DNA of 64,000 nt from the IMG/VR virus record IMGVR_UViG_3300013132_000023, positions 1-64,000 of that record; one strand, given 5' to 3'. The notes under the pieces were generated by a model that saw nothing but the letters and a program-made list of their open reading frames with translations, made no database searches and was not told where the DNA came from. A program made the translations under genes and the position numbers. Numbering within the stretch: the stretch's first letter is position 1; every line of letters begins with the position of its first letter. This document shows positions 1-64,000 of the stretch, piece by piece. Source of the stretch: a virus.

Positions 1-173
1 AGGCGTCCAACCGAGTATCGGAACCACTTCTTCCTGTACTCATTGTACTGTTCGTTTACAAGAACGAATTCCAGCCAAACCCAGTAGTGGTCCCTAGTCT
101 TTACTGGCCAAAACGCAAAGCGTTTTTTGCTTTGCACATCATCATGTTTAGGATTATTGATTTTCCACTGCAT
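1..173 (-). CDS. small phage protein, runs off the window edge
   Basis: Read manually from ATG at 173: MQWKINNPKHDDVQSKKRFAFWPVKTRDHYWVWLEF...; FAFWP...VWLE pattern seen in small phage proteins; open to position 1. Confidence 0.6.
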   Translation of the reverse strand, partial: MQWKINNPKHDDVQSKKRFAFWPVKTRDHYWVWLEFVLVNEQYNEYRKKWFRYSVGR

Positions 174-174
174 C

Positions 175-441
175 TTAACGTCTCCAACAGCAACGGTCTT
201 GACCCATACGCGTCCGCACAATAACCTGAGGATTCGGCTGAATAGTCGTGCGGGCGACCTCTTCGCGGAATCTCCTGAACTTTTGAATTTCAAGAGCATT
301 CAACCGCTCTTGAGAGTTAACATACACAGTCATTTGCCGACTGTGAGATCCATACTGACTGTAGTTTGGCTGAGGCGGCAGAATCCTCTGTCCAAAGCTA
401 GTCGCGGATAGAACAACGATTGCAAATAGTGTCTTAATCAT
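175..441 (-). CDS. small putative secreted protein
   Basis: Start reassigned to MIKTLFAIVVLSATSFG, a signal-peptide-like N-terminus overlapping the upstream gene end. Confidence 0.55.
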   Translation of the reverse strand: MIKTLFAIVVLSATSFGQRILPPQPNYSQYGSHSRQMTVYVNSQERLNALEIQKFRRFREEVARTTIQPNPQVIVRTRMGQDRCCWRR

Positions 442-871
442 TTCGTGGAGGTAGGTGTATTGCTCGCCTTTCGGCAAGCTGGTCTTCAATTGATAATGAC
501 ATGTCATATACTTCATCGTATCTGTTTCCACTCTGAAACAAACGCGTCAAAGCATCAAGACACTCTTTTCCAGACTCACAGTATATGGGAAAGTTTTCAT
601 TATAGAATGTATCGTGTCCAATAACAAGATACTTCGTTTTGTTCATCTTAGCTTGAATTAGCCAATGCACAATATTTTCTTTTGAAGCTGTCATGGTTTT
701 GAGTACAAAAGGCCAACGATCACTACTATCGGCCACAGTAAAGATTCTATCACGGCCTGCGTCGAAGTCAAGTCCTTTTGACAATAGACGATGAGAAACA
801 AAACGAAACCCGCGAGATAAATCGTTGCTAACGTAGTAATTAGGTCCATAGGTGATCCAGATTTCTTTCAA
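434..871 (-). CDS. hypothetical protein
   Basis: 145-aa ORF packed into the leftward operon. Confidence 0.6.
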   Translation of the reverse strand: MKEIWITYGPNYYVSNDLSRGFRFVSHRLLSKGLDFDAGRDRIFTVADSSDRWPFVLKTMTASKENIVHWLIQAKMNKTKYLVIGHDTFYNENFPIYCESGKECLDALTRLFQSGNRYDEVYDMSLSIEDQLAERRAIHLPPRND

Positions 872-986
872 CCCACACTAAAACGGTAAAATCGTCCTCA
901 ATCTCTGCAATAGCTTCGTCTCGATCCGTTGTGAAGTTATCGTCACTAACAGGATGATTTTCGAGCCAATCAATATCCCTATGCAT
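840..986 (-). CDS. small acidic hypothetical protein (48 aa, not in ORF track)
   Basis: TAATG coupling with the upstream stop; MHRDIDWLENHPVSDDNF... Confidence 0.45.
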   Translation of the reverse strand: MHRDIDWLENHPVSDDNFTTDRDEAIAEIEDDFTVLVWVERNLDHLWT

Positions 987-1237
987 TATGAAAGTCTCCA
1001 CATATCTACTTCATACCCTTCGGTAATACCCCGTGTAAACGTTAGTGTCCATTCTGTGTTTTTGGCAAAATACTCAATTAGCTTTTCCTTATGAAGTCCT
1101 GCTGGTAATTCACTTACGGTACCATAAGTGTTCCCTTCTAAGACTTGGCGTCGCATACATTCAATAGCATCAAGATTTGCTTGTGCGACACGGTATTCTA
1201 TTTGTGACTTTACTGCTTCTTTAGTAGGAAATTTCAT
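986..1237 (-). CDS. hypothetical protein
   Basis: ATGA overlap with the phosphoesterase stop. Confidence 0.6.
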   Translation of the reverse strand: MKFPTKEAVKSQIEYRVAQANLDAIECMRRQVLEGNTYGTVSELPAGLHKEKLIEYFAKNTEWTLTFTRGITEGYEVDMWRLS

Positions 1238-1791
1238 AGCCATCCTTTTGGATCGTTTAAAAACCGAAGGTCGCCAGTAATCTGGACTGGACCACCATAC
1301 ATGTCTACGCCAATGTCATAGCGATTTGCCATTTTTGGCGTAGGGTGTTTCTTAGTCTTGCTTCCGTGGCAGTGCCCATGAAGATGAATACTGCCTCTAT
1401 GGAATCCATCCCATTCTGCCATCGGGTAATGACACATCACGAATTTCTTGCTCTCGTGTTCGATTTGAACAAGCGGATCAATAATCCTTACTCGCGGAAT
1501 AAATGTCTCGAACGGATGAGCCCACATTTTAAGCAATGTCTTGTCGTGGTTGCCCGGTACAATAAGACAAAGATGAAAGTTTAGCTGCTCGAATATTTGC
1601 TTAATACGCCATTCAGGTGCAAACGCAAAGTCCCCCAAGAAATACACAGTATCATCATTAGTTACACGCGAGTTCCATCGCGTAATCATTGCCTCGTCCA
1701 TTTCCTCAGCCGAGGCGAACGGACGATCACAGTACTTAATGATATTGAAATGCCCAAAGTGAGTATCACTACAAACAAAAATCTTACTCAC
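1234..1791 (-). CDS. calcineurin-like metallophosphoesterase
   Basis: Motifs SDTHFGH, LGDF, GNHD, MCHYP, HGHCH; start reassigned to GTG at 1791. Confidence 0.9.
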   Translation of the reverse strand: MSKIFVCSDTHFGHFNIIKYCDRPFASAEEMDEAMITRWNSRVTNDDTVYFLGDFAFAPEWRIKQIFEQLNFHLCLIVPGNHDKTLLKMWAHPFETFIPRVRIIDPLVQIEHESKKFVMCHYPMAEWDGFHRGSIHLHGHCHGSKTKKHPTPKMANRYDIGVDMYGGPVQITGDLRFLNDPKGWL

Positions 1792-2030
1792 AATCTCTTC
1801 TTCTTTTTCAAGTAAACTCCCAGCACTGATCCAAAGAACAGGCCCGAGAGGTATGGAATGCTTTGCATTGGCTGATGCACAATGTCTGTGATGGCAAAAA
1901 TACCAATGGCTGAAACGAGCGTGCCCCAAAAGCCCGCCCACCACATTTCTTCCCTTTGGACAGCATTCATCCACAAGACCCACAATAGGTCAAGTACAAT
2001 TCCAAGGGGAAATAGCCACCAGTGAATCAT
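1788..2030 (-). CDS. small membrane protein
   Basis: Three hydrophobic segments and a basic C-terminus (KKKKRL). Confidence 0.65.
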   Translation of the reverse strand: MIHWWLFPLGIVLDLLWVLWMNAVQREEMWWAGFWGTLVSAIGIFAITDIVHQPMQSIPYLSGLFFGSVLGVYLKKKKRL

Positions 2031-2033
2031 ATC

Positions 2034-2303
2034 TTATACGATTTTGTGATAAGCAAAGTACACGTCGGACTCGCCTTCAATCCAGTCTTTCAAAAACTGC
2101 TTAAAATCAGCTACACGCATAAGTTCGTTATTTAGACGCACTACGCGTTCCTGTCTCAAGTGCGAATACCTGCCGCCCTGTATGTAAAACATGAACGGGT
2201 GAACCTGTCTCTTTTCTTTAATACCTAAAAGCGTAGCAAGATACAGTCCCTTCGCAGAAGGAAATCTACTAATCTCTTTTAAAGCAATCTTCTGTTTGGA
2301 CAT
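2034..2303 (-). CDS. hypothetical protein
   Basis: 89-aa ORF in the operon. Confidence 0.55.
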   Translation of the reverse strand: MSKQKIALKEISRFPSAKGLYLATLLGIKEKRQVHPFMFYIQGGRYSHLRQERVVRLNNELMRVADFKQFLKDWIEGESDVYFAYHKIV

Positions 2304-2433
2304 TGACTTTAACCCACCTTAAATGTTTTCTGTTTATGATTCGATAGCTTTTACCATTGTACTCAATCCGTTGCGGCTCAGTCGGCGTCTGACACGACAC
2401 GAAAAGCAACAATAGAATAGGTAGAAACTTCAT
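2269..2433 (-). CDS. small putative lipoprotein (54 aa, not in ORF track)
   Basis: MKFLPILLLLFVSC: hydrophobic signal plus lipobox-like Cys. Confidence 0.55.
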   Translation of the reverse strand: MKFLPILLLLFVSCQTPTEPQRIEYNGKSYRIINRKHLRWVKVNVQTEDCFKRD

Positions 2434-2464
2434 GCTAAATCGCGTTTACTTGCAAGAAACCATT

Positions 2465-3433
2465 TCATGATAGTACCTTCGTCATTTCTTTACTCAAGTG
2501 TTCGCACATTATTTCTACCAAGAAATTGTCCCACCACTTTGTATCTACCTTTTCAGGCAATGAACAACGCTTGCTGTTAAGTTCAATGAACGCAAGGTCG
2601 CGGTTCAATAGATCTTGCACAAACTCCAGCGGATGCTCGCCACGTTTGATGGCGAGCAGTAGCGGTGCATCGCGGAGTGGAAATCTTACCTCACCGAAGG
2701 TGATTATTTCTTGCAATTCTCTTGAGACACGCACAGCGTGGCTCAAAGCCTTCCAATCAATACCTTCAGCATTGGCAGCAGCATGTGCCCTGCTACCATA
2801 CGCAGCAAGCTGTTTCTCGGTAGAATCCAATACAGTCTGGATAGCGGTTGTTTCACCAAACCATTTACCAGCTATTTGCAATTCACGAATCCCCTGAGGA
2901 TTCTTGCGTTCGTCGTCCTTAAGCAAAGTATCCCAGATATCAACCATAGTACCACCAAAAGAAAGAGCTTCACGAAGTACTCTTCGGAACTCTTCAAGCC
3001 TGTTTAGGCGTTCGCCTTTCAAGCTGTACTTCGCGGCTTGGCCGCGAGCATAGCCAACAAAAGCGTTCATTTCTCTTGAAAGAAAACGCTTACGCTCAGC
3101 TACAATACGGTCCCACACCCAGCCGTATTCGGCTGTCTTGTGGACAAAAGCGGGCGGGGCAAACAACATGTCGATTGTCACCGTCTGGCCTTGCGTCGCC
3201 AGACGCAAGAAGTGGTGCAGCGAGTAGTACTCTACGTCACGCTCCCCCGGAAGGTTTTTACGGGTGTCGTCGCGGCCACCTTCGTGGGCTGTCCGGGGGA
3301 TACGCCCTAGTAGGATCTCTTCTGCTGTGGGCATGAAGAGACCCTTGAAGTCCTCATCCGACGTTGGGGTTTCAGTCCCGTACAGATGGCTGCCGAACTT
3401 TATTTCGCAGATCAGGTTTTTGGGCTTTGACAT
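2465..3433 (-). CDS. Pol-beta superfamily nucleotidyltransferase (RlaP / T4 NrdC.11-like)
   Basis: GSHLYGTETPTSDED signature and C-terminal DWKALSHAVR...LLAIKRG; start taken at MSKPKN. Confidence 0.85.
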   Translation of the reverse strand: MSKPKNLICEIKFGSHLYGTETPTSDEDFKGLFMPTAEEILLGRIPRTAHEGGRDDTRKNLPGERDVEYYSLHHFLRLATQGQTVTIDMLFAPPAFVHKTAEYGWVWDRIVAERKRFLSREMNAFVGYARGQAAKYSLKGERLNRLEEFRRVLREALSFGGTMVDIWDTLLKDDERKNPQGIRELQIAGKWFGETTAIQTVLDSTEKQLAAYGSRAHAAANAEGIDWKALSHAVRVSRELQEIITFGEVRFPLRDAPLLLAIKRGEHPLEFVQDLLNRDLAFIELNSKRCSLPEKVDTKWWDNFLVEIMCEHLSKEMTKVLS

Positions 3434-3644
3434 TTTTCTTACACCATGTTTTGAAAATGGAAAGGGCGTCTTCTTCCGAATAGGAAGTAAAGCTGCCATA
3501 TTCTTCAAAGGTGATTCGAACGGACGTACCAGAAGCCGATAGATACTCGGTGGCACGATAACTATACGTTTCTCCATCATCTGTCGTGATGGTGTCCGTC
3601 CACCACGAAGACTCATTCTTCAATGATTTCGAAAGAGAATCCAT
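3372..3644 (-). CDS. hypothetical protein
   Basis: Most protein-like frame in this interval; start uncertain. Confidence 0.45.
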   Translation of the reverse strand: MDSLSKSLKNESSWWTDTITTDDGETYSYRATEYLSASGTSVRITFEEYGSFTSYSEEDALSIFKTWCKKNVKAQKPDLRNKVRQPSVRD

Positions 3645-3849
3645 AGATGTCCTGAATTTCTTGCATGATAGCATTAATTCTTTTCATGACAAGCGGATCA
3701 CCAGATCTAATGAGATTGGATTGAGCAACCGCTAGGTTAGAAAGCATGATACCATAATTTTGCCAGTACGCTGAATCTTCGTGACGATGTGACGCTCTAG
3801 GACACCACGCGTGCGTCCACGGCTTGTGTATAATCCTTAGAACATTCAT
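3613..3849 (-). CDS. hypothetical protein
   Basis: ATGA coupling to the SLOG gene. Confidence 0.55.
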   Translation of the reverse strand: MNVLRIIHKPWTHAWCPRASHRHEDSAYWQNYGIMLSNLAVAQSNLIRSGDPLVMKRINAIMQEIQDIYGFSFEIIEE

Positions 3850-4340
3850 TTGTCTTTTCCAGCAATGATTTCATCAGGGTTAAACTCGTGGATGATTTTA
3901 TTCTTAGAGATCGCGTAATCTACGCAGTTCTTGGTACCGCCATCGTCTCCTGTATAGTAGGCAACCAGCACGTCGCAGTTGTCTACCATCCATTCGTTAC
4001 GAGTCTGCATCTTGGAAGCTGCATACCCAGGCTCCGAAATGTACTTCACTTCCTGACATTGGTCAAGAAGTTTCTTGTAAGTTTCTCGACTCGACTTGGG
4101 CCAACGGTCGTCGTAACCCTCGAAAGGCAAAGCAGCTATGACTGGTAGATCTAGATACAAACCTACTTCCATCCAGAATTGGTCGATTCCTAGTGCTCCA
4201 CCAGAAATGAGAATAAGCTCCCCTTCGGGAACGTCATTCAAAAGTTCTAGCATGTGACGCCGAATAGCACGATGTGCCTCGGCGTTGTTGTACCCGCCCA
4301 GCTTATCGGGTCTATGTCCTGTTACTGCAATTCGTACCAT
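3846..4340 (-). CDS. SLOG superfamily protein (YspA/DUF1273-like)
   Basis: VTGHRP, SGGALGIDQ, RNEWMVDNCD, GGTKNCV motifs. Confidence 0.85.
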   Translation of the reverse strand: MVRIAVTGHRPDKLGGYNNAEAHRAIRRHMLELLNDVPEGELILISGGALGIDQFWMEVGLYLDLPVIAALPFEGYDDRWPKSSRETYKKLLDQCQEVKYISEPGYAASKMQTRNEWMVDNCDVLVAYYTGDDGGTKNCVDYAISKNKIIHEFNPDEIIAGKDK

Positions 4341-4406
4341 TTTAGCAACACGTAATCGTGCTTAAATTCATCCTGGCGTCCATCGGCATAAGTATAAGTA
4401 TTTACC

Positions 4407-4823
4407 TTAAGCCAATTCAGCTAACATAACTCCAAAATTGGCACCACGTTTTGTAAATTGCCATTTGAGACGAGGCGTCTCCCCGCGATCCAATGTATGC
4501 TTTTTAAGCAAATTGAGAAAATCAGTTAAGAACATGGTATACTTCGCTCCGGTCTGCATGTTCTTTACGTCAAAATGAGCTGCCGAGCGTCCACGAGAAA
4601 TACTCTCAATGGCTAGATTAGCTTCGAATACTTCGTTTGGTTTCCAGATGGGGCCAACTGTAATGCGATTCGCCTTGCGGCTAGCATCGGTACCGAACTG
4701 ACGTTCAATCTCATACCAGGAGGCATACTGCACGCCGCCATATTCCCATTCGTATTCCTCCTGGGGATAGTTGAGTGCATCGCCTTTGCGATTGTATGGA
4801 ATACTACCCTTGTACATTTTCAT
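4407..4823 (-). CDS. hypothetical phage protein
   Basis: ORF with likely start at MKMYKG overlapping the cupin gene end. Confidence 0.6.
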   Translation of the reverse strand: MKMYKGSIPYNRKGDALNYPQEEYEWEYGGVQYASWYEIERQFGTDASRKANRITVGPIWKPNEVFEANLAIESISRGRSAAHFDVKNMQTGAKYTMFLTDFLNLLKKHTLDRGETPRLKWQFTKRGANFGVMLAELA

Positions 4824-5325
4824 CCCTTCTAGATTGAACAAATGCGGGTTCCCATCGACGATCACGATAGAATCCCCACGGACGCCGCTTGAAACCAAAA
4901 CGAATAAACAGACTCCACGTCTGACCCTCTGTGCCGTTAGGCACAGTAATACGATGTGCGTCGTAACGACTACGTAGTTTGATCGGCGGATGTAATGGAT
5001 GCCTGAAATGCGTTACGGTCGGACCATTTGGAACAGTTTGTCGCTCTGGTTCTTCTTCGAAATACCCGCCCGCAAGCAGAATGCTTGCAGAGTTCCAAGG
5101 ATGATCGTGCAGACCATCATCGTCACTAGACCAAAAGCGATGCAGGTATATGCCTAACCAAGAAGTAGATAGAACGTAGAACCGTTCTAAGTAATTCTCT
5201 TTGTGACCATCGCGTTCGCGACAAATCATGCGTCGCTGGCCGCGTGACGCTAGCCAGCCTGCTAGACGTTCAAACCACTTAGGATCTGTACTGACAGTTG
5301 TTTGGGTCATTGAATCCGTCGTCAT
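4804..5325 (-). CDS. cupin-fold (cysteine-dioxygenase-like) phage protein
   Basis: YLHRF...HDHPW...GGY.E...HRI...WSLF...WGF pattern. Confidence 0.7.
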   Translation of the reverse strand: MTTDSMTQTTVSTDPKWFERLAGWLASRGQRRMICRERDGHKENYLERFYVLSTSWLGIYLHRFWSSDDDGLHDHPWNSASILLAGGYFEEEPERQTVPNGPTVTHFRHPLHPPIKLRSRYDAHRITVPNGTEGQTWSLFIRFGFKRRPWGFYRDRRWEPAFVQSRRDENVQG

Positions 5326-5914
5326 AGCTAACTAGCTCCTTATCATTGTTATGACGTTGTGGCGGCAAAAAGTCAACTACAATACCCGCTTTTTCCAAAA
5401 GAGCAAGACCAACCGGACGCTTTTGTCCTAAGTGTCCAGGATATGGATACTCTTCGCCGTACACAACTCGAATGATGCCAGCTTGAATAATCAGTTTGGC
5501 ACATTCAAGACATGGAGCCAAAGTACAGTACATTGTTCCGCCAACAGAACTAGCGTGACTACGAGCAACCTTCATGATTGCATTAGATTCAGCGTGCAGA
5601 ACTTCTGGCTTAGTCACTAGCTGGGTCTTGAAATAACGACCGTCTTTGGTTCTCCATCGTCCATCGGCAAGCTTAAAGCAATTTTCCCGTATCCATTTAG
5701 GATCAGTAATTGCTCCAGATGAGCTTTGAGCAAAGTATTCTACGTCTTCGCAAGTATTGTCAAAACCTGCTGGAGTTCCGTTTACGCCTTCAAAACGCCC
5801 CTCGTTAGGAGTCACAAGAATGGCTCCTACTTTACGGCGTTCGGCTCGCGACAATTCTGCCGCAGCATACGCCATCTTCATGTATGCTTGATCTAAACTT
5901 TGCTGCGATGCCAT
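5279..5914 (-). CDS. dCMP deaminase
   Basis: HAESNAI and PCLEC zinc motifs, VGAILV, IIQAGI. Confidence 0.9.
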   Translation of the reverse strand: MASQQSLDQAYMKMAYAAAELSRAERRKVGAILVTPNEGRFEGVNGTPAGFDNTCEDVEYFAQSSSGAITDPKWIRENCFKLADGRWRTKDGRYFKTQLVTKPEVLHAESNAIMKVARSHASSVGGTMYCTLAPCLECAKLIIQAGIIRVVYGEEYPYPGHLGQKRPVGLALLEKAGIVVDFLPPQRHNNDKELVSYDDGFNDPNNCQYRS

Positions 5915-6159
5915 ACGTCTAGTAATTCTGTAGCCTTTTCAGGTTCAAATAATTTTGCGATTTCTACTTTTACGCCTTCAATCCAATTTTGAGCTAGAGC
6001 CTTAAAAAGGCTCTCTTCATCAATAGAATTATCGATAGATTTACATCTTGATGCAAAAGATCGTAACTTACCTAATTCTTGTTGTACGACCCAACGACCT
6101 CTTAATCTATTCTCCAGATTTAGAGAATCTATATCTGAGTTGTGCGAATTGGATTCCAT
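5893..6159 (-). CDS. hypothetical protein
   Basis: ORF overlapping both neighbours; start uncertain. Confidence 0.5.
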   Translation of the reverse strand: MESNSHNSDIDSLNLENRLRGRWVVQQELGKLRSFASRCKSIDNSIDEESLFKALAQNWIEGVKVEIAKLFEPEKATELLDVWHRSKV

Positions 6160-6601
6160 AGGCTTGCATGAGTCGTTCGTATATCTCTTCGTTAGAAAAA
6201 AGCTCACGTTCTGCTTCCGGAGCAACAGAACGAAGCAGTCGCGTTAGTTCAGAAACTTTTGTACTAAAATCAGTTAATGAAATAGCAATTTCTGCAATCA
6301 AAGTACTCATACGTAAACGAACAATGTTTTGTTCTTGAATTTTTCTATGAGACTCATGAAAACGTCTTTTAAAGAGAGTTGCTTCTGGTTCGTCACAAGA
6401 AACAAATACGTCTCCTTCTTTTGGAGATATATATATTTCGTATGCCATATTTGCTGTTTCAGCTTCAACGAATACACCGCTAAATTCCATTGTATTGGAA
6501 TCAAATTTTTCCGATGCAAAAATTTCTGGATCTTCAACAAAAGCATTAATGCGTTCGTTAGGATTGTCCGTTTTAACAATATACACGTAATATCGCTTCA
6601 T
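6107..6601 (-). CDS. hypothetical protein, first gene of the leftward early operon
   Basis: Start MKRYYVY lies downstream of a consensus promoter. Confidence 0.6.
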   Translation of the reverse strand: MKRYYVYIVKTDNPNERINAFVEDPEIFASEKFDSNTMEFSGVFVEAETANMAYEIYISPKEGDVFVSCDEPEATLFKRRFHESHRKIQEQNIVRLRMSTLIAEIAISLTDFSTKVSELTRLLRSVAPEAERELFSNEEIYERLMQAYGIQFAQLRYRFSKSGE

Positions 6602-6634
6602 AGTTAACTTACCTGATACTTCATCGTCATTCAT

Positions 6635-6662
6635 ATTATACCACGTCAACATTGATTGTCAA
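6635..6662 (-). promoter_or_regulatory. sigma70-type promoter (early/middle)
   Basis: Minus strand TTGACA-N16-TATAAT with extended -10 TG. Confidence 0.85.
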
Positions 6663-6668
6663 ACGGTT

Positions 6669-6941
6669 TTATATCTTATCCCACTCCAAGATGATCCCGA
6701 GAATCGTGTGTGCTCTAATTTCAAGCTCTTTGCGACGTGCCCGTGACTTGGTTGTAGCCAGTTCCTTTAGAATCTTAGCTAGTTCACAATCCACAACTGC
6801 GTACAGTTGTTCTGCCTTAGGCTTGCGTGAAGCACCGAATAAGGCGGCTGCAATATCCAAAGCAAGACCGATTTCTGGTGCTATGACCTTGAGACCGGCT
6901 TTGATTGTTGGATTGGACAAAAGCTTAGTTACCTCTTCCAC
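6669..6941 (-). CDS. small helical/amphipathic protein
   Basis: Probable GTG start; last gene of the leftward late arm. Confidence 0.55.
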   Translation of the reverse strand: MEEVTKLLSNPTIKAGLKVIAPEIGLALDIAAALFGASRKPKAEQLYAVVDCELAKILKELATTKSRARRKELEIRAHTILGIILEWDKI

Positions 6942-8112
6942 GTTCGTCCCACATTTGATCAATCTGCTGATCAGTTAAATTTCCAACCTTACGGGTTACT
7001 TTACGCCATGCATTCCAACCTGGGTTTTGTGATGGCGGAACGTTTGAAACGAAACTAACAGTACCGTTATCAATACCACCACCGTAGACTGTATCAAGAG
7101 CAACGGCTGTTTTGTTACCAGTAATATTCCAGTCAGAAATCAATACTTCTTCAACGCCAGAAATCATCACATGGTCACGATTGGCGTTTGGACTGTTGAC
7201 GGAAAAGTTTGAAATTGAAAGCTGACGACTGCTAAAACCATTACTAGTTGGATACAAGCCGTGTCCACCGTCACTCCAGTGAACAAAAGCTCCTTGCGTA
7301 CTACCAATCGATTCATTATCTAAGAAGTAAATAGGATCTTCGCCATTGCCAACGATTGTGTAATCGCTACCGCCACCCCCTCCAACGTTACTTGAAATAC
7401 ACTTAGAGATAACTAATTTACCCCAAGCTTGAGCACCAGACTGAACGCGATTAACAAGCTGCAAGAAGGTACGTCCCATTTCACCGCCGACGCAATTTAC
7501 AAAGTAAGCATCGCCCTGATGATTATCAATATAGCCGCCATGTTCCACTGCCTTATGAAACTTCAAGTTTCGACAGTCCCATCCAGCGGGTCCATGACCC
7601 CGAATGTTCCATTTCATGCCCTTGCCGCCCCAGGCATTTGGATTTCTAGGAAGGAACATGAGATCGTACAACGTCATGCGACCAACTGTACCAAATTGAT
7701 TAACGATGAATGGAGTACTAGATTCACCGCCGTTCATTAATGTAAGATTTTGTATACGTAAATCACCGGCACCATTAAACACCGCGATGCCGCCAACCTT
7801 ACTTTGCATGTTTTTTTCTGCACCAACAATCGTAACGTTAGATACGTTACCAGTAGTCCATTTAACAGTATGAGTTAAATTGCCGTTTGGATTGTTGATT
7901 GATACGCCACGATGTTGATCGCCGATTACTTGAACGACGACACCTGGAAAACCATGAAATCGTAAAGCTTGTGCTAAAGCGTCGCCATTAAAAGACTGAT
8001 TATACATGTTTTTCGTAACGACTTGTCCTGTACTGAGAACAGTGTATCTATTTTGTTCACAGATGATATGAGGCTGTCCAATTGGTACTCTCGCAGGAAT
8101 CAAATTATTCAT
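6925..8112 (-). CDS. putative right-handed beta-helix (pectate-lyase-like) protein
   Basis: Gly/Asn/Val/Ile-rich with repeated short beta-strand turns (NVTI.G, I.NLT, F.NC, ISNF.V, ISDWNITG). Confidence 0.55.
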   Translation of the reverse strand: MNNLIPARVPIGQPHIICEQNRYTVLSTGQVVTKNMYNQSFNGDALAQALRFHGFPGVVVQVIGDQHRGVSINNPNGNLTHTVKWTTGNVSNVTIVGAEKNMQSKVGGIAVFNGAGDLRIQNLTLMNGGESSTPFIVNQFGTVGRMTLYDLMFLPRNPNAWGGKGMKWNIRGHGPAGWDCRNLKFHKAVEHGGYIDNHQGDAYFVNCVGGEMGRTFLQLVNRVQSGAQAWGKLVISKCISSNVGGGGGSDYTIVGNGEDPIYFLDNESIGSTQGAFVHWSDGGHGLYPTSNGFSSRQLSISNFSVNSPNANRDHVMISGVEEVLISDWNITGNKTAVALDTVYGGGIDNGTVSFVSNVPPSQNPGWNAWRKVTRKVGNLTDQQIDQMWDERGRGN

Positions 8113-8233
8113 TATCTTTATACTACCATTTGAAGTTTAAATCGTTGCTCAAACCTAACCGTTCCGAAAAAACACTTCACTACTAAAGCAAGCCTTAGTT
8201 ATAATAGATCTTCTCCGCGTACATTCCATCAAA

Positions 8234-8977
8234 CTACTGGCCCGTTGTCAACTCACAACTGTCTTTTTTAAGTTCGCCCATCGAGTGGGTCATGTAATAC
8301 AAGATATATTGTTGGGCCATCGTGATTTCGACTGGCGACAATTTGTCTTGTTTTTGATCTTTAACATTGTGTGGATACATAACGTAGCTTCTAGCGTCTA
8401 TTCCTTCTTCAAGCACTAAAAAGCCAGTTGGTGCCGATTGTGTATATCCTACAACGTGTGGTACGCCAAACATGTGTCCTAGCTCATGCAGGCATACAGA
8501 ATAAGCCAAATCGGGATCTGCTTCAAGCGTGTCAGCGTCTAACAACATTCTATTGTTATTAGGTTCCCAGAGACCTAGCAATCCATTTGGCATGCTGTAG
8601 AGTGGCAACTGTAGATCGTCCATCAAAACTTGTATGATGTTATGTCTGTTAAGAAAACTTGGTCCTGGAAACAGCGTGTCTGCTTTCTTTGGATCCTCTA
8701 TGTAGACGGAAATCCTAACCGGCAGGTTATCAGACCACGTTTTCATGGCCTTCTTGAAAGCGTCCGTAGTTACAGGATACTTTTCAGCTTGAACGGCGAA
8801 AAGCAAAATCTCTACAGACACAAACGCCTTAGTGGCATTAGGGATAGAATCCTTGGCCGTAGCTGCTTCTGTGGACTGATACGATCCGCGTGAATAAGTT
8901 GTAAACTCATCCTTAGTGCTTAAGTTACACGCTAAGGCAATCAACAATAACACGCCAGCCAACAGGATCGTTCTCAT
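8234..8977 (-). CDS. metzincin zinc metalloprotease, lipoprotein
   Basis: HELGHMFGVPH (HExxHxxGxxH), Met-turn SYVMYP, signal MRTILLAGVLLLIALAC, GGAGG RBS. Confidence 0.85.
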   Translation of the reverse strand: MRTILLAGVLLLIALACNLSTKDEFTTYSRGSYQSTEAATAKDSIPNATKAFVSVEILLFAVQAEKYPVTTDAFKKAMKTWSDNLPVRISVYIEDPKKADTLFPGPSFLNRHNIIQVLMDDLQLPLYSMPNGLLGLWEPNNNRMLLDADTLEADPDLAYSVCLHELGHMFGVPHVVGYTQSAPTGFLVLEEGIDARSYVMYPHNVKDQKQDKLSPVEITMAQQYILYYMTHSMGELKKDSCELTTGQ

Positions 8978-9043
8978 AGTACGACCTCCATAGAAGCAAA
9001 CGCGACAGACAATAGGCAACTAGACCAATCTGCCACATATACT

Positions 9044-9052
9044 AATACTCTA
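9044..9052 (-). promoter_or_regulatory. candidate late promoter TAGAGTATT (leftward)
   Basis: 11-mer TTAGAGTATTA identical to the plus-strand site at 18633-18643; upstream of the metalloprotease. Confidence 0.6.
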
Positions 9053-9086
9053 AGCTGACAAGCTTAAAAACGGGAAAAACATTCGT

Positions 9087-9095
9087 TGGTGTACT
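9087..9095 (+). promoter_or_regulatory. degenerate candidate late promoter TGGTGTACT (rightward)
   Basis: Two mismatches to TAGTGTATT, at the head of the rightward gene block. Confidence 0.35.
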
Positions 9096-9213
9096 ATCTA
9101 GTACTGTGCCCCCAAGTAAGGGGACACATGCTAAGCGATTCGTTATCCTTCAATCACAAACACCCTACAAGGGATGTTGTGACATCAAACAGGTATTCTG
9201 TCTTCAACTTTTC

Positions 9214-9504
9214 ATGGAAACCATCATTACATCAGAAAAAGACCTCAGGGAGTACAAACATCCCTTTTCGCATAACGTGAGGATGGTACATTTTAAGATG
9301 GTTGGGATTGGTCCTAATACGTTGGCACAAGCAGAGTATCTAGGTGCTAAAGTTTGCGATATTGCCACTATTCAACCTGGATATTTCGTCATTAGCGGCG
9401 ATGGTAACGGCTTGCGACAAGCAATGCATGATTTAGTAGATCGTTTTTGTAACGCCCAGGAGGGGAAACATGAGTCAGAGAATTCGAAGAGCACAGGATC
9501 GTAA
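9214..9504 (+). CDS. hypothetical protein
   Basis: Start reassigned to METIITSEK. Confidence 0.6.
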   Translation: METIITSEKDLREYKHPFSHNVRMVHFKMVGIGPNTLAQAEYLGAKVCDIATIQPGYFVISGDGNGLRQAMHDLVDRFCNAQEGKHESENSKSTGS

Positions 9505-9763
9505 GAACGAGGGTGCAACAATGGCAACTGGTGGTCACGTCGTTCATCATGATCGTGGTGAAACTCCCGTTGTTCGTACGCCACCGTCAAAGGCGACTGG
9601 AGATGTGTCCGGTAATCCGGCTGGTTTTGCACAAGCTTCTCCTTTTTTCAAGAAACTAGAACAAGAGAAGCCTAAGTCAAAAGCCGATGAGAAAAAGGCA
9701 ATTGCCGAGGCTTCGACGCCTGTAAAAGAAGACGAGAAGAAGAAAGAACAAGAAAAAGCTTAA
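9470..9763 (+). CDS. charged low-complexity protein
   Basis: GGAGG RBS; Lys/Glu-rich tail. Confidence 0.65.
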   Translation: MSQRIRRAQDRKNEGATMATGGHVVHHDRGETPVVRTPPSKATGDVSGNPAGFAQASPFFKKLEQEKPKSKADEKKAIAEASTPVKEDEKKKEQEKA

Positions 9764-9767
9764 TGAT

Positions 9768-10358
9768 ATGTCACTAGCCGTAGCACCAAGCGGTACTCCC
9801 ACCTACGACGATGTGGCAGGTGTCATTGAAGCTTTAGTACACACAGAGGGGCGAAAATATCCGATCCCTGGGATGGATTTTGAAGATACAGCCCAGGAAA
9901 TTAGGCTTGAATGCGTGCGTGTGTTGAAGTTTTACGACCCAACTCGTATTGGTCCCTCTCCATATAAATTTCTTCAAACGTGTGTACGGAACTTTCTGTA
10001 CAATCAACGTAGAGGAATTTGGGTTCCGAATAACCCTCCGTGCGTTAGATGTCCGTTATGGGACAAAGTACGCAAGACGTGTACTATTGAAGAAGTGGGA
10101 TGCGACAAGATTGTAGAGTATCGAGAGAACATGTCTATTAAGGCAGATCTTAAGAAGCCGTCTACTATTGAAAGTGACGTTCTAGATTCGATTCAAGAAG
10201 CGGAATTTGAAGCAATGCTTTTAGATCAAAGTATACGTCAGGCATTGCCTTTAAACTTGATTGAATACTACGAACGCATGATTATTGGTGAATATATTCC
10301 GGTTCGCATTAAACACCAGATTCGTGACATTGTAACGAGCATAATCAACAATGCCTAA
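9768..10358 (+). CDS. phage sigma70-family-like factor with Cys4 insertion
   Basis: Region-2-like DFEDTAQEIRL...YDPTR...FLQTCVRNFLYN; CVRC-x9-C-x6-C; short C-terminus without a clear region 4 HTH. Confidence 0.75.
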   Translation: MSLAVAPSGTPTYDDVAGVIEALVHTEGRKYPIPGMDFEDTAQEIRLECVRVLKFYDPTRIGPSPYKFLQTCVRNFLYNQRRGIWVPNNPPCVRCPLWDKVRKTCTIEEVGCDKIVEYRENMSIKADLKKPSTIESDVLDSIQEAEFEAMLLDQSIRQALPLNLIEYYERMIIGEYIPVRIKHQIRDIVTSIINNA

Positions 10359-11130
10359 GTCATTTTCAGAAGACCAACGCAATATGGTACGTGAACTTGC
10401 TTCACAGGGCAAGTCACATATGGACATTGCAACGATAATGTCTGAGCGTTTTCCCGCCGATTGGAATGCCAAAAACGCAAATCGTACGGTTGCTCGTATC
10501 ATTCGTGAAGCACAAACTCCTGAAGTCATTCAAGAGAAAGCACTGCCTAAAACGTTAGACGAAATGACTCGCGAAGAGCGTTCTCGTTTTATTGAATCTA
10601 GAATACAGATTACGCCTCGTTTTCGCATGGCGTTTCAGAACTTTACTAACACAGACAAAGACGTATTCATCGATGAATACATGAACGTGGTTCGTTCTAC
10701 AGAAACGCTAACCGAGGTTGAAGAACAAGCGTTGTTTGCTTCAATCCTTGAACTTATTCTAGCTTTTCAAGCCCTCAATCGTAAAGAGAAAGAGGAGACT
10801 TGGCGTGATCAGTCTATGAGCGGTGAGATTCCTGATACTGATCCACGCTATAGACGCATTGTAGACGACAAGTACCAACGCGAATACGATCAGCACATGA
10901 AGCTTTATCAGAAAGGCATGAGCGAATTGAAGATGTCCCGTAAGGACAGACTAAAAGAAGTACGTTCTCACAAACAGACGCTTGTTGATTTGGCAGAGGA
11001 ACTTTCAACCAAAAACGCACAATCCGAAGTAGCAGACGAAATTGAACGTTTGTCAAAACTAAAAGATGGCGAACTTAAGCGTCTGTTAGACCTGGGACAT
11101 ATACATGGTGTGTTTGAGGAATACCTATGA
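10351..11130 (+). CDS. N-terminal HTH plus coiled-coil protein (terminase small subunit or transcription co-factor candidate)
   Basis: FSEDQRNMVRELASQGKSHMDIA HTH-like; helical remainder; overlaps the sigma stop. Confidence 0.45.
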   Translation: MPKSFSEDQRNMVRELASQGKSHMDIATIMSERFPADWNAKNANRTVARIIREAQTPEVIQEKALPKTLDEMTREERSRFIESRIQITPRFRMAFQNFTNTDKDVFIDEYMNVVRSTETLTEVEEQALFASILELILAFQALNRKEKEETWRDQSMSGEIPDTDPRYRRIVDDKYQREYDQHMKLYQKGMSELKMSRKDRLKEVRSHKQTLVDLAEELSTKNAQSEVADEIERLSKLKDGELKRLLDLGHIHGVFEEYL

Positions 11131-12065
11131 AGATTGCAATGCTTTATGCCTCTTGGGAGAACTTCGGCGAGAAGTGGTCTACTCCTTTTGGAATACGACA
11201 AGAACTTCAGTCTCGTGGTCATGAAGTAAGACACTACAACTTGTATCATGATGATGGCATTTTGTTTCCAAATAACATACGACATTATTCCAATCAAGGA
11301 ATTAATCGTTTGTTTCAAGAGTTTTCTGCTAGAACCTTTGTACCCGACGCTATCTTTGTAATGGATTATGGTCCGTGGGACGCAGTTCAATTAGACAAGA
11401 GAAATTTTCCAGGTGTCGTAATTGTCAAAGAATGTGGCGATGAACCACAGTCACATCGTCAGCACTGGAATGCACTTCATCGTGTTCACGTCATGCTTTC
11501 ACCAGACATGCCATGTGTTAGTCGATATCATACTGCTGGATGTCATGCCGTTTACTGGACACATTTTGCAGATACTAGATTGTTCTATCCGCGAGATATT
11601 GCTCCGCAATTTGATTGTGTAACGACATGTGGTCCTCGTGGTAATGGATTAACTGAACAACTCCAAAAGCTGTTAGGTGATCGCTTTAACAATGAGCGTT
11701 ACTTTTATGGCGAAGATCACGCTAAGCGATTACACCTTGGAAAGATGGTATTTCAGTGTTCTCAGTACAAAGAAGTTACTCGTAGGATTTTTGAAGGTAT
11801 GGCCTGTGGTTGTATGGTAATTACTGATCGTTTGCCAGTAGAAACCGGCATGAGCGAAATGTTTATTGAGGGCCAAGATATTGTGTACTATGACAATGCC
11901 GTTGATGCAGCAGAGAAGATTCGTTTCTATGCCGACAACGATGTAGAACGAGAACGTATTGCTCGCAATGGATATAAAAAAGTACTTGCGTGTCACACGC
12001 AGGTACAGCGTGTTGATTTGTTTGAGAATTGTGTTTTGTCAGCAAAGGAAACCTTACTGAAATGA
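11127..12065 (+). CDS. GT-B glycosyltransferase (CgeB/YkvP-like)
   Basis: RIFEGMACG..VITD...F.EG.DIVYY...RERIARNG...HT..QR C-terminal signature. Confidence 0.85.
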   Translation: MKIAMLYASWENFGEKWSTPFGIRQELQSRGHEVRHYNLYHDDGILFPNNIRHYSNQGINRLFQEFSARTFVPDAIFVMDYGPWDAVQLDKRNFPGVVIVKECGDEPQSHRQHWNALHRVHVMLSPDMPCVSRYHTAGCHAVYWTHFADTRLFYPRDIAPQFDCVTTCGPRGNGLTEQLQKLLGDRFNNERYFYGEDHAKRLHLGKMVFQCSQYKEVTRRIFEGMACGCMVITDRLPVETGMSEMFIEGQDIVYYDNAVDAAEKIRFYADNDVERERIARNGYKKVLACHTQVQRVDLFENCVLSAKETLLK

Positions 12066-12592
12066 AAAACTTGATTTTGTTTCTTGCGGCTTTGGCAACT
12101 ATTGTTTCTGTTGTAGTGTTTACATCTAAGACTCCAGCGATTGCTAGCCCTGCTGTTGTTACCGCTGCTATTGTTTCAAACGGTAATCCGTACCTTGGAA
12201 CATCTCCGTCTAGTTTTCCTATGCCAACGGTCGATTGTCCTCCTGGTAACTATTACGTAGACATTAATTGTGCTAAAGCATGTTATGACAAGTATGCACA
12301 GAGAATGTTTGAAATCTATCAAGGTGCTGCTAATGCTTACAATCAGAGTGATTTAAGACGTGTGTCTCAGCTTATCGAAGTAGATAACGCACTAAACGTT
12401 TGTTTGAATGCTAATCCTACCCCGGCTCAAGTTGAGGCATGTGTGCAAGCTGCTCGTGCTCAATACAATCAGATTAATGCCGAACATCAGTCAAGAGTTG
12501 CAGCTATAGCGGCATCTGTAGCTACTGATTCAGCAGCGGCTTTAGGTGACTTTATTGCTTGTGCTGCAAATTGTTGCTATAAAGACCAATGA
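12062..12592 (+). CDS. secreted or membrane-anchored Cys-rich helical protein
   Basis: N-terminal hydrophobic signal; 8 Cys. Confidence 0.65.
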   Translation: MKNLILFLAALATIVSVVVFTSKTPAIASPAVVTAAIVSNGNPYLGTSPSSFPMPTVDCPPGNYYVDINCAKACYDKYAQRMFEIYQGAANAYNQSDLRRVSQLIEVDNALNVCLNANPTPAQVEACVQAARAQYNQINAEHQSRVAAIAASVATDSAAALGDFIACAANCCYKDQ

Positions 12593-13398
12593 CAACTAGC
12601 GAACGCAATCAAGAACTAGGTAAGCCACGTTGGAATTACGATTATCAGTGCTACAAAGACACTGATAACGTTTTTCTGGAACGTGGTTTGTATTCAATTA
12701 TTGTGCTTGCACATGGTCGTCCGGACGTTACTAAACGTTCAGTCTTGTCAACCCTTGATTGCGTTCGCGGTTATTCTGGTGAAATAGAATGGATTTTTAT
12801 AGAGAACGGCAACGATAAGTCTAATCTTGATTTTTTTGATAGTCTTGATTTAGAACGCAAGGTTGTCGTGCGTCAAAAAAACTATGGTATTAACGAAGGA
12901 CTGAATCAAGGCTGGGCTATTTCGCGTGGTGAATTTGTTATGATTCACGAAAACGACTGGAACGCATCTTGTTCAGTTGATTTTTTGTCGATTGCAAACG
13001 ACATTTTTACTGAAAGAGAAGACGTTGGTATCATTCAACTTCGTGATCCTTTTGATCCAAACGAAAATCATGGCTTTGGTAAACCAGAATACAATCCGTG
13101 GTCTTGTTCACGGGATCATGTAGAACGGTCTGGTTTTAAACTTTGGAAAGAGAAAACATCTTGCGGTCATGAATATGACTTAGCAAAGTATCCGAATGGA
13201 TTCAATAACAATCCGGTTTTGATTCGTAAGACATTGTATTACGCTTGTGGACCGTATCCAGAGCCAATCATTGGTTCGGATCCAAGACATGGAGAAACCG
13301 AGTATCAAGAACGTGTAGCAAGAACAAAGTGTTCTATTGCTTACATTGGATTGCCGATATATCGGCATGCTGGACGTGTACAAACACAAGGAGTTTGA
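12589..13398 (+). CDS. GT-A (family 2-like) glycosyltransferase
   Basis: SIIVLAHGR, FIENG, NYGINEGLNQG...GEFVMIHEND (DxD-like). Confidence 0.8.
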   Translation: MTTSERNQELGKPRWNYDYQCYKDTDNVFLERGLYSIIVLAHGRPDVTKRSVLSTLDCVRGYSGEIEWIFIENGNDKSNLDFFDSLDLERKVVVRQKNYGINEGLNQGWAISRGEFVMIHENDWNASCSVDFLSIANDIFTEREDVGIIQLRDPFDPNENHGFGKPEYNPWSCSRDHVERSGFKLWKEKTSCGHEYDLAKYPNGFNNNPVLIRKTLYYACGPYPEPIIGSDPRHGETEYQERVARTKCSIAYIGLPIYRHAGRVQTQGV

Positions 13399-13399
13399 T

Positions 13400-13624
13400 A
13401 TGGTTAAAAATGGCGAAACTGTAGAGGTTGGTGGTGTAACTGCAACTGTTGAAACATCATGGGGTCAAGGCAGACACAGAATGTATCGATTAAGTGATGG
13501 TCGTGAGATTTTGGATTTGCAAGAACTAGTTAAAACTGGTGCCGCTAAGATCATTCCGTCAGTGGTTAAGAATAAGACTTGGCCGGATATGATTCCAAAT
13601 TCTTTGAAGCCAAAAAATGGCTGA
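13400..13624 (+). CDS. hypothetical protein
   Basis: AAGGAG RBS before ATG at 13400. Confidence 0.6.
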   Translation: MVKNGETVEVGGVTATVETSWGQGRHRMYRLSDGREILDLQELVKTGAAKIIPSVVKNKTWPDMIPNSLKPKNG

Positions 13625-13632
13625 GAATAGCA

Positions 13633-14118
13633 ATGGTCAAAGAAAAACCAATACTGATTGTTGACACCAGAGAGAAGACCCCTTGGGACTTTGAAAGTGA
13701 TGATGCTTTCTCTGGTGTCTTGTACACCAAGCTTGATGGTGGTGATTACAGCATTCAGGGCATGGAAAACATCTTGGTTGTCGAACGTAAGGCAACTGTA
13801 GATGAATTGTTTGTGAATTTTACTAAGGATAGAGAACGTATTCGGGCTGAGTTTGAAAGACTCAAAGACCATAAGTTTAGGATTATTGTTATCGAAGAGA
13901 CGTGCGATGACGTTATGAATCCATACAAGTATTACGTAAACAAAAAGGGTATTAATAAGCGAAGTCCAAAAATGCCGGTTGCTGTTGTTGCGTCTGGTCT
14001 CACTAACTTGATGCTTGAACACAACGCAATGGTTATTTTTGGCGGCAGTAGGGCACAGGCTATGGTGCGTGGTATTCTGTTGCGTGCTTGGGAATTGCAT
14101 CAAGCAGGTAAACTATGA
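13633..14118 (+). CDS. ERCC4-domain nuclease
   Basis: VDTRE, GDYS, VERK motifs. Confidence 0.85.
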   Translation: MVKEKPILIVDTREKTPWDFESDDAFSGVLYTKLDGGDYSIQGMENILVVERKATVDELFVNFTKDRERIRAEFERLKDHKFRIIVIEETCDDVMNPYKYYVNKKGINKRSPKMPVAVVASGLTNLMLEHNAMVIFGGSRAQAMVRGILLRAWELHQAGKL

Positions 14119-16157
14119 AGCCGTCTGAGATTCGTAAAATCCGGGGTACACCCTGGAATACTACATGGAGTAGCGATGACGTTCAGGACATTTTTTCTGA
14201 ATGTGGTCCGTTTCATGGATTATACCACATGGCATCATTCAATCTTGCTTGGTTTATTGAAAAGGTGTTCAATAACCAACAAGGCAAACCATTGCGTCTT
14301 GAATCGTTTCAACAGATTATGCTAGATCTTCTATGGAACAAAAAGTTCCCTATGATTCTCGCAACTCGTGGTGCCGGTAAGACATTTATTTTGGCATTGT
14401 ACGCTCTAATGCGAGCCCTTCTTGTTCCTGGTTCTAAGATCGTTATTGTAGGTGCTGGCTTTCGTCAAGCTAAGTTGGTTTTTAAGTACATTGAACAATT
14501 GTACGAATCAAGTCCATTAGTTAAAGAAGCAATCTCACAATGGGGCGGTCCTAAGTACGGTTCTGATGCGGCGACTCTTCGCGTTGGTTTGTCGTCTATC
14601 CAGGCTATTCCTATTGGAGACGGGGAAAAGATCCGTGGTTTGCGTGCTACTGTTTTGATTGCTGACGAATTCGCCTCTATTCCAGAAGACATCTTTGATA
14701 TCGTTATTGCACCATTTACCGCCGTTCACATGAATCCTGCTGAACGTGCTGCTCAAAAACGTTTTGTTGGTCGTTTAAAAGAGCTTGGTGCTGATGATCA
14801 ACTAATCAAAGCTATTGAAAATACACAAGGATTTGGTAACCAGATTGTTATCTCTGGTACGCCAAGCTACAAACACAATCACTTCTATAGACGTTATTGT
14901 GTCTATATGGCTTTCTTGAAGTCTAAAGGCGATGCTGGTCGCCTTAAGCGTGCCCTTGAAGAGCAGCAACTTCAAAGTACTGGTCGATGGCAAGAGATTG
15001 ACGAAGACGACATTAAGCATGCTGAAACAACGTGGAGGCAATATGCTGTTTATCAATTGCCGTACACTGCTTTGCCAGAAGGATTCATGGAAGAAGACAT
15101 CATTCGTACTTCTCGTGCATCTTATCCTGGTCATCGTTTTGCGATGGAGTTTTTGTCGCAATTTCCTGATGATACTGATGGCTTTATTCGTCGATCTTGG
15201 ATTGATAGATCTACGCCTCGTGGTCCAGAACAAATACCAGTTACGGTGGAGTTGTACGGTGATCCTAGAGCTACATACATTATGGGTGTTGACCCTGCTC
15301 GTTGGAACGATAATCTCGGTATCGTTATTCTTAAACTTACTGAACGCGGTAAAGAATTGGTCTATTGTCAAGCGTGGGACAGAACAGAATTTGGTACTTC
15401 GTCACGCAAGATTCGTGAAATAGTTCAACGATTCAATGTGTCGTATCTTGTTATGGACGCTGGTGGTGGTGGAGAACAGATTCGTGAGTGGTTATGTAAG
15501 AAAGTTGATGACGTAGAGCCTCACGAGTTTATTTGGGTTATTCCTGATCAAATGGAAAAGTACACCGGCGACAAAACCGGCATGGCTGCTCCTGGTCGTA
15601 AGATCTTGGAAATGGTTGACTTTACTCCAGCCTGGATTTCACAAGCGGCTCACGGTGTCGAAGCAGACATTGAGCAGGGTAATATTCTGTTCCCATATCA
15701 CGCAGACGACAAGCAAGCATACGAACAATACATGCGTCATTTTCAGTTAGTCACCATAACTGAATCTGAAAAGCAACGTCTACAACATGATTTATGGGGT
15801 ATGGACGATTGGGAAGCAGAGCAAATGTCTGGTCGCAATGGCGAAAAGATTGTGCCTACTTATGGTGTCATGCAAAACATTGACGAATGTCTCAATGAGA
15901 CATGTGCTATCGTTCGCATGGTAAGCACTAAAGGCACTGAGAGTTTCGAGCTACCCAAACTTTCAGAACAGCCGGAAGGCTTAGACATGCGTCGCCGCGA
16001 CCGTTGGTCGGCTTTGATGCTAGCAAATTACGGAGCTAAGGTGTTTTTGGGTACTGGCCATAAACCCAAACCGCTTGTTGGAATGACCCCTAATAAGCGT
16101 CGTCGTACGTCTTATACACAAAGAGGATCACGCGGGCGTGGGTCCGTGAGGTATTAG
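14115..16157 (+). CDS. terL: terminase large subunit
   Basis: Walker A ATRGAGKT, Walker B LIADE, motif III ISGTP, nuclease MGVDPA...RRDRWSA. Confidence 0.9.
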   Translation: MKPSEIRKIRGTPWNTTWSSDDVQDIFSECGPFHGLYHMASFNLAWFIEKVFNNQQGKPLRLESFQQIMLDLLWNKKFPMILATRGAGKTFILALYALMRALLVPGSKIVIVGAGFRQAKLVFKYIEQLYESSPLVKEAISQWGGPKYGSDAATLRVGLSSIQAIPIGDGEKIRGLRATVLIADEFASIPEDIFDIVIAPFTAVHMNPAERAAQKRFVGRLKELGADDQLIKAIENTQGFGNQIVISGTPSYKHNHFYRRYCVYMAFLKSKGDAGRLKRALEEQQLQSTGRWQEIDEDDIKHAETTWRQYAVYQLPYTALPEGFMEEDIIRTSRASYPGHRFAMEFLSQFPDDTDGFIRRSWIDRSTPRGPEQIPVTVELYGDPRATYIMGVDPARWNDNLGIVILKLTERGKELVYCQAWDRTEFGTSSRKIREIVQRFNVSYLVMDAGGGGEQIREWLCKKVDDVEPHEFIWVIPDQMEKYTGDKTGMAAPGRKILEMVDFTPAWISQAAHGVEADIEQGNILFPYHADDKQAYEQYMRHFQLVTITESEKQRLQHDLWGMDDWEAEQMSGRNGEKIVPTYGVMQNIDECLNETCAIVRMVSTKGTESFELPKLSEQPEGLDMRRRDRWSALMLANYGAKVFLGTGHKPKPLVGMTPNKRRRTSYTQRGSRGRGSVRY

Positions 16158-16163
16158 TGTATT
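16155..16163 (+). promoter_or_regulatory. candidate late promoter TAGTGTATT
   Basis: Exact motif; its TAG is the terL stop; precedes the portal gene. Confidence 0.7.
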
Positions 16164-16213
16164 CCCTTCTGGATGATCATATTGCAATTTGATTACCTCA
16201 GGATGCTCTCAAA

Positions 16214-18631
16214 ATGACTAAAACACGCACTAACGCTGCCACGGTACGTCTTCGTCAGGATACTATCGCTAAAATGGCAGATCCCAACGCGATGCTTGGG
16301 GCGGCTACTCGTGCCAATGGCCCTGATAAGTCTCTGGCTTATTTTTATGGCAACATGGGAGATAGCATTGAGCGTCGTTTTAATGGCGATGGCGGAATGC
16401 TTGGAGAAGGAAATGATGGTTTCCAAGGAATCATGGGGGCCGGTAGTTCGTGGCAGGCACAGGGGTTTGGCAACTACTTTGGAAGTGGCTTACTAAACGG
16501 CTTTGGTCGTATGAATTCAGGAGCCCAGGGCGGGACGGGCGGCGGTTTTACGTACTTGCGTCGTTTTTCGTCTAATGCGGCTTTCAATCATTCTCTTATC
16601 GCACAATGCATGATGGCTTATTTAGGCTATGGCGTTGTTCGCAATATCATTGATTTGTATTCTGACTTTGCTACCGAGGGGCTTGAAATTGAGCACCCCG
16701 ACGAGAGCGTGCGTAACTTCTATCGTACATGGGCTACAAAAGTTAAGCTTCGTGATCGTGTGCATTGCATGTTTCTCAATTTGTTCGTTGCTGGAAACGT
16801 CTTCATTCATCGCCGTTGGGCGTCGCTTTCAAACGAAGAAAAGCGTGCCATGAAGCGTTCTAAGTCAGCAGAGAACGTTAAAGATATGTTAGTGATTCGC
16901 GGCAACTCTCGCGATACGACAATTGAAGGGCGTGAAACTGGATTCATCGATTGGTTTTTAAGCCAGAAGGGTGAAATCAATTTGGCCGACGACAGTCAAA
17001 ATGGCAAGGCTATTGCCGAAGCCCCTCCTGCTCCGTCAGAAGAATACACTCCTGAAAATCTTCAAAAGAGAATTCCGTGGGGTTACACGTTCCTGAATCC
17101 CCTGCAAATGGAAATTCGTGGTCGTAAGCTTCGTGGCGATAGTTACTGGATTATGGCCATTGATAAACGTGATACACTTGACATGGCTCGTGGTCTTGGT
17201 ATGCGTAGTTCTTTTAACCAAGAGCTTGGTACTACTGAAGTAAATCTGCCTCGCGAATTCTTGAGTCGCATTCAGTCTTACCAAGGGCCGGGTGCCGGAT
17301 ATTCCGCTGAGGTTAAATTATCGAGAGAAGAATTGATTGTTGTTCAAGCTCCCGGTAAATGGGACTGGTTTGACTGGGCGGTACCTTTCTGCTATCCAGC
17401 CTTGAAGTCGCTTGCATTCAAAGATTGCTTGCGTAACATGGAAATGAAGGCATGTCAGTCTGTTATCAATTCTATCTTCCTTTTCAAGCTTGGTAACATT
17501 GAAAAGGGTATGCCAGCAGAAGATGAACACTTTGAGCGTCTTGCTGATATGTTGCAAATGCCTGGACAGGCTCTTAATATTTTGTGGAATGAGGCTATTG
17601 AAGCAGAAGTAATTCAGGCTGATGTTAAGGGGATTTTTGATACTGGCAAACATGATTCCGTTGACAAGGACATTTTGACGGCACTTGGTGTCCCAGAAGT
17701 TTTGATTGGTGGCAAGGGTAGTAATTTTTCAAACTCTTACGTTGCTGTTGCGACCGTTCTTGAACGTTTAGAGTCATATCGTGAACAGGTGTACGATTGG
17801 CTTTTAAATGAAGTGAAAATTATTGCTGATGCAATGGGTTTTCAAAAGCTTCCTGACATTAAGTTTGGTCGTACAAGTCTTAAGGACGAGAAGGGCTATC
17901 AAGCCTTTTTAACTGGACTTTATGATCGTGGTATTCTGTCTGGTGATACGCTACTTCGTGAAGCTGAAACAACTGCGGAAGTTGAAGCTTCGAAGATGAA
18001 AGAAGAAAAGGATAAGTATCGCGAGAAAGATATCTTCGAACCTAAGGGGCCGTATGTTAAGGATCCTAAGTCTCCTGGTGGTTTGGACAAAAAGTCTAAG
18101 CCAAAAACTCCAAATGGACGCCCTCAGAATTCTAGCACTGGTCCAACCGGCAAGCAGGAAAATCCACGTACGCCTACGGGACAAGGGATTGCTGCTTTGC
18201 TGGAAGCCCAGGAGATTATTTCTCGACGCGGACGCATTGCATTGCAATATCTTGAAGACTTTATTAGTGATCGTGTTTTACAAGCTAAGGCACGCGAAAA
18301 TCCTAATCTCAAGAACGTTAAAAATATGCGTGCAGATGAACGTGAGCGTTTAGAGTGGTTGATCTATAACGTTTTCAGCCACATGCCGCCGCCGCAAGAT
18401 GACGAAGTTAAGATGAATGATGACTTCATTATTAACATGCTTCGTTCAGATGCGTGCGAGACCGTTAAAGTAGAAGTGTTTAATCTCTATACTGACAAGG
18501 TAGCTGATTACAGTAAAACGTATAATAAGGCTCCAACACGCGAAATGCGTCGTCAGTTTATGGTTTCTGCATGGACACAACGAGCAATTATGGAACACCT
18601 TGATCAAAAACCTGACATTCTTCGAATGTGA
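16214..18631 (+). CDS. portal protein
   Basis: Follows terL; VVRNIIDLYSDF, LFVAGNVF, LNPL, ILTALGVPEVLIGG.GSNFS portal-like segments. Confidence 0.8.
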   Translation: MTKTRTNAATVRLRQDTIAKMADPNAMLGAATRANGPDKSLAYFYGNMGDSIERRFNGDGGMLGEGNDGFQGIMGAGSSWQAQGFGNYFGSGLLNGFGRMNSGAQGGTGGGFTYLRRFSSNAAFNHSLIAQCMMAYLGYGVVRNIIDLYSDFATEGLEIEHPDESVRNFYRTWATKVKLRDRVHCMFLNLFVAGNVFIHRRWASLSNEEKRAMKRSKSAENVKDMLVIRGNSRDTTIEGRETGFIDWFLSQKGEINLADDSQNGKAIAEAPPAPSEEYTPENLQKRIPWGYTFLNPLQMEIRGRKLRGDSYWIMAIDKRDTLDMARGLGMRSSFNQELGTTEVNLPREFLSRIQSYQGPGAGYSAEVKLSREELIVVQAPGKWDWFDWAVPFCYPALKSLAFKDCLRNMEMKACQSVINSIFLFKLGNIEKGMPAEDEHFERLADMLQMPGQALNILWNEAIEAEVIQADVKGIFDTGKHDSVDKDILTALGVPEVLIGGKGSNFSNSYVAVATVLERLESYREQVYDWLLNEVKIIADAMGFQKLPDIKFGRTSLKDEKGYQAFLTGLYDRGILSGDTLLREAETTAEVEASKMKEEKDKYREKDIFEPKGPYVKDPKSPGGLDKKSKPKTPNGRPQNSSTGPTGKQENPRTPTGQGIAALLEAQEIISRRGRIALQYLEDFISDRVLQAKARENPNLKNVKNMRADERERLEWLIYNVFSHMPPPQDDEVKMNDDFIINMLRSDACETVKVEVFNLYTDKVADYSKTYNKAPTREMRRQFMVSAWTQRAIMEHLDQKPDILRM

Positions 18632-18633
18632 GT

Positions 18634-18642
18634 TAGAGTATT
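18634..18642 (+). promoter_or_regulatory. candidate late promoter TAGAGTATT
   Basis: One-mismatch motif between the portal stop and an AAGGAG RBS. Confidence 0.6.
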
Positions 18643-18662
18643 ATCTACCAAGGAGATATGAC

Positions 18663-19565
18663 ATGGACAGAACCAAAGCTATTATCCGTAAAGTGGGTAA
18701 TGAGTTTTGTGTCTTCTCTCATGGTGGTAAGAACCTAGGCTGTTCTACGGATCGCAAAGGTGCAGAAAAACGGCTACGTCAAGTCGAGTATTTTAAGCAC
18801 AAAGGGTCATCAGAAATGAACTACGATAAAGCATTTTCAAACTTCGCTAAAGCTTTGAGTGAAGTTAATCCCATTGAAGTTGGCAAGGCTTCTACTGCAA
18901 CCTCGCCTACTTTAGAGATTAATTCGGAACTGAATGTTTCCGACAATCTTGCAATTGGTAGTATTGCAAGTCGTGCTTCTAGTCGCGTTCTTGATAATAA
19001 AGATCATTTCCCGGTGATTACTGAGACTCAGGCACGTTCAAGCATGGCTCGTGTGCTTCAATTGACCGAGACTCCTGCGTGGTACAGTGGAACTATTGCG
19101 GAGCTTCGACAAGAAGTCTACGCTGGCATCGTTATACTACATCCTGATATCGAACTCAATGTTCGCGTGCCGGTTGAGCTGGCCGTGGCTCTCTCTGACG
19201 GACAAACGCCTTGTCATGTTTCTGAAAAAACAATTAAGAATCCTGCTGACGTTGCCAAAAATCAAGTTCCCAGCGTTTCTCGTCGTACGTTGACAAGTGC
19301 TCAGGTTGCAGAGGCTTTAAAGAATGACGATCTTCGCAGTGCAATTGCTGGTCGCTTAATGGAAATTGTAGATCAACACGTTGAACAGCTAAAGACTGCA
19401 AAGAAGGTTGCAACGCAACTATTGAATAGTGGATTAACTTCCGAAGAATTCGATCAATTAAGCACGTTCTTGCAGGAAGGCATTTTGCGTGAAATCATTG
19501 GACGTGGAGCAACTGCTTCTAGAGCGGAAGATCGTCGTCTTGAACTTATCAACAAATTAAAATAA
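18663..19565 (+). CDS. head-module protein of unknown function
   Basis: Start MDRTK after RBS; N-terminal IIRK.G..FCVFS..GKNLGC...A.KRLRQVEYFKH module typical of phage head-region proteins. Confidence 0.6.
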   Translation: MDRTKAIIRKVGNEFCVFSHGGKNLGCSTDRKGAEKRLRQVEYFKHKGSSEMNYDKAFSNFAKALSEVNPIEVGKASTATSPTLEINSELNVSDNLAIGSIASRASSRVLDNKDHFPVITETQARSSMARVLQLTETPAWYSGTIAELRQEVYAGIVILHPDIELNVRVPVELAVALSDGQTPCHVSEKTIKNPADVAKNQVPSVSRRTLTSAQVAEALKNDDLRSAIAGRLMEIVDQHVEQLKTAKKVATQLLNSGLTSEEFDQLSTFLQEGILREIIGRGATASRAEDRRLELINKLK

Positions 19566-19566
19566 C

Positions 19567-20652
19567 GTGGATAAAAAGAAAGTTAAACTCAATTCTCCCT
19601 TTCGACTTCCTGCTGGTAGCAAGAAGAAGTTTGGCGTTTACGTAAAAAACGAAAAGGGAAATATTGTTAAAGTCACGTTTGGTGATCCAAACATGGAAAT
19701 TAAACGCGACGATCCAAACCGTAGAAAGAACTTTAGAGCACGTCATAACTGTGATAATCCAGGACCAAAATGGAAAGCTAGATATTGGTCCTGTTATCAA
19801 TGGCGTGCTGGTACTCCTGTTAAAGCGGAAATCGATGAATATGTTGACATTACATTAATGGAAATGGTTCTAATTCCAACCGTAGAAGAAGAACCGTGTT
19901 GTGAAGAGTGTAGTCAATCTACAGCTAATAATCGTCCTGGTTTATGGGAAAATATTCGTCGTAAGAAAATGAGAGAAGGTAAGAACTATCGTCCAGCTAA
20001 ACCTGGAGATTCAGATAGACCGACTCAAGAGCAAATAGAAAGAGCTAAATCATTACAGATGGGCAAACCATCTAAAAATGACCCTAGAAAAACACCTGCA
20101 CCACCTAAAGATCAAAAACGTGGATCTAAGAAGAATCCAGAAGGAAGTGCAAAAAAGTCCAATCCCAGTATTGAGTTTAGCAAAGAAACTGAAGCTAGAC
20201 TTCAAAAAATAGTTTCTGAGCATAATGCAAAGAGCGAAAAGAAAGTTACTATTGGGATGTTAAAGGCAGTTTATCGTCGTGGTGCTGGTGCTTTTTCTAC
20301 TAGCCATGCACCTAATATGAGTCGTGATGGATGGGCTATAGCAAGAGTCCGTGCATTTTTATATCTTGTAAAGAATGGTAAACCATCAAATCCTAACTAT
20401 GTTCAGGACAATGACCTACTTCCAAAGGGACACTCTAAAAAGTCTGAAGGTGTCGCAATAGAATCAAAGGACAACAACGTGTCCAAAGGGTCTTTCGACG
20501 AATTCACTAAAAAAGATATTTTTATCGGCAAGCAGCCAAAGAAAAAGAAGTTCAGTCAAAAAGCATTTGAAATTGTTGCTCAAATGAATCCTTATATGGG
20601 TCCACAAAAGCCAACAGACGGCGATCCAAAGCGTAAAAAACCAAAAAAGTAG
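19567..20652 (+). CDS. basic multi-module head-region protein (DUF6321-like plus other small modules)
   Basis: Modules KKFGVYV...FGDPNM...RRKNFRARHNC...YWSC; GLWENIRRKK; LKAVYRRGAGAF.TSH...WAIARV.AF; Lys-rich linkers. Confidence 0.65.
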   Translation: MDKKKVKLNSPFRLPAGSKKKFGVYVKNEKGNIVKVTFGDPNMEIKRDDPNRRKNFRARHNCDNPGPKWKARYWSCYQWRAGTPVKAEIDEYVDITLMEMVLIPTVEEEPCCEECSQSTANNRPGLWENIRRKKMREGKNYRPAKPGDSDRPTQEQIERAKSLQMGKPSKNDPRKTPAPPKDQKRGSKKNPEGSAKKSNPSIEFSKETEARLQKIVSEHNAKSEKKVTIGMLKAVYRRGAGAFSTSHAPNMSRDGWAIARVRAFLYLVKNGKPSNPNYVQDNDLLPKGHSKKSEGVAIESKDNNVSKGSFDEFTKKDIFIGKQPKKKKFSQKAFEIVAQMNPYMGPQKPTDGDPKRKKPKK

Positions 20653-20664
20653 AAAGGATTTTCT

Positions 20665-20973
20665 ATGCCTACAAACTTAAATGCTGGCTACACAAACAAC
20701 ATTAATACGATTGAAATTCGTGTTAACGGCTCTCATCAGCAGCGTGTAACCGACAGAAAAATTGATCTTGATGGTAACGGCGTCAAAGAGCAGGTTTTAA
20801 TTGTCGTGACTGCTGGTCATGCAGTAGGTACGCCAAGTGCTCCTGGTGGCAAAATAACACAAACTGTTACAAAGCCCGATGGAATTGCTCGTTCTGTCGT
20901 TTCGCAGAAAACCGAAACCGATGGTGGTGTTACTAATAGCAATACTGTAACAGAATTTACCGAAGGTGCTTGA
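20665..20973 (+). CDS. hypothetical beta-rich head-region protein
   Basis: AAAGGA RBS; Thr/Val/Gly-rich. Confidence 0.6.
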   Translation: MPTNLNAGYTNNINTIEIRVNGSHQQRVTDRKIDLDGNGVKEQVLIVVTAGHAVGTPSAPGGKITQTVTKPDGIARSVVSQKTETDGGVTNSNTVTEFTEGA

Positions 20974-21161
20974 TCATGGATATGAATAAACTTCTTGGTC
21001 GCAATCGTTGGGATCGTAATCGTGGTCTTCAACACTCTTCTTTTAGCGAAGTTTTGCAGCGTGCTTCTGCTATTTTAAAGAATAAGAAGACTATACAAAA
21101 GCCCGAAGACGATGAGTACGAGGACGACGAGGACGAGGATGAGAATTTGAAGCAGTCTTGA
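20970..21161 (+). CDS. small protein with acidic tail
   Basis: Basic N-terminus; EDDEYEDDEDEDEN C-terminus. Confidence 0.55.
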   Translation: MIMDMNKLLGRNRWDRNRGLQHSSFSEVLQRASAILKNKKTIQKPEDDEYEDDEDEDENLKQS

Positions 21162-21168
21162 TGGTCTT

Positions 21169-21177
21169 TAGTTTATT
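21169..21177 (+). promoter_or_regulatory. candidate late promoter TAGTTTATT
   Basis: One-mismatch intergenic motif upstream of the protease-decoration-capsid unit. Confidence 0.5.
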
Positions 21178-21189
21178 ACCACAGTGGGT

Positions 21190-23037
21190 ATGAAATACCG
21201 TACAATATTAACTGCCAAGGCTGACATTGTAAAGCCTAAATCTGAAGAGTTTAAGGCTATCGCTTCTTCTTTGCAAGATCGATATGGCTTTGAGCTAAAG
21301 CCTCAGATGGATTTATTGTATGTACGTTCATGCCTTGTGTCTGCTGGTGTCCATGCTGGTGTAAATGATAACGACGATATCTTTACACGCGAAGAAGCTT
21401 GGGCCGCTCGTCATACTCCGGTTTTAAAGCCGTTTAATTGGCAACACAACGACAAGGACATCCTTGGCGTAATTTATACAGTACAAGCACGCAATTTGAA
21501 GGGTGACATCTTAGATATTACAGATGAAACCCCGCCTGATTGCGATTTTGATCTTTGGGTAGAAGCTGCCGTCTTTAGTCTCATTCATCCAGAACGTGCC
21601 GCTGAGGTCGAGTCTCGATCAGCCGCAGGCACTCTGTTTGTTTCTATGGAGGCTTGGTTTGACGATTACAGTTACGGGTTATGTAACTCGAAGACTGGTA
21701 CTCTCGGCAAGATTGTTGCCCGAAATAAGAATACCTCATTCTTGGATCAGCATCTACGTGCTGGTGGTGGAGTGGGCGTATATCATGATCCTGAATTAGA
21801 TCAGGACATGAGAATTGGTCGCGTCCTAAGGTCTATTACCTTTGGAGGCTGTGGCTTTGTGGATCGTCCTGCAAACAAGCGTTCTGTCATTGAGGCTGCT
21901 GAGCCAATGAACGCTTCTAGTGGGCAGCAAGATACTCAATCGCAAATTGAACTCTTACTCCAAAAAGTATTAGAATCTCAACGTGAGGAAATAATGAATA
22001 CCCAAGCAAAAAGTGAAATTAGCGTTCCTGATGTAGTGGGTGCCGCTGTTGAATCGGCCCTCGAAAAACGCGAGAAGGCGGCAGCCGATAAGCGTGAGCA
22101 TGACGCTCTGGTAGGTCGTGCAACTCAAGCCGAAGACAATGCCAAGCATTTGCAGTCTCAGGTAGAAGATCTATCTAAGGCTAAGGACATGCAGGCCGCA
22201 GAAGTTCAGGCTCTCAAGGTTCAACTTGAGCAGTACGGTCTGGCTGTTGATAACCTTGTGAACGAAGCTGTTGCGGGTGCAACTGGCAGTATTCCTGCTG
22301 AAATCGCTGCTATTGACAGTGCAAAGTCAGGCGAAGCTGCTTTTAAGGCTAAGCTTGCTTGGATCGGTAACTCGGTTGCGTCGCTAGCAGAGCGTGCAAC
22401 TCGTGCCGCAGAGCTAGAGGAGCAGCTTGCAGAAGCCGAAGCAGTTGTACGCGAACAAGAAGTTCGTGCTCTGCTTGGTGAAGCTGTTTCAGAAGAAGCT
22501 CTTGAGACTTTTGTAGCTCATGCAGCTACTCTGAGCGAAGAAGCATATACGCATTGGCGTGATGAAAAGGAACTTATGGTTCTGGAAATCTCTGCTCGTG
22601 CTGCAAAGAAGGAAATGCCCTTCCCGCTTAAGAAGGGCGAGAAGATGAAAGAAGGTAAGTCTGCTGATAAGAGCTATGCAAACGTGTTTGAAGCACTGCT
22701 TGCAAAGCGTCGTTCGGAGAGTGGCATGGCTCCTCATGATACCCCAACTCACATGGGGCATTTGATTAATCATCCTGGTGGCGAAGGCGTCAATAGTGGC
22801 GTCACCACGAATGATTTGCGTACACCTCGTCATAAGATTTCTGGCTCTGCCGGGGACAACCCCGCCAAGTCTCTTGAGACCGCTCAAGAAGAAGGCGGCG
22901 TCTCACTTGCCGGTGCTCAAGCTAGTGGCGATGGTGAAGGTACCAACCCCTTCCGCGTTCTCGCGGGTCTAGTGGTTGATGCCAAAGTTGAAGAGAAGGA
23001 AGCTCAGGAACGTCCTGGCTTCGATCCCGTTAAGTAA
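21190..23037 (+). CDS. prohead protease fused to scaffold
   Basis: NDNDDIF, NWQH...ILG, VSMEAWF, FGGCGFVDRPAN in the N-terminal half; Ala/Glu coiled-coil C-terminal half; upstream of the capsid genes. Confidence 0.75.
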   Translation: MKYRTILTAKADIVKPKSEEFKAIASSLQDRYGFELKPQMDLLYVRSCLVSAGVHAGVNDNDDIFTREEAWAARHTPVLKPFNWQHNDKDILGVIYTVQARNLKGDILDITDETPPDCDFDLWVEAAVFSLIHPERAAEVESRSAAGTLFVSMEAWFDDYSYGLCNSKTGTLGKIVARNKNTSFLDQHLRAGGGVGVYHDPELDQDMRIGRVLRSITFGGCGFVDRPANKRSVIEAAEPMNASSGQQDTQSQIELLLQKVLESQREEIMNTQAKSEISVPDVVGAAVESALEKREKAAADKREHDALVGRATQAEDNAKHLQSQVEDLSKAKDMQAAEVQALKVQLEQYGLAVDNLVNEAVAGATGSIPAEIAAIDSAKSGEAAFKAKLAWIGNSVASLAERATRAAELEEQLAEAEAVVREQEVRALLGEAVSEEALETFVAHAATLSEEAYTHWRDEKELMVLEISARAAKKEMPFPLKKGEKMKEGKSADKSYANVFEALLAKRRSESGMAPHDTPTHMGHLINHPGGEGVNSGVTTNDLRTPRHKISGSAGDNPAKSLETAQEEGGVSLAGAQASGDGEGTNPFRVLAGLVVDAKVEEKEAQERPGFDPVK

Positions 23038-23053
23038 CTAAGGAGGCATTACA

Positions 23054-23521
23054 ATGGCTCTAAAAGAAACCCGTCAAACGTGGCAGACAAATATTGACTG
23101 CACCGTTTCTGGTGTTGCTGAACGCGGTGGTATTCTTTCGTTTGTTCCCGGCGTTAATGGTCTCTGCGAATACGGCAATGCTGCCGCAGTCTCAGGACAG
23201 CTTTCTAAGCCCGCTGGCTTGCTCTTGGATGACGTTGAAGCATTGAATTACTTCAACCATCCTGAGTATCGTCAGCGTAACGTTGTGCCTCAGGGCAGCG
23301 TTGTTGGCATTGCTACAGAAGGCGAGTTCTGGACTGACTTCGTTGAAACTACGACTGCCGATGGTGTAAGCGTGGGTACCTACCGTCCAGGCGATATTTT
23401 GTATCTGGCTAACAATGGTAACGTTAGTCGTCAACAGATTCTTTCCATTCGTCCTGTCGTTGGCAGGGCACTGAGTGCCTTATCTGCGGACGGTTTCTTG
23501 AAAATCCGTCTTGAACTATAA
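23054..23521 (+). CDS. capsid decoration/cement protein
   Basis: Between scaffold and MCP; beta-rich; PGDILYL..NG...VVGRAL...DGFLKIRL. Confidence 0.7.
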   Translation: MALKETRQTWQTNIDCTVSGVAERGGILSFVPGVNGLCEYGNAAAVSGQLSKPAGLLLDDVEALNYFNHPEYRQRNVVPQGSVVGIATEGEFWTDFVETTTADGVSVGTYRPGDILYLANNGNVSRQQILSIRPVVGRALSALSADGFLKIRLEL

Positions 23522-23532
23522 GGAGGACAGAC

Positions 23533-24573
23533 ATGAATCTAACACTACGTTATCCTAAGGAAGCAATTGAAGCTCTTCGTGCAACGGCTAGCCCGGACAA
23601 TGATGTCCGTAGCCGTGCTCAAAAGGCATTTGCTGCTGAACTGAACATGCCTCTTCGTCAAGGCGTGTTTGATCGTGACAACCTAGGCGGAATCTACGAA
23701 AAGCAGGTTCTTGCTCCTGGTGCTCAAGCCAACTACCCACTCGACTTCGTGAAGCCGGGTGAGGAAGACGAATTCATGGCATTCACTCTGCCTAAGCAGG
23801 GTCGTGTGCCTGAGCGTCACGTTGAAGGCGATGAGTTGTGGGTACCGACCTTCCAGATCGGTAACGCAATTGACTGGTCGTTGAAGTACGCTAAGGAAGC
23901 ACGTTTCGACGTGATCATGCGTGCTATCCGCGTGTACGAAGCTGGTTTGGTTCGCAAGGGGAATAGCGACGGTTGGCGTACCATTCTAAGTGGCGCCGAT
24001 GGCAGTGGCTCGGTAGTGACGGCAAACGGTGCTGCTCCGTTCACTGGATCGTCTCTGTATCCGACTGCGGCTGCTGGTCAGTTCACAAAGGAACTCATTA
24101 GCCGCATGAAGACTGCGATGACTCGTGGTGCTGGTGGCAACGGTAACAGCGGTCGTTTGACCGACGTTTACTTGTCGCTTGAGGCAATGGAAGACATTCG
24201 TGCTTGGGACGTAGACGAGATCGACGAGTTCACTCGTCGTGAAATCTTCGTGAGCCGTGAATACGGTCTTGCTCAGATCTACGGCGTCGTTCTGCACGAA
24301 ATGACTGAGTTTGGCGAAGGTCAGGAGTACGAGGAATTCCTCGAACAAACCTTGGCTCGTTCTCACCAAGTCGTGAATTCCGTGACTCTCAAGGAGTTCT
24401 GCCTCGGTCTCGACCTGTCCACAATGGACAGCTTCGTGATGCCGGTTCGCGAAGAACTACAGACCTACGAAGACCCGGCTCTCTACCGTGAGCAGCGTGC
24501 TGGTATCTTCGGCTGGATGGAACACGGCTTCGCCGTTCTCGATCCACGTCGTATCTTGATTGGCGAGTTCTAA
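23533..24573 (+). CDS. major capsid protein (HK97 fold)
   Basis: 346 aa, strong AGGAGG RBS, strongly biased codons, terminator downstream, C-terminal GIFGWMEHGFAVLDPRRI. Confidence 0.85.
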   Translation: MNLTLRYPKEAIEALRATASPDNDVRSRAQKAFAAELNMPLRQGVFDRDNLGGIYEKQVLAPGAQANYPLDFVKPGEEDEFMAFTLPKQGRVPERHVEGDELWVPTFQIGNAIDWSLKYAKEARFDVIMRAIRVYEAGLVRKGNSDGWRTILSGADGSGSVVTANGAAPFTGSSLYPTAAAGQFTKELISRMKTAMTRGAGGNGNSGRLTDVYLSLEAMEDIRAWDVDEIDEFTRREIFVSREYGLAQIYGVVLHEMTEFGEGQEYEEFLEQTLARSHQVVNSVTLKEFCLGLDLSTMDSFVMPVREELQTYEDPALYREQRAGIFGWMEHGFAVLDPRRILIGEF

Positions 24574-24595
24574 TCAAGGTCTAGGCTATGAAAAC

Positions 24596-24630
24596 GAGGG
24601 CGGGGGGTCGTAGACCTCTCGCCCTCTTTG
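24596..24630 (+). terminator. intrinsic terminator after MCP
   Basis: Stem GAGGGCGGGGGGTC / GACCTCTCGCCCTC followed by T-rich sequence. Confidence 0.8.
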
Positions 24631-24632
24631 CT

Positions 24633-24641
24633 TAGTGTATT
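24633..24641 (+). promoter_or_regulatory. candidate late promoter TAGTGTATT
   Basis: Exact motif directly after the terminator, before the neck genes. Confidence 0.75.
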
Positions 24642-24661
24642 TTTAACAGTGAGGTACAATA

Positions 24662-25534
24662 ATGGCTGGAGAAACAAAGGTCTTAACTGTCGGCCAAGCG
24701 TCGTCTGCCCTTGATGTATTTTTGTCTGCTAATGGTGCTGCTGTTAGTGGTAAATATGTTGGGTTTCAGCTTTTTGATGCCTCTAATGTATCTGCTGTTA
24801 GTGGTGTTGCACTTAATCCAAATCTTGGGCAATACGTAGGTTCTGGCATAATTCCAGCCGGATATCAGCTTGGTACGTGGCGAATCAACTGGACGATTGT
24901 CACGTTGGCAAATAATATTGTAACTGCATCGGAACCATTTTGTGTACAAGACGTGAGCGTGACCATTGGTTTCGTTCCTCTTGATGACAAGACGAGTGCG
25001 ATTTACGACGCAGTACGCATCGATATTGGCGATCCGAACGGTCAGGTATTTGATGATGACTTCTTGAAGAGAGTTCTTCAGAAGGCCGTACGTAGACTTA
25101 ACCAACGTCTCGGATTGTCACCCACCTCTAGACCTAAGGGTATTCCTGGGAATTTTGGTGGGCCACGCATTAAAGTGTCTGCTATAGTAGCTGATGTTGA
25201 GAACGGCACTATTACGCCATACAACGATGAAATTTGCGACCTTGTTGTTATGCAAATGGAATTAATTGTTCTTGAAAGTGAAGTTTCAGCACTTAAGAGA
25301 TTAGCAGCCAGTGCTTCATCTGGCCCGTTCGCTAACTTTGTTGCTTCGGCAGCTAATGATGGCGTGTCTGTAACGAATGCTGACGGTGTATCTGTCACTA
25401 TTTCACCGTCACGTTTACAGGTTCGTGCCGACTTACACAAGTTCGACGTGAAGCAACGTCGCGAAGAACTTGAAGGAGCTATTCGTGCTTTCTTGAATCG
25501 CATGACTGGTAACTTTGGCAAAATGGTTTACTAA
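24662..25534 (+). CDS. head-tail adaptor with N-terminal Ig-like domain
   Basis: VRIDIGD...FDDDFL adaptor-like motif; position after MCP. Confidence 0.6.
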   Translation: MAGETKVLTVGQASSALDVFLSANGAAVSGKYVGFQLFDASNVSAVSGVALNPNLGQYVGSGIIPAGYQLGTWRINWTIVTLANNIVTASEPFCVQDVSVTIGFVPLDDKTSAIYDAVRIDIGDPNGQVFDDDFLKRVLQKAVRRLNQRLGLSPTSRPKGIPGNFGGPRIKVSAIVADVENGTITPYNDEICDLVVMQMELIVLESEVSALKRLAASASSGPFANFVASAANDGVSVTNADGVSVTISPSRLQVRADLHKFDVKQRREELEGAIRAFLNRMTGNFGKMVY

Positions 25535-25878
25535 TGCTCGTTCACTCTAAAATTCCTCGCGGAATACTACACCTAGATAGGTTTAGAATACACGGAAAAG
25601 AAACAGGTTATCCACCATGTGACATTCCGTTTGATCTTTACAACAAATGCAAAGATGGTCTTCAAGACGCCACTTATCGCGAAGGATTCTTAAGTGTCAT
25701 TTTTAAGACAGCTTTTCCAGAAGTAGCTTTCACGTATAGTGAATTACGTTACTTGCCGGAAGAAACACTAGATCGTATTGGTCCTTTGATGATTGACAAA
25801 TACGATTCTTCGTGGTCGCACAAAAAGAAAGTTGATCAAATAAAACTCAGGCTAGCAGAAATTTCACCATGTCGTTAA
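25534..25878 (+). CDS. hypothetical protein
   Basis: TAATG coupling. Confidence 0.6.
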   Translation: MLVHSKIPRGILHLDRFRIHGKETGYPPCDIPFDLYNKCKDGLQDATYREGFLSVIFKTAFPEVAFTYSELRYLPEETLDRIGPLMIDKYDSSWSHKKKVDQIKLRLAEISPCR

Positions 25879-26438
25879 AGCCTCTCAGACAAACCCAGCA
25901 AGTCAATATTGACTTCATTACGCCCTGGACACAGCAGCGTGGTGGATGTCTTGTTTTGACCTCTGCTTCGGGAATGTATTTTGCTGAGTACGCTCATGAT
26001 CCAAGTGGTCTTGTTCCAATGGGGCTACAACTTAATGATATTGAGTGGATGAATCTGTCACGTCAGTATAATCGTACTTTTTTAGGTTACACGACTGACC
26101 TTCCGTGTGGTATTGTTGGTATCGCTTCTCAAGGTGATTTCATTACTGATTGGATTCATTTAGTTGGATCCGTGAACAATGGAGACCTTGCTTACGCGGG
26201 TCCAAGTGGAACTTTTACAAATTCTGCGGCATTTGGCGGGACTGTTATTGGTAAATTTATTGGACCACTAGAAATTGATCCTCACACTGTCACTTTTCGG
26301 GGGCTTGGTTTTAGCCGACAGTACATGGATCCTTGTACAAAGCAAATCGTGTGGGAAAACAATCCCGCTGACAAAATTCAAATTGTAACTCCTGGTCATA
26401 TCAAAATTCGCATAGATGTAGGATTGCAATCGAGGTAA
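25869..26438 (+). CDS. second decoration-protein paralogue
   Basis: Collinear similarity to 23054-23521. Confidence 0.7.
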   Translation: MSLKPLRQTQQVNIDFITPWTQQRGGCLVLTSASGMYFAEYAHDPSGLVPMGLQLNDIEWMNLSRQYNRTFLGYTTDLPCGIVGIASQGDFITDWIHLVGSVNNGDLAYAGPSGTFTNSAAFGGTVIGKFIGPLEIDPHTVTFRGLGFSRQYMDPCTKQIVWENNPADKIQIVTPGHIKIRIDVGLQSR

Positions 26439-26439
26439 C

Positions 26440-26982
26440 ATGGTTCTTTTGCCCAACAATCAGAATCTTTTGGCGGCGAGTGGTTTAGTTAACATGCCGT
26501 TTCTAGAAATGGTCTATCATTCGATGATGGACGAAATGATGGGCGACATGGGGCGAATTGTTACTTTTCACCTGCCTCCTATTGTTCAACAAGACAACGT
26601 TACACAAGGTAAGCCCGCTCCTCAACAATACAACCCATTCTTTTCTAGAGTACCAGTTCCGAATACGAATACACGTCATGCTGGCGTTAAAGTGACTCAT
26701 CGTGATGTACAGTATAATGCTCAGATTGTATTTGGTCCATTGGCTGCTCCAACCGAAGATCGTATGGGTATTGGTGAGCTTGCTACTGATGAAGCACGTA
26801 TTACAATAGTAATTGAAGCATTGCCTCACGTACAAGAAGCGTATGGCGTTAGTATTGAAGGACGACGTTTTCGCATCGAACAAACACGTCCAGTTGGTTT
26901 AAGTACTCGACGTTACATTATGATTAAGCTCAAGGAAGTACAAGAGCTTGAGCCCCCTACTTCTGATATTACGATTGGTTAA
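26440..26982 (+). CDS. putative head-closure (stopper) protein
   Basis: Position in neck region; SIEGRRFRI...RPVGL beta-barrel-like pattern. Confidence 0.5.
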   Translation: MVLLPNNQNLLAASGLVNMPFLEMVYHSMMDEMMGDMGRIVTFHLPPIVQQDNVTQGKPAPQQYNPFFSRVPVPNTNTRHAGVKVTHRDVQYNAQIVFGPLAAPTEDRMGIGELATDEARITIVIEALPHVQEAYGVSIEGRRFRIEQTRPVGLSTRRYIMIKLKEVQELEPPTSDITIG

Positions 26983-26984
26983 TC

Positions 26985-28010
26985 ATGGGACTTGAGTATA
27001 AACTTCGAAGCTTGCTGAAGCTAAATCTGAAGCTTTTTGTTGACATGCATATGTTGCGTGAAGGTGCCTTCATGAACATTGCTTCTGGTTCATTGTTCTA
27101 CGATGGCAGCGACATGAGTGTGTTGTTGCCCGATACATCTGCTGACGATACTCTTTTTGGAGCTAGCGATGGAACAGTTTGGCAATCACCGTTTAGACAA
27201 TGGGTGTATGAATCAGGTGTGTCGTTGGACGGCACCAATCTTCAATTACCTCCTGTTGTTGCCTCTGGGGTGTTTATTGAGGGTGCTTTTCGCAGCACAA
27301 GCGATCCTGTGTTTGGTCACTCTATTGATTTTACTAATGGTAGAGTTATCTTCGATTCGCCAAAATCACTTGACCTCAAAGTGCATGCGAAATTCTCGGC
27401 GAGAGAAGTCAGAGTAGATTTTGAACATCAATTCAATCAACAATTTCAAGATGGATTCTTAGAAAGTAAGTATACAACGAATCCTCTTACGTCTATGCAG
27501 TTGGTTTATCCTTCTGGGTCAGCACAGCCATTTCCTGCAATTTTCATTGAAGTAGACGGTCGAGATTTACGTCCTTACGAACTTGGTAATCGTAGTGCCA
27601 TAATTGAAGACGAAGTGAAGCTTCATATTTGGGCTCTTGACGACATTCAAAGAGACAACATAGTAGACATTCTAACTGGACAATGGCATAAGTCTTTGCC
27701 GATTATTGACTTTAATGTTGCTCCGCTTCCGTTGTCCGGTATCTACAACACCCTATCTCCTGAGTATGTACCTTATCAGGTAATGTTGCGTAATTCGAGT
27801 TTGGTTACAACAATTGGCTCTGGTACCCCTGTTCGCTACACATCATACATTGATGAAGTAGATACACGTAATTTGCCAGCGTCAGAGGAATACGAACGAG
27901 CACTAGTTACGTACAAAGTTAAGGTATTCTTGAATGCACCAACGACTCCATTAGGACATGTTTTTGGGCCTATTACTACCTTGCCCACGATTCAAGATCC
28001 AGGGTTATGA
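26985..28010 (+). CDS. putative tail terminator
   Basis: PFPAIFIE...LG...LHIWA..DIQRDNIVDIL; directly before the tail tube gene. Confidence 0.6.
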   Translation: MGLEYKLRSLLKLNLKLFVDMHMLREGAFMNIASGSLFYDGSDMSVLLPDTSADDTLFGASDGTVWQSPFRQWVYESGVSLDGTNLQLPPVVASGVFIEGAFRSTSDPVFGHSIDFTNGRVIFDSPKSLDLKVHAKFSAREVRVDFEHQFNQQFQDGFLESKYTTNPLTSMQLVYPSGSAQPFPAIFIEVDGRDLRPYELGNRSAIIEDEVKLHIWALDDIQRDNIVDILTGQWHKSLPIIDFNVAPLPLSGIYNTLSPEYVPYQVMLRNSSLVTTIGSGTPVRYTSYIDEVDTRNLPASEEYERALVTYKVKVFLNAPTTPLGHVFGPITTLPTIQDPGL

Positions 28011-28013
28011 GGT

Positions 28014-28022
28014 TAGTGTATT
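28014..28022 (+). promoter_or_regulatory. candidate late promoter TAGTGTATT
   Basis: Exact intergenic motif upstream of the tail tube gene. Confidence 0.75.
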
Positions 28023-28098
28023 TATGGTTTGGCAGCATAGGTACCTCGCTGCAATTCGTAATACTTTGCAAAGTACGCCCTAGTTTGGGAGGAAGAAA

Positions 28099-29511
28099 AT
28101 GACCAATAACAACCGTGTCTTTTATGCGATTGAACAAGTCGCTATTAAGGATAATGCTGCCCCTCCGACTGGGACAGTGGCATCTGTAAACTCTAGAGAG
28201 TTTGTTACAGGTATCCTTGCATCTGGTGTCGATCAAGTAAATGGCCTGTGGGAAGTTCCGCGTGGTCTTCAGTCGATTGGCATGTCAACTACGTTCAACC
28301 TGGAACAGGTTTTCCAGCTTGGTCAAGTTGAGTTGTACGAGTACTCGGAACGTCAGCCTGACGTTGAAGTCACTATGTCGAAGGCAATCGATGGCAGCAA
28401 GCCATTGTTCTTCATGTTGACCAATCCGGCTGCCGGAAACGATATTGTTGCTCGTACGGCTAACTATCGAGTTGATATTGCTTTACAGATTTATCCAGAT
28501 ACTCAGTTCCGTGCAACAGGCAGACCGCAAGCGATTGTGACTGCTTCTGGTATGTACCTTTCAAACGTATCGTATACCTTCCCTATCGACGGCTTCGTAA
28601 CTGAAGACGTAACCTTGGTTGGTAACGACAAGATTTGGGGTGTCATGGTTGCCGTGTCTGGTGCAACAGCCGGTAACAATGGTGCCAATAGTGCAGAACC
28701 TATTGTTAACTGGCCAGCCGCCGCAAACGGTAGTCATCCGGAAGCTCCGGAAGGTACGCCGTCTGGTGTGTTTGGAAAAGACGGCAATACGTCCGCACTT
28801 GTTGAAGCTGGTGCTCAAGAACTTGCTGGCGGTAGCGACCGTTTCGGTGTTGTCATTGTAGGTTCTGGTATTCAGCGTCGCGAAGAAGTAGACATTCGTC
28901 GCTCAATTTTGCCGACTGACATCCCCGGTGTGATTTCACCTGTTGCTTCTGGTATCGATGCCGCTTACGTAAACGGTGGTTTCGGTGCTCAAGGGCCGGG
29001 TACCCTGAAAGGGGCAGATCAGCGAATTGCAGACGCTAACACGGACTTTATCGCTGAGCATATTCAGAACATCACTGTATCGTTTTCAATTGCTCGTGAC
29101 GACATTTTCGAGCTTGGCTCGAAGCGTCCGTTTGTGAAGACTCCTGCGTTCCCGCTTGAGGCTACTTGTTCGATTGAAGTAATCACTGCCCAAGGTGACT
29201 TGGTTGACGCAACTTCGGATATTGACTGTGGTCCTGACAATACTCAGGAAAACAACACGATCATTATTCGTACGTGTGACGGTCTCCAGGTTGACCTTGG
29301 TGACGCGAACCGCTTGACGAGCGTTGAGCAGGGTGGTGGTGAGGCTGGTGGTGACAACATGACCATCACTTACAACTACTCAAGCTTCAACGTTTTCAAC
29401 GTGTCACATGACTTCTTCCAGCCAAACCACAGAGTGTTGGTATTCGAAACGGGCAGAAGTCGCTTTAACGTTGGAGCACCACGCTTCACACGTAGCGTGT
29501 TAGGCATCTAA
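28099..29511 (+). CDS. major tail (tube) protein
   Basis: Own promoter motif, RBS and terminator; biased codons; two tube-like halves (GLQSIG...EQVFQLGQ; HIQNITVS...DIFELGS). Confidence 0.7.
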   Translation: MTNNNRVFYAIEQVAIKDNAAPPTGTVASVNSREFVTGILASGVDQVNGLWEVPRGLQSIGMSTTFNLEQVFQLGQVELYEYSERQPDVEVTMSKAIDGSKPLFFMLTNPAAGNDIVARTANYRVDIALQIYPDTQFRATGRPQAIVTASGMYLSNVSYTFPIDGFVTEDVTLVGNDKIWGVMVAVSGATAGNNGANSAEPIVNWPAAANGSHPEAPEGTPSGVFGKDGNTSALVEAGAQELAGGSDRFGVVIVGSGIQRREEVDIRRSILPTDIPGVISPVASGIDAAYVNGGFGAQGPGTLKGADQRIADANTDFIAEHIQNITVSFSIARDDIFELGSKRPFVKTPAFPLEATCSIEVITAQGDLVDATSDIDCGPDNTQENNTIIIRTCDGLQVDLGDANRLTSVEQGGGEAGGDNMTITYNYSSFNVFNVSHDFFQPNHRVLVFETGRSRFNVGAPRFTRSVLGI

Positions 29512-29530
29512 TCTAGGTGTCGTTAACAGG

Positions 29531-29564
29531 GGGACGCAGTACGGGGGGTGCTGCGTCCCTTTTT
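29531..29564 (+). terminator. intrinsic terminator after the tail tube gene
   Basis: Stem GGGACGCAGTAC / GTGCTGCGTCCC followed by TTTTT. Confidence 0.85.
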
Positions 29565-29587
29565 GACCCCTCGGTGCAAGGTTTTTT

Positions 29588-30784
29588 ATGACGGTTCAGG
29601 ATCAGATTAATCGTTTGCTTTGGGATCGTAGAGTATTGACGTTTGAAGATGAAATTCAACGTCCCAGTGACATTGAATATGTCATCATTCGTGACTTTAC
29701 TCTTCATGATCGTAATTTCTACTTGATGATTCGCGACCTTGAAGAAGCTAAAGCTCGTCGCGAAGGCGTGCCAACCGAAGGCGACCTTTTGAATGCTGCC
29801 AGACAAGCTGGTTATTGGGGCAAAGTAGAAGACGATATTGAAGCTAAGGCTGATGGGCATATAGCTTTTCTTCAAGCTGAATTTGCAGCCAAGAGCAAGT
29901 TTCGCTCTCGCCAGAATATCATTAAACTTCAAATTGAAGATGCCCAAGCTAAGAAGGCTTGGGTGCAGCGTAAACGAAATGAATTCAAGTTCAATAGTGC
30001 TGAATATCTAGCACATGAAACTGCTGCTTTTAAGCTAATGTGTCGCGTGGTATTAAAGCCAGACGGTAGCTTAATGTTTCCGACAGAAGAGTTTTTGTTG
30101 GAATGCAAAAAGGATTACTTTCAGTGGATCTATTTTTTGCTCAATGAGGTAATGAGCGAGAATTCTTGGGACGTTACTTCTTTACGTAGCGTTGCCCGTT
30201 CGGTTGAATGGCGTATGTTTTGGACTCTTACCCGCGAAAACCTGCCAACGCTTTTTAACCGTCCGGTTGGCGATTTAACCCACAATCAACGATTTCTAGT
30301 TTACTGGAGTCGTGTTTATGATTCTGCTTTTGAATCACATGAGCCTCCAGAGCGTGATGTTATTGAGGACGATGATTTGTTCGATCAATGGTTAGCTAAT
30401 CGTGATCTTCAACGCAAGGAAGACAAGGATAGCGACAGCAGCAAAAAGAAATTGCCTGAACATGGTCATGTGCTTGATGGTGAGCATATTGATGTTTGTA
30501 ACTGTGGTGCTAAAGAAAAGAATCGTGGCAAGTATCTTGGTGAAAAGGTACCACACGCAGTGACGTGTCCATTTGGAACGTGGCATAGGTATACGCCAGA
30601 AGAACGCGAAACCAAGGCACGTCTAATTTATGGACGCAACAGTAAGTCTGTTCGTCAAATCATGGATCGTGAACATGAAACTGTACTTCAAAAGGGATTG
30701 GTACAGGAACAAGATTTGAGACAAAAGACCACGCGACAGCAGCTTGGAATGAAGACAAACGTAATCCCGGTAAAGAGACGATGA
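29588..30784 (+). CDS. putative tail assembly chaperone (long form)
   Basis: Between tube and tape measure; helical; N-terminal half paralogous to 31855-32616. Confidence 0.55.
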   Translation: MTVQDQINRLLWDRRVLTFEDEIQRPSDIEYVIIRDFTLHDRNFYLMIRDLEEAKARREGVPTEGDLLNAARQAGYWGKVEDDIEAKADGHIAFLQAEFAAKSKFRSRQNIIKLQIEDAQAKKAWVQRKRNEFKFNSAEYLAHETAAFKLMCRVVLKPDGSLMFPTEEFLLECKKDYFQWIYFLLNEVMSENSWDVTSLRSVARSVEWRMFWTLTRENLPTLFNRPVGDLTHNQRFLVYWSRVYDSAFESHEPPERDVIEDDDLFDQWLANRDLQRKEDKDSDSSKKKLPEHGHVLDGEHIDVCNCGAKEKNRGKYLGEKVPHAVTCPFGTWHRYTPEERETKARLIYGRNSKSVRQIMDREHETVLQKGLVQEQDLRQKTTRQQLGMKTNVIPVKRR

Positions 30785-31329
30785 AAAACAACCCCTCTAG
30801 AGATCAGCTTGCAAAAAGTCTTGATCGTCGTGTACGACATTTAATGATTCGAACCCTGGAACGTTTCGAGTCTTCGTTTTCTCAGCAAGATGAAACTCGC
30901 GAAGGACAGCTTTTTAAAGCAGATCTGAGAACAGCATTTAATGATGCTTTGCGTGCTCAACGTGACGAACTCAATGATTATGAAATTGAGTATCGCCCGC
31001 TACGCATGACATCAGATACGCTAGCTATGACGCCTACGTTTTTACAAAGTGTACAAAAAGTAGACTTTGGTTTTAAACTAAAGGGCGATCCGTTTTTTGC
31101 CGTATACGGATCGATAGACAAAGCCGTTGTATTAAATGCTTTGCGTGCAGAGATGGAATGTGGTTTATTAAATCAACAAAATGAACATGCTGTTTTGACA
31201 GTTGTTGGTCTTGAAGCATGCGTTTTTAGCGTACTTCCATTGTTGGACAAATATCTTTTACATCCAGATGTGCGTAAACGTTATATTGCATGGCGAGAAG
31301 AAATCACAAAATTATACACGCAAACATGA
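30781..31329 (+). CDS. hypothetical protein
   Basis: ATGA-coupled on both sides. Confidence 0.6.
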   Translation: MKNNPSRDQLAKSLDRRVRHLMIRTLERFESSFSQQDETREGQLFKADLRTAFNDALRAQRDELNDYEIEYRPLRMTSDTLAMTPTFLQSVQKVDFGFKLKGDPFFAVYGSIDKAVVLNALRAEMECGLLNQQNEHAVLTVVGLEACVFSVLPLLDKYLLHPDVRKRYIAWREEITKLYTQT

Positions 31330-31814
31330 AGACATTAGAAAAACGATTTTGGTCTAAGGTTAATAAAGCTTCTGGTGTGTACGGCGATTCCGGATCTTAT
31401 CCTACCGAATGCTGGCAATGGAAAGGGGCTAAAATGGTTTCTGGCTATGGTCACATGCGTATTCGTGGTAAAAACAAACATTCTCATAGGGTGCTATTTG
31501 ATCTTATGGGAAGATCATTACAAACACACGAGTGCGTATTGCATAAATGTGACAATAGGGCGTGTGTAAATCCAGATCATCTTTTTATTGGTAATCGACA
31601 AGACAACGCTAACGATGCGTACGCAAAAGGCAGAAACAAAGGAGCGATTGGCGATGCAAATTTCAACACCAAGCTAACCGAAGAAAATGTACGTGCTATT
31701 CGTGCATCTATCTCTACTGGTGCGACCCATCAAGCAATGGCCGACAGATTTCATGTTTCAAGAACTAGTATTTCAGCTATCGTTAGGGGCAAGACTTGGC
31801 GACATGTCGTGTAG
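31326..31814 (+). mobile_element. free-standing HNH homing endonuclease
   Basis: RFWSKV, CWQWKG, GYG, HR, VLHKCDNRACVNPDHL...N; C-terminal HTH (KLTEENVRAIR...VSRTSISAIVRGKTW). Confidence 0.9.
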
Positions 31815-31820
31815 TGTATT
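31812..31820 (+). promoter_or_regulatory. candidate late promoter TAGTGTATT
   Basis: Exact motif; its TAG is the HNH stop. Confidence 0.7.
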
Positions 31821-31854
31821 ATATTGGTGTTAGGTTTACAAAAGGAGCAAGGTA

Positions 31855-32616
31855 ATGGTAGAACGTACTTTTAAGGCAACGGATCGCAATGGTAGCGTGC
31901 AAGAGTTTGAACTCAAGCCGCCCAGCTTGTCCGAGGAAAATGAAGGCGAGCGTCAGTATCGCATAGCCTATAGTAAGGCTCTTGTCGAAGGTATATTCCC
32001 TCGTGAAAAGCTTAGAGAACTCATGCGTGAACACGGCATGTGGACCGAGGAAGACGACAAAGAACTTAAGAAAGCGGTCGGCAAGATTGCGGTTTTTCAA
32101 ATAGAGCTTCGTCGTGCCGAAACAGAGGGAGACGAAAAGGCGTGTCTTAAAGCAGCCCAGGGCATTGGAGAAGCCCGTCGTCGTATGTGGGAACTGTTCC
32201 TTGTACAGCAAAGTGTATACATGAACTCTGCTGAAGGCATTGCAGAAATGATTAAAACTGAAGCAATCATGGCTGCATGTACTAGATTAAAGTCTACTGG
32301 CGAACGTTATTGGAAAGACTATCCAGAATACGTACGCGAGCGTGATCTTAATAGCAAGTCATCCGTGTATCCTAGCGTCATTGAGGTTCAAACGAAAATT
32401 CTGGATAGTGCTCGCGTAGACCTCATGTCTGATTTTCCAGAACATCGCTATTTGAAGAGTGCAGAAGAACGAATTATTGACCGTGAAATTGAAGAACAGG
32501 TTTCTCGCGAAATTCAAACTCGTGCAGAAAAAGCCATTAAGGCAGACAAGTCCTCTACAAAGAAGAAAGTAAAACGTGGTAAGTCCGTGGAAGCTAGACC
32601 TAATTCGGCCAAGTGA
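31855..32616 (+). CDS. putative tail assembly chaperone (short form)
   Basis: AAGGAG RBS; helical; paralogue of 29588. Confidence 0.55.
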   Translation: MVERTFKATDRNGSVQEFELKPPSLSEENEGERQYRIAYSKALVEGIFPREKLRELMREHGMWTEEDDKELKKAVGKIAVFQIELRRAETEGDEKACLKAAQGIGEARRRMWELFLVQQSVYMNSAEGIAEMIKTEAIMAACTRLKSTGERYWKDYPEYVRERDLNSKSSVYPSVIEVQTKILDSARVDLMSDFPEHRYLKSAEERIIDREIEEQVSREIQTRAEKAIKADKSSTKKKVKRGKSVEARPNSAK

Positions 32617-33223
32617 CGCGATTACAATCGCTGTCAATCAGGCTTGGGCCGACGCTCTCGCAGATCTTGAGAAGTGGATAGGGACAGACCTTATCGACGC
32701 CATGATCTACGGGGGTCTCGGTATTCAGGGTATTTCACAAACTACATTCTATCGTTTTATTTCAAGCCCAGAAGGATTGAGTGAACTTGGTATTGAAAGT
32801 TCTGAGCCGCCTCGTTTGTTAGACGCTTATAGAGATTCATTTAAAGTTTCTCGTAACAACAAAATCATCATGTTGAAATTTGGTGATGTTGCTAGACTTA
32901 AGCTTGGTACTCCTCATCCTGCATCTGGTACTGGATTCTTGCAAATCGATTCTTGGATGGAGTGGATTTTGGATGGAGTTAATGTTGGTAGTGGATATGT
33001 TCCTCGTACAAAACTGCCTCGCAATGCACAGAAACGTATTCGTATCAATTCTGCTCCTGGTGGCTTAATGCTTCCTCGTGGTGTTTTTGGTAGCACTGGT
33101 TCTTGGCGTTTTCCGACAAGTCTGAATGACTATGACATGGATTGGTTTAAAACAAACATTGCTGCGATTGAGTCTGCAATAACTGATGCGATAACATTGT
33201 TTCTAACACGGAAATTAACCTAA
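32576..33223 (+). CDS. putative tail completion/neck protein
   Basis: Directly upstream of, and coupled to, the tape measure gene. Confidence 0.45.
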   Translation: MVSPWKLDLIRPSDAITIAVNQAWADALADLEKWIGTDLIDAMIYGGLGIQGISQTTFYRFISSPEGLSELGIESSEPPRLLDAYRDSFKVSRNNKIIMLKFGDVARLKLGTPHPASGTGFLQIDSWMEWILDGVNVGSGYVPRTKLPRNAQKRIRINSAPGGLMLPRGVFGSTGSWRFPTSLNDYDMDWFKTNIAAIESAITDAITLFLTRKLT

Positions 33224-36200
33224 TGGCAAGAGTACAGCTAGAGGCCGTATTGCGATTGGTTGATGTGCAAATCAACCCACAGGTTTTCCGTCGTATTAGT
33301 CAATCTGTTGCCGGAATGCCTGGATCATTAGCAAACGTAAACGTTAATCTTAGACAAACGGTTACGCATGCAAACAATTTGAATCGTAGATTGCAGCAAA
33401 CAACGCAAACGCTCAGCAATAGCGAGCGTGCTGCACGTCTTTTGTTGCAGCGTATGGCACAGTTTGCAATCTTGTTGCCAACTTTTGCAACATTGAATCG
33501 TGCTATTCAAGGTAGCGTTTCTTTCTTGTTTGAATTTGATAGTGCTCTTCGTGATATCGTACGTACTGACGTTAGTAGTCTCAGGGATCGCATGGAGGAG
33601 ATTGGCGATACTGCACTGAGAACTGCTATGGATCTTGGTGTAGTAGCACAAGAAGTTCTCAATGTTACTAAGACATTCGTGCAAGCTGGTTTAAGCATCG
33701 AGGACGCCCAAGAACGTGCTCGTCTTGCTATTATTGCTACACAAGTATCAACACTAGATACCGAAGGTGCTGTACAGTTTTTGATTACGGCCACCAATCA
33801 ATTTGGACTCAATACTGATCAATTGAAATCTTCTCTTGATGCTTTAGTTAAAGTTGAAGACTTGGCAGCCGTTGAAGCTCAAGACATTTCCGAAGCGTTT
33901 CGTACGGGTGGTAACTCTATGGCTAGCTTCGGCAAGAACATTAATGATGCTATTGGATTGATTTCTGCATTAAAGCAACAGAGCGGTAAATCTGGTCGTG
34001 AAATCGGTACCTTCTTTAAGACTTTACAGACCCGTATCTTCGCTGCTGGTGAGTCGCGTGATGCACTTGAAGCTCTTGGTGTTGAAGTAGAAAATCTTGA
34101 TGGTACTTTGCGTCCTACGCTTACTGTTTTGAATGACATGAAGGCGGCTTTTGATGGATTGACAGAAGCACAGGCCGCTAATGCTAGTAAGGCTATTGCT
34201 GGAGTTCGTCAATTTGAAGCGTTGGATGCGACTTTAAAATCTTTGAAGCGTGCTAACGAACTGTCTACGGAAGCCTCCGAGGCTGCTGGTGCCGTAGATC
34301 AAAAGCGTACGGTAACTGATCAAAAACTTGAAATTCAATTGGGCAAATTGATTGCACAAGGTCAGGCTTTTGCTGAAGCTCTTGGTGATGCTGGCTTAGA
34401 AGATGCAATTAACAAGGTGTTAAAAGTTGCAACCAAATTGCTTGGTGTTTTCACTAGTGTTGTGGATATGATTTCGCAAGCCGGTGGTAGCATTACGCCG
34501 TTACTTGCTCTTGCTGGTGTTCGTATTGGTGGTAGCGTTTTAGGTTTTGCTAGTGGTGGTGCTCCTGGTGGTGGCGGTATGCAAGCTCCTCAACCTGGAC
34601 AGCAAGGTTTTATTGGTCCACTAACGCAATCTCAAGCGGCAATGGCAAGCTTGGGAACTGATTTAAAGCGTCTTGGCTCTATTGCCGTTGACGGTGGCAA
34701 GGCTCTTGGTATCATGGCTTACAATGTTGGCGTGAACACTAAGGCCACTTCGATGTATGGCTATACTACTTCGATTGCGTCAAGGACATTAACTCAACAT
34801 ACGGCTGCCGTTATGGCAAATGCTAGGGCTCTTACTGCATCTGCCGCAGCTTCATTTCAGAATAGAGTTGCGAATCTTCAAGGAGCAACTTCAATGGTAG
34901 CGATTACACTTGCTGCCTCAATGTTGCCGAAGGTATTTGAAGTTCTTGAAGAAAAAGCCGGTGGTCTTGGTGGACAATTAGGTCAAGGTGCCGCTGCTTT
35001 TACTGGTATTGCCGGTGAGAGTGCTACGCTCGCTGCTCAATTTGCAGTGCTTGGTCCTCAAGCAGCCGGTATTGCTGCTTTTTTCGGAGCGTTAACAGGA
35101 AGCGTTTCACGTTTCTTTGACGCATTGGAAGAACGCATTAAAACATTTAGTGAACAAGCCGAATTGTCAAATCGAGACGGTAGAGTTTCTGCTGCCGAGT
35201 TTCGATTACAGGGTGGTGGACGCCTAGGTTCCGAAGCTCAAGCTAGCTTTATTGAAGTCTTAGAGAATAGCGTTAAAGGCGTAGAACTTGGTCAGCCTCT
35301 TGCAGCGGCTATTCAAAAATCATTTGATCAAGCCGCAAAAGGCAAGGGGTTTGGAGATCTTAAAATTGCTGGTGACGAATTACGTGAATCGTTACTTGGA
35401 AACGTTAATGTCATTAAGGCTCTTGTTGATACCAACCAGGGTTATTTAAAGTCTGTTGCTGATTCCGAGGGACGCTTAGAACAATTCACTCAATTACAAG
35501 ATGGTCTTGCAGACGGTACGTTAAAGTCTGGCGAAGCCTTTGGTTTACTCGTTCGTGCTCTTGGTGCTGGTGAAGTTGAAATTGACCGTGTAACTGGCCT
35601 CATTAAGAAGTCTTTGTCATTTGAAGAATTCAAAGCAGCACAAGATACTCTAGAACTAGCTGACGGTATTCGTCTATTAGGTCGCGAACTAGGACTTGCA
35701 AAACTCGGTCCAGAGGCATTATCTGATGAATTGGTGCGTCTTGAAAGTGAATTCTTGGTTACGCAAGAAGCTTCTGAGCGTACTCAAGAATCTCTTCGTG
35801 AAACCCTTAACGCGGCAATCTTAAATCTTGGTGACGTAAACTTTGCTAAGAACGTTAAGTTCCAAGACTTGCTTGCCGATTTACTTGATACACCAGAAAC
35901 TTTTGATACTGATTCTATTGAAGCTTTCAAGGAAGTAATTCGTGGTTTGCCAAAAGCTGAACGCGAAGCCGCTGAAGACATTTTGGAAATTGTTAAGCAA
36001 CAAGTTGAAGACAAGATTGATTTGCAAAAAGCTGAAAACGACATGATTGCAGAACAGTCTCGTCGTCGTAAGGCTTTGTTTGATGCAGAAGCGGTTGCAA
36101 CACAGAATGCATTCGAAGCTTCTCGTAAGTTTACTGCTGAGTTGATGAAGTTTGGAGATGCCGTTAACACAGAGGTATTAGCGTCTTTCCAGAACCTAAC

Positions 36201-38418
36201 TCTTCTTGATGTGGAAGATGTACTTGCTGGTACTTCGGGTCTTGGCGAAGGATTACAGCAAGTAATCATGAGTGCTTTTGCAGATCCTATCACTCAGGCT
36301 GAACAAGTTCTTGCGGCAGCTACGGCTTCTACTCAGGCAGAATTAGACATTCTTGCAAAGCGTCTTGAAATTGTCAATGGCAAGTTAGAAGACTCTGCTA
36401 ATTCGAATAACATTGCTGCTTTGACTACAGAGAAGCGTGCAATTGAATTGCAGATGGAAACTACTAAGCAATCTGGTGCAATTGCGGCCACAGAAGCTAA
36501 GATCAAAATACTGGAAGCTGAAAAAGAAGCTGCCGAAGAAGCCGCCGAACGTGAAAAAGAGCGTCTAGAGGCTTTGGAAAAACTAGCAGATGCGTCTAGA
36601 GCATTTGACAATGAGTTGCGTAAGATCAATCAGGGCTTTGAAGAATTCATGCAACAAAGAGTTGATGATCTTTTAAGCCAAGAAGCAGATGCACAGTCTG
36701 AACTTAAAGACGCACAACAACAAGTGTTGGCTTCTACTCAAGGTCTCGCTGAAGCGTATGATGGTTTGATTCAAGCTCAACTTAACTACAATGGTGTAAT
36801 TGCCGAAGCTCAAATCAAGAGCAATTTACTTGCTCGTGACATTGGTAAGCTTACTGGTGCGATTTTTAGTTTTGATGGCGAGCTTTCGGCCATTGGTGTT
36901 GCTTTTAGAAACGTGTTAAATGACTCAAACATTACTCTTGGTAAGCGTATTGAACTAGAGCGTCAGCTTGCTGATGAAACACTTGCTTTCTTGCAACAGG
37001 CTAAAGACGAAATTGTAAACGCCGGTATTGGTATTTTTGGACAGACTGGTCAAGAAAATCAGGCTCTTGGACAGGGCATTGCTGGTTTACAGTTTGTTGC
37101 AGAACAACTAGGCGGTTCGTTTGAAGCTTTCTTGAACATGAGTCAAGGAGACTTAGCAGGAGTAAGTCAGACATTGTTGTCATTACCGGCAGAGTTCCGT
37201 CAACAAATTCTCAATGCCCTTTCGTTCTTGCCAAGCACCATGAACGTTGGTGGCTTCTCTGTAGAACAGCTAACTGAAGCAATTGGACAGGTTGGTGCAG
37301 GAGTTGCACCCGAGTCTGGATTGCCATCTATTGAAGAACTAAACAATCAACAAGTTGAGCAATTAACAAAACTACAAGAGCTTGCCTTGCAAGACGCACA
37401 GCTACAATTTGCACAGGTTCTTTCGGCCCAAGAACAAGTTGCAGTTGCACAGGAGGCTGTTGCTGCTGCACAAATTGCACAAGAGCGTGCTTCGCAAAAC
37501 CTTACCGAGGTTCGTGATGCTGTTCTCCAGGAAATGGCGGTTTTGGAAACGGCTAACGCTGAACGTATAGAACTCTTGAATGCAGTTATTGCAACTGACG
37601 ATAAGAATACATTGATGATGATCGAAAAAGAAGCACAGGCTTTTGCAGATCAAAACTCTGTGTTCCGTGAAGTTGGAGACAATATTGTCAAAGGAATTGC
37701 AAGTGCAATTGGAGCCAAGTTGGCTGTACTTGAAGCTACTGCCAATGTTGCTAACATGGCTAGGGGATATATTCCAAACTTTGCTGGTGGTAATTTGTCA
37801 CCGGACGAAGCCGCTGGTTTGTTACGTGCTGCGTCTCGCGAAAAGCGTGCTATGCCAGCCGGTGCTGGACTTGCTGTAGCCAATACAAGTGAAGCTATCA
37901 TTCCTATGCGATATCGAGGATTTGTTCCTAATTTCCAGGATGGTAATGCGTCTCCAATTGCTGCTGGTATTTCTGCTATCAAGCAAATTAACGAAACTGT
38001 TGTTGCGGCTATCGCTCGTTCGGTTACGCAGTCACTTAGTAATTTGGATAGTGGTACTCAGTCTTCGGAATTGCTCACGGAAGTTGTTGCAGAATTGCGT
38101 GACATTAGAGATACCCTTGTTAACGTTGAAGAATCTAATGTACAGATTCAAGCCAACACCTTACAAACTGGTACAGGAACACAAACACAACAGTCTTCTG
38201 CAAATTCTGATGTACGTATTGTACTTGAAACGAACCAGAGAAATCAGATTGCTGTTAGCGGTCTTGAGGGTCTTCGTGAACAAATTTCGGTTGCCGTTAA
38301 GGAAGCTGCTGCGGAACAAGTTGATCAGCAACTTGCAACACTATTGTCGGAACTCGATAACATTCTTTCTGCACTCCAAGAGCGTGGCATTATCTCTAGC
38401 CTAGGTCAAGCACGATGA
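33223..38418 (+). CDS. tail tape measure protein
   Basis: 1731 aa, Ala/Leu/Glu helical; TP901-type core (SGREIGTFFKTLQTRI...LEALGV...GTLRP...AGVRQ). Confidence 0.9.
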   Translation: MARVQLEAVLRLVDVQINPQVFRRISQSVAGMPGSLANVNVNLRQTVTHANNLNRRLQQTTQTLSNSERAARLLLQRMAQFAILLPTFATLNRAIQGSVSFLFEFDSALRDIVRTDVSSLRDRMEEIGDTALRTAMDLGVVAQEVLNVTKTFVQAGLSIEDAQERARLAIIATQVSTLDTEGAVQFLITATNQFGLNTDQLKSSLDALVKVEDLAAVEAQDISEAFRTGGNSMASFGKNINDAIGLISALKQQSGKSGREIGTFFKTLQTRIFAAGESRDALEALGVEVENLDGTLRPTLTVLNDMKAAFDGLTEAQAANASKAIAGVRQFEALDATLKSLKRANELSTEASEAAGAVDQKRTVTDQKLEIQLGKLIAQGQAFAEALGDAGLEDAINKVLKVATKLLGVFTSVVDMISQAGGSITPLLALAGVRIGGSVLGFASGGAPGGGGMQAPQPGQQGFIGPLTQSQAAMASLGTDLKRLGSIAVDGGKALGIMAYNVGVNTKATSMYGYTTSIASRTLTQHTAAVMANARALTASAAASFQNRVANLQGATSMVAITLAASMLPKVFEVLEEKAGGLGGQLGQGAAAFTGIAGESATLAAQFAVLGPQAAGIAAFFGALTGSVSRFFDALEERIKTFSEQAELSNRDGRVSAAEFRLQGGGRLGSEAQASFIEVLENSVKGVELGQPLAAAIQKSFDQAAKGKGFGDLKIAGDELRESLLGNVNVIKALVDTNQGYLKSVADSEGRLEQFTQLQDGLADGTLKSGEAFGLLVRALGAGEVEIDRVTGLIKKSLSFEEFKAAQDTLELADGIRLLGRELGLAKLGPEALSDELVRLESEFLVTQEASERTQESLRETLNAAILNLGDVNFAKNVKFQDLLADLLDTPETFDTDSIEAFKEVIRGLPKAEREAAEDILEIVKQQVEDKIDLQKAENDMIAEQSRRRKALFDAEAVATQNAFEASRKFTAELMKFGDAVNTEVLASFQNLTLLDVEDVLAGTSGLGEGLQQVIMSAFADPITQAEQVLAAATASTQAELDILAKRLEIVNGKLEDSANSNNIAALTTEKRAIELQMETTKQSGAIAATEAKIKILEAEKEAAEEAAEREKERLEALEKLADASRAFDNELRKINQGFEEFMQQRVDDLLSQEADAQSELKDAQQQVLASTQGLAEAYDGLIQAQLNYNGVIAEAQIKSNLLARDIGKLTGAIFSFDGELSAIGVAFRNVLNDSNITLGKRIELERQLADETLAFLQQAKDEIVNAGIGIFGQTGQENQALGQGIAGLQFVAEQLGGSFEAFLNMSQGDLAGVSQTLLSLPAEFRQQILNALSFLPSTMNVGGFSVEQLTEAIGQVGAGVAPESGLPSIEELNNQQVEQLTKLQELALQDAQLQFAQVLSAQEQVAVAQEAVAAAQIAQERASQNLTEVRDAVLQEMAVLETANAERIELLNAVIATDDKNTLMMIEKEAQAFADQNSVFREVGDNIVKGIASAIGAKLAVLEATANVANMARGYIPNFAGGNLSPDEAAGLLRAASREKRAMPAGAGLAVANTSEAIIPMRYRGFVPNFQDGNASPIAAGISAIKQINETVVAAIARSVTQSLSNLDSGTQSSELLTEVVAELRDIRDTLVNVEESNVQIQANTLQTGTGTQTQQSSANSDVRIVLETNQRNQIAVSGLEGLREQISVAVKEAAAEQVDQQLATLLSELDNILSALQERGIISSLGQAR

Positions 38419-39920
38419 ACGTCTTATCTCAAGTTCCCAATCCGCCGTTAGCAGCCGTTGAAGTTTACTATAATGGCTGCAAGCTAACGCCAGCTCCATT
38501 AATTGATTGGACGATTGAACCGCAGTTTGACGATGCTGGTGTTCGTACCGCTAATCTCAATCGTTTGACTCTTACTGGCACCGTACTTGTAACTCCGTCT
38601 GGTAGTTACGAGCAAATGTTCATTAAGCAAACTGAACTACGTAACGCGTTTTCGGTTGATGATGCTGATTTCGTTATCTTAGCTGGTCCTGGTAACAAGA
38701 CTTTATCGCCGGGTACGATTATTTCGTCTGGTCTAAGACCAAAAGTCACTAGCGTTAGCGTTCCGGCAGATACTCAATTCATACGTATTGACTATAGTGT
38801 TGAACTAGAAGACTTAGTAACCGCTTCTGGTGTTAGTGGTGTTACATCAAGCTTAAGCGACCAATGGTCGTTTAGAGAAAATCCAGATACTTGTACTGTT
38901 CAGGTTACGCACAACATTAGTGCCGAAGGACCGGACGGTGAGTCTGATAAGTTTGAGCAGGCTATGCGTGCAGTTCAAGCACGTATTGGTATTGACAAGC
39001 TGCCACTTGCTATTCCATTCTTTGTACAACCAAATGCTTCTGGTTTGTTTGGCATTACTCATCCGTCAAATCCTGCTGGCGGTCCTATTTTCGAAGTGTC
39101 TGTACAGCGTGAAGAAGTTGCTGACGTATCTAATGGTACGTATCAGGTAACAGAAATCTTTACGATTGTTAGTGGCGTACCATTCTACTATACGTCACGC
39201 ACAGAGTCTTTTGAAGAAGACGTAAATGGTGTTGCAACCGTAACGGTTGCCGGTACCGTTCAAGGACTTGGACGTACGTTGACGCCAAATTATCCGGATG
39301 GTGGTGTTGGCTTTGAAAGAGCCTGCTCTGGATTCATTAATCACGTTAAGCCTAAGTTACGCTGGGAAGCTTCTGGCGTTTACGTTAAGTTCAAGGAGGG
39401 TGGAAATGGAAGCGGTATTGCCGTCTACAATCCTACCTCGTATTCTGTATCACAAAATAAGTGCCGTGGCACTGTCGATTTTTCTATTACTTTTACAGAC
39501 GATCCCGCTGCTAATTTACCAAGTGGTATAGTAAGTAGCAGTTGTAGCGTTTCTATGGTTGAAGGAATTAGATTGTATGCTACTCATGCAATTCCGTTTA
39601 GACGCCTTGGAAACATCATACAAGACATTAAGACTACAACGGAAGGATCTATCTCTATTCAATGTCAAGCAACTTCGAAGAATACTGGCAATCCGACTGT
39701 AGATACAAATCGTGCTATTCAGTATGTTCAAGATGAACTTAATCGTCTTAAGAGCTTACACGCCAATCCGGCCAATTTTGTAACTCTTCGTATTTCGAAC
39801 TTGAATCAACAGTTTAGTGCAACCGATCTTACCAGTCAGGCTACACTTGATTTTGCATTCACTGTTGATCTATCAACGACACCTGATGTGAATTCTAACA
39901 TTGCATTGAGGACAATCTAA
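38415..39920 (+). CDS. tail tip/distal tail structural protein
   Basis: Follows the tape measure gene; beta-rich with repeated tube-like segments. Confidence 0.55.
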   Translation: MNVLSQVPNPPLAAVEVYYNGCKLTPAPLIDWTIEPQFDDAGVRTANLNRLTLTGTVLVTPSGSYEQMFIKQTELRNAFSVDDADFVILAGPGNKTLSPGTIISSGLRPKVTSVSVPADTQFIRIDYSVELEDLVTASGVSGVTSSLSDQWSFRENPDTCTVQVTHNISAEGPDGESDKFEQAMRAVQARIGIDKLPLAIPFFVQPNASGLFGITHPSNPAGGPIFEVSVQREEVADVSNGTYQVTEIFTIVSGVPFYYTSRTESFEEDVNGVATVTVAGTVQGLGRTLTPNYPDGGVGFERACSGFINHVKPKLRWEASGVYVKFKEGGNGSGIAVYNPTSYSVSQNKCRGTVDFSITFTDDPAANLPSGIVSSSCSVSMVEGIRLYATHAIPFRRLGNIIQDIKTTTEGSISIQCQATSKNTGNPTVDTNRAIQYVQDELNRLKSLHANPANFVTLRISNLNQQFSATDLTSQATLDFAFTVDLSTTPDVNSNIALRTI

Positions 39921-40480
39921 TGGTTCAGTTTCCTGATGTTGAATGGATTCAGCAGAGTCTATCGATTAATCCTTCTGGATCAAGGCACTTAAAGCTAGGT
40001 GCTGCTGGATTCTTGCGTGTTTTGGACACGAGTGCTGGTGGTGTTCTGGATTTTGGTCAGTTGAACACTACTGGTTCTGGATCTATCACGTCCACTAAAC
40101 TGGCTTATGCTAGAGTTAATGACTTGGGTGATGCTAGTGGCGTTTTCAACATGCGATTCTTCCTTGTGAATACGTCTGCATGGGGTGCTGGTACCTTCCG
40201 ATTTTTAGAGCGAAAGACATTGCACTTTGTCCCAAGTCTTTCATTGAATTCGTCTGCTAACAATACGCCTACGGTAGTGCCGTCACAAGCGAATTTGTCT
40301 GGTACTATTACTACTCCAGAGTTTCCATTGGGTAAACCTTGGATGAGTGGAATAGCCGACATTGACGTAAGTCAATATGTTTATCTTGCTGTTGAAGCTA
40401 GTAGTGATGTACCTATTGGAACGTATGGCGGGGCTGGTGCTGGTTCATTCCGTTACAGGTTGATTTATGACTTCTCATGA
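39920..40480 (+). CDS. tail-associated beta-sandwich protein A
   Basis: Paralogous to 40651-41298. Confidence 0.55.
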   Translation: MVQFPDVEWIQQSLSINPSGSRHLKLGAAGFLRVLDTSAGGVLDFGQLNTTGSGSITSTKLAYARVNDLGDASGVFNMRFFLVNTSAWGAGTFRFLERKTLHFVPSLSLNSSANNTPTVVPSQANLSGTITTPEFPLGKPWMSGIADIDVSQYVYLAVEASSDVPIGTYGGAGAGSFRYRLIYDFS

Positions 40481-40664
40481 CAAAATCGAACTTCGTAAGG
40501 TAGACGAACCAGAGTTCAATAGTCTGCCACGCGGCGTACGTCTAATTACAGTAGGCGACAAGCTAGTCTTTGCACGCTGTATTGGCAGTCGCTTTATACC
40601 ACTTTCAGATAGCGAACAAGAAAGGCTTCGCGAGAAGCATATTCAATCAAATGGCGGCGGGTGA
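40467..40664 (+). CDS. small hypothetical protein
   Basis: Overlaps both neighbours. Confidence 0.55.
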   Translation: MTSHDKIELRKVDEPEFNSLPRGVRLITVGDKLVFARCIGSRFIPLSDSEQERLREKHIQSNGGG

Positions 40665-41298
40665 TTTTCCTGTAATTCGCGTGTTCGAATGGGATACGAC
40701 AGAGATAGCAAGTCCGGTTGGTAACCGTAACTTGCCGGGTGGTTCGTTTGCCTTCAAGAAAATCGTTGCATCCGGATGTGCCACTGCAAATCCTAATTTT
40801 CCTGGCACCACATCGGGAACGTTATTGTTTGAAAACGTAAGGTTTGATCTTACTAATCCGCCTCTTCCATCACACGTAGCTTCAAGAGTAACCGCTATTA
40901 CGTTTAATTTGGCAGCTAGCGGTACAGCAATTTCAGATCTTAGACTATATCTTGTTACTGATTCTGCTTTTCAAGCAGGACAAGATCAAGGACTAGATAG
41001 GGGTTTTATACAGTATGCTCCTAGTGGTAGTTTGTGGTTACCGAATCTCGTATTGGCGTCTGGGGCAGTTGCTCGCCTACCGTTAACTGTTCCTGTTGCT
41101 CCTAACGTACGTCGCCAAGATGGTGGAAATGCCCTCATTGGACAGGACGATGGTAATTCTTCTGAGTTCATTTACATGAATATCGTTGTTCCTCTAGGAA
41201 CTCCTTTGGGGCCTTTTGGCGTATGTGGTTCTGGTCTTTTAAGACTAGGACTAGTGTTTAACTACTGGTCTAATGCTTTTGTATTAGATCTAGGTTAG
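40651..41298 (+). CDS. tail-associated beta-sandwich protein B
   Basis: Start reassigned to MAAGDFP by alignment with its paralogue. Confidence 0.55.
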   Translation: MAAGDFPVIRVFEWDTTEIASPVGNRNLPGGSFAFKKIVASGCATANPNFPGTTSGTLLFENVRFDLTNPPLPSHVASRVTAITFNLAASGTAISDLRLYLVTDSAFQAGQDQGLDRGFIQYAPSGSLWLPNLVLASGAVARLPLTVPVAPNVRRQDGGNALIGQDDGNSSEFIYMNIVVPLGTPLGPFGVCGSGLLRLGLVFNYWSNAFVLDLG

Positions 41299-41304
41299 TG
41301 TATT
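41296..41304 (+). promoter_or_regulatory. candidate late promoter TAGTGTATT
   Basis: Exact motif; its TAG is the upstream stop. Confidence 0.7.
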
Positions 41305-41362
41305 CTTTTTTTGAGACATCGTGTCTCTTCGGACGTTCGAACTTTTCTTAGGAGGTAATGCT

Positions 41363-41548
41363 ATGGCAACTTTCAATGCAACTAGCAGCACCAACAACGC
41401 AAACCAAGTTCTTTGGAGCTACAGCACACGCCTAGTCTGGCACACAGACCGTGATGTGTCTGGTACCAGCCGTGGTGGCGAAGTTGAAGCTGTACACAAT
41501 CTTGGTGTTGGTGTGGCTACGGGTGATCCTTTCACCAATCTACTGTGA
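41363..41548 (+). CDS. 61-aa monocistronic late protein
   Basis: AGGAGGT RBS, own promoter motif and downstream hairpin. Confidence 0.65.
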   Translation: MATFNATSSTNNANQVLWSYSTRLVWHTDRDVSGTSRGGEVEAVHNLGVGVATGDPFTNLL

Positions 41549-41566
41549 TTTTGGGTAGATGAGCTA

Positions 41567-41612
41567 ACTAAGGTCGGGTGCTTAACATGAGCACCCGACC
41601 TTAGTGTATTTT
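41567..41612 (+). terminator. terminator hairpin overlapping the next promoter motif
   Basis: Perfect 16-bp inverted repeat ACTAAGGTCGGGTGCT / AGCACCCGACCTTAGT followed by GTATTTTT. Confidence 0.75.
41602..41610 (+). promoter_or_regulatory. candidate late promoter TAGTGTATT
   Basis: Exact motif built into the hairpin 3' arm. Confidence 0.7.
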
Positions 41613-41655
41613 TAGACATGAGGCGTAGCGTTCGCTTAGTCTCAGGAGCAAGGAC

Positions 41656-42132
41656 ATGGCAAAAGCTACTTTTGAACATGAAGGCAATTCTGGCCTTCTA
41701 ACGGTCATTACCCATTTTGACCACACGGCATTTATACCCTGCACCAAAAGGGTAGATGAGGCGTTTCGTCTCGGCGGCACTGCTGTAAACTCTGTTGTCG
41801 TCTATGAAGGCTTAACACTCAACCTTCCATGCTTACCGTCATTTGTTCACTTTCGAGCTTTCCGTACACCGGAAGATTACTTTGATTCCGTTGGTGTAAT
41901 TTCTCAAGAAGATTGGTCAGACTCGGATCGTCATTGTTACGTGACTGAATACTATAGCCTTGATATGGAAGGCAAGAAACCGAGCTGGTTTATCAGTCGT
42001 CAGCCAATTCAAAACGCCAATCATTTGTTCATAAATCTAGACGTTGTTGATGGTGGTGGCAATGTTGTGCGTCGTTATCGTGTATCTCCATTTACCGGAG
42101 AATATCGTGTCATGGAGGGCCTAAATGCCTAA
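41656..42132 (+). CDS. hypothetical protein (possible fibre chaperone)
   Basis: AGGAG RBS; precedes the fibre gene. Confidence 0.55.
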   Translation: MAKATFEHEGNSGLLTVITHFDHTAFIPCTKRVDEAFRLGGTAVNSVVVYEGLTLNLPCLPSFVHFRAFRTPEDYFDSVGVISQEDWSDSDRHCYVTEYYSLDMEGKKPSWFISRQPIQNANHLFINLDVVDGGGNVVRRYRVSPFTGEYRVMEGLNA

Positions 42133-45100
42133 TCTCATTACTGATGGTTCTCTTGTTGGTTTTTGGCCACTGAACGAGCCGAGTGGAGCACCAATTTGGC
42201 AAAACTATTCCCCTGCTTTTGGTTTTGCTCCTAGTGGTATTGGGCTAGACTTGACGGTTGCTGTTGCAGACGTAAGCAATCTTGAGGAATTTATGTCAGT
42301 GTGGCCTGGGCGTGCCACCGTGTTTAATCCTGAGTCTGGTGTATTTTACACCGGGTATCAAGTGCAAGGAGCTTGGAAAACTGGTACCGATTCGTCTCCA
42401 TTGAGTCGTTATTTAGTAATGGCTGGTGGATCAAGTCGAGGAGCACAACAAATTTGGCAACCAGCCATTGCTAATAGTGGATTCACTGTTGGTTTTTGGG
42501 TATATCCAAATAGCAATGGTAATTTGTCTTTCTACTCTAACATGTTGGCTTCTACTAATTCAGCTATTGAAGCTTGTAGAGCACACACTCTTGTTGGAGC
42601 ATTTCAGTCGAACACGTCTAACGCTGGTTGGCACATTGGTATTTCCGGTGCTATGGATCGTGCAGCACAGTTCAATTTTGATGCTACTGCTGGTAATCAA
42701 TTACGTGCTTTTGCATTCATTGAAAAGACTGGTACTGCTGCTCCAGCAGATTTGTTAAGTGTACCTATTGAATCTGGAAAGTTTACCCATCTTTCATACA
42801 GCTTCCGATTTATCGATGGCGTTTCGAATCAGATTGTTCTTTATAAAGATGGTCATGTTGCCGTTAGTGGGACAACTTCAGCCAGCCTGACGGCAGCTAA
42901 TACAAATCTTATTACTAATGCTTTAGCACGTTCACTTACTGTTGGTGCTTCGGATGATGGAACTACCGCTACAGACGACTATGAACGTACGAGCGGATGG
43001 AATCATCTTGTTTCTGGTTTGTATTTTTTCAAGCGTGTTCTCAATGAAGGAGAAGTGCTTGAAATGCATCAGCGTGGTGGACTACAACCAGCACTTGAAC
43101 AGACTATTGTACCTTCTCCTACACGCCTTACGTCTAGCTACTTGATTGCGTATTATCCATTCATGGAGCCTGGATATGGCGACGTAAGCTCAACGCACTT
43201 GGCAGCTAATTCAAATTACGACGCCGGTTCTTCTTCTGAGCGTGTTTTTGCCCCTGGTCCACATGGTTTTGGTGGTGTTTTCCACAATGGAACAAACACG
43301 TCTAACTATCATGCTGTACCAAGTGGCGTATGCTTTGAAATGCTAGACGGTGGAAGCTGGACGTTTGGTACATGGTGTAGTCTTAATAACGCCGCTAACC
43401 GTGATGATAACATCTTCTTTTCGTGGGGTTCAGTAACTACCGTTACAAATGCAGCACTTGATCCTGCGTCTGCTGCTTTTACAACTAATACTGGCGGCAT
43501 CGTTGGTACTGTAAGTGGTGTAACAAACCAACAAAGAATTGCTATTGAAGTTTATACTCTTGGAAGCAACCGTAATGCTGCCTCTACTCGCGTGTTTAAT
43601 CTTGATGGATCTTTTGAGTATTACAATCAATCATGCTTTCATATTGCCCTAGCTTATGATAATGAAACAAGAGGACTTTCTGTTTTCCTCAATGGTCATT
43701 TAGCACAAAGCGGAACGTTACCTAATTCACTTACCGATCAGTTGCGTCGAATCACTGGTAGTGGATATCCGTTAATGTTTGGAAACGGAGTTCAAGACGG
43801 TATTTTGGATTCTGTGACACGCGGTTTGCATACTGGTGGAGGTATTGACATTTGGCTTGGTCCTTGTTTCATGGCAAATGGTGCTCTGAACACACAAACA
43901 GTACGCGGCATTGCCTTAAGCGGCATTGTTGATCTGTCTTCTATTTATCGCACACGTCATGATCCTCGTCTTGTTGGATATTGGCCATGTAATACCTATC
44001 TACTTTCTGACGTTTTAGTTCTTGATGAAGCACGCGTATGGAGCCGAGTACCAAGTCACTTGGTGCGTGGCGACTCAAGTCCTACGGATGAGCGTTGGTA
44101 TGACGTGGATTTAAATGATGCTGCTGGTAGCGTGTATCGTAATGACGGTACTGCACGCATTGATCACTTTGGAACGCGTACAAATCCTCCGGAGCTTTCT
44201 AGCTATGGTAACCTTGGGATTACTTCTGGTATTTTTGTTGCTAACGCTGGATCTTTAGGAACAGAAGGAGCAACTAATGCTGGTGAGTCTGAGTCGTCTT
44301 ATGGCAATAATTCTATTCGTCACAAGCCGGTAATAGAAACGAGATCTTCGTCAGCACAGAACATTGCGGGCGAGTATATTGTTGCTTTTGAAGTAACTCC
44401 TAGTGGTCGTATTCCGGCAGTAGACACTGTTCGTACTGCGGCAACTACTGCAATTCATACAAATTGTTTACTGTTTGCTATTGGTAATCAAGCTTCATCT
44501 CCAGGAGCGGGTGACGCTTCGTATCATGGTTTCTTGACTTCACTTAATGCTAATAATCCAGATCCGTTGGGATTTGATGCTGGTCTAGGTGGGTCTGGTG
44601 TGATTATTAAGATCATGGGCAGTGAGGATACAATTACTGCCGCTAATCAGATTCCTTTGGTTTCCGGTAGATTGCCTTTTGGAGTACCAAGCAAAGTGCT
44701 TGTACATACCAAATTTGATAATCCATATTTATTCAATGGTATTACTGCTGGTCAATCTTCGTATACTATTAGTCTATGGATTAATGGTGTTTTGACACAT
44801 AGACGTACTTTACCGCACGTCAATTCGCGTGTGTGGTCCGATGGTGTAGTTGAAGATGCTGCTTCTACTGTACTCGTACAGTTTGGTGGCGTTTTGGCAA
44901 GCGACCTATACACTTCTACTGTAGGGTGGCAAGCTGGTTTAGGCGATATCTTTATGCGTGAAATCTTCCTTATGAAGGGAGTTTTCTTAAAAGACGAAGT
45001 TGCAGCGTTGGCGAATAGCGGCATTCAGTCTCCGTCTATTGCTGGTTTTACAAATCAAATGTCTACTACGCAGGTTACAATTGCTGACGCAGACATTCAG

Positions 45101-47158
45101 GGTTACTGGCGTTTCAATGGTTTTGACGGTAATGGATCTGGTACTACTGATTTAAGTCCAAAAAACAATCATCTATTTCCGGCAGCACAAAGATACAACG
45201 ATACAATTGGTGCAACGCAAGCTGCTAATTACATTCGTTATGCACCGGCTATGTTTAAAGATAGTTCGCTCGGTGTTCAATGTAGCGGTATTTCGTACAA
45301 TTCTTTGCAGGTTACTAATAGTAATCCAAATAGATTGCCAATTTTTATGGCGTCTGGTTCTGTTTTTAACAATCCAAACGACGGCTTTTCAATTGGTTTC
45401 TTTGCAAAGAAAAAAGAAGACGTTGTACTAAGTCGTTTTGATCTTCTTTTGGCATACGGCATTATTCCAACTTCTGTTACAACTACAACAGTTGACAATG
45501 ATTACGGTTGGGTCATTGGACAAGATGACTCAGAAAATATGAAAATGATTATTTCGACAAGTGGCAATATGTACTTGTCGAATACAAACAACGCTGCTAT
45601 GTCTGGTCAAGTAATGTGTGGAATTTTCGGAGAAGGCACTAAGTCTTCTTCGCAAACTTCTTTGATTGCATTTGATCGTATTGGTAGAAGTGAAGTTAAG
45701 TCTCCGCGTCTAGATTCTTGGGCACATTATTGCTGGACTTATGATCCTGCGGATTTCACTGTTCGTTGTTATCTGAATGGCGAGCTTGTAGATTCTGTAC
45801 GAATGAAGCTTGCTGTAAACCCAGCTAATTCTATTCAGATTCCGGCAGATCCTTTCGTGCGTCATATTACGTTCTTGCAGCACGCAACTGATGCATGGAC
45901 ATTTAATACAATTAACATCTATGATTTTACGTCAGTATTGACAGATGTTTTCTATTTTAGTAGATCGCTATCTGAACCAGAGGTTCGTTACATTGCCTTG
46001 AACGGCATTGATGATGCAACGGGTACGGTTGCAAGTGGTGTAATTGGTGGTTTCGTACACGGACAAGATACTGGATCTGGTTTGATCGGTGGTTTGTCTC
46101 GTGGTCAAGACACTGCATCGGGCGTTATTGGTGCTTACATTTCTGCTAGTACGGCAGCGAGTGGCTTGATTGGTGGCTACGTATCTGGTATTGTGTTTGG
46201 TACAGGAACAATTGGTGGTTTCTTGCAAGGCGTTGATACAATGTCTGGCATTGCCGCTGGTTACGTTGTTGGTGTTTACCTGGGATCTGGCATGGTGGCC
46301 GGTTATATTCACGGTCAAAATGTTGGTTCTGGTTTGTTTGGTGGTTTAATTCTTGGTTCACAGGGTGCCATTAATTCTATTGGTGGTTTAATCCAGGCCA
46401 GTGATTTGGGTAGTGGTATTGTTGGTGGCTATATGCTTGGCGGTTTGTTAGGACGTATAGAATTTGATACCAGCTTTACTGTTGAAGTTATGGCAGCACA
46501 AGACTTCGATGCACAAATGGAAATCGCTAAGACTATTGCGTCTGATTTTGACGCTAAACTAGTGATTTTCCAGAACGAAGTACCGCCATTGGTAAGTATT
46601 ATTGTTCCGAATACTACCGTTAGTGGCTTAATGCCTCCGTTCAATCAGTATTTCGTAGGCGTTGCCTCCGGTCAGCGGGGTAAGACAATCACTCAAACTC
46701 GTTGGAACTTCAGCGACTTTACGCCTTCCGTTAGCGTAGCCGTAAGTGGTGCTGGATTCTATCCAATTCAACATCGTTTTGCTGCAAGTGGATTCTACAT
46801 TGTCCGTTTTGAAGCAATTGACTCAGATGGATTGCATGCGTCAGCTACACGTATTGTGAACGCTGCATCTGGTATTAATCCAGTAATCGTAAGCTTGTCT
46901 GGTGTACCTCGTTCTGGTAATGCTGGTTTGACGGTAGACTTTACTACAACTGTTGACATCTTGCCGCCTGGAGTAAGCATTGTTTCTCGTCTTCTGGCAT
47001 TTGATGACGGACAAACGACTACGGCATTTAGTCCAACGCACGTTTACACGGAGCCCGGTACGTATAAACCAATTTGGTGTGTTCGAGATTCGCGTGGTGT
47101 TACGTGGTGTGATAGCTTGGAAGCCGGTAATGATTTCCTCGCAAACGGAGGGGCGTAA
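42125..47158 (+). CDS. large tail fibre/adhesin: four LamG-like domains, Gly-rich repeats, two PKD-like domains
   Basis: Domain starts LVGFWPLNE, LIAYYPFME, LVGYWPCN, IQGYWRFNG; W.H...YD...YLNG motifs; WNFSD...HRF...G.Y.V and FDDGQT...PTHVYTEPGTY. Confidence 0.8.
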   Translation: MPNLITDGSLVGFWPLNEPSGAPIWQNYSPAFGFAPSGIGLDLTVAVADVSNLEEFMSVWPGRATVFNPESGVFYTGYQVQGAWKTGTDSSPLSRYLVMAGGSSRGAQQIWQPAIANSGFTVGFWVYPNSNGNLSFYSNMLASTNSAIEACRAHTLVGAFQSNTSNAGWHIGISGAMDRAAQFNFDATAGNQLRAFAFIEKTGTAAPADLLSVPIESGKFTHLSYSFRFIDGVSNQIVLYKDGHVAVSGTTSASLTAANTNLITNALARSLTVGASDDGTTATDDYERTSGWNHLVSGLYFFKRVLNEGEVLEMHQRGGLQPALEQTIVPSPTRLTSSYLIAYYPFMEPGYGDVSSTHLAANSNYDAGSSSERVFAPGPHGFGGVFHNGTNTSNYHAVPSGVCFEMLDGGSWTFGTWCSLNNAANRDDNIFFSWGSVTTVTNAALDPASAAFTTNTGGIVGTVSGVTNQQRIAIEVYTLGSNRNAASTRVFNLDGSFEYYNQSCFHIALAYDNETRGLSVFLNGHLAQSGTLPNSLTDQLRRITGSGYPLMFGNGVQDGILDSVTRGLHTGGGIDIWLGPCFMANGALNTQTVRGIALSGIVDLSSIYRTRHDPRLVGYWPCNTYLLSDVLVLDEARVWSRVPSHLVRGDSSPTDERWYDVDLNDAAGSVYRNDGTARIDHFGTRTNPPELSSYGNLGITSGIFVANAGSLGTEGATNAGESESSYGNNSIRHKPVIETRSSSAQNIAGEYIVAFEVTPSGRIPAVDTVRTAATTAIHTNCLLFAIGNQASSPGAGDASYHGFLTSLNANNPDPLGFDAGLGGSGVIIKIMGSEDTITAANQIPLVSGRLPFGVPSKVLVHTKFDNPYLFNGITAGQSSYTISLWINGVLTHRRTLPHVNSRVWSDGVVEDAASTVLVQFGGVLASDLYTSTVGWQAGLGDIFMREIFLMKGVFLKDEVAALANSGIQSPSIAGFTNQMSTTQVTIADADIQGYWRFNGFDGNGSGTTDLSPKNNHLFPAAQRYNDTIGATQAANYIRYAPAMFKDSSLGVQCSGISYNSLQVTNSNPNRLPIFMASGSVFNNPNDGFSIGFFAKKKEDVVLSRFDLLLAYGIIPTSVTTTTVDNDYGWVIGQDDSENMKMIISTSGNMYLSNTNNAAMSGQVMCGIFGEGTKSSSQTSLIAFDRIGRSEVKSPRLDSWAHYCWTYDPADFTVRCYLNGELVDSVRMKLAVNPANSIQIPADPFVRHITFLQHATDAWTFNTINIYDFTSVLTDVFYFSRSLSEPEVRYIALNGIDDATGTVASGVIGGFVHGQDTGSGLIGGLSRGQDTASGVIGAYISASTAASGLIGGYVSGIVFGTGTIGGFLQGVDTMSGIAAGYVVGVYLGSGMVAGYIHGQNVGSGLFGGLILGSQGAINSIGGLIQASDLGSGIVGGYMLGGLLGRIEFDTSFTVEVMAAQDFDAQMEIAKTIASDFDAKLVIFQNEVPPLVSIIVPNTTVSGLMPPFNQYFVGVASGQRGKTITQTRWNFSDFTPSVSVAVSGAGFYPIQHRFAASGFYIVRFEAIDSDGLHASATRIVNAASGINPVIVSLSGVPRSGNAGLTVDFTTTVDILPPGVSIVSRLLAFDDGQTTTAFSPTHVYTEPGTYKPIWCVRDSRGVTWCDSLEAGNDFLANGGA
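46034..46444 (+). repeat. ten tandem 14-aa coding repeats (SGxIGGxxxGxxxx)
   Basis: SGVIGGFVHGQDTG / SGLIGGLSRGQDTA / SGVIGAYISASTAA / SGLIGGYVSGIVFG ... Confidence 0.85.
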
Positions 47159-47161
47159 GGT

Positions 47162-50100
47162 ATGAATATTCTTGTTTCGAATGGAGTTGTCGTAAGTGGC
47201 GTAGGAGTGCCGCTTAATGGTATTGCGTGGCCTTCTGGTCAGTTTAATAGCAATGCCCCAGGGTCACAGCTTTGTGCCTTTTTGTCTTCTGTTAATGCTA
47301 CGTTTGGTTTCAATGTAACGCCTCATTCCTTTCAAACCGAGTGGATTCCTTGTGGCGATTCTTGTGCATTTCATGGTGCCTCTGGACAATTGCCCAATAT
47401 TGGTCATCCGTTAGAATTGTTTGTTGGCGACTTCTTTTTCCGTGGTCGCGTAACACACGCAGACTATACTACGACTACTGGTGGCACTGTAGTTGGTATA
47501 ACTGTAGAGGATGATCGTCGTCAATTACGTCGCGTTAAGATTCATACTGAAGACCTAGGAGAAGACGCACCAAGCGGTGTCGTTTCAATTGCCCGTGCTT
47601 ATCGTATAGTCAATGGTTTGAACGATCTCAACGGTGATCCAAACGATCCAAATATTAGAGAGTATCGTCGCATTTTGCAATTTGGTGGAACGTATAATCA
47701 GTTATTGACGGCTATTCAGCTTCATTTTAACCAAGGAAAATGTTCGATTGCTGTTACGGAACTTCCAACAGCGGAACAACTTGAAAGCAATATTGGTGGC
47801 ACAATTGACGCTCTGCGTTTTCAGTTTAATCTGACGACTCTTGATGAAGCCATTACTCGTATCCTTCAAGATACTGGTTACGATTGGTACTGGAACATGG
47901 ACGCTCAGCGTCTAAATCTAATTAACAAGAAGGTAGCTTTTGATCTATCTGAAAATGATATTCTGGATCTTGTGTCGCAATTTGGTAGTGCGAGTGGATT
48001 AAACGAAACAAAGCAACTGGGTTTTGGTCAGGACGTTGTTCCGGATCCAACACGTTTTCGTGTACTTGGTGGACACCAAGAAGGTTTCATTAACTCACAT
48101 TTATTGAGTCCAATTGATGGTCTTGATACATTTGGTTTAGACGGTCACGTAAACAAAGACGTTAAGAGTTCTGGAATCAACATTGTTTTCACACCAGCTT
48201 GGTCTCGTTTGACAATAGGCTTTTATGACGCAGACGGTTTTTATCGTACGTACATACCTACTGAAAAAGAGCTACAACTTGCTCTTGCTGGCATTGAACA
48301 GTGGACGTATTTCAAGATTTATCAAACAGATCTGACGACGGCTAATCCACCAGGATTTGCTTTGCCGGTAGACGCAGGATCGATTGCAGCACAACATCCA
48401 ACTTTCCAGAGTCGTTTGGATCCAGTTATGCCGTTGGCAGCATTTGGAACCGGCAATGAAGCATCTGGTATTCGTATTATTAGCAATAGACGTGACCAGG
48501 AGCAAAACTGGGTTTTGTCTTTTTATTCACGCATTAGCGATCACGCGTCACGTCACTATGGACGTTCGTATGTAGCCGAAGGACTGTTGTTCAATGAAGC
48601 GTCTGGTTTGTTCCGTCTTGTTGATGCGGCTTGGGCAAACGTAGAGAATCAAGTTCAGGGATACGGTCTTTCAACTTCAGGCGTTGTGATATCGGTTGGT
48701 AGTGGTGTTTACTTAGAAGATTACGAAATCAATCGTGCTCTTGGTCCTATTAGTCCGTTCGTCACTGACGATTTCCGTGTACGTGCGTACTGCCGTCTTC
48801 CGGCTAGTACGGTTTATGGTCCGCAGGGCGATAGTAATCCTGCTGGCTTTGGTAACTGGACAGAAGACGCACCTCCTTTTAATCCTACTGGTTCGGGCGA
48901 TCACTATATCCCCGTTCAGTTAACACTGGTTGGTAATCGCGTAGAAGACCCTCGTAGTGACGAGCTTTATTCTTTTGAAGATTACCCCGAGGGTACGATA
49001 TGGTGTCAATTGCCAATTAACGCTGGACCATCGGGCGGTCTTCGCGTTGATCCAATCATTAGGCAGTTGTCTACATTAGTCACTACGAATACAAAGCTTG
49101 CTGGTTCTGGCTTGACGGATATCATTAATCCAGCAATTGTCTTGAACGTTTATGATTCTTTGTCTGGTGTAGCTATTCCAGTAGAAGCACGTAGTCGTTA
49201 TGGTCAAACGTATCCAGGCCAATGGGTTTTGGGAGATCTGCATTATGAACGTGATGAAGACGTTCAGCTTGATGATCAATTTGTACCTTGGGCTTATTCT
49301 CCCGAAGGTAATCAAACGTCTTTACAGATTATGACGGATCGTGCTATTCGTCGTGTACAAGGTAAGATTGTACCGCGTAGTTCTTCACGATATGCTGACT
49401 TCCAACAAGTTGGATTACCATTGTTGTCTTTTGATGCATTTGCAGAACAAGGCATTGGTCCTTCTGGTCGCTATGGTGAAATCAGTCATGGTGTTAGCGA
49501 ATTGAATATTTCGTTTGGCATCGAAGGATTTGGAACTCGCTATAAGATACAGTCCTACTTCCCGAAGTTTGGTCGTGAAGCACCGCTTGGTGAGCGTGTG
49601 CGTGCTCAACTTAATGGCGTAATCAATCCTATCGATTTTACTGACTTGTCATTGTTGAATCCTCTGCCGGGTAATCCTCCTGATCCGTTGTTACCGGGCG
49701 ATTCATTCTTGCCGCCTATTTTCTTCGATAGAGAAAAACGAGCCGTTCGTGTAACCATTACGGACGTTACTAATGTTTTCACGCTTGGTAGCAATCCTGC
49801 GACCCAAGAAGAAGAACGTTATCGTGGTCTTGATCAGAATTCGTATTACAAGCCGCCTTTTGGTTTTTCTTCTAGCAATCCGGATTTCGCGAAAGGTGCT
49901 ATTTGTATTGATGGTTTCCTGAATGTTGGAGATGAAGCACTGTATCATACGGACGAATTTGAATTGCCCGGTGGTAATCGCGTGCTGAGATACTTCACTC
50001 AGGGGCGTCCTTTTGGAAATGGTACGATTGTACAAATTCAAAATGTCAACGCTAACGATCTTTCGGCATATGACGTTACTATCGTAGACCCTACAACTCT

Positions 50101-50530
50101 CTCAACGTTAGGTGTTGAGCGTGCTATTCTTGGCGTACAAGTTCTTAATGGTTCTGTTTCAATTGGAGATCGTACTACGCTTGCAGCACAAGGAGATGCA
50201 CCTATTGCTCCAGGAGCAAGCAATGGTACTATCTATGTAGCTGGTACTGTTCAAGATTCTGCTGGTGTTACACCAGTTGAGATTGTTGAAGTAAGCCTTG
50301 CAACTACTGTTAATGCTCGTGCAACTTGCAGAATACTTAACAATAATGGTGTTGTTGTTACGTCTGGTACGTTGTATTCAGATGTAGTACCGATTCCATA
50401 TCCACAGTTTGCTACATCTGGTGATCGTGGTTTCTTAACCAGGGCAACCGTTCCAAGCGGAACGCTTGGTGCTACAGCTCAAGTAAATTTCATTCAGATA
50501 GTAAAGCCAGCATTTATTAGGTACGCGTAA
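47162..50530 (+). CDS. tail tip hub/central spike-type protein
   Basis: 1122 aa; F.FRG.V...V.VED.R and I.QDTGYDWYW hub-like N-terminus. Confidence 0.55.
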   Translation: MNILVSNGVVVSGVGVPLNGIAWPSGQFNSNAPGSQLCAFLSSVNATFGFNVTPHSFQTEWIPCGDSCAFHGASGQLPNIGHPLELFVGDFFFRGRVTHADYTTTTGGTVVGITVEDDRRQLRRVKIHTEDLGEDAPSGVVSIARAYRIVNGLNDLNGDPNDPNIREYRRILQFGGTYNQLLTAIQLHFNQGKCSIAVTELPTAEQLESNIGGTIDALRFQFNLTTLDEAITRILQDTGYDWYWNMDAQRLNLINKKVAFDLSENDILDLVSQFGSASGLNETKQLGFGQDVVPDPTRFRVLGGHQEGFINSHLLSPIDGLDTFGLDGHVNKDVKSSGINIVFTPAWSRLTIGFYDADGFYRTYIPTEKELQLALAGIEQWTYFKIYQTDLTTANPPGFALPVDAGSIAAQHPTFQSRLDPVMPLAAFGTGNEASGIRIISNRRDQEQNWVLSFYSRISDHASRHYGRSYVAEGLLFNEASGLFRLVDAAWANVENQVQGYGLSTSGVVISVGSGVYLEDYEINRALGPISPFVTDDFRVRAYCRLPASTVYGPQGDSNPAGFGNWTEDAPPFNPTGSGDHYIPVQLTLVGNRVEDPRSDELYSFEDYPEGTIWCQLPINAGPSGGLRVDPIIRQLSTLVTTNTKLAGSGLTDIINPAIVLNVYDSLSGVAIPVEARSRYGQTYPGQWVLGDLHYERDEDVQLDDQFVPWAYSPEGNQTSLQIMTDRAIRRVQGKIVPRSSSRYADFQQVGLPLLSFDAFAEQGIGPSGRYGEISHGVSELNISFGIEGFGTRYKIQSYFPKFGREAPLGERVRAQLNGVINPIDFTDLSLLNPLPGNPPDPLLPGDSFLPPIFFDREKRAVRVTITDVTNVFTLGSNPATQEEERYRGLDQNSYYKPPFGFSSSNPDFAKGAICIDGFLNVGDEALYHTDEFELPGGNRVLRYFTQGRPFGNGTIVQIQNVNANDLSAYDVTIVDPTTLSTLGVERAILGVQVLNGSVSIGDRTTLAAQGDAPIAPGASNGTIYVAGTVQDSAGVTPVEIVEVSLATTVNARATCRILNNNGVVVTSGTLYSDVVPIPYPQFATSGDRGFLTRATVPSGTLGATAQVNFIQIVKPAFIRYA

Positions 50531-52608
50531 TGGTTATGCAATCAGGTGTAGTGCCGTATGAGTACGCTCATGGCGGCAGAAGATTTGAATCAAAGCCTAT
50601 CCCGTTGGGCTTGTCTGGCATTTTGCTAGAACAGGCACAGTTTGTAATTACTGCTGAAATTAGAAAATGGATTGGTGATTACTCTGACTTGCAGCCATTC
50701 AATGTATACATCAATACGGACGCTTTGCCATCTGGACAATATGAACCAAAGGCTAATGGTACAACCTTAGACAATGCTCTTAATCCGGGGGCAGTTGTTT
50801 TTGTTGATCACATTTTAGAGTGTCGTGCAGCGTTGAATGTACTCTTAAATTTGTACGAAGCTGACACTGACTTAGACACATATCAATATCGTGCAGGGTG
50901 GCTACAAGCTTTGTTTCCTGAAAGTACGAGTGGATTCATAAATGGCTCTGACGATCAAGCATTTTTCACTGGAATTGGGCATTGGCGACATAGAAGACCA
51001 TCAGAAATTGGAATTATCGATTATGTTTCTGATGAAGTTTTAGGAGCATCTGGCGTCTTATACGATATCGATTTTTCAGAAGTGATGTTCAATCCGGCAC
51101 CACATATTGCTGGTTTGGGCTTTGATGAGGCACATGGACTCAGGGTAAACAATACGAATGATACCTTTGCTATTCAACAATACCCGGTCTTTCCAGCTTT
51201 TCAAAAGACCGATGGCTCTATTATTGATTTGAACGGTAGAGAGCCAGCTAATTTGTCTACATACAGAACGTCACACGTATCGTCTGGAGCGTTGCGTTTA
51301 CATGGATACATGCTGAGACCACAGACGAAACTCATGTTATCTAGGGAGCGTACGTTTGGCAGCGATGTAGACTTTACGATTTTTTCCGAAGGTATTCGTG
51401 CTCCATACAATCCTAATGTACCAACAACGCTTGTCTTTATCACTCCAACTTCACAAGGTAGTGGAGTGTATAGAATTGGTGCAGCTAATAGATTCGTAGA
51501 CTTTCCAAATGCAACTATTGAGTCGGGTATTTTTAGTCACTGGCCACCAATAGAAGTGTATTGGCCTTCGGATCATCCAACAAGCTCTACTACCACTACT
51601 GCCAATGGTGGTTATCATGTCTTTAATGACTGCATATGGATGACAGACGTATCCTTGAGTTCGTCTTTTGGCGGTCCTAACTTTGGATATCCTTCTGGTC
51701 TTGCTGTTTTGTCTCCGTATACAGGACACAGAATGTGGCTTCGTTATGCGGATATGACACCAATAGACATTGATGTTTTTGGAGGCATCAATAAGCGTAA
51801 TTGGGGAACTGGAAAAGGACTAGAGCGTGTTTCGTCAAACAACATCTATCGTGTCGCTCCAATAGTTGCAAAATCAACACCTACCCCTACTTCCGGACAG
51901 TTTGTTTTCGGTTGCTACAATGACAATCTAGATCTTGTAACGACTATCACAACAATTTCATCTTCTCCTAATGGTGACAACCTTTTTCCTCTCGGAGGTG
52001 CAGTCATTTCTCTTAGTGATTTTTGGTTTAACGGATCAAACTACTTTGTTGCCAATGCAGAATTCGTTGGTTTTGATTTGTGGAAATTAGACTCTTCGTT
52101 CAGTTACGTCACTAAGTATGTTTTCAATCGTCCTAGTGGAATACATAATGCAAGAGGAGCTTATGTTAATGGTCAAGATGTTCTATTCTATTTTGTACTA
52201 AACAATGCTCCTGGTGATGCAAATTTTGCTACAAGCGGTATATTTCCAATCAACTTTATTGATGAAGGCAGTGATCCGTTTGATAATTCGGCTAATCTTG
52301 GTCCGGTTGGTGAAGCTGAAATTTCGCCAGCGACCGCAAAATACATCAATGGTGCGGCACAACTTGGTGTAGCTCAGACCGCTGAAATCATGGATCTTTT
52401 TGAAGTAACGTCGTCAACTCACGTTGTTCCTGGTGTTTATGCTATCGTTCGTTTTAAGCTAAATACGAATCCCTTTAATGGTGGCGATTTGTATCTTTTA
52501 CGCTTGCAGGAAACCTCTACGGCTTGGGAAATTGTAGCATTGACGAGACTTGAAACTGCCGTCAATTCTTTTATGCCAAGACGTGAATTACTGTATATGG
52601 GCTATTAG
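50530..52608 (+). CDS. putative receptor-binding tail protein
   Basis: Beta-rich, possibly propeller-like C-terminus; last gene of the tail-tip unit. Confidence 0.5.
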   Translation: MVMQSGVVPYEYAHGGRRFESKPIPLGLSGILLEQAQFVITAEIRKWIGDYSDLQPFNVYINTDALPSGQYEPKANGTTLDNALNPGAVVFVDHILECRAALNVLLNLYEADTDLDTYQYRAGWLQALFPESTSGFINGSDDQAFFTGIGHWRHRRPSEIGIIDYVSDEVLGASGVLYDIDFSEVMFNPAPHIAGLGFDEAHGLRVNNTNDTFAIQQYPVFPAFQKTDGSIIDLNGREPANLSTYRTSHVSSGALRLHGYMLRPQTKLMLSRERTFGSDVDFTIFSEGIRAPYNPNVPTTLVFITPTSQGSGVYRIGAANRFVDFPNATIESGIFSHWPPIEVYWPSDHPTSSTTTTANGGYHVFNDCIWMTDVSLSSSFGGPNFGYPSGLAVLSPYTGHRMWLRYADMTPIDIDVFGGINKRNWGTGKGLERVSSNNIYRVAPIVAKSTPTPTSGQFVFGCYNDNLDLVTTITTISSSPNGDNLFPLGGAVISLSDFWFNGSNYFVANAEFVGFDLWKLDSSFSYVTKYVFNRPSGIHNARGAYVNGQDVLFYFVLNNAPGDANFATSGIFPINFIDEGSDPFDNSANLGPVGEAEISPATAKYINGAAQLGVAQTAEIMDLFEVTSSTHVVPGVYAIVRFKLNTNPFNGGDLYLLRLQETSTAWEIVALTRLETAVNSFMPRRELLYMGY

Positions 52609-52614
52609 TGTATT
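52606..52614 (+). promoter_or_regulatory. candidate late promoter TAGTGTATT
   Basis: Exact motif; its TAG is the upstream stop. Confidence 0.7.
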
Positions 52615-52702
52615 CTTTTGCAAGCATTGATGTGTTTGTCATAGCATGGTCCGAAGTAACGTTCCTGTTTTAGGATAGTTGCTTTGACTTAGGAGATAAA
52701 AG

Positions 52703-53368
52703 ATGGTATCAGGAATTCGTTTTTTTGCTTGTTCTGGAGCAATGGGTGGTACGCCATCAACTCGTGCGACTCCCAACGTAGAGATTTTTGCTTTTGAAAT
52801 TGGAGCTACAAATAGCCCTAATCGTATGGGCTTTTTTGGTTCCGCTGGTGCTCCGAACTCTGCCGTAATCGTGGGTCAATACCAAGATCGTACGCATTGT
52901 ACTGATCATGTTGGTACAGATCGTGGTGTTATGATTAATGTCAAGTATCTTGGTGCATCTGATGCGTCTGTTTCTGGCGTTCCGTTGACCTCTACTGGTC
53001 ACACCCTGGCTAGTATTCCACAGAACTCCGGTACACTATTGGCACGTTTTACAGATCCTACCAGTACGGCTGTCGTTACGCAAACAGCTACATTCCGTGC
53101 GGTTAATTTCACTGCTGGTTCTGGTGTTCCTGATATTGGCGATTTGGCTTCAAACATTGTCATTCAGGCTGCACAATTACAGGATACTGCTGGTAATGCC
53201 GGTGACGCTAGCTGGTCGCAGATTTCAAGCGGTGGTGCTGCCTTAGCGTTGGCCGATCAATCAATTTCTGCAACAGTTCATGATTTCCACTTGATCGTTA
53301 GTGGTTCTCCATCTCAGGCTGGTCGTAAGATTGACTTTGGTTATTATCTACAGCTTGAATTCTTGTAA
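52703..53368 (+). CDS. monocistronic late virion protein
   Basis: Own promoter motif, AGGAG RBS and terminator; Ala/Gly/Ser/Thr-rich. Confidence 0.6.
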   Translation: MVSGIRFFACSGAMGGTPSTRATPNVEIFAFEIGATNSPNRMGFFGSAGAPNSAVIVGQYQDRTHCTDHVGTDRGVMINVKYLGASDASVSGVPLTSTGHTLASIPQNSGTLLARFTDPTSTAVVTQTATFRAVNFTAGSGVPDIGDLASNIVIQAAQLQDTAGNAGDASWSQISSGGAALALADQSISATVHDFHLIVSGSPSQAGRKIDFGYYLQLEFL

Positions 53369-53390
53369 GCGAACAGGATAGATTCTAACA

Positions 53391-53428
53391 AAAAGAAGGG
53401 GCGACAAGTGTTAACTTGTCGCCCTTTT
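53391..53428. terminator. intrinsic (possibly bidirectional) terminator ending the late region
   Basis: Stem GGGCGACAAGT / ACTTGTCGCCC flanked by A-run and T-run. Confidence 0.85.
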
Positions 53429-53431
53429 GTA

Positions 53432-53459
53432 TTGACAGTCTTGAATGCCGTGCCATAAT
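53432..53459 (+). promoter_or_regulatory. sigma70-type promoter of the replication operon
   Basis: TTGACA-N16-CATAAT with extended -10 TG. Confidence 0.75.
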
Positions 53460-53508
53460 GTTCTTACCACTCGCCGTGCTGATATCACCGGCAGTTTTGG
53501 AATAGATC

Positions 53509-53964
53509 ATGAACTTGGCTTTTAGCTCGAAACATCCCTTTGTACCAAATCCAGCGAAGGATTCTACTGTAACTCGCTGGATTGCGTCTCTATCGGACGG
53601 TACGACCGTCTTTGAGGATGTTACCCCCCAGGAAATTTCTTCCTGGTTGAGACTTAGAGAGTATGTTCGGTTGCATGGTTTAAAGATAACAAACCTGCGA
53701 CTTGAAGCATATGGTCGTCGCGTGTTACTGGTTCCGTACAGGGATGCCGAAGACTGTCCTCAGATTAACGGTTACTGGCACAGTAAAAAAATGCACGCCC
53801 TCATGACGGCGAGTGGTATAATTGAGGGCCGCGAATGTGGCATTGGGTATGTAAAGGCCCGCGAGATCATCATTACGTGGGTTAACCAAGACGGAACCGT
53901 ACGACAAGAGATTAGGCCGTACAAGGAAAACGACTTGGCTACAATCATTAACGATTATCCGTGA
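53509..53964 (+). CDS. hypothetical protein
   Basis: First ORF after the promoter; WIASLSDGTTVFED...SWLRL. Confidence 0.65.
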   Translation: MNLAFSSKHPFVPNPAKDSTVTRWIASLSDGTTVFEDVTPQEISSWLRLREYVRLHGLKITNLRLEAYGRRVLLVPYRDAEDCPQINGYWHSKKMHALMTASGIIEGRECGIGYVKAREIIITWVNQDGTVRQEIRPYKENDLATIINDYP

Positions 53965-54401
53965 AGTACGCTTCTATTACCACTCCCGGCATTGAGCACG
54001 ACGACGCCAACATGTTGGCTGAGTTCATTTGGCTCAATCGCGATATTCGTACTGACATTTTTCCTTGGAAAGGTGATAATGGCAAAGAGTGGGGACGATT
54101 GGTTTCTGCTCTAAAGAAGCTAATGAAAGAGCCCTATGAGCTATCCGCTCAGCAGCTTGCGTTTTACATTTGGAAGTGCAAGCCCCATGCTATTAGTTCG
54201 CCAGAATTTGCAAAGATGGCCGTTGTGGCTCGTAAGCTTTTTAAGCCACTTCAACTTGAACAAGTGGCGACACTTTACACTGATCGTCGCAAAGAGCTAG
54301 CGGCGACTGGCCTAGAACGAGTTACATACAAGCAAGAACGTCCGAAGTCTTTAATGTCATTCTTGAGAGAGCTAGAACGTAATGAAGCAGAAACCAACTG
54401 A
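53961..54401 (+). CDS. hypothetical protein
   Basis: GTGA-coupled; upstream of RecA. Confidence 0.6.
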   Translation: MKYASITTPGIEHDDANMLAEFIWLNRDIRTDIFPWKGDNGKEWGRLVSALKKLMKEPYELSAQQLAFYIWKCKPHAISSPEFAKMAVVARKLFKPLQLEQVATLYTDRRKELAATGLERVTYKQERPKSLMSFLRELERNEAETN

Positions 54402-55548
54402 ACAACAACAAACCGCGAAGCCTGAGATTTCGTTTGACTTCTTTAAGCAAGAGGTAGAAGCGGAAGGTGTGCGAGCTATGCTTGCACCCGAGATTGGAGA
54501 TCCCGAGTCTAATCGTTCTGGGTCTTTTAACTTAGATTACGATCTAGCTGTTCCTTTTCCAGAAGGTCGCATTACAGAGATTTTTGGTGAAGAGGGGACA
54601 TGTAAGACTACATTGGCTTTGGAGGTTGCTGGTCGTGCTTTGCAAGCCGGTAAGACGGTTCTCTATGTTAACATGGAGAAAAACCTTAATCTTTCTTTAA
54701 TGCTTACCGTACGTACTTTGCGTCCATATCTAGATGCAGCCGTTGAACAAATGAAGAAGGGCAAGCTTGGCAATTGTCCGCTATGGATTGTCAATGCTTC
54801 TAATGGTGAACAAGCGTTTGAGGCCATGAGGAAGTTTTCTACAATGGTACCTAGAGGCTTAGCTATCTTAGATTCGATTGATGCTGCTCAGCCGTCAGCC
54901 GTTCTGGCTGGTGAGATTGGTGAGAACAAGGTTGGTAATTTGGCCAAGCTCATGTCAGACGCTATGCGTAAGTTGATCAGCGTTACAGAGCAGAATAAAG
55001 TTGCCTTGATTTTTGTCAATCAGATTCGCGACAAGATCACTATGTACGGCGACCCAACAGATACTCCTGGTGGGCGTGCTCTTAAGTTCTACGCTTCGCA
55101 GCGTATTCGTTTACAGAAGCCCGGTAAAGCACAGACTTTAGTTGATTCTGATGGCGAACGTATTGGGGTTGTGATTCGTTACAAGGTCGTAAAAAACAAG
55201 GTGGCTCCTGATGGTTGCGAAGGTGAGTTTCCCATTCTCTTTAAGAATGGTATTTTTCGCGAACAGGAGCTTGTCACTAAGTGCTGTAATTTTGGAGTTT
55301 TGCGTTTAGGCGGCAAAGGAGGACAGCAGGTTTTCTTGCCAAAACTAGACAGAGAAACTAATGATTTTGTCAAAGGTAAAAATGGCGAACTTGAAGAAAC
55401 GTGCATGAGTCAGTTTAATGCGGCTCGTCGCTTGTTAATGGATAGTACGTTGGCTATTAAGCTTGAAAAAGAATTGCTGACGAAGATGGATGTTGGTGGG
55501 ATTGATCCGATTGACAATCTAACTAATGAAATTCAAGACCCTAAGTAA
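54382..55548 (+). CDS. recA: RecA-family recombinase
   Basis: PEGRITEIFG, ILDSI, FVNQIRDKI, PGGRALKFYASQRI, VVKNKVAP. Confidence 0.9.
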   Translation: MKQKPTEQQQTAKPEISFDFFKQEVEAEGVRAMLAPEIGDPESNRSGSFNLDYDLAVPFPEGRITEIFGEEGTCKTTLALEVAGRALQAGKTVLYVNMEKNLNLSLMLTVRTLRPYLDAAVEQMKKGKLGNCPLWIVNASNGEQAFEAMRKFSTMVPRGLAILDSIDAAQPSAVLAGEIGENKVGNLAKLMSDAMRKLISVTEQNKVALIFVNQIRDKITMYGDPTDTPGGRALKFYASQRIRLQKPGKAQTLVDSDGERIGVVIRYKVVKNKVAPDGCEGEFPILFKNGIFREQELVTKCCNFGVLRLGGKGGQQVFLPKLDRETNDFVKGKNGELEETCMSQFNAARRLLMDSTLAIKLEKELLTKMDVGGIDPIDNLTNEIQDPK

Positions 55549-55945
55549 CCGCGAAATTCGCATGGATATATTGCCAGAACGCTATCCAATGCGTTCACGC
55601 GAACAGAGCAAGTCCGTTGGACAATTCCTGCTTGGCAGGAGTTTGCGTGCTATTTATGGCACCAGTGCCGTTATACTGGAAGAGTTTCCTATTCCAGACG
55701 AACGTCTCTTCATAGACTTTTACATGCCACATCATAGTTTGGCGTTCGAGTATCATGGTCCACAGCATGACGAATTCAACAGGTTTTTTCACGGTGACAA
55801 AAAGGGATTCTTAAAATCACAAGAACGTGACACACGTAAGCGTGGATGGTGTGATATTAATGATATTCGTCTCGTAGAAGTACGCAACACCGTAACAGCA
55901 GAACAACTACAGGATTTAATTAAGGACGCTAGAGACAATGAGTAA
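55526..55945 (+). CDS. Vsr/DUF559-like endonuclease
   Basis: EEF...IDFY.P..LAFEYHGPQH...RD..K..WC..NDIRLVEV. Confidence 0.75.
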   Translation: MKFKTLSNREIRMDILPERYPMRSREQSKSVGQFLLGRSLRAIYGTSAVILEEFPIPDERLFIDFYMPHHSLAFEYHGPQHDEFNRFFHGDKKGFLKSQERDTRKRGWCDINDIRLVEVRNTVTAEQLQDLIKDARDNE

Positions 55946-57407
55946 CGTTGCTGCTGAAAAGATTTTTTTGGCTGGAGTTGCTAAGTATCCATCCAAGTTT
56001 TTTGAGTTTGTTGAATATCTAGACGAAGAGGATTTTCAGCATGCCGTTACACGCATGACATTTGAGGCCATGCGATCTTTGATTGTAGATAAGGAAACGG
56101 AGACGATTACAAAAGCTAAGCTTGTAGCGGAGGCTAAGGCTCTTGGTCATCAAAACTATTTAGCGGCTACTAAAAACGGCGAGTGGCTTGATGAGCTATT
56201 TGCAGAAGAGATTACGATTCATGAAGTGGACGCTCATTTTTTAGAGGTCAAGCGTCAGTCTCTTAAGGACAAGTACCAAGAGGCTTTCATTGAGTTACGT
56301 GATTATCTTGCTTCAACTGACGATCCGCTTTCAACCATGATTAGTAAGGTTGAAAATGGTATTGTTAACAAGGTGAATATTCTAGACAAGGGCGAGCACG
56401 CCATTGAAGACATGCGTGAGGGGTTTAAGGAGTTCATTGATTCGTTAGCCGATGATCCTGGTCACGTTGGGTTGGATCTTGGTTATCCAATTTGGCAAGA
56501 GCGTATTGGGCATATTCGTAATGGCACAGTTACGTTCATTGTTGGTACTACTGGTAGTGGCAAGTCACAGTTTGGAATGCGTGCGGCTATTACCGCTGCC
56601 CGTAAGGGGCTTCCTGTTTTGTATCTTGATAGCGAATTGAATAAGCAGGATCAGTGGGTTCGTATGGCGGCTATGATTTCTAAGGTGCCGTCTGAGTATG
56701 TTGAGACTGGTTTTTGGCGTTTGTCAGCCGAAGAACTACGTGATCGTGGTGTTACTGACATAAACAAGATTGATGAAATTTTGGCATGTGGTCGTCGCTT
56801 GCGTGATTCGAGGTTGTGGGATCTTATTAAGAACATGCCGATCTACTATCAATCGATTAGTGGACTTAGTGTTCCTGATGTTGTTCCACACATGCGTCGT
56901 TGGCTTTTGACACACGTAAAGCCTGATCGTGATACTCGTGTTCCTCAGTGCTTGATTGTATATGATTACATCAAGCTTGCTATGACCAATGAAATTAGTC
57001 GTGGTATTCTAGCAGAGTGGCAGCAGCATGGTTTGCATGTTGCTAATCTGCACGATTTTATGAACAAATACAATGTGCCATGCATTGCTTTTGGTCAGAC
57101 GAACAACGAAGTTGACGAGGGTATTAAGTGTGTTGCTGGCGGTAAGCGTATCAGCGAGAACGTTGACTCGGTAAGCTACTTTAAGCGAAAGTCAGACCAG
57201 GAGCGTGCTATGGATAGCATGGGTACGCACATGTCTAAGATTTTCAAATCACGTTATGGGCGTGGATTATGGGGTAGTTACATTAACTTTAATGTTAATT
57301 TGAGTTTTGGTGAATTTGTTGAGTTGGATATTGGTAGTGTTCAGCCGCCACAGCAGCAGCAGCAGCAGCAGCAACCACAGGCGGCAGGAGACGATGATGA
57401 CGACTAA
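55938..57407 (+). CDS. dnaB: DnaB-like replicative helicase
   Basis: AEKIFLA N-domain, Walker A GTTGSGKS, YLDSEL, IVYDYI, QTN, KSRYG. Confidence 0.85.
   Translation: MSNVAAEKIFLAGVAKYPSKFFEFVEYLDEEDFQHAVTRMTFEAMRSLIVDKETETITKAKLVAEAKALGHQNYLAATKNGEWLDELFAEEITIHEVDAHFLEVKRQSLKDKYQEAFIELRDYLASTDDPLSTMISKVENGIVNKVNILDKGEHAIEDMREGFKEFIDSLADDPGHVGLDLGYPIWQERIGHIRNGTVTFIVGTTGSGKSQFGMRAAITAARKGLPVLYLDSELNKQDQWVRMAAMISKVPSEYVETGFWRLSAEELRDRGVTDINKIDEILACGRRLRDSRLWDLIKNMPIYYQSISGLSVPDVVPHMRRWLLTHVKPDRDTRVPQCLIVYDYIKLAMTNEISRGILAEWQQHGLHVANLHDFMNKYNVPCIAFGQTNNEVDEGIKCVAGGKRISENVDSVSYFKRKSDQERAMDSMGTHMSKIFKSRYGRGLWGSYINFNVNLSFGEFVELDIGSVQPPQQQQQQQQPQAAGDDDDD
57351..57374 (+). repeat. (CAG)7CAA microsatellite encoding poly-Gln
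   Basis: Directly visible; encodes Q8 in the helicase tail. Confidence 0.95.
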
Positions 57408-58476
57408 CATTCAAGAAGAACAAAAACGCACTCTCCGTAATCATGCGAATCGGCAGATTGCTTATTTGCTAGATAAACTTGGTGTTGAATACCATGATCG
57501 TGGCGATGGATTAATTCAAGCGTGTTGTCCTTGTAAGCAACACGGTGGAGATCGTGATAATCCAACTGCCTGGAGTTGGCGTGTTGATCTTGGTAAGTGG
57601 GTATGTTGGTCACATCATTGTGAAGAATCTCGTGGTAACGATATCTTTGGTTTGATTAGTAGCGTTAAGGGAATCAATTTTCGTGAGACCATAAAGTGGA
57701 TTACGTCCATGCTTGAAGATCGCGAAATTGATCTTACTACAGCCGCTCCTGATCCAGAGAACTTGCATCGCGGAGTTCAGTTGCATATTCACGAACCGCT
57801 GTCCGAAGACAATCTCAAATTCTTACAGCCCGATCCTCAGTATCTTTTGAATCGCGACTTTGATCTTGAGGTTTTACGTAAGTATGAAGCTGGATTATGG
57901 ATTCGCCCTGGAACTTACATGGATGGTCGCGTGGTGTTTCCTGTACGTGATCACGAAGGACACTTAGTTGGTTATACTGGTCGAACCGTACATACTCCTG
58001 AGTATTTTGAAAAGCGTGGAGTTAAGTACATGAAATGGGTTCATGGTCGTCATTACAATAGATGGCCACAGCGTGGTGATATTTTCACAAGCTCTATTTT
58101 GTTCAACTTGTATCGTGCTAAGCATTGTCTTGGGCCAAACAAGCGTATTATCTTGGTAGAAGGACCGCTTGATGGAATGAAGCTGGAAGAAGCCGGTATT
58201 CATAATTGGGTAGCTACTCTCGGTACTAGTTTTTGTCATGCTCATCGTACACTGCTTGTGAAGTATGGAGTGCGTGAACTATACGTTGCCTATGACAATG
58301 ATGACCCAAGTAAGTACGCCAACAAACAAAGTCCCGGCGAGAAGGGCTGGGAACGTTTACAGCGTATTGTTGGAGATCTCTTTGTTATTGAACGAGTAGA
58401 ATTGCCACCCGACTCTGACTGTGGCGACCTTGATGTGTCTACGCTCCAGAACATATTTAAGAACATATCATGTTAA
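57394..58476 (+). CDS. dnaG: DNA primase
   Basis: Zn-binding CPC..H...C.SH.C; RVVFPV...GYTGR; TOPRIM VEGPLD, YDND; start at MMTTN after GGAG. Confidence 0.88.
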   Translation: MMTTNIQEEQKRTLRNHANRQIAYLLDKLGVEYHDRGDGLIQACCPCKQHGGDRDNPTAWSWRVDLGKWVCWSHHCEESRGNDIFGLISSVKGINFRETIKWITSMLEDREIDLTTAAPDPENLHRGVQLHIHEPLSEDNLKFLQPDPQYLLNRDFDLEVLRKYEAGLWIRPGTYMDGRVVFPVRDHEGHLVGYTGRTVHTPEYFEKRGVKYMKWVHGRHYNRWPQRGDIFTSSILFNLYRAKHCLGPNKRIILVEGPLDGMKLEEAGIHNWVATLGTSFCHAHRTLLVKYGVRELYVAYDNDDPSKYANKQSPGEKGWERLQRIVGDLFVIERVELPPDSDCGDLDVSTLQNIFKNISC

Positions 58477-59444
58477 AACTCAAATCAATTTCACCCAGCC
58501 GTATCAAGACATTTGATATGTGCAAGTTTAAGTATTGGTTGACGTATCATACCGACCATAAGCTCAAGTCAAATTGGGGAGCTTCACATGGATCTCTTCT
58601 TCATGATATTTTAGAGAACTATTCTAATGGTAGTGATTTAGATTGGACCGCACGCCTTTATCGTGGTTATGGCGGAAAGCTCGAAACGACAGACAAGTTT
58701 GGCAAGCCAACCGTAATGGAAACGCCACTTGTTTGGGCAAAGCCAGACGAATACACTGATCGCAAGCCTTATTGCGATACTTGTCCATACGCCGATTACA
58801 ATGATGGTGTTTGTTCAATTTCTCTTGCAAGTCTTAAGGAATTACCAGGATGTCCACGCGATCTTTTTGATGGCTCGGTCTCTATGCTTGCCAGTACAAT
58901 TGATCGTTATCAAGACATTTGGAAAAAGACATTACGCAATTCGCAAGGCAATTTGGTTGGAACAGAATACGAGTTTAAGATTACGGTTCCTGGTACAGAG
59001 GTTCCGATGGTTGGCATTATGGATCTAGTAACAGAAGAAGATTCTGATACTGTTCACATTATGGATTACAAAACTGGATCTTGGACACAGACTTACCAAG
59101 AGTGTTGTGATGATATTCAGGTTAAAATGTACTCATTAGCCGCTCGTCGTGAATTCATTGACGACGTTAACAAGAAGGGGTATAAATACAAAAACGTTAT
59201 CTTGACGTTTGATTATTTTACCAAGTCTCCAATTACTCTTGCGTTTACAAAAGAGGAAGACAACGAAACAGAACGATGGGTTCGTAACAAGATTCAGGAG
59301 ATTCAATCGACAGAGTGGATTACGCGTATCGTTAGAAACAATCAGGAGTTTGAAGAACGACGATCCTGGAAGTGTCGTTCTTTGTGTGACACGGGTGTAT
59401 GTAGTCGCGAATGGAAAGGTAAGTTTCAAAATCATGAAGCGTAG
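58470..59444 (+). CDS. PD-(D/E)XK exonuclease (RecB/Cas4-like, Fe-S candidate)
   Basis: SPSRI...C..KYW, G..LH..LE, E...GIMD...DYKTG, Q..MY, C-terminal C...C...C. Confidence 0.85.
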   Translation: MLKLKSISPSRIKTFDMCKFKYWLTYHTDHKLKSNWGASHGSLLHDILENYSNGSDLDWTARLYRGYGGKLETTDKFGKPTVMETPLVWAKPDEYTDRKPYCDTCPYADYNDGVCSISLASLKELPGCPRDLFDGSVSMLASTIDRYQDIWKKTLRNSQGNLVGTEYEFKITVPGTEVPMVGIMDLVTEEDSDTVHIMDYKTGSWTQTYQECCDDIQVKMYSLAARREFIDDVNKKGYKYKNVILTFDYFTKSPITLAFTKEEDNETERWVRNKIQEIQSTEWITRIVRNNQEFEERRSWKCRSLCDTGVCSREWKGKFQNHEA

Positions 59445-60030
59445 GGCACGTATTACCAAAGATTGGATCGACGCATATTTTGATTATGGCGTTGATCGTC
59501 AGAATCGTCGTATCTTTTTGTTTGAAGGAGTAGATGAAGGTTCTATTGGTACGGTTATCAAAGCACTGTATTACATGGACTCCGAGTCAAGTACTCGTCC
59601 AATTGAGCTTTTGATTGGGTCGTTTGGCGGAAGCGAATATGAAATGTTCGCGTTGTATGACATGATTCGTACTTTGCGGTCGCCAATTCATACGACGGCT
59701 ATTGGTAAATGCATGAGTGCTGCTCCACTATTGGTTGCCTGCGGTCAACCGGGAGAACGATTTGCTACTCCAAATACTTGGTTTATGGTTCACCAGTCTT
59801 GGGAAGACTTTGGCCCAAAGCGTACCGACGAGATTCGCAAGGATTTGGCTCACTACGATAAAATGGGTGACCGTTGGTATGACCTTATGGCAAAACATAC
59901 AAATAGGGATGCAAAGTTTTGGCGTAAACATTGCGAGAACGTAGGCGATCATTTTTTTAGTGCATATGATGCACAAAATCTTGGACTAATTGATCACATT
60001 TGGGACGAAAAGGAGGAAGACGATGAGTAA
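59434..60030 (+). CDS. clpP: ClpP-family protease subunit
   Basis: RRIFL, IGSFGG, GKCMSAA (Ser), FMVHQ (His), FSAYDAQNLGLID. Confidence 0.88.
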   Translation: MKRRARITKDWIDAYFDYGVDRQNRRIFLFEGVDEGSIGTVIKALYYMDSESSTRPIELLIGSFGGSEYEMFALYDMIRTLRSPIHTTAIGKCMSAAPLLVACGQPGERFATPNTWFMVHQSWEDFGPKRTDEIRKDLAHYDKMGDRWYDLMAKHTNRDAKFWRKHCENVGDHFFSAYDAQNLGLIDHIWDEKEEDDE

Positions 60031-60724
60031 GCATCGCGTTGTTGTTTGTTGTTGGTTACACGGTCATAAGACAGAATTGTTCATGACGCGTACTCAGGAA
60101 GATTCTCTCAACAAGAAGATTAACAATCTCAAGGCGGTATGTCCGGTTTGTCGAGATCAAGGACTCGGAAACCAGCCCATTTTTTTGCAAGAAGGTGCCT
60201 CTTTGTTCAATCCGTCTAAAGTTTATCGTTGTGAGAAGGGGCACGCGTGTAACATTGGCCCACTTTCAAGAAGCATGTTGCACGTAAGATACGGTCCTAA
60301 TTCAGACGACTTCGTAAATGTCGAAGGAACCATCGATGATTTGCCAGAACTAGTTGACACAAAGGACATTGCGTGTCATCATGTAGGTGCCGATGGTAAG
60401 CCTTGTGATTGTAAGTTATTTCCGGTAGATGACTTTGTACTTACATACGTCCAATCGGCAAGTATCAAGACTACAACGCGTCTTGGTGATCTGTGGGATC
60501 GTGCCGGTGCCCAACCAGTGCGTCCCGCACGCCAAGACAAGGACGGTGAGTTTGTTGAAAGTAGCACGGAGAAAGCTAATCGTGAGCGTCTAAAGCGTAT
60601 GCGTGAACGCAACGTTCCTGTCGCCAAGAGTCCCGGTCGCCGCATCGACAAGCCAACCAATACAACGTACGAACGCCGCTCCAAGGGATCGGTTAACCCA
60701 GATAGACTTCAAGGACCGAAATGA
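60023..60724 (+). CDS. Cys/His-rich putative zinc-binding protein
   Basis: CCWLHGH, CPVC, CEKGH, CHH, CDC; AGGAGG RBS. Confidence 0.65.
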   Translation: MSKHRVVVCCWLHGHKTELFMTRTQEDSLNKKINNLKAVCPVCRDQGLGNQPIFLQEGASLFNPSKVYRCEKGHACNIGPLSRSMLHVRYGPNSDDFVNVEGTIDDLPELVDTKDIACHHVGADGKPCDCKLFPVDDFVLTYVQSASIKTTTRLGDLWDRAGAQPVRPARQDKDGEFVESSTEKANRERLKRMRERNVPVAKSPGRRIDKPTNTTYERRSKGSVNPDRLQGPK

Positions 60725-63700
60725 CCTTTGTACATCTAAATGTACGCTCTAAAGCTTCAATGCTGTATGGATCTGCTGACATTCAAGATCTAGTACAGCG
60801 AGCCAAGACATTGGGACAACCAGCCGTTGCGTTGACAGATTATGGCAACATGTATAATGCAATCCACTTCTATCGGGCTGCCGTAGAAGCTGGGATTAAG
60901 CCGATCATTGGCGTTGATTTGTTCTTTTGCGAAGACGCTAAGGAACAGAAGATTCAACGCATGCGTAACGTATACCACGTAGTTTTGCTTGCCGAGAACG
61001 ATACTGGCATGCAGAATATTGCACGTTTGGTATCTGCTTCTAACTCCGAAGACTATTACTACTACAATCCTCGTATTGATTTTAAGCTATTGGAGCTTTA
61101 CAAGGAGGGTGTTATTTGTCTTACCGGCAGCAGCTTAGATGGTCTTGTGTCGTCTAGTCTGTATGATAAGGTTGGCACGGATGGAGAAGTAATTGAATCT
61201 GCTGCTCTATTTAAGGCAGACGGCATTGTGCGTCGTCTTTTGAAGATCTTTGATGCTAGTCATCTATTCTTGGAAGTTCAGAACACGCATTTGCCACAAC
61301 AGGAAGTTATCAATGGTCGTTTGCGTTCCATTGCTAAAAAGTATGGTTTGCGTACCGTGGCTACTAACAATGTTCACTATGTTGAACCTCATGACGCCGA
61401 AGCACATAAGACTTTGTTAGAAATTGGTGTGGGTCAGTTTAATCGTGCTACGAGTACTGTTTTTACTGCTGAGGAATACTACCTCAAGTCACGTCAGGAC
61501 ATGGAGCGGCTTGGGTTCTTGCCAGAAGAACTAGATTTAACTTTGGAAATCGCCGAGCGTTGCAAGATTAACATTGATCTCAAGAAAAGACGTTTGCCTC
61601 GTTACGAGTTTGTTCCGGCAGGAACCAATGCATCAGAATATCTACGCAAACTGTCAAACGACGGCATGAGGGCTCTTGGTATTAATCCAAAAGCTGGCGA
61701 TAGTTTTGAGACCTATCAGCAACGTCTTGACAGAGAACTAGCTGACATTGAAGAAATGGGATTTGTAGACTATTTCCTCATTGTTCATGATGTTGTATCT
61801 TGGGTACGTAAGCAAGGTGTTTTGTTAGGGCGTGGACGTGGTAGTGCTGGAGGTAGCTTGGTTAGCTATGCCCTGGGGATTACCGAGATTGATCCATTGG
61901 AATATGGTTTGATTTGGGAGCGTTTCTTGAACAAGGGACGTGGTGGCTTGCCCGATATCGACACTGACGTGCCGCGTTCTTATCGTCAAAAAGTGCTTGA
62001 ATACGTTCGCACGCGATTTGGTGAAGGTAATGTCGCACAGCTTGTAACGCTTGGCGGTCTACAGGCTAAGGCAATCTTGAAAGAAGTTTTTAAGGTATAC
62101 GGCATGCCGTTCGATGAGGCCAACAAAATTACGGCACTTGTACCTGCCAAGAATGACGAGCACGTACCCATTACTTTGCAAGAGGCCATTGACACTGTTC
62201 CAGGGCTTAAGGTGTATTACGATAAGTATACACCGTGGTTTAAGATAGCTCTTGCTCTTGAAGGATGTTACAAGAGCACTGGTATTCACGCTGCCGCAGT
62301 TGTGATTTCAGATATTCCATTTGCCCAAAGTCCTTATCCTCTTACGCGTTCTAAAGACGGTGATTTGATTTTTGGATGGGACATGAACACGGTAGACTCT
62401 CTTAGTCTGCTTAAGTTGGATATTCTTGGTCTAACGACCTTGGACGATATTCAGGTTACTATGAATCTTGTTAAGGAACGTCGTGGTATTCGACCTTCTC
62501 GTTCTACAATTCCATTGAATGATCCTGCTACTTGGGCCATGATTGGACAGGGGTTTACTGTTGGTGTTTTTCAAATTGAAAAGCAACTTGGTCGTACGTG
62601 GAGCAAGAATCTCCAGCCTGAGTTAATTGAACAATTAAGTGACCTTGTGTCATTGATTCGTCCCGGTCCTATGGAGTCTAACATGCACACGACATATCGT
62701 GGCGTGAAGATGCAAGGGCAAGCTCCTGCGTATATTCATCCTAAGCTAGAAGCTATTATGGGTGGAACGTTCTCTGCTTTGCTGTATCAAGAGCAGGTTA
62801 TTGAAATCTGCAAACAATTGGCTGGCATGTCATTGATTGATGCTGACAAGGTACGCAAGGCAATGGGCAAAAAGAAGCCAGAAGAAATGAAAAAGTGGAA
62901 AGAACAGTTTGTTAGCGGCTGTTCTGTTAATGGTATTGAAGTTGTAACTGCCGAAGAGATATGGGGCTATATCGAGAAGTTTGCTGGATACGGTTTCAAT
63001 AAGTCGCACGGTGTAGGCTATGCACTTTTGGCTTATGAGACTGCGTACTTCAAAGCAAATTATACTGTTGAGTTTTTGTGTGCCAAGCTTCGTCACGCGG
63101 ATTCTCATCCCGATAAATTTGAACAAATGTCAGCACTTGTATATGATGGCAAGTTGTTTGGCATCGATATCGTACCTCCGCGTCTTAAGCACAAGAACAA
63201 AGACTTCGCTGTAATTGATGATCATAAGATTGCATTTGGACTTAGTGCCCTTAAAGGTGTTGGTCGTGCTGCAATTACAGAGCTAGCTAAGGTTACCGAA
63301 GACACGAAGACTTTTGACGACTTGATTTGGCGTGTACTTACCACTAGTACAAAGATTAACAGTGCAGTAATGTTGGCGTTGATTCGTGCTGGTGCATTCG
63401 ACGATCAACAAGAACATCGCGTTGAGTGTGAAAGACGTTTCAAGCTATTAGAAGCCTTAACAGACAAAGAACGTGAATCGGTTCAAGCTCTTATCCCACA
63501 TCAAGGCGATAAGCCGGATTGGGTTCGTATTATTCGTGCTATAGCTGACGAGACAAAAGTCCAGGTTATTAAAGATCGCTATGGCATAAAGATTCCAAAC
63601 ACTAAACGCCGCGAGGCTATTCGTACTCTCCTGTCAGATTATGACATGGGTGAGATTTTTGATAGCAAAGCACAGCGTATCGCCTGGGAGCAGTTCTATC

Positions 63701-64000
63701 TTGGTATTTCTCTTAGCGGCAGTGAAGCCGATATCTACAAAGCCAAAGATACGTGCATTGATCTAGTTCGCAATGGTGAAGCTGATACCATGTTTGAGAT
63801 TGCTGTTTGCGTAGACGCAGTTCGTCAGATTACTACGAAAAAGGGAGACGCTATGGCTTTTGTTACCGCTCGCGACACAACGTACGTCATGGATAACATC
63901 GTGGTTTTCCCTAAGACGTTTGAAAAATCTAAGCACCTACTTGAAGAAGGTAGCGTCATTAGAATTAAAGGCAAGATGGATGATCGTGGTTCTTTAATTG
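60721..64000 (+). CDS. dnaE: DNA polymerase III alpha subunit, truncated by the window end (absent from ORF track)
   Basis: PHP start MTFVHL...ALTD...GIKPIIG; GRGSAGGSLVSYALGIT.IDP; PDIDTD; GIHAAAVV; LLKLDILGL; YGFNKSH; OB-fold TKKGDAMAF. Confidence 0.95.
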   Translation, partial: MTFVHLNVRSKASMLYGSADIQDLVQRAKTLGQPAVALTDYGNMYNAIHFYRAAVEAGIKPIIGVDLFFCEDAKEQKIQRMRNVYHVVLLAENDTGMQNIARLVSASNSEDYYYYNPRIDFKLLELYKEGVICLTGSSLDGLVSSSLYDKVGTDGEVIESAALFKADGIVRRLLKIFDASHLFLEVQNTHLPQQEVINGRLRSIAKKYGLRTVATNNVHYVEPHDAEAHKTLLEIGVGQFNRATSTVFTAEEYYLKSRQDMERLGFLPEELDLTLEIAERCKINIDLKKRRLPRYEFVPAGTNASEYLRKLSNDGMRALGINPKAGDSFETYQQRLDRELADIEEMGFVDYFLIVHDVVSWVRKQGVLLGRGRGSAGGSLVSYALGITEIDPLEYGLIWERFLNKGRGGLPDIDTDVPRSYRQKVLEYVRTRFGEGNVAQLVTLGGLQAKAILKEVFKVYGMPFDEANKITALVPAKNDEHVPITLQEAIDTVPGLKVYYDKYTPWFKIALALEGCYKSTGIHAAAVVISDIPFAQSPYPLTRSKDGDLIFGWDMNTVDSLSLLKLDILGLTTLDDIQVTMNLVKERRGIRPSRSTIPLNDPATWAMIGQGFTVGVFQIEKQLGRTWSKNLQPELIEQLSDLVSLIRPGPMESNMHTTYRGVKMQGQAPAYIHPKLEAIMGGTFSALLYQEQVIEICKQLAGMSLIDADKVRKAMGKKKPEEMKKWKEQFVSGCSVNGIEVVTAEEIWGYIEKFAGYGFNKSHGVGYALLAYETAYFKANYTVEFLCAKLRHADSHPDKFEQMSALVYDGKLFGIDIVPPRLKHKNKDFAVIDDHKIAFGLSALKGVGRAAITELAKVTEDTKTFDDLIWRVLTTSTKINSAVMLALIRAGAFDDQQEHRVECERRFKLLEALTDKERESVQALIPHQGDKPDWVRIIRAIADETKVQVIKDRYGIKIPNTKRREAIRTLLSDYDMGEIFDSKAQRIAWEQFYLGISLSGSEADIYKAKDTCIDLVRNGEADTMFEIAVCVDAVRQITTKKGDAMAFVTARDTTYVMDNIVVFPKTFEKSKHLLEEGSVIRIKGKMDDRGSLI

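Follow-up and report, generated by a model that had tools for sequence, protein, structure and literature searches.

A strand-specific word ahead of virion-gene blocks in an uncultured lake phage is most likely a promoter read by one of the phage's own sigma-like proteins

A ten-base word with the consensus tTAGTGTAtT stands ahead of most virion-gene blocks in an uncultured phage of lake origin and in related phages. It most likely serves as a promoter that is read by one of three sigma-like proteins encoded by the phage itself. The phage genome is 137,177 bp in length, and the sequencing runs holding phage sequence were lake-water DNA runs only. The stretch of DNA analysed (the window) covers 64,000 nt of this genome. 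The sequence comparisons support the view of the word as a promoter-like signal for the virion-gene region, strand-specific and of the -10-only type. That it is a promoter appears very probable, and it is quite probably read by a phage-encoded sigma; the protein encoded at 9768-10358 (the 9768 protein) is favoured as that sigma with modest confidence.

The earlier note had listed seven exact copies of TAGTGTATT in the window, and all seven were recovered (Table 1), each at a gene boundary and on the coding (plus) strand. The mean expectation is 0.50 copies, and none of 100 dinucleotide shuffles of the window reached seven. At 16155, 31812, 41296 and 52606 (four of the seven), the TAG of the word is the stop codon of the preceding gene. 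The one-mismatch copies at 18634 (TAGAGTATT), 21169 (TAGTTTATT) and, on the minus strand, 9044-9052 (TAGAGTATT) were likewise as reported, and 13 further one-mismatch copies are present. As a whole class, the one-mismatch copies are not enriched in the window (23 including the seven exact copies, compared with 16.9 expected; 23 was reached in 7 of 100 shuffles), and among those compared with the gene calls, the copies at 19427, 25737, 29629, 42337, 42475 and 51554 are intragenic.

A scan of the whole genome identified nine exact copies of TAGTGTATT on the plus strand and none on the minus strand. Co-oriented boundary positions up to 120 nt from a start codon make up 0.96% of the genome and hold eight of the nine copies (binomial P = 7e-16, the boundaries being those of our own crude gene calls). 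The exception, at 84761, lies inside an oxidoreductase gene, where it codes for K-I-V-Y-C; of two relatives, one has lost it. In the upstream regions of the plus arm, the top-enriched word was TAGTGTAT (8 compared with 0.14 expected), and in 266 upstream regions from three genomes TTAGTGTA was present 28 times (1.47 expected); the enriched upstream word reads TTAGTGTATT.

The relatives are also uncultured freshwater phages, with clade genome sizes of 125-183 kb, and the word is conserved and strand-biased in ten of these related genomes. Five relatives contain 54 forward and 5 reverse copies, compared with 13 and 6 for a reversed control word, and five more distant relatives contain 17 and 8, compared with 7 and 4. 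The neighbourhoods of distant homologues of the 9768 protein, 14 loci in all, contain the word 17 times on the plus strand and four times on the minus strand (control: 2 and 2). Between the terminase and portal genes, the word persists in 12/12 relatives with both anchor genes, as the terminase stop codon in six and within the spacer in the other six. At the post-capsid junction, it is present at the aligned place in 14/20 rows, while the stop, the spacer and the hairpin sequence vary; the hairpin itself is retained in relatives despite changed stem sequences.

In relative G002, 10/11 orthologous genes have a copy with no more than one mismatch in the 200 nt ahead of them, and in relative G004 7/11 do, together about 17/22, compared with roughly 0.4 expected. 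At these junctions, the copies at 41296 and 52606 are exact and the 21169 variant TAGTTTATT is identical in both genomes, and the 41602 copy is exact in G002 and has two mismatches in G004. The 18634 junction carries TAGAGTATT in G002 and TAGTGTAAT in G004, the 31812 junction carries TTGTGTATT in G002 and a two-mismatch copy in G004, and the 28014 copy is not conserved at its orthologous junction (best matches with 3 and 4 mismatches in G002 and G004, respectively). The complement of the minus-strand word at 9044-9052, AATACTCTA, is kept in two further loci (L008 and L009). Across three genomes, 23 of 101 one-mismatch variants fall in upstream regions (4.4 expected), with few upstream when the changed position is 1 (0/12), 2 (1/23), 6 (1/10) or 7 (1/8). 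The TAGAGTATT variant is upstream in 3/7 of its occurrences and the TAGTTTATT variant in 4/5.

A position matrix was built from 35 boundary sites out of three genomes. The claim that no -35 element is shared was borne out, as every position between -45 and -2 held 0.20 bit or less across the 35 sites. The base immediately 5' of the word alone is biased (T in 27/35, G in 7/35), and the five bases 3' of the word are A/T-rich. In a terminator scan, the two strongest hairpins in 23001-43000 end directly at word copies, and the genes downstream would thus need a new start. A hairpin adjoins the word at three of the nine exact genome copies, namely 24633 and 41602, where it is a terminator-scan match, and 89934, where it was read from the sequence; at 41602, the 3' arm of the hairpin overlaps the first bases of the word. 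As the other six exact copies have no hairpin, the word was rejected as the U-tract of an intrinsic terminator. Promoters of the sigma-70 type are rare in 23001-43000 (15 compared with 29.6 expected).

The units that the word would serve can be read from Table 1. The 21169 variant heads a block ending in the major capsid gene (23533-24573), the 31812 copy heads a block holding the tape-measure gene (33223-38418), and the 41602 copy heads a block of large tail proteins extending to 52608. The 52606 copy probably serves a single gene, given the hairpin and the sigma-70-type promoter that follow that gene, and the latter would give the replication block a host-type promoter. The minus-strand block starting at 8977 includes a dCMP deaminase; some copies would therefore drive non-virion genes, and 'late' may mean 'middle and late'.

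Table 1. Word copies, hairpins and candidate regulatory features of the window
Feature	Position	Strand	Remark
TAGAGTATT	9044..9052	-	66 nt ahead of minus-strand gene 8234-8977; heads minus block 8977-434
Promoter-like head of 9768 operon	9063..9095	+	CTTAAAAACGGGAAA then TGGTGTACT; putative function
Two small genes (9214-9504, 9470-9763)	9214..9763	+	Upstream of 9768 gene, same operon
Sigma-like protein, 196 aa	9768..10358	+	Favoured candidate reader of the word
259-aa gene	10351..11130	+	Overlaps end of 9768 gene by 8 nt
TAGTGTATT	16155..16163	+	Candidate promoter of portal gene 16214-18631; TAG is large terminase stop
TAGAGTATT variant	18634..18642	+	20 nt ahead of gene 18663-19565
TAGTTTATT variant	21169..21177	+	12 nt ahead of gene 21190-23037
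Terminator-like hairpin	24596..24626	+	After major capsid gene; 14 pairs then TTTGCT; top terminator-scan match
TAGTGTATT	24633..24641	+	20 nt ahead of gene 24662-25534
TAGTGTATT	28014..28022	+	76 nt ahead of gene 28099-29511
TAGTGTATT	31812..31820	+	34 nt ahead of gene 31855-32616; TAG is HNH endonuclease stop
TAGTGTATT	41296..41304	+	58 nt ahead of small gene 41363-41548
Terminator-like hairpin	41567..41605	+	18 pairs; second terminator-scan match
TAGTGTATT	41602..41610	+	45 nt ahead of gene 41656-42132
TAGTGTATT	52606..52614	+	88 nt ahead of gene 52703-53368
Terminator-like hairpin	53398-53424	+	Read from sequence
Sigma-70-type promoter (TTGACA, 16 nt, CATAAT)	53432-53459	+	Ahead of replication genes; read from sequence

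We propose that tTAGTGTA(T/c)T would act as a single-element promoter (-10 plus extended -10) of late, mostly virion-gene units in this phage clade. A phage-encoded sigma on the host RNA polymerase core would bind the word with its bases at T(-15) A G T(-12) G(-11) T A T T(-7), melting would begin near -11 and extend across the A/T-rich bases beyond the word, and transcription would start about 7 nt past the last T. A search for an RNA polymerase beta gene, positive in 14/14 control genomes, found none in the phage genome. Each unit would end at an intrinsic terminator or continue into the next copy of the word. The reader would most likely be the 9768 protein, having a sigma-2 domain, a four-cysteine cluster in place of the region 3 of other sigmas, and a compact sigma-4-like domain with no recognisable -35-reading helix-turn-helix. 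The early genes and the replication block would depend on host sigma-70-type promoters (TTGACA, 16-17 nt, TATACT). Two canonical sigmas, encoded at 64272-64931 and 102757-103269, would be made from units with host-type promoters; they may in turn activate the 9768 operon through its unique promoter, giving a cascade. Taken whole, from the single-element late promoter and its 9768 reader to the host-type early promoters and the cascade, the scheme is in our judgement evenly balanced between right and wrong.

The 9768 protein is a real sigma-2 protein, as had been claimed. On its own it scores below the cut-offs (Pfam Sigma70_r2, 16.4 compared with 24 bits; NCBIfam, 16.2 compared with 42.9 bits); in its family, 53 of 79 members match Sigma70_r2 (best E = 1.1e-11), and the family profile matches the sigma-2 domains of the ECF sigmas CnrH (E = 3e-6) and SigW (7.8e-6). 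The predicted structure superposes on sigma-2 of 8b3z_C (Z 9.4, rmsd 2.4 Å, 73 residues) and 4ki2_B (Z 8.4, rmsd 2.0 Å, 66 residues). The sigma-2 domain spans approximately residues 12-85 and is followed by cysteines C92, C95, C105 and C112 and by a C-terminal domain at approximately 140-196. The further claim, that the protein apparently lacks region 4, held at the sequence level only. No member of the family (0/79) matched Sigma70_r4 at E <= 0.01, and the protein aligns to the phage's two other sigmas within sigma-2 only, with no alignment to their sigma-4. When the C-terminal domain was folded alone (pLDDT 82.9), its best matches were mostly sigma-4 domains with middling scores (Z of 6.7 or less), including 6dv9_F (Z 6.7, rmsd 2.4 Å, 60 residues) and 3mzy_A (Z 6.6, rmsd 1.8 Å, 57 residues); in this model, the compact domain looks sigma-4-like by fold only.

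The weightiest alternative accepts the word as a late promoter and assigns its reading to one of the two canonical sigmas, the 9768 protein being otherwise employed, for example at another promoter class or as a co-factor; we regard this as rather unlikely. The genome has exactly three sigma-2 frames, and the two outside the window, 64272-64931 (219 aa) and 102757-103269 (170 aa), are the clearer sigma-70-family members by TIGR02937 (53.4 and 62.6 bits, respectively; cut-off 42.9) and Sigma70_r2 (42.3 and 37.8 bits). Both are conserved in 5/5 close relatives, and both lie in units with host-type promoters, as would be expected of a factor made before the late genes. FliA-type sigmas read long -10 elements; the 64272 protein has an NCBIfam FliA/WhiG match over residues 12-142, with a region-3-like middle part, and could likewise read such an element. 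A canonical sigma-4 helix-turn-helix is present in both proteins, however, although no -35 information is found at the sites, and their identity among relatives (48-55% and 44-54%) is lower than an invariant word would suggest. The 9768 protein is the best conserved of the three (61-72%), and its gene stands at the head of the plus arm, immediately ahead of the virion genes. Three sigma-2 frames are present in each distant relative (two in a record that is only 49% complete), and since all three sigmas co-occur in every sufficiently complete relative, their presence or absence does not show which of them belongs to the word. The earlier assignment of the word to the 9768 protein thus stands in that the protein belongs to the sigma-2 family, but is weakened by the two clearer, equally co-conserved sigma genes.

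Recognition of the word by a host holoenzyme (with a primary or alternative sigma) that is aided by a phage DNA-binding activator or sigma-remodelling protein, in the manner of MotA/AsiA of T4, is improbable. The word's TGTATT is identical to TATAAT at 4/6 positions, and a candidate activator is at hand in the conserved helix-turn-helix protein at 10351-11130, whose gene is translationally coupled to the 9768 gene. This protein has a weak N-terminal helix-turn-helix and is otherwise long and helical; its family matches HTH_23 in 4/17 members and HTH_38 in 3/17, a search for a terminase small-subunit match was negative, and the gene follows the sigma-like gene in 16/21 relatives' loci. Primary sigmas, however, need A at -11, and the word has G there (T in one variant), never A. 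The 35 sites also show no second conserved box for an activator, and the phage itself encodes three sigma-like proteins.

An action of the word in RNA, as a processing site, 5' stabiliser or translational-regulator operator at message ends or starts, is very improbable. The word is confined to the coding strand and intergenic, and sometimes lies only 7-20 nt ahead of the ribosome-binding site; however, anything from 0 to 176 nt separates it from the start codon, no shared structure was found around it at the capsid-gene and terminase-portal junctions in relatives, and the bases that follow are A/T-rich, as in a melting region. Furthermore, a strong hairpin directly precedes it at the three sites named above, where most transcripts would thus end ahead of the word. 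That the word arose by chance, or merely reflects how codons and stop codons are used, has a practically negligible probability and was rejected, for although TAG doubles as a stop codon in four window copies and a conserved peptide explains the intragenic copy at 84761, no shuffle reached seven copies, the terminase-portal word is kept in six relatives where it is not a stop codon, and the strand bias holds in ten related genomes.

Among known systems, the T4 late promoter, TATAAATA, is read by gp55, which depends on gp33 and the sliding clamp. It resembles the proposed arrangement in being a -10-only late promoter with a small phage reader of the sigma-2 type; the enriched word TTAGTGTATT differs from it, and a T4-type late promoter was rejected. 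Moreover, gp55 has no sigma-4-like domain, whereas the 9768 model has one at its C-terminus, and gp55 (7d7c_F) matched the 9768 model with a Z of 8.3 but an rmsd of 9.8 Å over 118 residues. SPO1, a large Bacillus phage, uses a cascade of gp28 followed by gp33/gp34 and has bipartite promoters; several phage sigmas and host-type early promoters are common to both phages, although here the cascade is conjectural. In Salmonella phage 7-11, gp47 reads late promoters (GTAAtg-16-aCTA) at the heads of late operons (PMC8948821). The pairing of a phage sigma with such promoters is alike, but the 7-11 promoters are bipartite and region 4 can be recognised in gp47, whereas here a single element is found and no region 4 is recognisable.

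The earlier note did not recognise the motif among described phage late promoters; it does resemble the phiEco32 gp36 promoter, a single element, tAATGTAtA, with starts 6-8 bp downstream (PMC8948821). TAGTGTATT is identical to it at 7/9 positions (G for A at position 3, T for A at position 9), and the variant TAATGTATT is upstream in only 1/4 occurrences in three genomes. In the gp36 complex (PMC12276001), -14A, -13A and -12T are recognised in double-stranded form and -11G is the first base to be melted; in that register, T-12, G-11, T-10 and A-9 are common to both words, and -13 is A there and G here. In both systems, conservation is limited to one element around -10 and does not extend to -35, and both use host sigma-70 promoters for early genes. 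The phiEco32 reader has approximately 200 aa; its N-domain is sigma-2-like, and its C-domain is compact, sigma-4-like and missed by sequence searches, the same layout as in the 9768 protein. That compact domain still contacts the -35 region (PMC12276001), so that the argument from no region 4 to a -10-only promoter is weaker than it seems. The systems differ in that phiEco32, a 77.5-kb E. coli podovirus, has one phage sigma rather than three and uses gp36 with the co-factor gp79 at middle/late promoters, and in the cysteine cluster of the 9768 protein, which does not feature in the excerpted gp36 descriptions. Homology to gp36 was not supported: hhalign of the 79-sequence 9768 profile gave a probability of 22.7% over 45 columns, in sigma-2 only, the 9768 C-domain model matched gp36 (9m7y_F) with a Z of only 4.3, BLASTP of the 64272 and 102757 sigmas gave E = 0.66 and 8.9, and when 50,697 phage records were searched by tblastn with the 9768 protein, no match was found.

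Phage promoter and sigma pairs are well known as a kind (T4, SPO1, phiEco32), and the surprise to a specialist is thus moderate: what is new is the phage group, whereas control signals of this kind are familiar from other phages. The analysis offers a regulatory map of candidate early host-type promoters, late phage-type promoters and terminators for widespread large freshwater phages, of which no cultured relative was found in the phage collection searched. It also defines a sigma-like family of approximately 200 aa, found so far in viral sequences only. If the 9768 protein reads the word, the two would form a compact orthogonal promoter/sigma module, and the near-identity to the phiEco32 word without protein homology would represent convergent promoter design. 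A bolder version, which we offer tentatively and consider somewhat unlikely, is a three-sigma cascade whose last member is a new subfamily, in which a probable zinc-binding four-cysteine knuckle replaces region 3 and reads duplex TTAG at -16 to -13, sigma-2 reads TGTATT with G at -11, and the stripped sigma-4-like domain only holds the flap tip, as an independent invention of the phiEco32-type single-element promoter that arrived at almost the same word.

Within the 9768 operon, the two small upstream genes, 9214-9504 and 9470-9763, gave no family matches and were present by tblastn in 14/21 and 9/21 relatives' loci, respectively. The promoter-like element at the operon head occurs as a single copy per genome and is conserved in G002 (17242) and G004 (61986).

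The seven exact copies of the 9-mer TAGTGTATT, a TAG(T/A)GTATT-type word that an earlier note had put forward as a candidate late promoter, were all recovered in the window, each in its claimed place and on the plus strand. This compares with 0.50 copies expected, and none of 100 shuffles reached seven, which bears out the view that the copies are unlikely to be due to chance. The three one-mismatch copies named in the same note were also present, and one-mismatch copies as a class were not enriched in the window (23, including the seven exact copies, vs 16.9 expected). Across the whole genome, nine exact copies were found on the plus strand and none on the minus strand, and eight of the nine are at co-oriented boundaries no more than 120 nt from a start codon, a class that makes up 0.96% of positions. 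The TAG of the word is the stop codon of the upstream gene in four of the window copies. The ninth copy (84761) lies within an oxidoreductase gene, where it encodes K-I-V-Y-C; as it is kept in one related uncultured phage genome (G002) but lost in another (G004), it is a coding by-product.

The analysis of oriented upstream regions on the plus arm ranked TAGTGTAT first, with 8 occurrences vs 0.14 expected. When three genomes were pooled (266 upstream regions), TTAGTGTA was the first-ranked word (28 vs 1.47 expected), followed by CTTGACA and (G)TATACT, which are sigma-70-type boxes, and by tRNA words. The alignment of 35 sites showed no information upstream of the word down to -45, consistent with the reported lack of a shared -35 element. 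The base preceding the word was T in 27 of the 35 sites, and the five bases following it were A/T-rich.

In five close relatives, TAGTGTAYT was present 54 times in the forward and 5 times in the reverse orientation (13 and 6 for a reversed control word), and in five more distant relatives the counts were 17 and 8 (control, 7 and 4). At the terminase-portal junction (15 loci compared, with three lacking an anchor gene left out), the word was present in 12 of the 12 relatives having both anchor genes; in six of these the terminase stop codon is part of the word, and in the other six the terminase gene ends at a different stop codon and the word is in the spacer beyond it. After the capsid gene (20 rows, of which three pairs are identical), stop codon, spacer and hairpin sequence all differ between rows, and the hairpin persists with changed stems. 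The word lies directly 3' of this hairpin in 14 of the 20 rows; of the other six, two show a copy that is displaced or has one mismatch, and four show no copy. These two footprints show selection acting on the word itself. Of 11 orthologous junctions, 10 in G002 and 7 in G004 carried an exact or one-mismatch copy, and site-specific variants were also conserved, all three genomes having TAGTTTATT at the 21169 junction. One-mismatch variants in the three genomes lay in upstream regions in 23 of 101 cases (4.4 expected). Those changed at position 1 were never upstream, those changed at position 6 were upstream at most once, and those changed at position 2 or 7 were upstream in a single case each (1 of 23 and 1 of 8, respectively).

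On comparative evidence, the word is well supported as a putative promoter. Within 23001-43000, the two highest-ranking terminator-like hairpins (24596-24626 and 41567-41605) each end at a copy of the word, a third hairpin stands before the 89934 copy, and in the capsid-junction rows the word is the sole conserved element between the hairpin and the start codon. As the genes lie downstream of terminator-like hairpins, a new transcription start is needed there. Few sigma-70-type promoters occur in the virion region (15 vs 29.6 expected); they are plentiful on the minus arm, in the form of TTGACA, 16-17 nt and TATACT. The word is unlikely to act at the RNA level, since it comes after terminators and anywhere from 0 to 176 nt separate it from the start codon.

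The middle/late promoters of phage phiEco32 consist of one element, tAATGTAtA; they lack a -35 element, and transcription starts 6-8 bp downstream (PMC8948821). In the cryo-EM complex (PMC12276001), -14A, -13A and -12T are recognised in duplex form and the first melted base is -11G. TAGTGTATT matches the phiEco32 element at seven of nine positions in the same register, and the suggestion that the motif is unlike described late promoters was thus not upheld. Since TAGTGTATT fits this register, a start is predicted about 7 nt past its last T. In G002 (27588) and G004 (73325), at the orthologues of window 18663, the word ends 7 nt before the tblastn-inferred start codon, and a start 7 nt downstream would make these transcripts leaderless or near-leaderless. 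Full-text searches with the 9-mer and 7-mer, which do not cover subscription journals, returned no paper among the matches listed that describes the word as a promoter. The gp36 protein of phiEco32 has an N-domain resembling sigma-2 and a compact C-domain resembling sigma-4 (PMC12276001). Protein comparisons detected no homology between gp36 and the sigma-like proteins of this phage. The product of 9768-10358 is modelled with a compact, divergent sigma-4-like C-domain, as in gp36. The system is placed in the known class of a phage sigma with a late promoter, and in its presumed working is closest to phiEco32 gp36.

The sigma-2 signature was found in exactly three reading frames of the genome. 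These encode the 196-amino acid product of 9768-10358 (the 9768 protein), proposed previously as the reader of the word, and two proteins of 219 and 170 amino acids with canonical sigma-4 helix-turn-helix sequences (64272 and 102757 sigmas; see table). No RNA polymerase beta gene was present in the genome, and the T7-type polymerase profile PF00940 was silent in the phage and in control genomes alike. All three sigma-like genes were present in five of five close relatives; four of five distant relatives had three sigma-2 frames, and a record that is 49% complete had two. The trio is conserved in relatives down to 36% identity of the 9768 protein. As the three genes travel together, their presence or absence cannot tie the word to one of them. 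We lean slightly towards the 9768 protein as the reader, because the promoter has no -35 element, the cysteine cluster of this protein is located where an extended -10 reader would be, it is better conserved than the other two, and its gene is at the head of the virion arm.

Features of the phage genome, in genome coordinates
Feature	Position	Strand	Basis or remark
Minus arm	434-8977 and 97084-132851	-	Own crude gene calls
Head of the 9768 operon	9063-9095		CTTAAAAACGGGAAA then TGGTGTACT; once per genome, conserved in G002 and G004
Plus arm, long	9283-97087	+	Own crude gene calls
Large terminase	14115-16157	+	PHROG/Pfam match
Portal	16214-18631	+	PHROG/Pfam match
Major capsid gene	23533-24573	+	Assigned by 26% match to Bacillus phage G head protein
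Tape measure	33223-38418	+	PHROG/Pfam match
Sigma-70-type promoter before replication block	53432-59	+	After hairpin 53398-53424
Replication block	After 53509	+	UvsX-like, DnaB-like, primase, PHROG 'DNA polymerase' match (E = 3e-277)
Canonical sigma-70-family gene	64272-64931 (L001:272-931)	+	Above NCBIfam sigma-70 cut-off
Sigma-70-type promoter	Before 87302
Canonical sigma-70-family gene	102757-103269 (L002:18757-19269)	-	Above NCBIfam sigma-70 cut-off

The 9768 family comprises viral proteins of about 200 amino acids, with 190 close homologues and 164 cluster representatives, and its profile matches ECF sigma-2 domains only. Superposition of the 9768 model (pLDDT 89.3) on sigma-2 domains gave Z 9.4 with an rmsd of 2.4 A. 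Foldseek analysis of the full model against the PDB gave nothing at E <= 0.001; the top rows were all sigma factors (best E = 0.034). The description of the protein as region-4-deficient holds for Pfam, where Sigma70_r2 was matched by 53 of 79 members and Sigma70_r4 by none of the 79; however, the C-terminal domain folded alone matched mostly sigma-4 domains (sigma-4 rows at Z 6.7 or lower), so the modelled protein is probably not region-4-less. Between the two domains, residues 88-112 (NNPPCxRCxxWDK...C...CxK) contain four cysteines that are nearly invariant in the family. Across 79 sequences, C92, C95 and C112 are each conserved at 90% or more, and C105 does not vary among the 14 closer ones. 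This cluster may bind zinc. For two distant family members (P0150 and P0129), pattern matches in viral contigs did not lead to a confirmed relative.

Pooled word counts for other promoter classes, as might serve the 64272 and 102757 sigmas, gave only the motif, sigma-70-type boxes and tRNA words. The sole further candidate is the unique element at the head of the 9768 operon, which looks like a distinct, possibly middle, promoter. As this head is conserved and unique, another factor may turn the operon on through it, which suggests a sigma cascade in this phage. The gene directly after, 10351-11130, overlaps the end of the 9768 gene by 8 nt and is the next gene in 16 of 21 relatives' loci. Its 259-amino acid product has a weak N-terminal helix-turn-helix and is otherwise long and helical, and may act either as a small terminase or as a partner of the 9768 protein. 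No PHROG or Pfam terminase match was found among 17 members of its family, and the predicted complex with the 9768 protein (score 0.00; mark 0.32) counts neither for nor against.

The phage is a single viral record of 137,177 bp with 44.6% G+C, rated 87% complete, of which the window covers the first 64 kb; the gene count (164), arms and boundaries are from our own crude gene caller. No near-identical DNA was found in cultured phages. Against these, the terminase gave matches at about 25% identity only, the capsid protein matched solely Bacillus phage G (26%), and neither the 9768 protein nor two distant members of its family gave a match. All relatives found were uncultured viral contigs, 125-183 kb in length, and the window sequence was present in four lake-water metagenome DNA runs only, with no RNA run listed.

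The 26 tRNA genes lie at 115992-133475 on the early arm, adjoining rIIA/rIIB-like, PhoH, peptide deformylase, MazG, RNA ligase and tRNA nucleotidyltransferase genes. At 11127-13398, 64928-67980 and 78762-80779, the genome encodes several glycosyltransferases and nucleotide-sugar epimerases. HNH or homing-endonuclease genes lie between core genes at 31290-31814 and 55643-55945; in one relative, an inserted endonuclease-type gene (L011 17125-17586) separates the promoter word from the portal gene. The portal leader (16176-16205) contains CAAT..AT(T/C)GC(A/G)AT.TAAT, an element with a palindromic core, 12-17 nt downstream of the word and common, by eye, to most of 13 terminase-portal junction sequences. 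A role as operator or leader hairpin of the portal gene is possible.
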